From Octopus sinensis (Eukaryota): a stretch of 52,271 nt of DNA. The stretch lies in the NCBI RefSeq assembly GCF_006345805.1, contig NW_021833941.1, positions 1 through 52,271 of the forward strand. Reading direction: 5' to 3'. A program made the position numbers and the translations under genes. A model generated the notes under the pieces. That model saw nothing but the letters and a program-made list of their open reading frames with translations, was not told the origin of the DNA and did no database searches. Every line of letters begins with the position of its first letter. The first letter of the stretch is position 1. Shown in pieces: positions 1-52,271 of this stretch.

Positions 1-182
1 GAAGCACATCACCCCGATTCAATTCCTCACAAAAACTGCTCCCCGCCCGTCCCGCACTTGCGTTGGGTCCAGAGTCCAACATCGGGAAAAGCTGAGAAAG
101 ATTTTGAGGATTGTTGGAATCACCTAATTAATTACCCTAATTAACTGTTGGTGATTCTTGGGTTAAATAAATAAAATAAAAA
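1..182 (+). mobile_element. 3' end of an I-group-like LINE (second copy of the 39773-41517 element)
   Basis: Matches 41336-41517. Ends GGGTTAAATAAATAAAATAAAA and is followed by the same 13-bp TSD AATTTATAGTTGA (183-195). Confidence 0.85.
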
Positions 183-271
183 AATTTATAGTTGAGACTG
201 AAGGGATAACTAGCCATGGGAATTCCCCTTTGATATCGACTAAAAAAACAATCCTTTACAAAAAATAAGTC

Positions 272-3200
272 TCAATCAAAATAAGACGACAATGATTCCA
301 ACAATGATTTGTCCTTCAACGAAATGGAATTCAACACTGCCCTCACAATCTGAATGCGAAAATTCGACCGCTCTAATCGATCTCCAATGACGCGTGCCGT
401 CCTTATGATCTAATAAATATAAACTAACAAAAAGAAACATTTTCTGGAAGTCCTGCCAATCGTGCAACGTTAAGTCCATAACTAGGCGAAGAACCATTTA
501 CAAAACTATAAAGAAAAGTAACGATTTCCCGATCGTCCACATGACAAGCCTAATATTCGTCAAATATCATCAAACCATGAAACCCCTAGGAAAAGTGGGA
601 AAATCTGCCAATAAACAATGGTAATGAGTAGCGAATAAGCATCTACATCCAACACGGCCCAAATGGGATGTTACCGCCTTAGCTATGGCTGTTCCATCGT
701 AAGTGGCGGTGCCCCTCCCTACATCTAGAGAACTGACAGGACAAGCCTAGTTCATCCAACAGGACAAATGAATTGTTAGTTGCGTATTTGAGGATGGACG
801 AGGTTTCAATTAATTCTACGAAAAAAGTGCTTTGTCCCTCGTTAATCCGGTCTGAAGCTCCCAAACGAGTAAAAATACGGTCAACGGGAGACATAGTACA
901 TTCTCTGGCGGGAACAAAACTCCCCTACAAAATATTACATTCTTTGAAGTACCAAATGAGTCATAAGAACTAAAAGACCAGCCATTCTCATTAAAGTGGA
1001 CTTTCCACCCATATTTGCCCCAGTGATGAACATAAGCTGATTAGTTCCTTCAATAGAAAGGTCATTTGGAATAAAATCAGACTTTCTACTTAGAATTGGG
1101 TGAAGTCCTCTCGATATTCTCAAATAAGGAGACTGGCTCTTCACAGTTTATAAAACCAAGACAAACTGGATTTATGGTGGGGCGAGTCATTTCGGCGGAC
1201 TGGAGACTGTAATACGTGAGAGAACACAGAACATCAAGAACGGAGACGCACTCCACGACCCCAATCCATTCTCCATAACTAATATCAGCAAACATCCTTA
1301 TACTGTGCATCAAATGACTCTAGAACAGCTCTAAGCATATCTTTAGACACGGCTGCCTTATTTTCTTCACATTGGGTTAATTTAGTTATCAGTGAAATCA
1401 ATTCATGGCTTCTATACCTTCGATAACCCTTCCGTTGTCCCATCAGTTCACCTTCAATTTCCAACCTATGGAAGATTCTTTGAAATAAAAGTTACCATTC
1501 TGGAACTTCCAGCTGATAGCGATTTCGACCCGTCCCTACATAACTCATGTCCTTGGTTCCATATATAAATTTTTGTGCGGTCAAATAGTCCTCTATGGAT
1601 TTGATGGCTTCTTCTTCCAACACACAGGCTTTGTCAAAATCTGGATCCACTCCACTGAGTGGTAGAATTGTCCCAGCCGAGTCTGAGCCGGCCAAATCAT
1701 AGGAGTTCTAAGACGAATACACAATATTCGCTATAAACCATAAAATGATCAAGAAGGTCAGTCACGTCCGGCAGATTGCCTCCATCCTCAATTAAGGTTA
1801 GGGTTGATATAAGTTGTCGAGATCTAGCAGTAGAAAATACAAAAAAGACCGAAATGATGATACAAGTTTTCCAAAACCAAGACAAATATTGAACGCCTTT
1901 CCCATTCCCCGTAGGACGGAAAGGAAATCGGTGATCCTTCGTCGAACCCGCTTTTCTTCGTCAAAAAATATTGCTCGACTGTCGGGATGAGAGGTCGCTC
2001 TATTTTTGCTCCCATATTGGTGAATTCTACACAAATTTTGTGAATTGAGATAATAATAAAAGGATTAAGAAAACCTTGACAACATTCTTTCAAGATCAGG
2101 GAGGGCTGACATTTCCAACCAACTCTCCTGGAGAAGAGAGCGGTTGGCTCTTAAATCCTCAATAGCATCTAATCTATCGTTTATAACGACGGAAGAACAC
2201 GCTGGATTACAAACCCAAGTATACAATAATCGTTTACCTATGTATAAGCATCATAACAAATTTACCAAATTGGGTTTTGCAGTTATTCAGAACATCAAAG
2301 AGACTATTCCCATTCGAACCCGTGATATTTAAATTTTGATGAGTAACAGAATCAATTATCTACAATTACAGATTATTTAGTAAGACCATTCGCTTAGATT
2401 CTGGAAATTGTCGATATGCGACATGCCCTCCAGTAGAGAGTTCATACCACACCACATTCCCCATCGATAAGAGTTCGTCGTCGATCAGACATCTTCGCAG
2501 ATAGAATATAATCCCTCCAAATGCTCTCATTACTAAGTCCCTGTCTTCCCTTGGCATGACACCGTCAAATGTTAGTTGTTGTAATAAATCAGTTGGAAAT
2601 TTTGTTAAATAATCTTTTTCCCGGAGGTCTCTCATTGTACTCTCAGCCGACCAAGAACTCGAGTTGACCGGAAACGTCGATCTAAGTACAGAAGGCAACG
2701 ATTCCAGAAATGATTTGGTGTCCGTTGACAAAGCTTTGACACTCCGAGAGAGTATGTGACCAATGGGGAAATTGGAGTTAATAATTCTGAGATTAGACCG
2801 AAGTTTGTCGTCTTTAAACTGGCACAACTTAATTTAGAATCTTCATAAATTTACATGAAATTTTCCGATAGTGGTGTCTACAAAGACAACACCTATTTCA
2901 GCAGTTCCGTCCTCGTTGGGGTCTTCGGAAAAGGACAGCAAATATTGGGGAGTATGGCCTGCTTGCTCTCTTCTGGTTCCTATGCTTTCAATTTGACAAA
3001 GCTCTCGGCGGACAACTTTCTCTAAATTGGAGTATATTATTGAATCAACCTAAGTTCTGTTTGGCCATTTCAGGAGTTTCCGTCTGTTCTATTCGTCCAA
3101 CACGATATCCTCTCTCTACCAACACTGAGGCATACCGACTAAATGAGGCCTCCGGAAAACCAGCATGAGCATAGTCACCCTAATCACACCATTACATATT

Positions 3201-3814
3201 TTAGTAAATTAATTAAATAAATACTTTCATGTAAGCTATTCCCAATTCCTGAACACATACAATGGCGTCCATGTGAAAGGATTCGTAGAACTTGCCCATT
3301 TTGAAGAGAAGGATGACGTCATAATTCCGAGACTTGATCTCCCACCACTGCCTCATTGCCTGATGAATATAAATAATGCCAATACAGGAGTTTGCTTTTT
3401 GAGAAATTCGCGTGGTACTAACAGACTAGACGAATCATAGTCCGGATCGGTGTTATGTAATCCATTTCGGTCACTAAAAACTAGTTTTAAATAATTTCAC
3501 CAAATATTTTCAGTGGATAAAAATTCAAAATTAAAATGACTGAATTGTCCATTCGTCTCATTCATAAGTGGCGCACAAGTCGTCGATTTTCGTGCTATTT
3601 TTGGTTCATTTTGTGTAAAAGACTCTTCCGTCATAGAAACCGATTCATCTTCACTGCTTATTACCATGCTGGCACGTCTCCGTATAGAAGAACATTTCTC
3701 TATTATGTTAGGACTTTTCAGTGGTGTTGAATTTAGAGGTTTGGAAATTTGGGTTGTTGTCTGTTCCGCGTTTTTACTTTTCTTAAAGAAATTTAATAAT
3801 GAAGGTTGAGGCAT
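272..3814 (-). CDS. MSH6: DNA mismatch repair protein MSH6 (MutS-alpha), ~1000 aa, 17 introns of 25-48 nt
   Basis: N-terminal PIP box QPSLLNFF; mismatch-binding FKMGKFYE; DSRAIFFDE; Walker [15 protein letters not shown]; [11 protein letters not shown]; [13 protein letters not shown]; LFATHYH; [12 protein letters not shown]. Exons join in frame across GT-AG introns and one GC-AG intron. TGA stop at 272-274. Confidence 0.97.
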
Positions 3815-4130
3815 GCACCACAACGACGATACCAAAAATTTGAAAATTCGCGCTTTATCTATCAATTCGAATATCACACATAAATGAACTTTTATTAAAA
3901 AATAAAACTGTCAAACTTTTATAATTGATTTTTCCTTTTGTCCCAAATTATCTACTAAGCCTGCAAACACAATACTTTTCTAATGGCTCTAAAGTGGGAT
4001 TATGTCCTGTAAGCTTTTTTAAAATTCACTTTCTACTCGATATTCATTCTCTACTTCTTTTCTACTTTTCAATATAAATACTCGTTATCTTTCATTCAGA
4101 ATATGTTTTAATACACTATTTGCCTTAAAG

Positions 4131-4739
4131 CAGCGTTTCCCAACCTTTTTGTGCTCGCGGCACTTAAAACTAGGTTTTTTTCTCCCGGCACTTAAAAAAT
4201 CAATATTCATTAGAAATGTTTTTATAATTAATATATTCAAGAAACTTAACGCAAAATTACCAAAAGTAGTTATAATAACTAATGAGACAAATGTGCTTGT
4301 TTATGTGCACACAAAATTTCCAGACGGGGACGAATTTGCGACAAACATACGCGGAGGTCATCTAAAGCTCTTTGAGAAACGTGAAGTGTTTTAACGAATG
4401 TGGCACTTTGAGTCTCCTAGGATTTTAACATGTTCTTGAAATATGATGATTTCTTATCTCTTAAAGAAAAGTGCATAGTGGCTAAATGCCTTTTCATCTT
4501 AGACGGGACCATCCCATCATTTAAAAGAATTTTACTGCATACAATACACCTTGGTAGTGGCAATGCACAATCTCCATTCCATGTAAATCCATAGTTCAAA
4601 TATTTTTCAGAATAAATTCGTATTTTTTTGTTTTTTTTATTCGCCGAAGATTGAGGATGTGAACCACCAAAAATTGCTCATAACTAACTATTTTAATTTT
4701 AAAATTTTCAAGTTTTTTTAATTAATTAAAATATTATTA
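4131..4739 (-). mobile_element. hAT Buster/Charlie internal-deletion derivative, right end deleted in this copy
   Basis: Left TIR CAGCGTTTCCCAAC follows CCTTAAAG. Carries a BED-type piece YLNYGFTW..PRCIVCSKILLNDGMVPSKMKRHL and the C-terminal DDLRVCLSQIRPRLEILCAHKQAHLSH*. Confidence 0.85.
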
Positions 4740-4974
4740 CAAGTGGATCTTGGATTGTTACATTATGAATTGAAACGTGGATCCTTCAATAAAAAATCTG
4801 CCATTAATAAATGAAAATTTGTTTACGAAAAGTCAGGAAAGTTTAAAATTTCCCAATCGTGCTAGTTGTAGATCAGGGGTTCTCAAGTGCGGCCCCGAGA
4901 ATCTTTTTGATAGCCAACTTCCAAACTTTAAAATTAATTTTGAATATAAAATTAATTTTAAATTAATGATAATA

Positions 4975-5576
4975 TGTCGCGAGCGCAGCGCGCGACCGAG
5001 CGTTAGACGCGACTTTGACACCTAACAAGCCTATCATCAACAAATATATTTATAAATTATTTAAAATTTTAACATGATTTAAAATTAAAATTGAAATAAC
5101 TTAAGTTTTCCATTGAATCCCATAAAATAATTTATAAGTAGACCTTAATAGAAAAAGTAAAATCAATGAATACTGAACGCTAATTTGGTTTAGGTTGTGA
5201 GGGGGGTAATAATTTGACAGATCTCATTGCTATTTTTTCGTTTTAATCTCTAAAATTAGGTCTTCTAATCAAAAATGAACTGTGCAGACAGGCTTGCTCC
5301 TTCAGAAGATTCTTGTTTTGACATTTTTATAAATTATGAAGCATTTAGATTTTTCTCATTATTCTAAAATATCAATTATAAATTTTAAAATATTATTTTT
5401 ATTTATGAAATCGGTTTTAAAGCTCATTCTGCTTGGCATCGATTTTAATTTTTGTTATCGAATATATTTAATCCAAATCAGCCTGGGTATTTGTCAATTT
5501 ATAGATTTTTTGATTGATCGGATCTAGAAATTGAGTGGTCGCTCGCTGCGCTCGGTCGCTCGCTGCGCTCGCGACA
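4975..5576. mobile_element. MITE with GC-rich ~28-bp TIRs (TGTCGCGAGCGCAGCG...), TA-flanked; present only in copy A
   Basis: 4973-5002 and 5549-5578 are inverted repeats (29/30). Extra 17-bp direct repeat at 5537-5570. AT-rich non-coding interior. Confidence 0.7.
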
Positions 5577-5699
5577 TAATATTTTATTGACTCTGAGCCA
5601 CCGGTTGTCAACATGAGTATGTCCATACTAACTTCCAATTTGCTGAGTTCTGTAGCAAAATACAGTAGAATATTCATTTAACAAAAATGAAATTTTAGC

Positions 5700-6040
5700 A
5701 TTTGTTAAATTTATTTAACGAAAAAATTATCTAAAGATGACAACAACTTATAATGCCAATGAATTGCCGATAAATTTTCATTTCTGTTTAAATTGAACAT
5801 TTGCAGGAGGAAATTTAACGCTATTTTAAAGAGTTGTGAGTCAATTCTGGAACAACTTGAAAACTCACAACAAGAATGAAATGACTTTCCGGGACAAAAA
5901 AATTTTTTACAATAAAACAAGAAAATATCTTTAGTCAAAATTAACCAAGAAATTCGATTATATTTTTGAACTGAATGAACTTTGTCTAGAAATTTTTGAC
6001 TAGTAAAAATCGTAAATAGCCCTTTTGTAAATGTAAACAT
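5700..6040 (-). mobile_element. hAT (ZMYM/TTF zinc-finger type) transposase N-terminal remnant; copy at ~46525-46865
   Basis: SWLILTKDIFLFYCKKF...HWHY resembles the TTF zinc finger. hAT-like end CAGGGGTTCTCAAG at 4874. Confidence 0.5.
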
Positions 6041-6305
6041 GTTGACATGTCACTCATTTCGCTCATGCCGGCCACACTTTTTTTTCATAGAAAGAGAACA
6101 TGTTACCAAGGAACTAACTAATCCAAACAAAGTCATGTGTTTCTTCTGCTCCATTTTGTCTCCTTATTTTTGTTGTGCGGCCGATTAAGACATCCTGTTC
6201 CGCCGTGATAACACTGATGACGGCGTCACTCGTCAATCCAGGTGCATATTGGACGCATTAAACCTTCAGCCGGGGTGATAGCAGAGGGATTCGAACCAGG
6301 GAATA

Positions 6306-7808
6306 CAGTGCTTGTCAAAAGAAATTAGATTTGTAATAAATCGACTTTTTTTAAATAAATTAGAATTTAATTTTCTTAAATCATTCTTGGCAAAATTAGA
6401 ATTTTTTTTAATTTTTAAAATTATTATTGGCTTTTAGAATTTAATTTTAAAGCAGAATTTAAAATTTGCCGGACAAAAAAAATTGGATTTTTTTATTTTG
6501 ATGAAACAAATTAAAATTGCTTCATAAACTTCCAAACTTCTTTTTTTCATTGACATAACTAAATTTTCTAGGTATTTTTTCGGTATTGACTCCCATATCA
6601 CAACTAATTTTGTCTCCAAATCTTTCAAGTTTTTCGGCGGTTTTTGCAATAATTTTCTCTTCATCATTACCCAAACATGCTCAATTGGATTAAGGTCAGG
6701 TGATTGAGACGGCCAATCAAGAATTTTATATTTTCTATCGCATATAAATTCTTTAACTACTCGAGAATCGTGGCATGGAGCATTATCTTGTTGAAAAATA
6801 AATGAGTTTAACCCCATTTTTAGAGCTGATTGCTGCAGATTATTCGACAAAATGTTTAAATAATAAGCACTGTTCATTTTTCCATTTATAATAACAAGAT
6901 TACCGACGCCTTCATATGAGAAACATCCTCAAACCATTAACTTTCCTCCACCATACTTAACAGTAGGTACAATATTGGACTTTTCATAGGCAGTACCGTT
7001 TTCACGATAAACAATTTTTCTTGTTTTGCTGTTATAGACCTCAAAACATGACTCATCGGAGAAGATGACTTTCTTCCATTCTTCGTCAGATATGGCTAAA
7101 AACTTTTTCGCAATTAACCATCTGGATTCGATGTTTTTTGATGTCAAAAGAGGTTTGTGTTTTGCAACTCGGGCATGTAATCCAAATGAATTTGGTATAC
7201 GACCAATTGTTCTGGGAGATACGTCCACATTAAATTGAGTTTTTGTTATCTCAGAAAGAGACACAGCAGAAATTGAGGGTTCATCCCTCGAGATTAATTG
7301 TATTGTTTTTTTGATCTAAAGAGAGTTTTGGTAAACGTCTAGATCCAATTTTTCGCGTAGTGCTGCCTTCTTTGGAAAATTTTCTTGTCACAAATCCCAC
7401 GGTCGATCTGGAAATTTTCAGTATTTTGGATATCTCTTCAATTGTTTTTCCTGAAGAGTAATATCCAATTATTACTCCTTTTGTAAAATCAGATAAATGA
7501 ATTTTTGAATTACGCTTCATTTATACGAGAACAGATCAAAAACAACAAAAATCCAATTTTTTTGTCCGGCAAATTTTAAATTCTGCTTTAAAATTAAATT
7601 CTAAAAGCCAAAAACAATTTTAAAATTAAAAAAATAATTCTAATTTTACCAAGAATGATGTAAGAAAATTAAATTATAATTTATTTTAAATTTTATTAAG
7701 AAAAGTTAACAAAGCCATCTTAATAAAATAAAACAATTGGCATTCAAAAAAAAATTTATTTAAAAAAAAGTCGATTTATTACAAATCCATTTTTTTTGTC
7801 AGGCACTG
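6306..7808 (-). mobile_element. Tc1 (DD34E) DNA transposon with ~190-bp TIRs, transposase frameshifted
   Basis: TA|CAGTGC...GCACTG|TA. ORFs 7281-7520 (paired-like HTH), 6929-7264 (VIFSDES, KYGGG) and 6434-6877 (FQQDNAPCH...SPDLNPIE, 34 residues between D and E). Confidence 0.95.
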
Positions 7809-7869
7809 TACACCAGGCTCTTCAAGCACTGCGTCATTATTTCAATAAAATCAATGCACGGCATCTCAA

Positions 7870-8492
7870 TGTTCAATTTACAATTCAATAATGATTTGAA
7901 GATTTCTTTTTTCATTCGACCTCTTGCTTTTGACCAAGTGACATTCATAATTCAAAATATTCTTTCTACAGGAGCAGTAGAGCCAAGTGGGCAAAATACA
8001 TATTCGATTATTTTAATAAAATTTGGAATTTGAATAGTCTTTTCATTAAAATATTTACAAGCATGCATCCAATTTAATTCTTTAATTATCCTGGTTAGTT
8101 TTCCATTCCTTATTTTTTGTTGACCAGAACAATTTAACATTCACAAATTCATCAAATAAATCGTTGACATTTATATCTTTGAATCCAATTGCTTTATTAA
8201 TTTTTTCTCCGGAGTGTGGAAAAAATTAAAGGACGGAGAAAATCTTAATGTATTACGAAACGTTGCCCACAATAGAGGGATATAGGATAAACTAATAATT
8301 CTTATTGTTTCCAGTCCGGCACAAGCTTTGTCATGATTTATGACATACTAAAATTTATTTAAAATTAAGTTTTAATGACTACTAGTACAATTTGGAATCA
8401 TTTGCTTTATCCTTGATACAACTCCATAAACATTATAAGAAATTTTGCGGAACCCTAAAATTAATTCGCGGAACTCATGTTGGGAACCCCAG
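7870..8492 (-). mobile_element. hAT transposase C-terminal (dimerisation domain) remnant with one terminus; copy at ~48695-49317
   Basis: PNFIKIIEYVFCPLGSTAPVERIF matches the hATC S.A.VER.FS motif. TIR-like GTTGGGAACCCCAG at ~8479-8492. Confidence 0.7.
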
Positions 8493-8744
8493 CTCTAAAG
8501 ATTATAAAAAAACCAAAAAGTACCAAGCAACAGGATACATGAGCACCTCAAAGTTAGAAAAATAAGTTATCACTGATAACTTATCAGAAATCTAGTTTTT
8601 TTCAAAGGTGAAAAGTTAAAAAAAATCGAGATTTACATTTAAATAAATTACTGGATTAGATTAATGAAATTCAAAACTTTCAAAAGCCATGAAACCAAAG
8701 CACTACATGATGAATCCAATGAATTTTCAAGAGATTAAAAACCG

Positions 8745-9240
8745 CGCTTAACCAGAACCGTGTGGCCTGCTTCCTCTCCGCTCCACATCAAAACGGTAGT
8801 GTCTTACTCATTTCCAACGGTATCCTTGGGACTCTTTTCGAGAACAGCTCTCTCCAAACTGGTGTCGCCATCCGGCTCGGATTAAAACACGCACATTGCA
8901 TGGATATTTCTACGGGAGCACATTAGGCGTGAACGGGCGAATTTTCCTTCTTGCCGACACAGTCCCGGCCGCTTTTCCAGACATAGGGCTGAACGACGCT
9001 TAACGATTTCACGTTTTGAGCAGTCCAGGGCACTTCTTTCCCTTCAATCTTTGAACGAGTCGGTCTATTCTCATTCCACGAAGGAAATTCATTCGCGTGG
9101 GATGCAACATGCACCGTACGTTTTTTGTCCTGAATATGCCTTCTGAATCCTCTGGTGCGCTGCAAAGTGTGATCCGGTTGCATTCGAAACCTTAGACGTC
9201 TAGAAGATCTCACTACGCCGTTGATCATATATTTTGGTAA
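8745..9240 (+). mobile_element. Degenerate 3' part of a CRE-like (RLE) non-LTR retrotransposon; copy at ~49570-50065
   Basis: Frameshifted pieces LGTLFENSSLQTGVAIRLGL, CRHSPGRFSRH, FAWDATCT, VAFETL. The listed 135-aa minus-strand ORF is a shadow. Confidence 0.75.
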
Positions 9241-9791
9241 AAGGATATTTACCCGTAGAAGTGAACTACAAAAATTATCTTGGTTTTGGCAAATAATCTC
9301 GATAGGCATTTTTTGTGAAAAGTCAATCAATTCATTCCTTCACAAATAAAATCGTTTTTATCAAAGGAAAAATCAAAGAAATCAAAATATTTGTCCTATA
9401 TTTGTCAGGTGGATTATATTGACTTTTCTAATAATAGCTTAAACACATAGGTTAGAAAAGATTTGAAGAAATATTCATTATTAAAAATTTGCTCGAGATA
9501 AAAACAATCCAGAAGTTGTTAGGAAAAGTTTACTGATTATTTATAACAAGGATAAGTTCAAAGTGAGATATTTTTTCATTTTCAAAGATTAAAAATTGTA
9601 AAATAACCCCACAATCACGTGGGAATAAATAATCAATAGTCACGAAATATTTCTAAATAAAAAGGCGACACAGGCGATGTCGACGGTCGTCAATATTTCG
9701 TTTCGTTTCCAGTTAAAGTATTATAGCACTACTGACTGAATATATTTGCTAAGTAATATATATTGGTCTTAATCTTACTTTGATCTATAGA

Positions 9792-10978
9792 ATGAACTTT
9801 GATCCGAATGAAGAATTCCAGATTAATCCAAACTTGCAACCACACATATCTCATAGCAAACACAATTCCGACCAGACACAACCAGTGGACACAAATAATT
9901 ACGTATATAAAAATACAACCTAATTTGTTAAGACGGGCCAGGACAAGGCTCGAATTATTGATATTGAAAACAAATTGACTAGAAAAATGTTACAAATTAA
10001 CAATATTCTCAAAAACTATCAATATAAATTCTTTCAAAATAATGTATTACAACTTTTATATTTTACAATATATTTATTCATGATGTTTATACTAAAATAA
10101 TCAATAGCTAGATATTCATTTCTACTGGGAAGACTTTGCCAAAGCATTTTTTAACGATTCAGCTTCTATTAGACTAATTGGCAACTTTCGAAACAAAGAC
10201 AGGACCTTCGGTATTCTTGAATATGCTCAATCTGATAGTGGTACAAAGAAGAAATATTGGACAATTCTTTTCCAAGTTTTTTCAAGATAAAGCTACAGAA
10301 CTTGAATTTATGATCTCCTTTCCTGAACACTCCCAAATTATCAATAATGAATATTTTGGCTTACACAAAAATTCTTATATGCGAACAGAATACCAATCAG
10401 GAACGTCTGATAAACTCCAAATTCACAGTGTTATGGCTTGTGGAAATTTTAATGTTTGTTTTGATTGCGATGATCTCCTATTTCGCAATTGGGTTCTCCA
10501 TTTTACGAAGATCAGTGAATTTCTAAACAAATCATACCAAACATTATTCTATTTACTCGAAAATATTTCTGATAACGGATTTCCGCCATCAGTCATTAGT
10601 TTTCTCGAAGTTTTCTTTATATTTTAATTTAAAGCTTTTGGAGTCCACCCAGCCAGTGAGGTGCATGATACCAAGTTTAAATATGCCTGAAGGAACCAAG
10701 CCTGCTCTAGAACCCTTAAGGACTGTTTCGACAGCGGAAAGAATAAATAAAGTGGAATCTAATGACCAAAGAAAAAGCAATGCTCAGCGAGATGGGGGTA
10801 AGAGAAGAAATAGTCGGAACAACGCAGATAGCACTGATTCGGTAACTCTTAATACACCTATTTTAATGAAAAGAATTTACAAAATACCAAGAAAAGATAC
10901 AAACTAACAACGATGACTACCGAAGAAGGTATACAATCAGAGAGTGAGACGTATGAAGATGATTTATTTCTTTTTTAA
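9792..10978 (+). CDS. Ldb: Divergent LIM-domain-binding protein (Ldb/Chip, LIM_bind family), 4 introns; this copy has a 1-bp frameshift near 10865
   Basis: Spliced product RIIDIENKL...FYWEDFAKAFFNDSA...IGQFFSKFFQDKATELEF...FDCDDLLFRNWVLHF...ENISDNGF parallels LDB1 RIFELNKRL..WWDAFTTEFFEDDA..IPRYFRSIFEGGATELYY..FDDMMRIKTWHF..KNITRCGL. Confidence 0.75.
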
Positions 10979-11174
10979 TTCAAATTTCACATTTTTTATA
11001 AAATTTACTTTTTGGTGTAATCAGTGAGCTCGAATTTTCAATAGGTTTTAATAGGTTCTTTTGTTTTATAAAAAAATTGCGTTATACTTCATAAAAAATA
11101 TTATCCTAATACTCCGAGTAAATTATGTCTCACTGGTGAACTTTCTGAATGTTAATCAATTAATTTAATAAATT

Positions 11175-11470
11175 AAAAAGGCTGATTCTTTACTGAGAGA
11201 GAGGCTAACGCGAAGAGTTCGAGCGTACTATCGCGAGGGATATCCGCTCAAAAAACCATTTCGATTCGCAGGCGTCCCCTGTGAGTGTCGACATCCGAGA
11301 CCCGATCTCCTGGACGAAGCTAATTGTTTTTCCACCCAAGGAACCCGACGTCTCAACTGCGAATGGAAGGAATTTGTATTTCTCCACAAGTGAAGAATAC
11401 TTCCGCATCTTTCTGCATTCAGCAGTTGTGACGATTGATCCAGGGGCGGATGTGGACTTTTTGAACATTT
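11175..11470 (-). mobile_element. 5'-truncated CRE-like RLE fragment; partial copy at 52001-52271
   Basis: RKYSSL..FLPFAVETSG..WFFERISLAIVRSN, the C-terminus of the restriction-like endonuclease domain. Confidence 0.8.
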
Positions 11471-11939
11471 TGAAAATATTTTAATTTGTCGTATTGTTTG
11501 TAAAAGTTCCAGTCCTGTCGGCTAAAGATCCGTCAATATAGATATATAGATACGGGTGTTAAACTCAGAAAGGTTGATACTACTTGTATTTTATTAAGAG
11601 CGATCATAAATTGATAGAATAGTAGTAATTAATTTACAAGGACCTGGTTTGATCGTGTGTATGCCACCTTGACCTACAGAGTTCAATAATATTGGTAAGG
11701 ATATTCGGAAATTAATTCCACCTATTTCAGGGTTTCAATCATTACTTAAGCGCAAGTTTCGCTTTGAATACACTGTTTTCATAACAACACGAGAAACAAA
11801 TTATGCTTAAAACATCTTTGTTACTGACTGTGTAAAATTATCTTGAATTAATTTTCAGAAAAAGGCATTATTGGTTTTTGAGATAGAAGATTGACCTGAC
11901 TTTTATTAATAAATCATTTTTGATAATCAAAAATATATT

Positions 11940-11952
11940 ATTACTTGGCAAC
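11940..11952 (+). promoter_or_regulatory. Candidate RFX X-box (ATTACTTGGCAAC), with a CCAAT box downstream
   Basis: Perfect GGCAAC half-site 39 bp upstream of the VWA3A ATG. X-boxes are typical of ciliary genes. Motif match only. Confidence 0.35.
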
Positions 11953-11990
11953 CATTTCCAGTATTTTAGCTCGAAAGCTACGGCCAATAA

Positions 11991-14900
11991 ATGAATGAAC
12001 TGCTGGATCCTCTTCCCAATAAAATTGAATCTGGAATAGGGGGAATTTCTCTGAAAAATGATTTTCATATTGTATAGAATTATCATTAAATGTAATTAAG
12101 AACAAATCAATGATAATCAATGACAGGATGTCTTCTAAAGAATGGCTGGCAGTGAATGGACTCGAAAGTCTAAATTTGACACACGAAGACTTGATTTGTA
12201 AAAGCAAGGTGTCAAAGTAATTCGTTTTTTATAAAAATAGGCCATTTCTCAACGAATCGACGGGATCATTTGACCAAAAATTATTTTTAGATTCAACAGA
12301 AATTGCCGAATTTGAATATAAAATATTTTGGTAAAAAAACATGCATATTTAGTCAACTTCAAATATATGCCCAGCGAATCAAACTTCTTTTAAATGGAAG
12401 TCAAAAAGTCTATTTTAAAAACATTTTTTTAGTTTTTTGGATTCTTGAGAGGAAGCCGAATTGGAGTTGTAATTGACATTTCAGATTCGAGTTGTGGAAT
12501 GGTGCGTCTGAACGAATTAAAAAGTGCTATAATGGTTAGTTTTTCAAACATAACTCTTAGTATTTGGCAGACGAACAGTTTGTTGACAAAAAACAGTTAT
12601 TTTTATCTTCTGCAGGTACCGAAATCGAAAATTTATGGAAAATACCAAAATCTGTAAACTGTCACGTGTTTGAATTAATTTTTATTAAGTTTTTTTAGAA
12701 TTGATACTGTCAGATTATGGATATCAAATTTACAACCATCTGGGGGATTTAATCTTCTAAAGGCCCTCAGGAGTGTCATTAACATTTCTGGATTAGATGG
12801 TATCTACGTTGTAGTTGGAAGCAGGTATTGATCTTTTCAAACTGTTAGGCCTGACCAATCATTTGACTTTCTAAAACAGTACATCGAGCAAGTAACTGTT
12901 GGGAAAGACCTACGAATTAATTTCATTGTTTTCAATTCATCAGATATGTCACTTTTGGTATCAAACGTGATATCAGATTTTGTCAGAAATCTGTCGAGGA
13001 ATTAGCCAAGGTCACAAATGCAAGCTTTCACTGCTTTTCTTCTGAGGACCAGGTTGAAATGAACGATTCATATTGCCAGAATATACACGAACATAGCACA
13101 GAGATTCAACTTATACTTTCGGAAATCAAAAAAGGACAAAATTTCATTTCAGAAATAGACAAATTAAAAAATGAAATTTTTGAAAAAAGTTTTACTACAA
13201 TCTTAAATAATGTAAATTCAATTACCTTAGCCCTCTAGATTTCCAATAAAGTTAAAAAAATAAAATTGACCAAGTTTATGCCATGTCCGCCTCAGCATGA
13301 ATCATCTCTTAACTTTAAGGAGTTGGCTAAAATTGCGCCCACCATTAGCCAATGGTTGGCAGAAAATAATCTTAAAAGTTGACTTATTCTTGTTTATTTC
13401 TGACAGCCAAAAGACTTGATATTTATCAGATACTACAGCACAACTCATACAAATACGCTGAAGAATTTGTGACATCGATATCCAAAAAAGTTTACTCGCA
13501 AGTACACGAAGTAAGTGATACGTGAGGGCACGTTTGTATTTTTAGAAAGCTATGATTCAGCTGCCTTGGTGGAATGGGACGATCAGAAATATTCATGTAG
13601 ACCTACCAGAATTGTTTGAATATCAAAAAAAGCTCGCCTGTGTTGTGGAAACTTACAGAAAAAAATTGGAGACGATGCTTCAATCGAGCTACAAGTTATT
13701 TGGAACTATTATTGAAAAAAAGTAGCATTATTATTAAATATTTAAGTGTTGTTTTTTTGGTTGACTTGTCTATGATGAACTATAATTATTTGGTGCACAT
13801 ACAACATTCCCTTAGACTAGTTTTGGAAGAACAGTTGCTAGGGAGAAAATTTTTTAACATTATTGGGTAAATATTAAATTAATTTGTTAATATTATTGAC
13901 TAAATATATATTTAAATAATAGGTTCGGGTCTTCGGTACAAGCTTTTTCTCAAAATATGGTAAAAGTAACTCACAAAAATTTGCAAATAGCCTGGAGGTA
14001 TTACTGATGAAAATCATATTTAGATGGGTTCTACAACTAGAATGCAGCGGAAGTAGGAATTTGTTGCCCGCCCTGAGACATATTTCAGAAAATATGGACA
14101 AATTAGAATCGAATCTTGGTTATTATATTGAGAGTTATCAATCAGGAATATATTTTCTGGGCAGTGGAGTACCAAATCAGCCGGTGGAAGTAATCAAGGC
14201 GTTTTTCGAAGAAATTTGCATTAATGGGCGAATAGTCTTGCATGCCTCATTATACACAATTGACCAAAATCAGGAGAAGGGACCGACTCCAAGTCGATAC
14301 GCAGGAATTGACGAAACGGCCGACATCTATCGAGATCTTGCACACTGTACATGTGGAAGATTCCATTGGTTTGGAGAAAAAGGTTGTTTTTGAAATGAAC
14401 TAAGAAAGGAGTTATTGAAAGTGACGACATAATAATGGTCACAAAGGAAATAGAAAAGGCGGTTGAATATTCCTCGAAGTGTTCTTGGTTAGCAGAACAA
14501 GTCAAGTTAAAGTATCCAAAAGTTAGTTTAAGTAAAAAATATGAATAGCTTGAAGATGAGACTAAAATGGTCAAGGCTGCAAAACTCGTCATGCCACAAG
14601 AAGTGAAATTTCAGCACACAGTCACGTCGGCGGCCAGAAAGGTTAGTTTGGGTTTATAATGAGAAACTAAGCAATTAAGTGAAATTAAAAGAAATTTAAA
14701 TTCTAAAAATTCAGAATATTCAAAAATAAAAAATGTTGATTCTTCAGTACAAATTGTGAAAAAAAGTTTAGCATTATTTATTAATATTTTAGTTGATAAT
14801 ATTTATTTTCGGAATAAAAAAGGCAGCTCAAGTTTAAAAAGTTCAAAAAGTGACTTTTTTGTATACCTAATATAGATTCAAACTCGATTATAAATGTTCT

Positions 14901-16108
14901 TAAATATAAATTTAAAAAACTTACAGAAAAAATACCGAAGTTAGAAATTTCAACGACTTCTGCACAAGTGCAACATTACTTTAATTCTTTATTTAGTGGC
15001 TCTCCAAGTATTCCCTACAAAAGTGTGGTTTGAACTTTGAAGACCTTCTTATTACAACCGGGAACAGACACAAAATCGACTTAGTCGAAATCACTAAAAA
15101 GATGGTCGAATCAAGGTCAGAACTGTCTTTCTCTAATATTCAGACATTGCGAGTATTCCCCGGTGATCACAGTCAAAGGAAATCTTCAACATTTTAACTT
15201 ACTTGCCAATGAATTAGACAATTATATTCTGATAGTTGTCGCTTTTTTAAGACGGTACATCAAACGAATGTTATGGATACTGAATGGTCTTGTATCTAAA
15301 TAATTGACATACTAGACAGCCGGGAAGTTTTTGGTACGATTGCTGAAAAAAATGCAGTTTTTTTAATTGACACATCTGGGTCCATGGTGACAGAAATGAA
15401 GGCTTTAAGACAATCTTTGGAAGCTCTTATTTGGAAGCAGTTAAAGCAACGGGAAGGTGGGCGATATACTTTTGTCGCCTTTGCTGATAACAACAGAAAA
15501 TGGAGAAAAGAACTTATGGAATTTAGCCAGGAAAACTGCCAAGATGCCAGTTTGTGGTGCTCTTCTCTTAATGCGTTGGGAAATACAAACATTGAACGAA
15601 ATTTGGCAGTAAATATATAATTTTCTAAATAATCAGGATTGTATGGCTATTCCGAACGTCGAGGCAATATATTTGATCACTGACAAGACCTCTATCGAGG
15701 AGAGTGACTATTTGAGTCAAATTTTGACGGAAAATTGCATCAAAATACACGTGATATCCTTTTATCGGAATTATAAGCAAAGGTTATTCAAAAAAGTAAT
15801 GTCAAGTTATGGAACTCTACCTCTGACTCATTTGACTTGGAAAACACAAGGCAACTATCACATAAACATGAATTATACATTTATTAGGAAAACGTTGCAT
15901 AGATTATTAAAGGATGAATACAATGACCCGATTGTTTGCGTTTATGTAATCAAATTTAAGGAACCAAAGATAGAAATACCTGAAAGCACTGATTTGCAGT
16001 TGTTGGGAGCCGAGATTCAGAAATGTCGCGATTATATATATAGAGCAAAAGAATTAAGGTTCGGTTATACCTTAATCTTATTTCAGAAATTTATATACTA
16101 ATAAATAA
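11991..16108 (+). CDS. VWA3A: von Willebrand factor A domain-containing protein 3A, multi-exon with short introns
   Basis: SSKEWLAVNGLE; RIGVVIDIS; KAMIQLPWWNGTIRNIHVD; HIQHSLRLVLEEQL; RWVLQLECSGSRNLL; GRFHWFGEKG; VFLIDTSGSM..LIWKQL; DLQLLGAEIQKCR are collinear with vertebrate VWA3A. The exact start and stop are hand-spliced. Confidence 0.9.
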
Positions 16109-16649
16109 CTGTATAAATAACAACATTTTCTCTTTTTTTACCTTATAGCCCGGTGATCCTGAGATAGCAATAAATAATTAAAACTATATATTAAGTGAAA
16201 GTGGCCGGCCTGAGCGAGATGTCACCATGTCGTTTACATCTTGCGCTAGGGCTATTTACGATTACGACGATATATTAAGTACTACTCTCGCTTAGCCGAT
16301 ATTCAAGAGCCAACCAATTTAAACATGCTATAATATAAGTGGTTTGTAACCTTAATAGGTCATTTGAATTTTTATTAGACTTTTTTCACAAGTCATTAAT
16401 AGTTGCTAAAGTTTTTGATAAAATCAAACCTGTTAAAAGGTAGGCCCAGAATTGCATGCTTAACGAAGTTTAGTACGCTTTTCCTTAGAGAGAAAAAATA
16501 AATTAAATCAACAGACCGAAAGTTGGTTAAATTAATTATCCTGTATGTAAAAACGATTGATTAAATGATTAGTTGTGGGAAGATTCTAGAAATAAGTTTC
16601 TTTGATTTGGTGTGTAGATAAAACGGTTAAACAATGGGCAAAAGTTAGA

Positions 16650-16745
16650 TGCTAGCTATAGTAGGTAGCTGAGAAAGTAGTCAAGAACCTGAGAGTGAGC
16701 TCAATGACGCCGCACTGCGTATTGAATGGCAGTTTCTGCGAGGCA
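16650..16745 (+). mobile_element. Short diverged LINE-like coding remnant with an inverted homologue at ~38150-38260
   Basis: EKVVKNLRVSSMTPHCVL versus EKVVESLRISSRTPHCIL, with synonymous third-position differences. Resembles the L2/CR1-group STPNCILYGE region. Confidence 0.4.
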
Positions 16746-17161
16746 TGGCGTGTAGATAAAATATTTTCTTAAGAAGAATTTAGCTTGGATTAGTGATTTT
16801 AATTCCTGTGTAAAATAGAAAAAAATAAAAACAAGTGAATCGTCAATCCTGAGATCCCAGGCTTGGCTAGGGATCTCCTTTTTAGCTTACATCTTATGGC
16901 TTTTCGATAAATGATGGAGGAGTTCGCCTTATTGCAGTCGGTAACATCTTCCGGAGATTCGTACCCAAAATTTCCGCCCAAAGAGCCTGTCCCCATATTT
17001 TTGCTGAATTATCTCCAGTTCAACTGGAATTTTGTGTTCTCAACGGATGTGAAGCCGCTGTCCACGCGACAAGAGATTTTTCACCCGACGCAAGGCATTC
17101 CCCGAACACCTTCGGTGTGAAGTTGGATAACTCAAACGCGTTTAACAATCTGAAAGAGACT

Positions 17162-17210
17162 GTTATCTAAATGAGTTATCTAAATGAGTTATCTAAATGA
17201 GTTATCTAAA
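17162..17210. repeat. 13-bp tandem repeat (GTTATCTAAATGA)x3.8, next to a minus-strand LINE-like remnant (17202-17450)
   Basis: Directly visible. Possibly a slippage-derived LINE 3' tail. Confidence 0.85.
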
Positions 17211-18120
17211 ATTGTTCCTGTCCTGGTAAAAATGATAGTCAACACCAAAAAAACATAATCTCAGTACAAGACTTTGGTTTAGTAATATAGAATATTTTGG
17301 GAATCTTTGGCAGGCATAAAACAAACACACTCCAATGATGTTTATTTTTTCAAGTGTCCTTTCTGGGAGTCCAAATTGCAAAACCACCCCAAAGTTTAGA
17401 CTGTCGAAATTTTCCGTTTTCTAACGCCTTTCTTTACATGAATCCCACAAGGGCATTTTCCTCTTCAAAAATTGCATCCACGTACCTAAATTATTATACT
17501 TATTGAGATGGTCGCCTTGCTACATACAATATAAAATATTGCCTTCTACCGACAATACGTTAAGATTGTGTACCGGGTCGATCCAAAAAAAATTTTTTCA
17601 GTAAAATGGGTGGTCGCAATGTAAACTAACACTTAATTCTGGCGGAAGTGGTTTAAGATCTGCCCGATTTTGCTGTCATCTCACTTATCCTGCCGAAGGC
17701 TATCTTTTTGCGGAGGCTCGACCAGCACCGCCTTGCCTGTTTACGCTCTGCAGCTGTGCAAAACAGCGGATTGTGGCTGAATGCTATGCCAATAGCTGGC
17801 CTCGAAACTTTATTAGAGGATAACTAGATGCGTATCGGTACTGCACTGAGATTAAAATTTTACATCTAAGAACAAAATCGTTTTAGATGTAGAAAAATGG
17901 TTGACGTCAAAGATGTCCACTCACTCTTTTGCAAACAAATTCCTGGGCAAGCTCCTCGGCACTCCGCTGTTAACAATGTAATCTTACGAGCTTTTGAGTC
18001 AGCGGGCTTCCCTTCAGTGCTAGAGCCAGTGGCTCTATACCATTTTCAAGTCAATTTGTCAATTACAAACTTCAATGTCATCTGCAGTTGCAATTAGAAC
18101 TTTGTAATTGTAAATTTGAG

Positions 18121-18687
18121 TTTTTTTTATTTTTTTTATTTTTTTTCTCAATTTATCATTCTGTGTTAATTAAACTAATCTAGGCTAGTTCTCCGCGGCT
18201 GACGACATAATCGAATAGGCATTGCCGCGAACAACGGCCAAACCTATTCTTTGTCGAAGCCAGGTTGGTTCCCTCCAATCGTTTTTTACATGAGCAATTT
18301 TTCGTCCGATTTCTTTAAGGAATGACTCAGTTACAGTTCCTGTGACACCCGAAGTCTCGACTGCCACAGGAACAAAGCGGTACGAATCCCCGATTGTGGA
18401 ATATTTGGCAATTTTTGCTTTTTCAGCAAAGTTAGCGGCCGATCCAGGTGAACGCAAGGAAATGTTGATGTTCTTTCGAGTGAAAGTGTCCACGCATGTC
18501 GAGTCCCAAACTAGTGGTTTACCTCCAGAGTAGGGGAAAAGAGTCACTCCATCTGGCCTTCTCCCATCATTACGGTTAAGACCCGCAGGTTCCAGTCTTG
18601 CTGGGAATCCTGCTGCCTCTAGGGCACGTCGTATCACATCATTCAATGCGGCATGTCGAGGGGTTCGACCTGCACTTCTTCCGCAGG
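18121..18687 (-). mobile_element. 5'-truncated CRE-like insertion with a 7-bp TSD and A-rich tail
   Basis: TSD ATTTGAG at 18114-18120 and 18688-18694. Tail T-run at 18121-18147. Confidence 0.8.
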
Positions 18688-18709
18688 ATTTGAGCTTTGC
18701 AGATGACAT
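18185..18709 (-). CDS. 174-aa stand-alone restriction-like endonuclease (PD-(D/E)xK) ORF; its ATG is supplied by the MITE repeat
   Basis: RHAALNDVI, RRPDG, LVWDSTC, KIAKY, FVPVAVETSG and RQRIGLAVVRGN are all intact. The first codons (ATGTCATCTGCA) are MITE sequence. Confidence 0.6.
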   Translation of the reverse strand: MSSAKLKSCGRSAGRTPRHAALNDVIRRALEAAGFPARLEPAGLNRNDGRRPDGVTLFPYSGGKPLVWDSTCVDTFTRKNINISLRSPGSAANFAEKAKIAKYSTIGDSYRFVPVAVETSGVTGTVTESFLKEIGRKIAHVKNDWREPTWLRQRIGLAVVRGNAYSIMSSAAEN

Positions 18710-19204
18710 TTGAAGTTTGTAATTGATAAATTGAATTATGCAGATGACATTTGAGGTTTATAATTGACAAATTGACTTTAAGATGGGAAAAGACCCGATG
18801 GGATGACCACTCTTCCTTACTCCTGTGGGAATTCGTTGGTTTGGGATTTAACGTTTGTTGACATCCATTAGAAAACTAACATAGTCTTTTCTGCTGTTTC
18901 TCCGGGTTCTGCAATAGAGGCTGCAGCTAATAGAAAAATTGTCAAATATGTAAATCTTGGACAACGGTGTCGCTTCAGTCTTATTTGGGATAACCGGTTC
19001 TCTAACGATTTCTTTCATCAAAGAAGTCTGAGGAAAAGCCGCTATGCGACGTAGGGAGACTCGGGAAGTGTTATGGTTGTTTCAAAAATTGAAATAGGTG
19101 TCATTCGCGGGAATGCACGCTCCATCAAGCGTGTAGCCGCATGTGCATTTTGACCGTGCTCTTTTTTCCATTATAATAAAAAAATAGGATTATCTTGCTA
19201 AAAT

Positions 19205-21845
19205 CGGAATGGACATGGATTTGAAATCAATAACCACTATGCCAAGATAATTCACAAATGCTGGAGGATCATTCACGGAATATCAGTCTTACAACTAAGG
19301 TTGGGGAAAACGCTTTTGAATACCATTAACGCGTATAGACCAGCAATGGATATAGCAATGAAATGTCCTAAAGAAGTCAAACATTTTTACTCGAATCTCG
19401 GCATGACTGTAGGCGACATACGTGCTTCTCTTCTAATTTCCTTGGAGGTAACTGGAATGCAAAAGCGAGAACACGTCGTAAGAATGAAAATTTTATCGGA
19501 GCTCATAGTAGAGGAACAAGGAACTCAAATGGCGCAGGTTTGGCAGACTTCTACAGTCCATTAAATCTTTTTTTTGTGCAACATGGCATTTCAACATCCA
19601 GCAAGTCATATGACGACGTGGATGGGACGAAGACAAAACCAGAATGGGGCGATTTTACAATTGATTACATCATCTGTCGAAGTAATCTCAAATGCATGCT
19701 GATAGACTCACAATTTTACAAAGACAAACTTCTATCGAGTGACCATAAGGCCATTGTCTCTCAATTTAACCTTTATTTATGTCAAAATGTGATTAAAAGA
19801 AAAAACGAGAAACATTTCTTTTCAAGACTGTCCGCGGAAAACTTACATGCAAACGATGCTACGCGCAATAGATTTAGGAAGAAAGTCGACAAATTTGTCT
19901 CAAAATTAAATTCCAAATATCCACCTGATGATTGTTGGACTTTAATCTCAAACATAATTAAAAACATCAAGATCATAGAAAAATTTTAGACTTATAGAAA
20001 TACAAAGCGTATAAATATGAAAATAAAACTAAAATATAAGATGAACTCCATTTTAAGAAATATAAAGAGTAAAATACGCCTGTTCTATCAAGATTACTTG
20101 AGCAGTACGCCAGAGAAGTTGAACAGTTCAATTAGCTCACTTGCTCATTAGTTATGCGACATACTAAACGGCATATTTATGACACATACAGACGTTTCAC
20201 TTGGACAAGGAGTCCTAATTCTTGTACAGAAATTAAGGAAGCTGGTTGGACCGGTAGACAATCTCAGACCTATAATTCTCTTAATATCTCCATAAAAACT
20301 ACTGTCGTTGATTGTTCTTCACAGAATATCTCCTACCGTAAACAAATTCTTGTCTGTGCGACAAAGTGGGTTTAGAAGAAGGAGGTCAAAAGCGGATATT
20401 GTCTGGACACACAAATGGGTGTGTGCCATGACACCGAGGTTCAGTAAGACAGTTTACATACAGGATATAGATCTATCCAAAGCGTTTGACACTATTCGCA
20501 GAGAAAAGCTTATTCAGGTATTAAAAACATTGTTAAATGAGGACAGTTTGAGAATGATATGTATCCTACTTGCAAACACTAAAATAGAGGTGTGGGTTAA
20601 CTCGGATCACTCTTGTAAGTTCAAAGCACACATTGGCACTCCACAAGGCGACTCCTTATCTCCGATCCTAATTGTTATCTACCTGGAAACTGCTCTCCGT
20701 GATCTGACAGCTAAAATTGACCTGACCTGTATAATTGAATTAATAAATGCGGACGACATAGATTTTGTTTTAAAAGACCTGAATGACATCAGGATTGCAC
20801 TTAACCACGGTCCTTGAGTATTTGGAGAGTAGTTAAGTAGTTCAAAATGAACAAAAATTTCATCACAATCAAACAAGAAAATAAATTTACTGACGAAATA
20901 TGATGGAGATCAAGAAAAAACGAGTCACTGTTTGGTGACTGAGAAGATATTCAACGAAGAAAAATTTTGGCACTGAAGAGGCTAAAATCGAGATGATGAG
21001 TTACGCACAACTCTCACATCTCGTAAAAGTACGTTTGTACAATGCTTTTATCCTGCCAATTTTACTGTACAACTAAATCAGAAATGTGTTGAAAATCTCA
21101 ACGCTTTTCACAGGAAATAAATTAACTAAATCCTCCTTGATCGCACTAACCGCAAAAAATATTCTCAACAATCACCCCCCAAAAATAAACGCAACTGAAA
21201 ACGATCTCAGCCGCAAAGATCGGGTCGAACTCGCAAGATTTCGCTGTGGGTATCACCCTTTACTCCTCGATTAGCAAAACAAACTGGATGAGGACGTCGA
21301 TCCGTCCTGTTCAATCTGCCATGACGGACGACACACAGTAACGCACGTCGTCTTGGATTGTAATAATCTCACAGAGATAAGAAGATCTTATAAAATTAAC
21401 TCCCTCCTTAACTTATAGTGTGACCCTAAGAGGTCTGTCGGTTTTCTTCGTGCCGCATTCCTCCCAATTTAAGGGGGGAATGTGGTTAAATAAATAGATC
21501 ATTTTTAGAAATACACTATCCGGGTAAAATCAAGAGCCAAGACTTATACTTCGTTTCCAAATCAGAACACTCAGAGATATTTGTTAATAATACCCGATGG
21601 GAACTCTTCGGACACATACTACGGATGGATCCCTCTGTTCCCGCTAATGATATCATGGAAATATACTCTCAGGAAGGCAACGAACGACACTACCACTGAT
21701 AAAATAATGACCTAAAGCATGTCGGACTATTACTTGAAAATGCAGACGATCGAGACAGCCTTAGAAAAATTTCAATCTCAAGAAGAGCGTGGAGGTGTCT
21801 AACAGACCAAATCGTACAGGGTGTAGCACATAGGATGAAAGGATT
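19205..21845 (+). mobile_element. Degenerate RTE-like LINE (APE + RT), many frameshifts
   Basis: DYIICR..SDHKAIV; QSGFRRRRSKADIVWTHKW; DLSKAFDTI; GTPQGDSLSP; ADDIDF; RWELFGHILRMD. Confidence 0.9.
21123..21487 (+). mobile_element. 3' stub of an I-group (Vingi/Ingi-like) LINE inserted in the RTE
   Basis: LSRKDRVELARFRCGYHP..CSIC..HTVTH..C zinc knuckle. TSD AAATAAAT at 21115-21122 and 21488-21495. The RTE frame resumes afterwards. Confidence 0.75.
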
Positions 21846-21899
21846 AGTTAGTTAGTTACCCCGACCTCTCTAGCTTGTACATACTCTACAAACCATTAA

Positions 21900-23420
21900 T
21901 TCTTTGTTGTGATCTAAAGATAATTCCACAGAAAGAAGAAACTGTGATTAAAATTATGGATGCTATTGTTGAATACTTCAAAGTTGCGCTTAAGATAAAT
22001 TCTTAGAACTCTGCAATTAATCTAGAATCATTGGAGAACTGCAAAACTCTAGATGGAGTCGAAAGTTATCGATATTTAGGAGTTCTGGAAGATCAGGGAT
22101 GCATCGTACAAAAACAAAAAGTGCCGGAGACAATTCTCGAGAATGCTAAAAAAATTACTGAACTAATGAAGACAAAAACAAACTCTGCGAACCTTTTCAA
22201 AGAAATCAATGATTATGCCATGTCACTATAAAGTTACTATTGGATTAAACAATATTGAATTTTGAATTTGATGATATTGATCTCCAAACACGAAAAATAT
22301 TTACTACACAAAAAATACACATGAAGCAAACCAAAAAAGCGGCTGTACCTTTCAAGAAAGAGCATGGGAAGGGAGTTGACGTCAATTGCTTTCAAGAGTG
22401 AATTAATGCTGCTTTAGTTCTTGGACACCTTGGAAAAGAAGTCGGCTATCTGCCCCAGGAGGTCGGGGATCCTGTGGGTATGACGACGATCGCAGGATTT
22501 CTTGCTTCTAAATATTGAATGGCTGCCAATCCCTAAGAATGGCTAATGTGCAATATTTATCGAACAAAGTTAAAAACAAATCATTTCATTCTGTCTTGTT
22601 CAGATATGAAGAGGATTCAAATGTGATCTCAGAATGTCTAGTGAGTGGTTAGACAAAGGGAACAATACATCAAGGAATAAAGTTTTTTATTTCCTCTTGC
22701 AAGATAAAAATTTGTTCTTCTCTACGCGTGGTGCACTATGTGATCATTGCAAGAAAACTAAGACAGTAAACCGCATGGCTGCGCAGTGCAACAGAATGCT
22801 AAACACTGACTATCTGAGAAGGCCCAATGCATTCATTTGCACGTTTGCAAACAGTTTGGAGTTAAGAAAACTGGGAAGTTAAAGTCCATTCGATACAGTC
22901 TAGTTTATCAAATCCAGATGTCGTGATACGGGTGCATCAATATTGACAGATACTCAAGTTCAGTTCAATAAGCTCGATATCGATACTCAAATTCAGTACA
23001 AGTTGAAGAATGAGATTAAAATAATTGAAGTGTGAATTACATCGCAGAAAAGATTCAAGCAAGCTGAAGTGGAAAAAAATGCATAAATACGATCTTCTGG
23101 CTGGGAAACTAAAGATACTTTACGGGGCACCTGTAAAGATTATTCCAATTGTGCTGACATATGACGGGGTGACGTGTTACAAATCCTATATGAAAAAAAT
23201 TATCTGTTCAAGACTCGACGAAAACATACATTCAGGGACTTGTGATGAAGACACTAGAAAGCATGGTGGTGAAGCATAGGTATGCCATTAATTTATTACG
23301 ACAGCCAGCCAGTTGGTTAAAATTACAAACAAATTTTGCAAAGAGCCCCCGGATGAATCAAATAGCCAAATTATAAATGATTCAGAGCATGAAAGTGAAA
23401 GCGCGAATAGTGAGTAGGTA
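21900..23420 (+). mobile_element. Degenerate R4/Dong-like RLE non-LTR retrotransposon fragment
   Basis: SYRYLGVLED; NLFKEINDYAMS; LLQDKNLF..CDHCKKTKTV..QCNRMLNTDYLRR; KYDLLAG..KIIPIVLTYDG. Confidence 0.8.
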
Positions 23421-24621
23421 GATTTGCTCTTTCAAAAGAAAAAATTTCCGAAGACCAGGGTCAATGAATTAGTTAATTTCTTATTTTTTTGGTTTTAGTT
23501 AAAAAAGTCTTTTCTTAATAATTATAAATAAAAAGATTCGGACTAATTAATTCAATTTTGATTCCGCATAGTTAACTTAAAATATAAGCATAAATTGGAT
23601 TATTCTCGATAAAAAATTATGGAATTTTTGGGGCACCATAAAATCATTTATAAGGAATTAAAAATAAAATAAAATTATAATAAATTAATTATTTTTTGTT
23701 TTATTTTCAATTTATATTTTTATTGTTGTGGTTATGGATTACGAAACTAAATTGAAGATTGCTAAAGAAATTTTGAAGAAAAATTTATCTGAGAGGCAAC
23801 TAATGAAAAAGTACAACACAATTAAAGGAACAATATCAAGAATAAAACGAAATATTGTACCTTTCTTGCAACACGGCAATACTATTTCTGAGGAATATGA
23901 CACATTTAAAGCCGATAAAGATAAATTTGATGATCAAGTCTTTGAAATATTTCAAAGACTACGCGTAGATAAAATTCCGATTTCAGGCCCTATTTTGAAA
24001 AAAATTGCCTTAGTTACAGCTTCAAAAATTGGATTTACTTCTTTTAAAGCTTCCAATGGGTGGCTTGATAGATTTAAATTGCGGCATGAACTTCAATTCA
24101 AGTCAATATGTGGTGAAAAAGCTTCATGTGATTTATCTTATGTGAAAAATTATTTTGAAAAATATGACCAGAAAGTATTAAATATGGACCTGAGAATATA
24201 TTAATTGTGATGAAACTGCGCTTTTTATAAAAAGAACTCCTCAAAAATCATTTGTTGAACAAGGCGAACCGTGTTTTGGTTATAAACAAGGGAAAGAAAG
24301 ACTCACTGTTCTTCTATGCTGCAGTTTAATCGGGGAAAAACTTAATCCATTGATTATTGGAAAATATAAAAAACCTCGGTGTCTAAAAAATTTTGATGTT
24401 CAAGATTTTGGGTTATTGTATTCATCTTCTCAAAATGCATGGATGACTGGAAAGACTTTTATGAGTTGGCTTACACTTATAAATGAATCGTTTTGCAAAA
24501 ACAACAGAAAAATATTATTAATACTTGACAATGCGGGATGCCATAAAACTGCCGAATGTTCGAACATCGAATTTTTATTTTTGCCGAAAAATACAACGCC
24601 CTATTTACAACCTTTGGATAT

Positions 24622-27128
24622 TATTATTATTATTATTATTTGCGGTACTTTTGTCGAAGTGGTCGCAGTTTTTTTAGGCCTTTTAAAAAATCTAATAATT
24701 TTTGAGGTGGAATATATTATATTTTATTTAAGTCGCTCTATCAATAATTTAAAATATTATTAAATTTTTTACTAATTTATATTCCGACAGCTCCCAATAA
24801 GTAAGGAGGATGCAGTGCATTTTCTGCAAAATGTGGATATCCTTTCAAAATAAATTCCTTCTACAGTCCTGGAATTTGGATGCCGCGTACTAAAAATGAC
24901 TAAATTGGTTAAATAAATTTTTAAATAATTTTAATAACCGTTTAAATTATTGATAGAGGGTTTATAAATTAAATAATCTATTTTTCACTAAAAAAATTAA
25001 TTAATTTTAATTATCTTCTAAAAAAACTGCGACCACTTCGACCTCCGTCAAGTGTTTCCGGCAGCGTAACACGTGGACGTCCACGGAAGCTCGATCCCTC
25101 TTTCAGGAAGTAGCCCTCCATTGCTATGTTAGCTGGGGCAAGCATGTCCATTCGTAGAATATGGCCAAATAACCTCCACCGCATATTGACGATTTCCACA
25201 CTCAGAGGGCCAGTTCTGCATCTATTGTATAGCGATTCCTGGTTGATTCTTATAGGCCAGTTCAATCCCAGTAGGGATCTAAGTTGCCTGCGGTGAAAAG
25301 AGTCGAGTCCACGTTGTTCAGTACTAGACATTCCCCAGGTCGCCGAATTATATGTCAGGATTGGTTTGACAAAGGCTTCATACATCCTCAGACGAAGTGA
25401 CGTACAGAGTCGTCGTTTGCCGATCCACTCTTTCTTTATCTTGTTCATCGTGGCCCAAGCGAGAGCCTTTCTTCTGACAATATCATGGCCGTCCCCAAGT
25501 AGAGAACCAAGTTTGTTCGTTTTGCGCCAGGCTTCACTTGAGCTGCTCTCCATCCTCATGATTTCAACGATGTCGGTTTTTCCAACGTTCATTTTAAGGA
25601 ACCATCTGTTCAGCTCAGCAGGTGCCACTTCAAGGAGTCGAAGTAAGGCCGATTTGTCGTCTGACACGAAGTCGACGTCATCTGCATATACAATTTCGAC
25701 GATATTGCCAGCATAGAATTTTCGAAGGTCTCGTAGTGCCGTCTCCAGATAGATCACGAATAGCAGCGGCGAAGGGCGTCTCCCTGAGGGGTACCGACGT
25801 TGCACGTGAATTCACGGGAAAACGCCGTGCCGACCCGCACCTTGAGCTTTGTGTTCGATAGTAGTACTCTTATCATATTGACAGAGTCAGGGTCCAGGAA
25901 TTGTTCCAGTATTTTGAGGAGTAGACCACGGCGTACCGTGTCAAAGGCCCTAGACAGGTCTATTCCCAGGACTGTTGTTGCACTTTTGTATCTCTGGGTG
26001 ATAGCGCAGTACCACTTGTGGGCCCAGACAGCATCGGCGGTGGATCTTCCTGTCCTAAATCCACTATGACTCGGGGATAGATAGTTGTCCACTTGTTCTC
26101 TTATTCGGTTCAGTGTAACTAATCCCAAAAGTTTCCGTAAGGTGTTTAGCAAGATTATAGGGCGTAGATTTTCGACAGGCCCAGCCTGCTTGTTAGGCTT
26201 TTGGATCGGTATTAATAATCCGGAATCAAGACCGAGGAATTCCTTTTTCATAAACATACCATTGAGTAGCTCCGCCAGTTTGTCTGTTAGTGCAGGCGGT
26301 CCGTATTTAAACAGTTCTGAATTTATTCCATCCGGTCCAGAGGAGCGGCCATTTTTAAGTTTGGCTATTGCAGTTGATACTTCACCGGTGGTGATAGGTA
26401 GGCTGAGATGAGTGGTGTATCCGCTGGTGTAATCGGATATTTCTCCGTGAGCGGTTAATATACTCTCGAAATACGAGGCTATATATTCAGCCTGCTCTTT
26501 GGGATTTGTGATGAATCTTCCATTGCTGTCATGGATTTTGAGTTTGTTATTTGTTTTTTTCCTGTTGAGTAGGCGGATTGCCGTAAACATTTTTGAAGAG
26601 TCCTTTAGCTGTTCAATTCCTGCAGCTATTAAGTCGAGTTTGTTAGTGAAGTTTGTCTTGTTCAACATTTTGATTTTTTTCTGGGTAGATGAACGTCTAT
26701 TCTGTAAGATTTGTTTCTTCTTCGGATCAGATGTGTTTTCCAGTTGTAGTCTTAGCTCCTTTTGTTCTTTGATGAGGGCAGGGAGATCAGAGTGTATACC
26801 TTTGTTGCATAGTACTTGCGACCGGAGGCCAATTGCCTCGTCGGCTGCCAAGAGGATCCCTTTCATTGTCTCCGCCCAGGCACCTCCTGGAGAAAGTTCG
26901 GCATTTATGTTTCCAAGAGATTTCATGATTGACAGTTGGTAGTTGTCTCTGATCAGCGTAGATGAGCACAGTTGTTCGATTTTATGCCTTATCCTTACAT
27001 CAGCGTTGGGCCCTCTTCGTCGTAGGTCAATTGATGTCTTCATAGCAAACTTGGCAGAGACAATTTTATGATCACTGTAAGTAGCTGCACCTCCATAAGA
27101 CCTTGAGTCTCGGAGAAGCGATTTTTCC
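24622..27128 (-). mobile_element. 5'-truncated RTE-like LINE with (TAA)n tail and 11-bp TSD
   Basis: TSD CCTTTGGATAT at 24611-24621 and 27129-27139. ORFs 25754-27151 (end of APE, RT) and 25011-25805 (YADD, RWRLFGHILRM). Confidence 0.93.
24653..25042. mobile_element. 390-bp MITE with perfect 25-bp TIRs, replacing the LINE's 3' coding end; possibly Merlin-derived
   Basis: GTCGAAGTGGTCGCAGTTTTTTTAG (24653-24677) and its reverse complement (25018-25042). Internal KEDAVHFLQNVDIL is weakly Merlin-like. No TSD found. Confidence 0.65.
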
Positions 27129-27804
27129 CCTTTGGATATGGGAATAATCAAGATTTTTAAAGATTATTATTCCTCTTTCTTAATGGAATTTTTATGTTTT
27201 CAAGATTTCGAAAACGATTTTACACATTCTATTGGTAAATTAAATTTGCGTCAGGTTATGATGCTAATTTCAAAAGGATGGGAGAAAATAGATGCTAAAA
27301 GTATTGTTAATTGTTGGAAGAAAATCGACAGGAACCGTGATTCTTATGCAACAAAAAACTGTCTAACAGATGAACATTTAGATCAAGTTGTTAACGAAAC
27401 AATTGATGGAGAATGCGAAGACATGAACAATAATGTTTATGATACATATTCAGAAACCGAAAATAGTGAAAATGTCGTAGCAAAAAAAAAGATCTGCTTA
27501 ACAATTTAGAAGAAAAAATTTCTAATGTTGCACCAAGTATGCTCCGAGATTTTTTTGATTTTCGGCTGAAATTGACGAACAATATCAGACAAAACTCTAC
27601 AAATAAAAAGAAAATAACTGAATATTTTAGTAAAAATGTTTTTTGATGTTTATTAATGGTTTAATTTTTAAAAAAATAACAAACCCCTGTTTTGGGGCAC
27701 CCCCGCATTTTGGGGCACTTGGTGCCCCATTTGGGGGTCGGACTGTATATTAAATTTCAGTAAAGAATCAATGAAGCACGCCATTCGTATAAACAAATAA
27801 AACA

Positions 27805-28468
27805 TCAATTATGGTTTTGAGAATCTTCAAAATATTCGTTTTCAATAAAATTAACGCGAGGTCCCAAACTTCCCAAATCTTCAAGAACTGTACGTTTAGA
27901 CAATCTGGGCATAATGACATCAAAGACTCGCTCATTCCTGAGTAGCATGTGAATATACTCATCCATATGGATAATTGAATACTCTACAAATAAAGGAAGG
28001 GGATTACTTCCATCTCGATTCTGCATTTTGAGTTTCCTATAGTCCGCATAAAGCGGTTCAAGACATTGATAGCAGTCTACATTGCTAAACGTGAGACGTG
28101 CATAGAAGGCTCCCAATGCCCGGAGGTATCTAAAATGAAAATAAAAAAATACTTGAACTCGTTATTCATATATTCGATAATAATTTCATAATCTGGCTGG
28201 ATTTGAAGTAGTTTAAGTACTAGACAGAGAAAATTGGTAGGATTAATGGTCCCACCGAATACTCCGCCAATGCATTTAAGGGCCAGTGCATTGTCCACCA
28301 ATGATTCGGCTATATAATGTGTTATTGGGATAATCAACCTGTCAGGGCGAAGCATTCCTCTTTCCAGTATCTTGATTCGTAGATACGGGATCTTATTATT
28401 TTATCAATGACAGTTTGAGGGTTAGAACCATGAATAGAGACCGCACCTTTCAAAGTCTGATTCGCCAT
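27805..28468 (-). CDS. PRPF38A: Pre-mRNA splicing factor PRP38A, 3 introns (29, 23, 24 nt), no RS tail
   Basis: HGSNPQ..KIIRSRIYESRYWKEECFALTAE..GGVFGG..PTNFLCLVLKLLQIQP..KYLRALGAFYARL..LEPLYADYRK..HMDEYI..MPRLSKR. Confidence 0.96.
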
Positions 28469-28594
28469 TAGTGACAACAAGAACCAAATTAATATTTATT
28501 TCATTTATAATCATGCCAAAATTCAATTATTTAAAAAGGTTCAATTAAATAAATTTTTTTATAGAATCGTGTTTTATATTTATCATAGAATTAA

Positions 28595-28928
28595 TTCAAA
28601 CTGGGACAGAAACGCCCCGATGGGTTGACTTTATTCCCGTTCAGGGAGAAACTAGCCCTCGTGTGGGATGTTATTTGCGAAGACTCATTTTTCTCATCAT
28701 CGATGATCGACTCTGCTTCCCGTCTTGGATCATGATTCATCCCCCTGCTTCATCCCCCTGGCTTTCGAGATCAGTTGGATAATTGGACCCAAAGCGCTCA
28801 AACTATTCTTAGAGATTGTTTCAGCCATCACTAGGAGGAGTCACGATGGTCGTAAAACGAGCTGGTTTTTTCAACGGATATCGTTCGCGATACTACAAGG
28901 AATGCATGTCCATCTGCTCGGCAACTAA
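28595..28928 (+). mobile_element. 5'-truncated CRE-like RLE fragment upstream of PRP38A
   Basis: KRPDGLTL; WDV; FIPLAFEI; SWFFQRISFAILQG. Confidence 0.75.
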
Positions 28929-30005
28929 TTTAAATTAGAAAACATTTCTTTCATGTTTTTTTTGGTCTAAAAAACTATAACTTTGTAATAATGTAGGAAG
29001 TCTGGGCTATCAAAAGACAGCCAGCTATTAGTGGTCGCTCTCAAAGGTATCTGGTCGACTAGAAAAAAAGCGGTGAAAGTCAAATAGAAGTAAGCTAAAC
29101 TTGAGACGGTCAGGAATTTTCAAAGCTTAAATTTTGTTTCACAAATAGGACAGCATTTGCAATCGAATCTCCTTTTTCGGTAAATTGACACAAGGACTTG
29201 CGTTCCGACGGATTCGAGTTCAAATTGTAAGCACTGAACCGAGTCAGTGAGCCGAGGTAAGATGTTGAATCAAATAAGTGAAAGTCGTGTTGGTATTTAA
29301 AAGTTGTAAAAATTGCTGAATTTTCTTCGAAACGACTCCTTTAACTATTTTCGAAACTACGGAACAAAAGAGACAAGACAACAAGACACAAACTTAATTT
29401 GTTTAAGGGCGGCAACTATAGATTTTTTCCAAAACATTGCTTAAGGTAACTATTCAAAAAGATGTTTTTACTGGATGTCGTTAGAATTAGCTCAACTATT
29501 TTTTTAAAGAGCGAATTATATCCATTTACACAACTTCTTAGTAAAAATTTTTTTCAGCATTTTCAGGGTGAATTATTTCTAGTGGAATACTAAGGAACAA
29601 AAAGAACTAATTTATAAATATTGGCACTCTTCAGAGTTTGAAGTATAAAATCAAAAAAATTCTTATAATTCCAGATTTTTATAATTATCAGATATTCTAT
29701 CATTCAAGTCTCTAATTTTCTTATTATTACCCTTATCACAATAGTCGTAGTACTTTATAGCCCCGCATAGGGAAAACACACTTTATTTGAGCAAAGACCA
29801 ATTAATGCGCACCAAGAATAATTGAATAATCATTTTGATTTTTTTCTTTGCACCAAGAATCATTGAATGATCACTTTGGATTATGTAAAATTTATTATAT
29901 AATTTTTAATAATTTTGATCCCAAAAGAGTTGTAAAATTATTATTTGAACTTACGTATTCTTTTGTTGTGTCTGTATTTTCATGCTTGAGTTAATTTAGA
30001 AATTA

Positions 30006-30480
30006 TGGAATATAATAAAGAAATTAAAGAAATTCGTCACAATTTAAAGTTAATTCCCGAACCTCTTAAGTATACCTTTACTTAATTAATCAAGTCCTAA
30101 CATTGATGAGGAATATCAAAAATTAATGAAAATAATTGATAATTTCACTCAAATTGATGAAACCCCCATTTCCGAATCGTTTAAAGAGATAAATACAGTC
30201 AGCATGGTTGTCTTGACCTTGAATAACCTAACTTAAGAATGATAAGATTCCGGCGAAGCTACGGAATATCTTCGATGACGAGGTTCATTATGTTCTGCAA
30301 AAAACAATCGATTGATTCAATTCTTATTCTAAGGATTCCCTTGAATTTAACGTGGAGGCTCAAAAAAGGAAAAAATCTGGAAACGTCCCTCGAAAATCCC
30401 GTTTCAGTGATCTTAACTCTGTAAGACAAGGAGATGCTTTGGGGAGGGTCAACAATTCTGTTGCTAATTTTTTTAAATAA
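30006..30480 (+). CDS. Possible small intron-containing gene of unknown function
   Basis: ATG and three GT-AG segments of 25-42 nt join into an open hydrophilic frame (MEYNKEIKEIRH..DEEYQKLMKII..KRKKSGNVPRKSRF). No recognisable domain. Confidence 0.3.
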
Positions 30481-31424
30481 ACTATTATCCACGTAAAATC
30501 ATATTTTATTTTTTAAATTGTGTTTTTACTCTCAGGATGGATGAATTTATTTAGTTTAATTCAGGTCAAATAGGTCAGAAAAACCTCAAGATCTTTCTTA
30601 AAAAATTCATCCTAAGCAGACTATTTAAATATTTCTAACGGAAATTTTTATTTTGCAACAATAGTGCTTAAAATTACTGTTAACATTTCTTTTTTAGTGT
30701 AGAAATTGAGTTTTTAAATCAGACCACATATTAAACATCGATTAGTGGGAAAACAAGATTTTTATCTCCTAATATTTGTAGAAAGAAGACTTCCTTAAAG
30801 AAAATGGACAACATCAATTGGAACTTAATAACATTTTTATTCTCTCCCGGGGATTTTCGTTTGACATAACAAGAAGGTTCTCTAGAAACCATTAAAAAAG
30901 TAAAGAACAGTTAAAATAAGTTTAATTTTAAATATATCTTTGGTCTTTCCTGTTTGTGATTTGTTTTGACTGTCTAATAAAGAGTAGTTTTGTTGATTGA
31001 GAGTTTGAAGTATCGAGCTTTCTGGTTTGACTAAAAACCATCATATGATGTTGGTCAACTTTCCCAAAGAGTTTTATTTAAAATTTTATGATACTAAAAT
31101 CTCTTAGGTCTAATAAAAAGTAAAAAATTAATTTATTTATGAGCAACTGGAGTAAAAATGATAATTCTAAGAATTCATTAAGGAACCGCTGATAAGGAAA
31201 TCTTAGATATCAGTCGGCGTGTCTTTTTGTAATAAATAAAAGCTATTTCACATTTGAAAAATACTATTCGTGTGAGATTTCACTGATATTGATACAATTG
31301 CCGCCGAGCATAAGCGTGACACGTCTTTTTTTACAGCCCGGTCTATAAAAATTAATGAAATTGTTAAAAATTAGTTTAAATCTTTGTCAAGCAGTCAAGA
31401 GTTAAAATGTTTTATTGTAGCAGG

Positions 31425-31540
31425 TCGGTCACTGTTTATTTATCTAACCCGATTTCTCCCTGAAATTGGGAGGAATGCGGCATGAAGAAAACCGAAAAAC
31501 TTCTTAGGGTCACCCCATAAGTTAAGGAGGGAGTTAATTT
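31425..31540 (-). mobile_element. ~110-bp 3' stub of the same LINE family as 21123-21487
   Basis: Reverse complement AAAATTAACTCCCTCCTTAACTTAT..GCCGCATTCCTCCCAATTT matches 21392-21470. Confidence 0.8.
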
Positions 31541-33185
31541 TAGTTAGTTAGTTAGTTATGTTACCCCGGCTTCACTAACACGTAGGAAGCCGGCTGCAAT
31601 CAGGTAGCGAGACGCGAAGATCGGGCGCTCCCAGAGATCCCGAATCCCAATAGGCGGAGACAAGTGAGGCGGTCCAGGACAGGGGAAGAGGTCTTCGGGG
31701 GTGAAGGAACGGTATGTTTCAAAAATGAGTGGATGATGTCCCGAGCGAATCTGAGCAAGCTGGACACGGAGATATCTGCCGAGTGATTGCTCTGAGGAGT
31801 GGACCGGCGGGGGGGGGAGAGTTGAGAAGTTTGTTGTTTTTGAGCATCCTGATAGCACGAGTGGAGATGTAGTCATGGATTAGTTTATTCGCAGTTTTCC
31901 CATTGTTGGTTGAGAGTATTTTTGATAGACATCTACATTGATCGGCCAGAGTAGAAATGATGTGTCTTTTGTTTTCTGGAATAGAGATTTTGTGACTTGG
32001 ATGAGAAGAATCTTGTATTTCCTGTAGGAATTGGAGTCCTCTCATCGTCAAATGGTCATCGACCGGAAGGATACAGGACTCCCAATGGAGATGATCGATG
32101 GGAGTGGATGCAAGACAGCCAGTTATTGTGCGTAGCCCTGAGTTTTGAATTCTTTGGAGTTTTTGGAGGTTTGAATGAGACAAGTTCCATGACCATGCTG
32201 GACTAGCATAGTTCATAGATGTTCTGACAAATTGTTTGTAAACCAAAGTGAGGCATTCTTTGGCTTGGCCGTAAGTTTGTCCAGATAAGGCACGTAGTGC
32301 ATTCAGTTTTCGTTTGGCTTTGGTGGAAATGAGCTCCACGTGTTGCGTGAAAGATAGGCATTGATCGAATACGACTCCAAGGATTTTCGGGTTTTTTATG
32401 ACGGGAATTATTTCGCCGGCCACATCGAGGACTGGGTTTAGGTTGAATTGTCTTTTATCAGATGTAAAAACAGTGATGGACGATTTGGACGCAGAAGGAG
32501 TCATATGGTTAGATCCTAGCCATTTGGTCAGAGTCTAGATGAGTTTGAAGTGAGTTTGTTGCAGCTTCGATGGAATTGTTTCTTGAAGCAATCACTATGT
32601 CGTCAGCGTACGAGAGGAGTAATGTTTCCGAATTAGTAGGCATATCACTGAGGTGTAGATTGAAGAGGGCTGGAGAGAGACAGGAGCCCTGAGGGACCCC
32701 ATTAGGTAAGTAGCGGAATCTGGAGTTTTTTGACCCGAATTTTGTCTGAGCCAGTCTACCAGATAGGAAGCTACACAGCCAGATTTTCAGATTATGGGGA
32801 ATAGGAGAAGAGTGAATTTTTGAGCTCAGGACATGTCATGAAGTCCGGTCAAAAGCCTTACTGATATCAATTGAGGCCAGGATAGTTCGATGGGGAGGGG
32901 AGTAGTTATTAAATCCGTCTGCGATGAATCTTGTTAGATAAGATAGGTGTGTAGTTGTTGAGTGCTGCGGACGGAAGCCATGCTGTGACTTTGATAGAGT
33001 GAGGAAAGGGTAGATTGATTTCAGGACAAATTTTTCGAGGATTTTTGATAGGACAGAGATGAGTAAGATTGGCCTGAACGAGGCGGGGTCGCAGGGGTCC
33101 TTGTTGGGCTTCAGAATTGGAATGATAACAGATTTTTTCCAGACCATGGGTATTCGGAGTTAATCTTATAGTCAAGGAGAATGTG
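31541..33185 (-). mobile_element. 5'-truncated I-group (Vingi/Ingi-like) LINE with (TAAC)n tail
   Basis: WKKSVIIPILKP..FRPI..QHGFRPQHSTTT..HRTILASIDISKAFD; GVPQGS; YADD; PKILGVVFD; RVQLAQIRSGH. TTAG repeats at 31541-31558. Confidence 0.88.
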
Positions 33186-33203
33186 TTTCTTTCCTTAATT
33201 TCA

Positions 33204-33540
33204 AGGAGCCTTCTTGATCCCATATTTTCTGACGGCTGTGTTCTGAGGAATACCATTGATTTTTACTGAAACCTTAATTGGAAAATTGACTAGAAAGTCG
33301 GCAATAAAATGTTTCAACTTTAGTTTACTAGTGGCAGGTATTCAAGTGAAAATAAGTCTGTAAAGTGTGGGAGCTACCTGTGCAATATCAAATCTATACT
33401 TTTCCATGTTTTATAACTTTATTCTGGCTTGGGCATTTTATTACCTTTTTCCGTTTTTCAAAGCCCCTTGCCGTGGACATACTGCAATTCTGACTAGATC
33501 TCTCATAAATGCATTGACAAATTTAGTGGTATTATACAAA
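33204..33540 (+). pseudogene. SLC6 (sodium:neurotransmitter symporter) exon remnants
   Basis: GAFLIPYFLTAVF*GIPL..E..IG, then G..YNFILAWAFYYLF(frameshift)..PLPWTYCNSD*..C. Two in-frame stops and one frameshift. Confidence 0.7.
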
Positions 33541-33829
33541 ATGCGTCGACTTATGCAGTGAATGAATATTTTAGGCATTGAAGAGAGCAAAAGCTGGAGT
33601 GATCTATTTTTAAAACTTAATTTTAGTAACTTAGTAGACTTAAGGTAAAGTAAACAAAATTCTTTTGATCAGGTCTAGGCCGATGATGAAGGCAAATGCT
33701 TTTATTCGAAAGGTTTCTAGGTCAACTTTGTCAATTTTTGTCATTTTGTAATTTTCAGCTTAAATTTGTTTAATGTAAATATCAAATTTCAACCACGCTG
33801 ACTATTATATGATCGTTTTTATAATTCCT

Positions 33830-34135
33830 AAGTCAAAAAATTCACCTAATCTAAAGCCTTGAGAATTATCTACTAATTTCTCGATGAATTATCAATTACT
33901 CCCGGTGGAACTTTATATTGTTATTTATGCGATATTTGTGTAACATTTCGTAGAAAATGGTTTGTGGAAAAACAAAGATTTACGTAAAAACACATTTCAC
34001 ATATACACGAATCTAAAAAAAGGATTCAAACGTTTCTTCCGACTACTATCGACGCAAATGATTTTTCACTAAATCTAACTGAAGCATTTTTTCAGCAAAT
34101 ATTCTATTATATAAAGTTTATATAATGGTTATATT
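33830..34135 (+). mobile_element. CGGBP1-like hAT transposase N-terminal remnant
   Basis: ITPGGTLYCYLCD..WFVEKQR..H and F..NLTEAFFSANILLYK. Confidence 0.55.
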
Positions 34136-34199
34136 ATAAACTATGGAATCTTGCCTTTTTACATTTTTTAACAATAAAATTTTTTTTCAGCAAAACATT

Positions 34200-37029
34200 A
34201 TTTCCAATTGCAATTTCTTTCAATGTTTTTGAAGAATTTCATTCCATTCTTTCAAAATATTTGTCATTTATGATAGTTTGATTTTCATGTTCTTCAATTA
34301 ATTAATTGTCATTAAAATAAGAAATGTTATGTCCTCTTGTACGGAAAAAAGCCATAAATGGTGACATATTTATAGAAGAATGAATTGAAATATTGTACTA
34401 ATATACAATTTTTTCTAAAACATTCACCCATTTTTTCTGTTTGCCTGTGAGTTCTTTTTGAATCCATCTGCAAATGGTTTGATTACAACGCTCCACTTGT
34501 CCCTGTGATTCTGGATATCTTGGACGTTCCCTTTTATGAATTATTTTAAATTCTTCACATAATGACGTTATTTCTGAATTAACAAATTCTGTTTCGTTGT
34601 CAGACTGCAGAATTTTTGGTGAACCATAGGAAAGAAATATAGTTTTCAATGATTCCGAAACTGTAACTGCTTCTTTATTTTCTATTTTTTAGCAAAGCAA
34701 AATTTTGAATAAATATCTATGACATTCATAAGATATTTATAAGAATCATTTAAATCTGAATAAAAAAAGATCGACTAAATCAACTTGATAGCTAAAAATA
34801 AACTATTGAATGAACCGTTCTCGAGGTTCTTTGGCTACTATGTTGACTAGTGGATATTTTGTCTTTAAGGACTGACTTTGCTGACATTTGTGGCTTGATG
34901 ATATTACATCCCTAATTATGTTTCGATTGATTATGCAAAAATTATTTTTGCAATACTCTTCCATTTTATTAAATCCATAGTGATAAATTGAATGAATCAT
35001 TTCACAATGCAGTTTCATGGGTTCAAAATCATTTGAGGCAATTACCAATATTTTGTTTCCATCAGATTGTTCATAATATAGCACACCTATCATTAGATTT
35101 AATAGTACCTCCAGAATTTACGAAATTTCTACATTTTTTGAGAAAACAAAATCTTTTTAGTATTGAAAAATCTTCTATACCATTTACAAGTCAATTTTGC
35201 AGCTGAGAACATCATTTTTGCAATCTGGAAATTAAATTTGCAGTCAAGAATGGCAATTTTGCATGTAAGAAATCCGGTTTGCGGTTAGGAAAATCATTTT
35301 TGCAAATAGTAAATGAATTTTGCGACTGGGAAAACCAATTTTGCAATCAAGAAATTAAATTTGCGGTCATGAAAACCATTTTTGCAAGTGAGAAATTCTA
35401 TTTTGCAAGAAATTTTTATTACAAATAAGAATTGTCAGTTTAATCTTCACATCGAATAACTGAGGGGTAATATCTCTCCACATGATTCGAGAATTCCATT
35501 AACTTTTGTGGAGTTAATACTTCTTTTGCCTCAATTGCAATCCTTTCCAAGATTCTCATTCTGAATTCGGTTATTGACAGTCCCTCTGCATTTTTTTTAT
35601 AATTTATAATTATATCCATATTTTCACGAATTCTCTTCTTTACTTCAGCTTTGAATGAACTCCAAGCAAGTTCTATTGGGTTGATTAAATAAGAATATGG
35701 CGCTAGTCTTAATAATTCACTATTTTCTCCTGGATTTATTACAGACTCAAGTTGACTGCGAATAGGAGCATTATCAATTACGAATGTTGGATGTGTAACT
35801 CCTGATGCATCACATTCATTAATAAGTTGCCTAAACCATGTTTTACAGGACTCCCCTGTATATGAGCCTCTTCTGCACTTAAAATTATATATTTGTGACG
35901 ATGACATTGCAGCTATACAATGTAAATTTGACCCTCTGCTACTGGGTGCAAGAACAATAGACCGACATCCAATTTTTGAACGTCCTTCTTTACGACGACA
36001 AAATAAATTAAAATTTGACTCATCTATCCAAATTATAGTTCTTCCTTTAGATCTCGCATTCAAAAGACGTGTTAAATACTCCATTCTTTTTATTTTATTT
36101 TCCTCTGTATTCATGTTTATTGTGACTGGCCGAATTGATTTCAATGAAATTAATTGTCCATCAAGCCAATTTTTTACTGTATTTACACAAACAGTAACAT
36201 TGAATTGAGCTTGAATTTTTTCAGTACATTCGACCAGTGAGATCTGGCAATCGCATTCAATCCAAGTTAATAGAGCAGATATAATTTCTTCACTTTTTTT
36301 ACTCCAAATCTTTCCTCCTTTAGGAAGTAATTCAATTTTTTTATTTTTAATCCAATAATATGCGGTCCTTTCTTTCACTCCCAAAGACCTCATAAAGAGC
36401 GCCAATCTCCATCTCTATCGTGTGTGTCTATGATTAATTTCCGTTTTTCCATTGAATATTTTCCGTAATGTCCTCTTCCTTGTCTGTTTATGCAAATGTC
36501 TTCTGTACCATTTTCTTGTGAATTTTCGGAGACTTCTCGATTTTGTGCCATTTTTAATTTAATTTTAAACGCAAAAATACTTTATATATTGTTTAAACGC
36601 ATTAATGTTGCGTCAAGGTTATACAAAATGAATTTGCAAAATTGAATTTCCTGCTAGCAAAGGTAGTATTCCTACTAGCAAAATCGATTTTCCTAGCCGC
36701 AAATTTAATTTCCCACTTGCAAAACCGATTTTCATGACCGCAAATTAATTTTCTTGATTGCAAAATCGATTTTCTTAACCGCAAAAATCATTTCTTATTT
36801 GCAGGAATGAGTTTACTGACCGCAAATTAAATTTCGTACTTGCAAAATAGAGTTGTAAATGGTATAGTATTGTATTATTTATTAAAAATCAAGAATATTC
36901 TCATACTCCTGAACATCCTTTACAATTTTGGCAAATCTCATTCCGATAATATTATCTCAAAGTGCGAAATCATTTTTAATATTGAGTTTATAATTGTCAA
37001 GAGCTTAATTGAAGGTTAAATTCAAGGTT
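34200..37029 (-). mobile_element. Degenerate Ginger/gypsy-integrase-type element, interrupted by the 35178-36864 transposon
   Basis: Zinc-binding H..H..C region, QVDLVD, YGSPKILQSDNETEF, RPRYPESQGQVERCNQTI. The frame joins across the TA target. TGTAAC-type end at 37029. Confidence 0.75.
35178..36864 (-). mobile_element. IS630/Tc1-superfamily foldback-type transposon: TACCATTTACAA termini, inverted ~21-bp tandem arrays, DD33E transposase
   Basis: TA|TACCATTTACAA...TTGTAAATGGTA|TA. Arrays at ~35195-35410 and ~36630-36850. ORF 35440-36405 (WIDESNF, VIDNAP, LAPYS..NPIE; 33 residues D to E by hand count). The true ATG is probably 36551, upstream of frameshifts. Confidence 0.88.
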
Positions 37030-37547
37030 ACAGCGTTTCACTTTAGCGTGACATTAACCGACTCGCCAAAGTATTTGATTTTAGCCCGAAAAACCCAAAA
37101 AAATTTGTATCGTACAATTTTTCATTAAAAATAAAACTAGATTATTTGCATCCATAAAAGCTAGATTAATTGCCTTTGTTTTAAAAATAGTATTAAAAGG
37201 CAACTATTTGTTGAAATAGAATATTTGTTATCTTCAAAAAATTATTCTATACTAAATGAACTTCATCCTTTATCGTGTCAGGTTTAGCTCCATCCCTTAT
37301 CATTGATATTATTGATTCGTCTATCGCCAGCATACGCAAGGTTTAACTCCATCCCTTATCCAACGATATGCTGTTGTTCTCGAGAAATTGAGTTCAAGTG
37401 CTGTTTTTTTAATCCTTACCTGATTCTACAGCTGAAATTAAACGTATTTTATTTCTATGCATTTGATTTTTCTCTTCCAATGATTTACATGGCATTTTTA
37501 TTTGCTGCGTCGAAATATAATATTTATAATAAACGTAATCCTTTATT

Positions 37548-37724
37548 TTTTATTTTATTTTTTTTAATTTATCAAAACAATAAGGAAGTGAAAAGATAGC
37601 AAAGCTAATTACTGGTCTCACGAGACACCCGGCCAGCCTCGCGAATGGCGAAGCCGTTCCTTCGGATCACAGCAATCGACAGACGTTCCAGGAGCCAAGA
37701 ATACTCTCTTGGATCGTGGCTTGG
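37548..37724 (-). mobile_element. 177-bp CRE-like 3' fragment with a 10-bp TSD
   Basis: SHDPREYSWLLERLSIAVIRRNG plus an A-rich tail. TSD ATCCTTTATT at 37538-37547 and 37725-37734. Confidence 0.8.
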
Positions 37725-37732
37725 ATCCTTTA

Positions 37733-37940
37733 TTAATCCCATTAAATTTGTTATTAATCCCACTTAGTTTGATGTTAATCCCATTTAGTTTTCTGCTAAT
37801 CGCACTTAGTTTGATGTTAATCCCACTTAGTTTGACATTAATCCCACTTAGTTTTCTGCTAATCCCACTTAGTTTGCTGTTAATCCCACTTAGTTTGACG
37901 TTAATCCCACTTAGTTTAGTGTTAATCCCATTTAGTATGG
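37733..37940. repeat. ~10 copies of a 21-bp unit (TTAATCCCACTTAGTTTGATG), a transposon subterminal array
   Basis: Directly visible. It explains the LIPLS-repeat ORF 37709-37978. Confidence 0.92.
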
Positions 37941-38254
37941 GAAATGGTATACATGCTTATTATTCTGGCCTTGAGTAGTCCCAACCCTCGAAATTTATAC
38001 TTTATGTAGGCCCAGATGTGCTCTATTGGATCTAAATCAGGACTTTGAGTAAACCATTCAAGTTTTTTAATATTTTTCGCCTATCAATTTGCATGCTTCA
38101 GATCGGTTTACATAAAAATAAAATTTTTTAATCCTATTTTGTATAAGAAGAGTGCCAGGAGAATTTCTCGCCACGCTATCATACAATATGCAGTGCGGCG
38201 TCCGTGAGCTGATCCTTAGGCTCTCGACTACTTTTTCAAGCACCCACCATAGCT

Positions 38255-38390
38255 AGTGATGCCCACTTTCACGATAACAATCTCCCTGATGACCTTATCG
38301 TAAACCACAATGCTGACAACGAGTTTATGCTAGACAACGATTGAGGTGCGTATGCTGGCGATAGACGAATCAATGATATTTAGTCAATGC
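38255..38390 (+). mobile_element. Possible piggyBac transposase remnant
   Basis: HFHDN and LAIDESMIF resemble piggyBac LHF.DN and IDESM. Short and degenerate. Confidence 0.3.
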
Positions 38391-38543
38391 CTACTGGTTC
38401 TATAAATTCTCTAAAATATAATCAATACAATTTGAAAAATGAAATATCTAAGTTTCTAAATAATTCATCGAGACTCGAAAAAATAAATATCATTAAAAAT
38501 GACACAAATTCTCATTGAGCTGAATTTAATGATAAAAAAGAAA

Positions 38544-39540
38544 TTAGTTACTCATTCTGATAATCTCAAAAATATATAAGTTTGGCAAAGCATAAACATC
38601 ACTATTGAAGATAGGAACAGGAGAGCAAAAAGGATTTTGGATTGGTAATGACATAAAGCATGCAAGTTCGGCTTCATTAACGCATTTGAGAGTGTATTCA
38701 TAAATTTCCAGACAATAATCAGTAAAAAAAATCCGAAAATCCTTTTTCTAAAATGATTATAACATGGAATTTAACAATTATATATTTCAGAGTGTCCAAC
38801 CAACTTTCATATGCTGGCAAACCTGCGTTAAATGCTATTAAATAAATTTGTAGCAGAAAACCTAAAAATAAATCAGGAGGTCTTATTGTATTGATATGAT
38901 GGTAGCAATTTTTAATGAAACAAAAGTGGCAATTCTGAAATCGGATAGACTTTCCGTCAACGTGAATGGAAATTTCGGGACCAATAAATATAATATTGAA
39001 ATATATCCCGGGCATTAAGTAATTCAATTCCTAAGAAAATCGATCAATCTCAAAAACCAGAAAAATAAGAGATAAATCTGCCTCTTTCTGACATCCTACT
39101 AAATGAATGGTCAACTCATCAGAACAAATCTGTTTATAACCTAACAAAACTAATTGTATCATTTTTACAATTTTTGAGAATATAATATAATGTTAGTGGC
39201 CAGTGAAGCACAACAGCCAGTGGAGACGTTGATGAAAGTTTTCGAGATCTGTAGTATGATTCCCAGTCAGTAATTGAGGACTCGATATTTCGCTGTGATA
39301 ATATCTGTTGCACATCTTGCACACAGTTTGATTCAAATGGCAGATTCCCTTTAAACTAAAATAGGTTTCAGTACCAAATTGTGTTCTGCCCATAGTACAG
39401 CTTTCTATTTCATAGTTCCAGATTATATTTGATACCTGGGAATATGCTTTGAGCCATTCTATATATTTTTGTAAATTAAAATCCGCTTTATTGAAATTTT
39501 TAAATAATTGGCAAATATTAACTAGCTCTTTTGAATTCAT
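38544..39540 (-). CDS. MSS51_C-domain (ZMYND15/MSS51-like) protein, no MYND finger seen; apparent 1-bp frameshift near the C-terminus
   Basis: WESYYRSRKL..SPLAVVLHWPLTLYYI; FIGPEIS; YH..PPDLFLGFNAGLPAYESWLDTL; FFTDYC; NPF/SP, joined across ~26-28-nt introns. Confidence 0.75.
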
Positions 39541-39772
39541 ATATTGAAAATTTTCTTGTCAATAATTATTTTTATTAAAATATATTAAAAATATAGTAGA
39601 ATAACTGCACAGCCTGTCAAAAGTTCACCACGACCTTTATGGACACTATTAAATAATTAAAAAAGTTATATGTTTGAATTGAATATTACGTAAAACTAAA
39701 TTAATATAAAAGGACATTGAATTTTCAGTCTTTTTTTTAATTAAAGGTCTTTTTAATATAATTTATAGTTGA

Positions 39773-41517
39773 TTTGTTTTTCCCAACTTCTTTGGGATGC
39801 TTTCAGTTTCTTAGTGATGGTATCATTTAGATTCTTTATTTCTTTTCTTCCTCCGGGAATAGAAATTAGATTCTTTTTAAGAAAGTTTCTTTTTCTAATA
39901 AGAATTTTTGTCTCCTGGTTGAGATTTTCTTCGAAGTGATGGTAAGTGCATTTTGGGATAAATAGTTTTCTACCCAGCAAGATCGCCTCATTTAGGTACA
40001 GCTCCGTCGATTGATTTGAACAGTTTAGTATCAAAGTTTTGCAGCATTGCGTCGGTGAAGTTAGCATATCCCTCCCAGTTTGCGCTCTTGTAATTGAAAA
40101 AGGACATAGCTTTGTTCGTACGGGGAAGGGTTTTTTTGATCATGATGATGATTGGATTGTGATCTGAATTAAGATCGTAGTCTACTGTCCATGAAATGGC
40201 CGAAGATAAGTTAGTTGAGGATAGTTTAATGTCCGGAGATGTTAACCATTCGGTATCCTTATAAGGTGTCCTAGTGTGGGTCTTCGGATTGTTAAGGAAA
40301 GACATGGCAAAGAGTTGTTTCAATAGAGACATCCTCTCGAGTCTGCCCGTTGGGATTTAAGCCAAGTCGGATGCTTTGCGTCCAAGTCTCCGCAAATAAA
40401 AAGGTTCTTTAAATTGGATAGCTTTGAGAAGTTTGGATTGAATCCCTTTGGACAAGACGGAGGGGGTGGAACATATATGTTGGCAATAGTGGTCTTTCCA
40501 AATTTAGTATTCAACGAAAATATTCGGCCTATCGATCGACTCGAACATAAAACTCTGGCTTTCGAATTTCCTCAGCGAAAGGAGAGGGCGTGTATGCCTG
40601 AATGGAATCAAATCAATCTCAAGATTACTTCCAAATGGAGTTTTCCAAGGCTCCCCCTCTCTCCTGCTCTATTCAATTTATACCTATCCGACATTCCTAA
40701 CCCTGAAATGGAAGACTCATTCATTCTCGCCTACGCTGACGACCTACTCATTGGATCACGTGATCAAGACATCTCGAAAGCTTCCAAAAGAACACAAGAT
40801 CTCTTATTACAAATTCGAACTTGGCTATGTCAAAACAGGATGAACATCTCCCCGAAAAATCGTCCACTACCTTAATTACGTCGGACAAGAGACTTGGAAG
40901 CCATACTGTTGATCTTTTTCTGGACAACGAAAAGATCCCATTCACGAAGAACCCTAAAATCCTGGGGGTCACTTTTGACACCCACATGTGTTTTACTGCC
41001 CATTTAGAGAAGGCCATCGGATCCAGTCAGAGAAAGATTGGACTAATCAAATCGATTTTTGGCGGACTAAAGATACCGTTCCCGGCTTTCGGCACTCTCT
41101 ACAAACAATTCATCTTACCAACAATTGGCTATGCCTGCGCCGCATGGAGTACTAATCTCTCATGGTCTAACCGCCTTAAAATCGAGACTACACTATGCCG
41201 AGCCGCGGCTAGCATAACGAAAATTTCCAACTTGAACAACATTATCCCAACTCCGCTTGACCACCTTATTAAGAAAGATGGAAAGGGTTTCTTAGCCATC
41301 CAACAAGACCACCTGCCAAAAGACCTTAACAACCAGAAGCACATCACCCCGATTCAATTCCTCACAAAAACTGCTCCCCGCCCGTCCCGCACTTGCGTTG
41401 GGTCCAGAGTCCAACATCGGGAAAAGCTGAGAAAGATTTTGAGGATTGTTGGAATCACCTAATTAATTACCCTAATTAACTGTTGGTGATTCTTGGGTTA
41501 AATAAATAAAATAAAAA
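39773..41517 (+). mobile_element. I-group-like LINE insertion with an inverted 5' segment (APE on the minus strand, RT and 3' end on plus)
   Basis: 13-bp TSD AATTTATAGTTGA at 39760-39772 and 41518-41530. Minus strand: NIYVPP, ICGDLDAKH, SPDI, LNSDHNPI. Plus strand from ~40535: WLSNFLSER, QGSPLSPALFN, YADD, PKILGVTFD, A-rich tail. Confidence 0.88.
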
Positions 41518-41606
41518 AATTTATAGTTGAGACTGAAGGGATAACTAGCCATGGGAATTCCCCTTTGATATCGACTAAAAAAACAATCCTTTACAAAAAA
41601 TAAGTC

Positions 41607-44600
41607 TCAATCAAAATAAGACGACAATGATTCCAACAATGATTTGTCCTTCAACGAAATGGAATTCAACACTGCCCTCACAATCTGAATGCGAAAATTC
41701 GACCGCTCTAATCGATCTCCAATGACGCGTGCCGTCCTTATGATCTAATAAATATAAACTAACAAAAAGAAACATTTTCTGGAAGTCCTGCCAATCGTGC
41801 AACGTTAAGTCCATAACTAGGCGAAGAACCATTTACAAAACTATAAAGAAAAGTAACGATTTCCCGATCGTCCACATGACAAGCCTAATATTCGTCAAAT
41901 ATCATCAAACCATGAAACCCCTAGGAAAAGTGGGAAAATCTGCCAATAAACAATGGTAATGAGTAGCGAATAAGCATCTACATCCAACACGGCCCAAATG
42001 GGATGTTACCGCCTTAGCTATGGCTGTTCCATCGTAAGTGGCGGTGCCCCTCCCTACATCTAGAGAACTGACAGGACAAGCCTAGTTCATCCAACAGGAC
42101 AAATGAATTGTTAGTTGCGTATTTGAGGATGGACGAGGTTTCAATTAATTCTACGAAAAAAGTGCTTTGTCCCTCGTTAATCCGGTCTGAAGCTCCCAAA
42201 CGAGTAAAAATACGGTCAACGGGAGACATAGTACATTCTCTGGCGGGAACAAAACTCCCCTACAAAATATTACATTCTTTGAAGTACCAAATGAGTCATA
42301 AGAACTAAAAGACCAGCCATTCTCATTAAAGTGGACTTTCCACCCATATTTGCCCCAGTGATGAACATAAGCTGATTAGTTCCTTCAATAGAAAGGTCAT
42401 TTGGAATAAAATCAGACTTTCTACTTAGAATTGGGTGAAGTCCTCTCGATATTCTCAAATAAGGAGACTGGCTCTTCACAGTTTATAAAACCAAGACAAA
42501 CTGGATTTATGGTGGGGCGAGTCATTTCGGCGGACTGGAGACTGTAATACGTGAGAGAACACAGAACATCAAGAACGGAGACGCACTCCACGACCCCAAT
42601 CCATTCTCCATAACTAATATCAGCAAACATCCTTATACTGTGCATCAAATGACTCTAGAACAGCTCTAAGCATATCTTTAGACACGGCTGCCTTATTTTC
42701 TTCACATTGGGTTAATTTAGTTATCAGTGAAATCAATTCATGGCTTCTATACCTTCGATAACCCTTCCGTTGTCCCATCAGTTCACCTTCAATTTCCAAC
42801 CTATGGAAGATTCTTTGAAATAAAAGTTACCATTCTGGAACTTCCAGCTGATAGCGATTTCGACCCGTCCCTACATAACTCATGTCCTTGGTTCCATATA
42901 TAAATTTTTGTGCGGTCAAATAGTCCTCTATGGATTTGATGGCTTCTTCTTCCAACACACAGGCTTTGTCAAAATCTGGATCCACTCCACTGAGTGGTAG
43001 AATTGTCCCAGCCGAGTCTGAGCCGGCCAAATCATAGGAGTTCTAAGACGAATACACAATATTCGCTATAAACCATAAAATGATCAAGAAGGTCAGTCAC
43101 GTCCGGCAGATTGCCTCCATCCTCAATTAAGGTTAGGGTTGATATAAGTTGTCGAGATCTAGCAGTAGAAAATACAAAAAAGACCGAAATGATGATACAA
43201 GTTTTCCAAAACCAAGACAAATATTGAACGCCTTTCCCATTCCCCGTAGGACGGAAAGGAAATCGGTGATCCTTCGTCGAACCCGCTTTTCTTCGTCAAA
43301 AAATATTGCTCGACTGTCGGGATGAGAGGTCGCTCTATTTTTGCTCCCATATTGGTGAATTCTACACAAATTTTGTGAATTGAGATAATAATAAAAGGAT
43401 TAAGAAAACCTTGACAACATTCTTTCAAGATCAGGGAGGGCTGACATTTCCAACCAACTCTCCTGGAGAAGAGAGCGGTTGGCTCTTAAATCCTCAATAG
43501 CATCTAATCTATCGTTTATAACGACGGAAGAACACGCTGGATTACAAACCCAAGTATACAATAATCGTTTACCTATGTATAAGCATCATAACAAATTTAC
43601 CAAATTGGGTTTTGCAGTTATTCAGAACATCAAAGAGACTATTCCCATTCGAACCCGTGATATTTAAATTTTGATGAGTAACAGAATCAATTATCTACAA
43701 TTACAGATTATTTAGTAAGACCATTCGCTTAGATTCTGGAAATTGTCGATATGCGACATGCCCTCCAGTAGAGAGTTCATACCACACCACATTCCCCATC
43801 GATAAGAGTTCGTCGTCGATCAGACATCTTCGCAGATAGAATATAATCCCTCCAAATGCTCTCATTACTAAGTCCCTGTCTTCCCTTGGCATGACACCGT
43901 CAAATGTTAGTTGTTGTAATAAATCAGTTGGAAATTTTGTTAAATAATCTTTTTCCCGGAGGTCTCTCATTGTACTCTCAGCCGACCAAGAACTCGAGTT
44001 GACCGGAAACGTCGATCTAAGTACAGAAGGCAACGATTCCAGAAATGATTTGGTGTCCGTTGACAAAGCTTTGACACTCCGAGAGAGTATGTGACCAATG
44101 GGGAAATTGGAGTTAATAATTCTGAGATTAGACCGAAGTTTGTCGTCTTTAAACTGGCACAACTTAATTTAGAATCTTCATAAATTTACATGAAATTTTC
44201 CGATAGTGGTGTCTACAAAGACAACACCTATTTCAGCAGTTCCGTCCTCGTTGGGGTCTTCGGAAAAGGACAGCAAATATTGGGGAGTATGGCCTGCTTG
44301 CTCTCTTCTGGTTCCTATGCTTTCAATTTGACAAAGCTCTCGGCGGACAACTTTCTCTAAATTGGAGTATATTATTGAATCAACCTAAGTTCTGTTTGGC
44401 CATTTCAGGAGTTTCCGTCTGTTCTATTCGTCCAACACGATATCCTCTCTCTACCAACACTGAGGCATACCGACTAAATGAGGCCTCCGGAAAACCAGCA
44501 TGAGCATAGTCACCCTAATCACACCATTACATATTTTAGTAAATTAATTAAATAAATACTTTCATGTAAGCTATTCCCAATTCCTGAACACATACAATGG

Positions 44601-45149
44601 CGTCCATGTGAAAGGATTCGTAGAACTTGCCCATTTTGAAGAGAAGGATGACGTCATAATTCCGAGACTTGATCTCCCACCACTGCCTCATTGCCTGATG
44701 AATATAAATAATGCCAATACAGGAGTTTGCTTTTTGAGAAATTCGCGTGGTACTAACAGACTAGACGAATCATAGTCCGGATCGGTGTTATGTAATCCAT
44801 TTCGGTCACTAAAAACTAGTTTTAAATAATTTCACCAAATATTTTCAGTGGATAAAAATTCAAAATTAAAATGACTGAATTGTCCATTCGTCTCATTCAT
44901 AAGTGGCGCACAAGTCGTCGATTTTCGTGCTATTTTTGGTTCATTTTGTGTAAAAGACTCTTCCGTCATAGAAACCGATTCATCTTCACTGCTTATTACC
45001 ATGCTGGCACGTCTCCGTATAGAAGAACATTTCTCTATTATGTTAGGACTTTTCAGTGGTGTTGAATTTAGAGGTTTGGAAATTTGGGTTGTTGTCTGTT
45101 CCGCGTTTTTACTTTTCTTAAAGAAATTTAATAATGAAGGTTGAGGCAT
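41607..45149 (-). CDS. MSH6: MSH6, copy B
   Basis: Identical ORF fragments at a constant offset of 41335. Confidence 0.97.
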
Positions 45150-45465
45150 GCACCACAACGACGATACCAAAAATTTGAAAATTCGCGCTTTATCTATCAA
45201 TTCGAATATCACACATAAATGAACTTTTATTAAAAAATAAAACTGTCAAACTTTTATAATTGATTTTTCCTTTTGTCCCAAATTATCTACTAAGCCTGCA
45301 AACACAATACTTTTCTAATGGCTCTAAAGTGGGATTATGTCCTGTAAGCTTTTTTAAAATTCACTTTCTACTCGATATTCATTCTCTACTTCTTTTCTAC
45401 TTTTCAATATAAATACTCGTTATCTTTCATTCAGAATATGTTTTAATACACTATTTGCCTTAAAG

Positions 45466-46183
45466 CAGCGTTTCCCAACCTTTTTGTGCTCGCGGCACTT
45501 AAAACTAGGTTTTTTTCTCCCGGCACTTAAAAAATCAATATTCATTAGAAATGTTTTTATAATTAATATATTCAAGAAACTTAACGCAAAATTACCAAAA
45601 GTAGTTATAATAACTAATGAGACAAATGTGCTTGTTTATGTGCACACAAAATTTCCAGACGGGGACGAATTTGCGACAAACATACGCGGAGGTCATCTAA
45701 AGCTCTTTGAGAAACGTGAAGTGTTTTAACGAATGTGGCACTTTGAGTCTCCTAGGATTTTAACATGTTCTTGAAATATGATGATTTCTTATCTCTTAAA
45801 GAAAAGTGCATAGTGGCTAAATGCCTTTTCATCTTAGACGGGACCATCCCATCATTTAAAAGAATTTTACTGCATACAATACACCTTGGTAGTGGCAATG
45901 CACAATCTCCATTCCATGTAAATCCATAGTTCAAATATTTTTCAGAATAAATTCGTATTTTTTTGTTTTTTTTATTCGCCGAAGATTGAGGATGTGAACC
46001 ACCAAAAAATTGCTCATAACTAACTATTTTAATTTTAAAATTTTTCAAGTTTTTTTAATTGAATTAAAATATTATTATACAACTATAAATAATTTTTAAT
46101 TTTAAATATTAAAGATCTCGCGGCACCTAAAACCAGATCTCGAGGCACCAAAAGTGCCGCGGCACCCCAGTTGGGAATCGCTG
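45466..46183 (-). mobile_element. Complete 718-bp hAT Buster-type non-autonomous element
   Basis: TIRs CAGCGTTTCCCAAC / GTTGGGAATCGCTG. Perfect 8-bp TSD CCTTAAAG (45458-45465, 46184-46191) fits the Buster nnnTAnnn target. Confidence 0.92.
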
Positions 46184-47130
46184 CCTTAAAGTTTAAAAAA
46201 ATTGCCATCCTATTATTTTTTTTAAGCAGATAAAGAACTATAAATTTGGTCTTACCAAAAGCAAAGTGGATCTTGGATTGTTACATTATGAATTGAAACG
46301 TGGATCCTTCAATAAAAAATCTGCCAATTAATAAATGAAAATTTGTTTACGAAAAGTCAGGAAAGTTTAAAATTTCCCAATCGTGCTAGTTGTAGATCAG
46401 GGGTTCTCAAGTGCGGCCCCGAGAATCTTTTTGCAACATGAGTATGTCCATACTAACTTCCAATTTGCTGAGTTCTGTAGCAAAATACAGTAGAATATTC
46501 ATTTAACAAAAATGAAATTTTAGCATTTGTTAAATTTATTTAACGAAAAAATTATCTAAAGATGACAACAACTTATAATGCCAATGAATTGCCGATAAAT
46601 TTTCATTTCTGTTTAAATTGAACATTTGCAGGAGGAAATTTAACGCTATTTTAAAGAGTTGTGAGTCAATTCTGGAACAACTTGAAAACTCACAACAAGA
46701 ATGAAATGACTTTCCGGGACAAAAAAATTTTTTACAATAAAACAAGAAAATATCTTTAGTCAAAATTAACTAAGAAATTCGATTATATTTTTGAACTGAA
46801 TGAACTTTGTCTAGAAATTTTTGACTAGTAAAAATCGTAAATAGCCCTTCTGTAAATGTAAACATGTTGACATGTCACTCATTTCGCTCATGCCGGCCAC
46901 ACTTTTTTTTCATAGAAAGAGAACATGTTACCAAGGAACTAACTAATCCAAACAAAGTCATGTGTTTCTTCTGCTCCATTTTGTCTCCCCATTTTTGTTG
47001 TGCGGCCGATTAAGACATCCTGTTCCGCCGTGATAACACTGATGACGGCGTCACTCGTCAATCCAGGTGCATATTGGACGCATTAAACCTTCAGCCGGGG
47101 TGATAGCAGAGGGATTCGAACCAGGGAATA

Positions 47131-48633
47131 CAGTGCTTGACAAAAGAAATTAGATTTGTAATAAATCGACTTTTTTTAAATAAATTATAATTTAATTTTC
47201 TTAAATCATTCTTGGCAAAATTAGAATTTTTTTTAATTTTTAAAATTATTATTGGCTTTTAGAATTTAATTTTAAAGCAGAATTTAAAATTTGCCGGACA
47301 AAAAAAATTGGATTTTTTTATTTTGATGAAACAAATTAAAATTGCTTCATAAACTTCCAAACTTCTTTTTTTCATTGACATAACTAAATTTTCTAGGTAT
47401 TTTTTCGGTATTGACTCCCATATCACAACTAATTTTGTCTCCAAATCTTTCAAGTTTTTCGGCGGTTTTTGCAATAATTTTCTCTTCATCATTACCCAAA
47501 CATGCTCAATTGGATTAAGGTCAGGTGATTGAGACGGCCAATCAAGAATTTTATATTTTCTATCGCATATAAATTCTTTAACTACTCGAGAATCGTGGCA
47601 TGGAGCATTATCTTGTTGAAAAATAAATGAGTTTAACCCCATTTTTAGAGCTGATTGCTGCAGATTATTCGACAAAATGTTTAAATAATAAGCACTGTTC
47701 ATTTTTCCATTTATAATAACAAGATTACCGACGCCTTCATATGAGAAACATCCTCAAACCATTAACTTTCCTCCACCATACTTAACAGTAGGTACAATAT
47801 TGGACTTTTCATAGGCAGTACCGTTTTCACGATAAACAATTTTTCTTGTTTTGCTGTTATAGACCTCAAAACATGACTCATCGGAGAAGATGACTTTCTT
47901 CCATTCTTCGTCAGATATGGCTAAAAACTTTTTCGCAATTAACCATCTGGATTCGATGTTTTTTGATGTCAAAAGAGGTTTGTGTTTTGCAACTCGGGCA
48001 TGTAATCCAAATGAATTTGGTATACGACCAATTGTTCTGGGAGATACGTCCACATTAAATTGAGTTTTTGTTATCTCAGAAAGAGACACAGCAGAAATTG
48101 AGGGTTCATCCCTCGAGATTAATTGTATTGTTTTTTTGATCTAAAGAGAGTTTTGGTAAACGTCTAGATCCAATTTTTCGCGTAGTGCTGCCTTCTTTGG
48201 AAAATTTTCTTGTCACAAATCCCACGGTCGATCTGGAAATTTTCAGTATTTTGGATATCTCTTCAATTGTTTTTCCTGAAGAGTAATATCCAATTATTAC
48301 TCCTTTTGTAAAATCAGATAAATGAATTTTTGAATTACGCTTCATTTATACGAGAACAGATCAAAAACAACAAAAATCCAATTTTTTTGTCCGGCAAATT
48401 TTAAATTCTGCTTTAAAATTAAATTCTAAAAGCCAAAAACAATTTTAAAATTAAAAAAATAATTCTAATTTTACCAAGAATGATGTAAGAAAATTAAATT
48501 ATAATTTATTTTAAATTTTATTAAGAAAAGTTAACAAAGCCATCTTAATAAAATAAAACAATTGGCATTCAAAAAAAAATTTATTTAAAAAAAAGTCGAT
48601 TTATTACAAATCCATTTTTTTTGTCAGGCACTG
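47131..48633 (-). mobile_element. Tc1 element, copy B
   Basis: Same ORFs and frameshifts at offset 40825. Confidence 0.95.
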
Positions 48634-50616
48634 TACACCAGGCTCTTCAAGCACTGCGTCATTATTTCAATAAAATCAATGCACGGCATCTCAATGTTCA
48701 ATTTACAATTCAATAATGATTTGAAGATTTCTTTTTTCATTCGACCTCTTGCTTTTGACCAAGTGACATTCATAATTCAAAATATTCTTTCTACAGGAGC
48801 AGTAGAGCCAAGTGGGCAAAATACATATTCGATTATTTTAATAAAATTTGGAATTTGAATAGTCTTTTCATTAAAATATTTACAAGCATGCATCCAATTT
48901 AATTCTTTAATTATCCTGGTTAGTTTTCCATTCCTTATTTTTTGTTGACCAGAACAATTTAACATTCACAAATTCATCAAATAAATCGTTGACATTTATA
49001 TCTTTGAATCCAATTGCTTTATTAATTTTTTCTCCGGAGTGTGGAAAAAATTAAAGGACGGAGAAAATCTTAATGTATTACGAAACGTTGCCCACAATAG
49101 AGGGATATAGGATAAACTAATAATTCTTATTGTTTCCAGTCCGGCACAAGCTTTGTCATGATTTATGACATACTAAAATTTATTTAAAATTAAGTTTTAA
49201 TGACTACTAGTACAATTTGGAATCATTTGCTTTATCCTTGATACAACTCCATAAACATTATAAGAAATTTTGCGGAACCCTAAAATTAATTCGCGGAACT
49301 CATGTTGGGAACCCCAGCTCTAAAGATTATAAAAAAACCAAAAAGTACCAAGCAACAGGATACATGAGCACCTCAAAGTTAGAAAAATAAGTTATCACTG
49401 ATAACTTATCAGAAATCTAGTTTTTTTCAAAGGTGAAAAGTTAAAAAAAATCGAGATTTACATTTAAATAAATTACTGGATTAGATTAATGAAATTCAAA
49501 ACTTTCAAAAGCCATGAAACCAAAGCACTACATGATGAATCCAATGAATTTTCAAGAGATTAAAAACCGCGCTTAACCAGAACCGTGTGGCCTGCTTCCT
49601 CTCCGCTCCACATCAAAACGGTAGTGTCTTACTCATTTCCAACGGTATCCTTGGGACTCTTTTCGAGAACAGCTCTCTCCAAACTGGTGTCGCCATCCGG
49701 CTCGGATTAAAACACGCACATTGCATGGATATTTCTACGGGAGCACATTAGGCGTGAACGGGCGAATTTTCCTTCTTGCCGACACAGTCCCGGCCGCTTT
49801 TCCAGACATAGGGCTGAACGACGCTTAACGATTTCACGTTTTGAGCAGTCCAGGGCACTTCTTTCCCTTCAATCTTTGAACGAGTCGGTCTATTCTCATT
49901 CCACGAAGGAAATTCATTCGCGTGGGATGCAACATGCACCGTACGTTTTTTGTCCTGAATATGCCTTCTGAATCCTCTGGTGCGCTGCAAAGTGTGATCC
50001 GGTTGCATTCGAAACCTTAGACGTCTAGAAGATCTCACTACGCCGTTGATCATATATTTTGGTAAAAGGATATTTACCCGTAGAAGTGAACTACAAAAAT
50101 TATCTTGGTTTTGGCAAATAATCTCGATAGGCATTTTTTGTGAAAAGTCAATCAATTCATTCCTTCACAAATAAAATCGTTTTTATCAAAGGAAAAATCA
50201 AAGAAATCAAAATATTTGTCCTATATTTGTCAGGTGGATTATATTGACTTTTCTAATAATAGCTTAAACACATAGGTTAGAAAAGATTTGAAGAAATATT
50301 CATTATTAAAAATTTGCTCGAGATAAAAACAATCCAGAAGTTGTTAGGAAAAGTTTACTGATTATTTATAACAAGGATAAGTTCAAAGTGAGATATTTTT
50401 TCATTTTCAAAGATTAAAAATTGTAAAATAACCCCACAATCACGTGGGAATAAATAATCAATAGTCACGAAATATTTCTAAATAAAAAGGCGACACAGGC
50501 GATGTCGACGGTCGTCAATATTTCGTTTCGTTTCCAGTTAAAGTATTATAGCACTACTGACTGAATATATTTGCTAAGTAATATATATTGGTCTTAATCT
50601 TACTTTGATCTATAGA

Positions 50617-51804
50617 ATGAACTTTGATCCGAATGAAGAATTCCAGATTAATCCAAACTTGCAACCACACATATCTCATAGCAAACACAATTCCGACCAG
50701 ACACAACCAGTGGACACAAATAATTACGTATATAAAAATACAACCTAATTTGTTAAGACGGGCCAGGACAAGGCTCGAATTATTGATATTGAAAACAAAT
50801 TGACTAGAAAAATGTTACAAATTAACAATATTCTCAAAAACTATCAATATAAATTCTTTCAAAATAATGTATTACAACTTTTATATTTTACAATATATTT
50901 ATTCATGATGTTTATACTAAAATAATCAATAGCTAGATATTCATTTCTACTGGGAAGACTTTGCCAAAGCATTTTTTAACGATTCAGCTTCTATTAGACT
51001 AATTGGCAACTTTCGAAACAAAGACAGGACCTTCGGTATTCTTGAATATGCTCAATCTGATAGTGGTACAAAGAAGAAATATTGGACAATTCTTTTCCAA
51101 GTTTTTTCAAGATAAAGCTACAGAACTTGAATTTATGATCTCCTTTCCTGAACACTCCCAAATTATCAATAATGAATATTTTGGCTTACACAAAAATTCT
51201 TATATGCGAACAGAATACCAATCAGGAACGTCTGATAAACTCCAAATTCACAGTGTTATGGCTTGTGGAAATTTTAATGTTTGTTTTGATTGCGATGATC
51301 TCCTATTTCGCAATTGGGTTCTCCATTTTACGAAGATCAGTGAATTTCTAAACAAATCATACCAAACATTATTCTATTTACTCGAAAATATTTCTGATAA
51401 CGGATTTCCGCCATCAGTCATTAGTTTTCTCGAAGTTTTCTTTATATTTTAATTTAAAGCTTTTGGAGTCCACCCAGCCAGTGAGGTGCATGATACCAAG
51501 TTTAAATATGCCTGAAGGAACCAAGCCTGCTCTAGAACCCTTAAGGACTGTTTCGACAGCGGAAAGAATAAATAAAGTGGAATCTAATGACCAAAGAAAA
51601 AGCAATGCTCAGCGAGATGGGGGTAAGAGAAGAAATAGTCGGAACAACGCAGATAGCACTGATTCGGTAACTCTTAATACACCTATTTTCAATGAAAAGA
51701 ATTTACAAAATACCAAGAAAAGGTACAAACTAACAACGATGACTACCGAAGAAGGTATACAATCAGAGAGTGAGACGTATGAAGATGATTTATTTCTTTT
51801 TTAA
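50617..51804 (+). CDS. Ldb: Ldb/Chip-like gene, copy B, last exon open
   Basis: Same exons. ATTTTCAATG (versus ATTTTAATG in copy A) keeps the frame to ...YEDDLFLF*. Confidence 0.75.
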
Positions 51805-52271
51805 TTCAAATTTCACATTTTTTATAAAATTTACTTTTTGGTGTAATCAGTGAGCTCGAATTTTCAATAGGTTTTAATAGGTTCTTTTGTTTTATAAAAA
51901 AATTGCGTTATACTTCATAAAAAATATTATCCTAATACTCCGAGTAAATTATGTCTTACTGGTGAACTTTCTGAATGTTAATCAATTAATTTAATAAATT
52001 AAAAAGGCTGATTCTTTACTGGGAGAGAGGCTAACGCGAAGAGTTCGAGCGTACTATCGCGAGGGATATCCGCTCAAAAAACTATTTCGATTTGCAGGCG
52101 TCCCCTGTGAGTGTCGACATCCGAGACCCGATCTCCTGGACGAAGCTAATTGTTTTTCCACCCAAGGAACCCGACGTCTCAACTGCGAATGGAAGGAATT
52201 TGTATTTCTCCACAAGTGAAGAATACTTCCGCATCTTTCTGCATTCAGCAGTTGTGACGATTGATCCAGGG

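Follow-up and report, generated by a model that had tools for sequence, protein, structure and literature searches.

A 41.3-kb head-to-tail repeat carrying a predicted MSH6 gene in DNA of a dicyemid-like animal

The window analysed here, a stretch of 52,271 bp, contains a direct repeat with a period of 41,335 bp. The repeated segment is present in two distinct sequence versions, and the single-copy DNA lying between them runs without interruption of older continuity into the second copy. A real chromosomal head-to-tail duplication, or a short array collapsed during assembly, is our tentative explanation for this arrangement. A false join of alleles, an extrachromosomal circle and a high-copy amplicon were weighed against it.

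Layout of the repeat and differences between the copies

By BLAST self-comparison and global alignment, positions 1–11445 were found to match positions 41336–52271 on the same strand. Self-BLAST returned the match as three blocks: 1–4739 with 41336–46077 (99.94% identity), 4741–4909 with 46264–46433, and 5605–11445 with 46431–52271 (99.78%). Altogether 10.7 kb could be aligned between the copies in direct orientation, with an identity of 99.8–99.9%, which is far beyond chance. The 41.3-kb head-to-tail repeat that an earlier sequence-only reading had proposed was thus borne out, coordinates included. The same reading had called the two segments equal, which proved too strong, since the copies differ in sequence as well as in length (11,445 bp for copy 1, 10,936 bp for copy 2).

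The copies (A and A′) are separated by a spacer (B) in which a check of the whole length found no N bases, and self-BLAST detected no other near-identical repeats longer than 170 bp within the window. The repeat reaches both window ends, and the visible part amounts to 1.26 periods, or 26% of the second unit. All windows longer than one period of a tandem array would show this same pattern, and a partial duplication of the form A-B-A′ fits the visible data equally well as a full tandem unit. Both ends of the window lie inside retroelements, as had been read from the letters: position 1 falls in the C-terminal ORF of a LINE and the last base in a retroelement 3′ fragment. The coordinates of all features are collected in Table 1.

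Global alignment of copy 1 with copy 2 gave 11 SNPs (nine transitions and two transversions), five one-base indels and two blocks of 699 and 185 bp; one further mismatch, beside the 185-bp indel, was counted apart from the SNPs. The small differences are confined to three tight clusters and 9.2 kb is identical between the copies, all of MSH6 included. Identical runs of 4,669 and 4,502 bp, as present here, were reproduced in none of 200,000 simulations. The 614-bp element within the 699-bp block ends in GC-rich terminal inverted repeats of 34 nt with 94% complementarity. Two of the SNPs in the second cluster are located in the left inverted repeat of the Tc1-like element, where copy 2 retains the base of the right inverted repeat. 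The clustering, the transition bias and the two blocks show that the differences did not arise as random errors of the consensus, and the structural differences together with the clustered SNPs indicate that the sample holds two versions of the segment and not one molecule read twice. For pooled D. japonicum a heterozygosity of 1.24% has been reported; the divergence within the SNP clusters (1.24–1.44%) is close to this value, and the SNP divergence over the whole overlap (0.10%) is about twelve-fold below it.

Table 1. Coordinates of the repeat, its variants, genes and mobile elements in the 52,271-bp window.
Feature	Position	Strand	Description	Basis
Copy 1 (A) of the repeated segment	1..11445		cut by window start	self-BLAST, global alignment
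MSH6 copy 1 (predicted), complete	272..3814	-	ATG at 3814, TGA at 272-274; N-terminal PIP-box-like motif QPSLLNFF	
Variant cluster 1	4669..4803		four 1-bp indels and one mismatch around the 185-bp indel; some outside homopolymers	
Copy-1-only block, 699 bp	4910..5608		holds the 614-bp element (4969-5582) with 59 and 26 bp of extra flank	alignment
Variant cluster 2	5946..6363		6 SNPs in 418 bp (1.44%)	
Tc1-like element	6304..7810; second copy 47129-48635	-	inverted repeats starting TACAGTG	DDE_3 domain
Variant cluster 3	10865..11267		5 SNPs and one 1-bp indel in 403 bp (1.24%)	
5′-truncated retroelement 3′ fragment, ~300 bp	11165..11470	-		protein match to another retroelement ORF
Single-copy spacer (B), 29.9 kb	11446..41335		about half transposon-derived; gap-free	self-BLAST; Pfam transposon domains; N-base check
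VWA-domain gene (VWA3A-like), weakly supported candidate	12291..16098	+		VWA_3 at 9.2e-6, 26.2 bits against a cut-off of 27
PRP38A	27805..28468	-	complete PRP38 domain; introns of 29, 23 and 24 nt	Pfam PRP38; solved structures 4rza, 5o9z
MSS51-like gene	38547..39558	-		MSS51_C at 5.7e-14, ~38722-39355
Left target-site duplication of LINE	39760..39772	+	AATTTATAGTTGA	
LINE insertion with 5′ inversion, one insertion	39773..41519		spans 41335/41336	Pfam domains; sequence read directly
Inverted endonuclease and linker segment of LINE	~39773-40500	-		Exo_endo_phos_2 positions 2-51 and 65-117
Sense segment of LINE, mid reverse transcriptase to 3′ end	~40500-41499	+		RVT_1 positions 123-187
LINE C-terminal ORF	40764-41459		contains 41336 (= position 1)	
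Copy 2 (A′) of the repeated segment	41336..52271		cut by window end	self-BLAST, global alignment
A-rich tail of LINE	41500-41519			read directly in the sequence
Right target-site duplication of LINE	41518..41530	+	same sequence at 183-195 in copy 1	
MSH6 copy 2 (predicted)	41607..45149	-	base-for-base identical with copy 1	
Copy-2-only block, 185 bp	46078..46262			alignment

Gene content and probable host

The gene in the repeated segment was identified as MSH6 and not as MSH2, MSH3 or MutS. Among solved structures its product matched MSH6 best (2e-171, versus ~1e-54 for MSH3 and ~1e-45 for MSH2), and a Pfam scan returned MutS_I, III and V clearly and MutS_II weakly, with no separate detection of MutS_IV. 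When the ORF of one MSH6 exon was compared with the protein collection, neither a homologue nor the sequence itself was found, and an exact 41-mer from the gene had no match among metagenome contigs. Its reading frame could be restored with introns of 38 nt or less only; this model is approximate and was used for evidence on intron size alone. A second model, minimising the number of introns and allowing lengths up to 70 nt, was discarded because it excised conserved coding blocks.

The unit had earlier been described as containing whole genes for MSH6, Ldb, VWA3A, PRP38A and an MSS51-like protein. MSH6 and PRP38A are indeed whole and the MSS51_C domain is present, as a Pfam scan of ordered ORF concatenations showed, but the VWA3A candidate has matches below threshold, its second domain match being very weak, and the Ldb call was dropped. 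The product of the latter, whose resemblance to Ldb is presumed, gave no Pfam match at E≤0.05 and no match to a solved structure at E≤10.

Transposon copies in the window share 30–57% identity at the protein level. The intact transposase has no identical sequence on record, and its best relatives are 61–62% identical. With transposons this diverged and no other near-identical repeat, there is little in the unit to mislead a long-read assembler. A search of the window for RNA genes returned no Rfam family and no tRNA, on which ground an array of rDNA or other RNA genes was rejected. A fosmid or cosmid clone, considered for its size of about 40 kb, was rejected as well, there being no stretch of vector-like composition and no bacterial genes.

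A dicyemid would be the best-fitting host, in agreement with what the sequence-only reading had suggested from intron sizes. Dicyemida are recognised by introns mostly shorter than 30 nt in a bilaterian; the introns of PRP38A are ultrashort, and the best matches of its product are all bilaterian, with 60–67% identity. The GC content of 35%, the share of transposons of about 50% and the absence of closely related proteins from the databases also fit a dicyemid, identities for PRP38A and the transposase reaching no more than 67%. A myxozoan host was rejected on the bilaterian matches of PRP38A and on GC content, which is 29% in the genome of the myxobolid Henneguya salminicola.

The two links between unit and spacer

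The boundary between B and A′ lies inside a single LINE insertion. Target-site duplications of 11–13 nt were found directly outside both of its ends, and an A-rich 3′ tail is present. The 11-mer TTTATAGTTGA was found only at 185, 39762 and 41520, and its expected number by chance in the target zone is 1.4e-4. The match of the target-site duplications means that the end of B adjoined the start of A before the LINE inserted, and it rules out a mis-join within the LINE; the same evidence excludes that two separate LINE copies recombined by unequal crossing-over at 41336. The end of the unit is thus joined to its start by a genuine older continuity, and the start of the window is an arbitrary cut.

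The insertion itself, with its succession of target-site duplication, inverted upstream segment, sense 3′ segment, A-rich tail and target-site duplication, resembles those ascribed to twin priming, the route to LINE 5′ inversion reportedly described by Ostertag and Kazazian in 2001. As in such insertions, the inverted piece (endonuclease) is the more 5′ of the two, assuming a single source element. Unlike in most human L1 cases, the stretch missing between the pieces is larger here.

The other link, from A to B, is located near 11445, the point where a graph branch or a false join would sit. The last base of the window, equivalent to 11445, lies about 25 bp inside the truncated end of the retroelement fragment, which shares 43% identity over 86 residues with the C-terminal domain of the retroelement ORF at 18188–18757. 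No target-site duplication was found around the fragment, the best direct repeat being an 8-mer that was not significant. As the B-to-A′ link is validated, an assembly artefact would need a specific false join near 11445.

Origin of the repeat and its meaning

According to the explanation that we tentatively prefer, a segment that measures 11 kb or more and includes the whole of MSH6 would occur twice in direct orientation, 41,335 bp apart and with 29.9 kb of unique DNA, bearing genes and transposons, between. This would be the product of a recent segmental duplication, be it a two-copy tandem, a short array that the assembler failed to cross or no more than an A-B-A′ arrangement. The identity of ~99.9% would reflect a young event or gene conversion, and the copies would be distinguished by gain or loss of transposons and by a few unconverted patches. 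Recent tandem segmental duplications and collapsed arrays share with this repeat the direct orientation, the fixed period, the high identity and the duplication of whole genes, with copies told apart by few variants and transposon indels; compared with known tandem duplications, the flanks and the novel junction here are outside the window. The gap-free A-B-A′ layout is unlike that of ordinary false duplications and counts for a real one. As both copies run off the window and no unique flanks are visible, the embedding in a chromosome is something we infer, along with the number of copies and whatever made the differences mosaic. Some observations speak against a real duplication. New mutations in young paralogues are expected to be evenly spread, but those found here are clustered, and the clusters look allelic, given that their divergence equals the heterozygosity of D. 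japonicum. The overlap of about 11 kb is close to a read length, as in assembly overlaps of the circle type or the boundary type, and at the A-to-B link the window ends in a retroelement fragment around which no target-site duplication was found.

On these observations an assembly artefact could also be built, an explanation that we regard as somewhat doubtful. B followed by A would then be single-copy and linear, with an allele of A falsely joined before B at or just after 11445 by a chimeric read or a repeat-mediated overlap, and the two copies would be two alleles of a heterozygous or pooled sample. The D. japonicum DNA came from pooled animals and its assembly merged Platanus and Falcon outputs. 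Identical stretches, variant patches and presence or absence of transposons are typical of alleles. As described by Rhie et al. (2021, PMC8081667), false haplotypic duplications place two alleles about one read long directly after each other at the border of a contig, in most cases with a gap between them. The duplicated piece resembles such heterotype and homotype duplications in being about one long-read length, in touching both contig ends and in its allelic-looking variants. Unlike in those cases, the copies are 30 kb apart, with gap-free unique DNA between them, and one of the two links has been validated independently by the LINE target-site duplication. Moreover, the fragment at the candidate join, with its ~300 bp, is too short to mislead long-read overlaps and has no near-identical copy elsewhere in the window, and the low SNP divergence over the whole overlap is hard to match with the heterozygosity reported.

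Distinctly unlikely, in our judgement, is an extrachromosomal circle of 41.3 kb carrying the MSH6, PRP38A, MSS51-like and VWA genes. Provided that the window is a complete contig, it forms a closed cycle with an overlap of read length and without exit into flanks, and a cycle cut at an arbitrary point would likewise show the continuity seen across the window start. On the same proviso the sequence-only reading had named the terminal redundancy as the usual signature of a circle. In the simplest case, one molecule assembled past its own start, the ends should match save for read errors, yet these differ by the 699-bp and 185-bp blocks and 11 clustered SNPs; a circle would need two variants of it coexisting in the sample, which is an extra assumption, and a tandem array gives an identical assembly signature. 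A feature for replication or maintenance is not evident in the unit, nor is an RNA gene. Gene-bearing amplicons of extrachromosomal circular DNA exist in other systems, among them the CUP1 and HXT circles of yeast, the EPSPS replicon of Amaranthus palmeri and tumour ecDNA, and it is by read depth, by reads across the junction and by resistance to exonuclease that they are recognised. Likeness to these, judged here from the sequence alone, lies in a size of tens of kb or more, whole genes and chromosomal origin; unlike in these, neither a gene under selection nor a feature resembling an origin is apparent.

The probable host lends a circle some plausibility. Extrachromosomal circles have been described in dicyemids (Noto et al. 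2003, as cited in PMC6543705; Zverkov et al. 2019), and circular DNA, chromatin elimination and selective amplification are reported there (PMC6543705). However, the published circles are far smaller, with a median of 702 bp and mitochondrial minicircles of 344–1605 bp; they carry circle-specific motifs of 12–20 bp, and the conserved domains detected on them are all those of mitochondrially encoded proteins (PMC6543705). What the unit has in common with them is probably the host group, and terminal redundancy as an assembly signature. Unlike these circles, which are under 2 kb and non-coding or with single mitochondrial genes, it measures 41,335 bp and holds intron-containing nuclear genes (MSH6, PRP38A, MSS51_C) and many transposons. 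The literature on dicyemid circles, to which the sequence-only reading had appealed, therefore does not make a large circle with nuclear genes likely. A long chromosomal array of many 41-kb units, collapsed to one period plus overlap, would leave the same self-overlapping signature as a circle, and dicyemid development has been proposed to involve selective amplification (PMC6543705). The classical arrays with so long a period consist of rDNA or of multigene families; here no RNA gene was found, the content consists of ordinary single-copy housekeeping genes and transposons, and two sequence versions are visible and no more, so that we consider this very improbable. The circle, the tandem and the haplotype join had been held to be equally open; the sequence by itself proves none of them, but the differences between the ends, the layout and the validated link now set them apart in likelihood.

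That the unit is truly a dicyemid extrachromosomal circle, or an array amplified during development, with intact nuclear housekeeping genes and at least two sequence variants, is taken together quite improbable, and the window gives no evidence favouring it. If true, the unit would be a large product, with genes on it, of the genome rearrangements known from reports on this phylum; it would go far beyond the size and content of the known small non-coding or mitochondrial circles of dicyemids, and would bear on the role of DNA elimination and circular DNA formation in these animals. Should the repeat be an artefact, any annotation of the assembly would miscount MSH6 as duplicated, and trimming of the contig would be called for. 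A real duplication, the explanation tentatively preferred here, would give the animal two identical, intact copies of the core mismatch-repair gene MSH6, a modest but concrete recent change of gene dosage in a highly reduced parasite genome.

Two versions of the repeated segment

The window (52,271 bp, 35% GC, no N bases) was compared with itself over its whole length, revealing one large direct repeat that reaches both window ends with a period of 41,335 bp. The sequence-only reading had equated positions 1-11445 (copy 1) with 41336-52271 (copy 2). This observation is real but overstated, as the copies are unequal. In a global alignment they differ by a 699-bp block confined to copy 1, a 185-bp block confined to copy 2, 11 SNPs, one mismatch adjoining the 185-bp indel, and five one-base indels, only some in a homopolymer context. 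Three clusters (4669-4803, 5946-6363 and 10865-11267) hold all 17 small differences, with completely identical runs of 4,669 and 4,502 bp between them, a clustering matched by none of 200,000 random placements. Nine SNPs are transitions and two are transversions. Divergence is 1.24-1.44% in the SNP-bearing clusters (the latter two), zero elsewhere and 0.10% overall. A Tc1-like element has two of the SNPs in its left inverted repeat; at both, copy 2 shows the base that the right inverted repeat also carries, and the base in copy 1 is derived.

The 699-bp block encloses a non-coding 614-bp element bounded by 34-nt GC-rich terminal inverted repeats (ATAATATGTCGCGAGCGCAGCG...; 94% complementarity). 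Copy 2 lacks the element and 59 + 26 bp of flank beside it, which looks like imprecise excision, or a deletion taking the element along. Because of this inverted-repeat-bounded element, the block is a transposon-associated structural variant and not an assembly stutter. The differences between the copies are biological variants, and the sample therefore holds two versions of the segment, which may be alleles or paralogues. Assembling one molecule beyond its starting point does not account for these differences.

Positions of features in the window
Feature	Position	Strand or orientation	Remark
Repeat block 1	1-4739 = 41336-46077	direct	self-comparison
Repeat block 2	4741-4909 = 46264-46433	direct	self-comparison
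Repeat block 3	5605-11445 = 46431-52271	direct	self-comparison
Copy 1-only block	4910-5608		699 bp
614-bp element	4969-5582		
Copy 2-only block	46078-46262		185 bp
LINE, inverted endonuclease segment	about 39773-40500	minus	Exo_endo_phos_2 positions 2-51 and 65-117
LINE, sense segment	about 40500-41499	plus	mid reverse transcriptase to 3' end
LINE, A-rich tail	41500-41519		
MSH6	ATG 3814, TGA 272-274	minus	complete
PRP38A	28468-27805	minus	complete
MSS51_C domain	about 38.7-39.4 kb		
Tc1-like element	35213-36848		
Pogo-like transposon	23689-27506		HTH_Tnp_Tc5 + DDE_1
Nested LINE	25014-27163	opposite to pogo-like	reverse-transcriptase ORFs, 264 and 465 aa
21-nt tandem repeat	37733-37936		9.7 copies, higher-order period 63 nt
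Retroelement C-terminal domain	11208-11480, 18188-18757, 28549-28925, 37608-37763		four fragments
106-bp pair	21391-21496 and 31437-31542	inverted	88.7% identity, 10 kb apart

Links between the copies and the spacer

Both window ends had been placed inside retroelements, and this was confirmed. At 41335|41336, where the single-copy spacer (11446-41335) meets copy 2 and which is equivalent to the window start, a LINE ORF continues uninterrupted. The 13-mer AATTTATAGTTGA lies directly outside both LINE ends, at 39760 and again at 41518, the equivalent of 183 in copy 1; the 11-nt core of this 13-mer has no further occurrence in the unit (chance expectation 1.4e-4 in the target zone). The LINE is thus a single insertion flanked by a target-site duplication, and its layout points to the 5'-inversion ("twin priming") type. 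Such a single insertion implies that the end of the spacer and the start of the copy were already adjacent before the LINE arrived, and that this link is genuine continuity rather than a dispersed-repeat mis-join. There is no junction at the window start, and with this link genuine, a novel duplication or circularisation junction must be elsewhere. The matched target-site duplication also rules out recombination between two separate LINE copies.

The LINE and its duplications (39760-41530) stand tail to tail with the MSH6 3' end, the stop codon being only about 75 bp past the right-hand target-site duplication (11-13 nt).

The window's last base corresponds to 11445 in copy 1, about 25 bp in from the truncated side of a retroelement fragment of roughly 300 bp (11165-11470), around which no target-site duplication was found. 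If anything, the link from copy 1 to the spacer near 11445 is the likeliest false-join site, should the contig contain one.

Gene content, transposons and probable host

Whole genes had been read in the 41,335-bp unit. MSH6 and PRP38A were recovered complete, and an MSS51_C domain supports the MSS51-like gene. MSH6 has a PIP-box-like N-terminus and MutS domains (I, III and V clear, II weak), and its top match among solved structures is MSH6 (2e-171). It lies entirely inside the identical part of the repeat and thus matches base for base between the copies. For VWA3A, VWA matches are present but all below threshold, and the proposed Ldb was not upheld, the plus-strand ORF region 10178-10960 having no Pfam or solved-structure match. 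Searches of the unit for RNA genes found neither an Rfam family nor a tRNA.

Transposon-derived sequence makes up about half of the unit, including Tc1-like and pogo-like elements, several LINE fragments and an integrase fragment. One Tc1-like element, at 35213-36848, has an intact transposase ORF (321-324 aa) and inverted ends of about 180 bp, in each of which a 41-bp subrepeat recurs about 4.4 times. Among named relatives, those closest to its transposase are from Octopus sinensis (61%, on an octopus contig of 429 kb) and from Intoshia linei, an orthonectid (62%), a hint that cephalopod hosts and their parasites exchange transposons. The pogo-like transposon is split in two by the nested LINE. 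The 21-nt tandem repeat, open in reading frame on both strands, is flanked by a retroelement fragment and a Tc1 fragment. The retroelement C-terminal domain (motifs of the form RPDG...D...KY...ETxG) matches no Pfam family and resembles a restriction-like endonuclease. The 106-bp pair probably represents 3' ends of related LINEs in opposite orientation.

PRP38A contains GT-AG introns of 29 nt (28338-28310), 23 nt (28152-28130) and 24 nt (28012-27989); one 24-nt intron is in frame and stop-free and, when read through, adds eight residues compared with human PRP38A. An approximate model recovers the whole MSH6 reading frame, start codon to stop codon, with GT-AG introns that never exceed 38 nt, many of them 26-31 nt; a stricter test (introns ≤32 nt) restored it in 0 of 20 shuffled sequences. 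Among animals, introns below 30 nt are known only from dicyemids and myxobolid myxozoans (PMC13644364). For PRP38A, every top match is bilaterian, at 60-67% identity, with none closer. The LINE-rich genome of Dicyema japonicum (36.7% GC, 48.9% repeats; PMC6736024) agrees with the window in GC and repeat content. Judged from these features, a dicyemid, as suggested earlier from intron sizes, would be the best-fitting host.

Origin of the head-to-tail arrangement

A circle, a tandem duplication and a haplotype join had been called equally open; all three keep weight, but not equally. Duplication of chromosomal DNA, tandem or partial, or else a short array collapsed in assembly, is tentatively placed foremost. 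Ordinary false duplications are about one read long and leave the two versions abutting where a contig ends or a gap lies (PMC8081667), whereas here 29.9 kb of gap-free unique DNA parts the copies, so that both the copy-to-spacer and the spacer-to-copy adjacencies are needed, one of which was verified. This spacing and the verified link favour a real head-to-tail arrangement. They speak against two copies brought together by a false join, as do the shortness of the fragment at 11165-11470 and the lack of near-identical repeats >170 bp elsewhere in the window. Such an artefact is the less likely reading but still a substantial one; its case includes a within-cluster divergence equal to the heterozygosity reported for pooled D. 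japonicum, an allelic-looking mosaic of differences, an overlap of about read size, and a copy 1-to-spacer link that falls at the contig end without validation of the kind obtained for the other link.

An extrachromosomal circle would look just like an array in the assembly, but two coexisting circle variants would be required. It would also lie far outside the range of the dicyemid circles on record (median 702 bp, mitochondrial minicircles 344-1605 bp), on which the only protein domains found were mitochondrial (PMC6543705). This explanation, which drops out if the window was cut from a longer scaffold, is improbable, and a high-copy amplicon is given hardly any credence. The earlier interpretation is partly supported. 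Most likely the repeat is either a recent large duplication of an ordinary kind or an ambiguity at the level of the assembly, the host being the unusual part.
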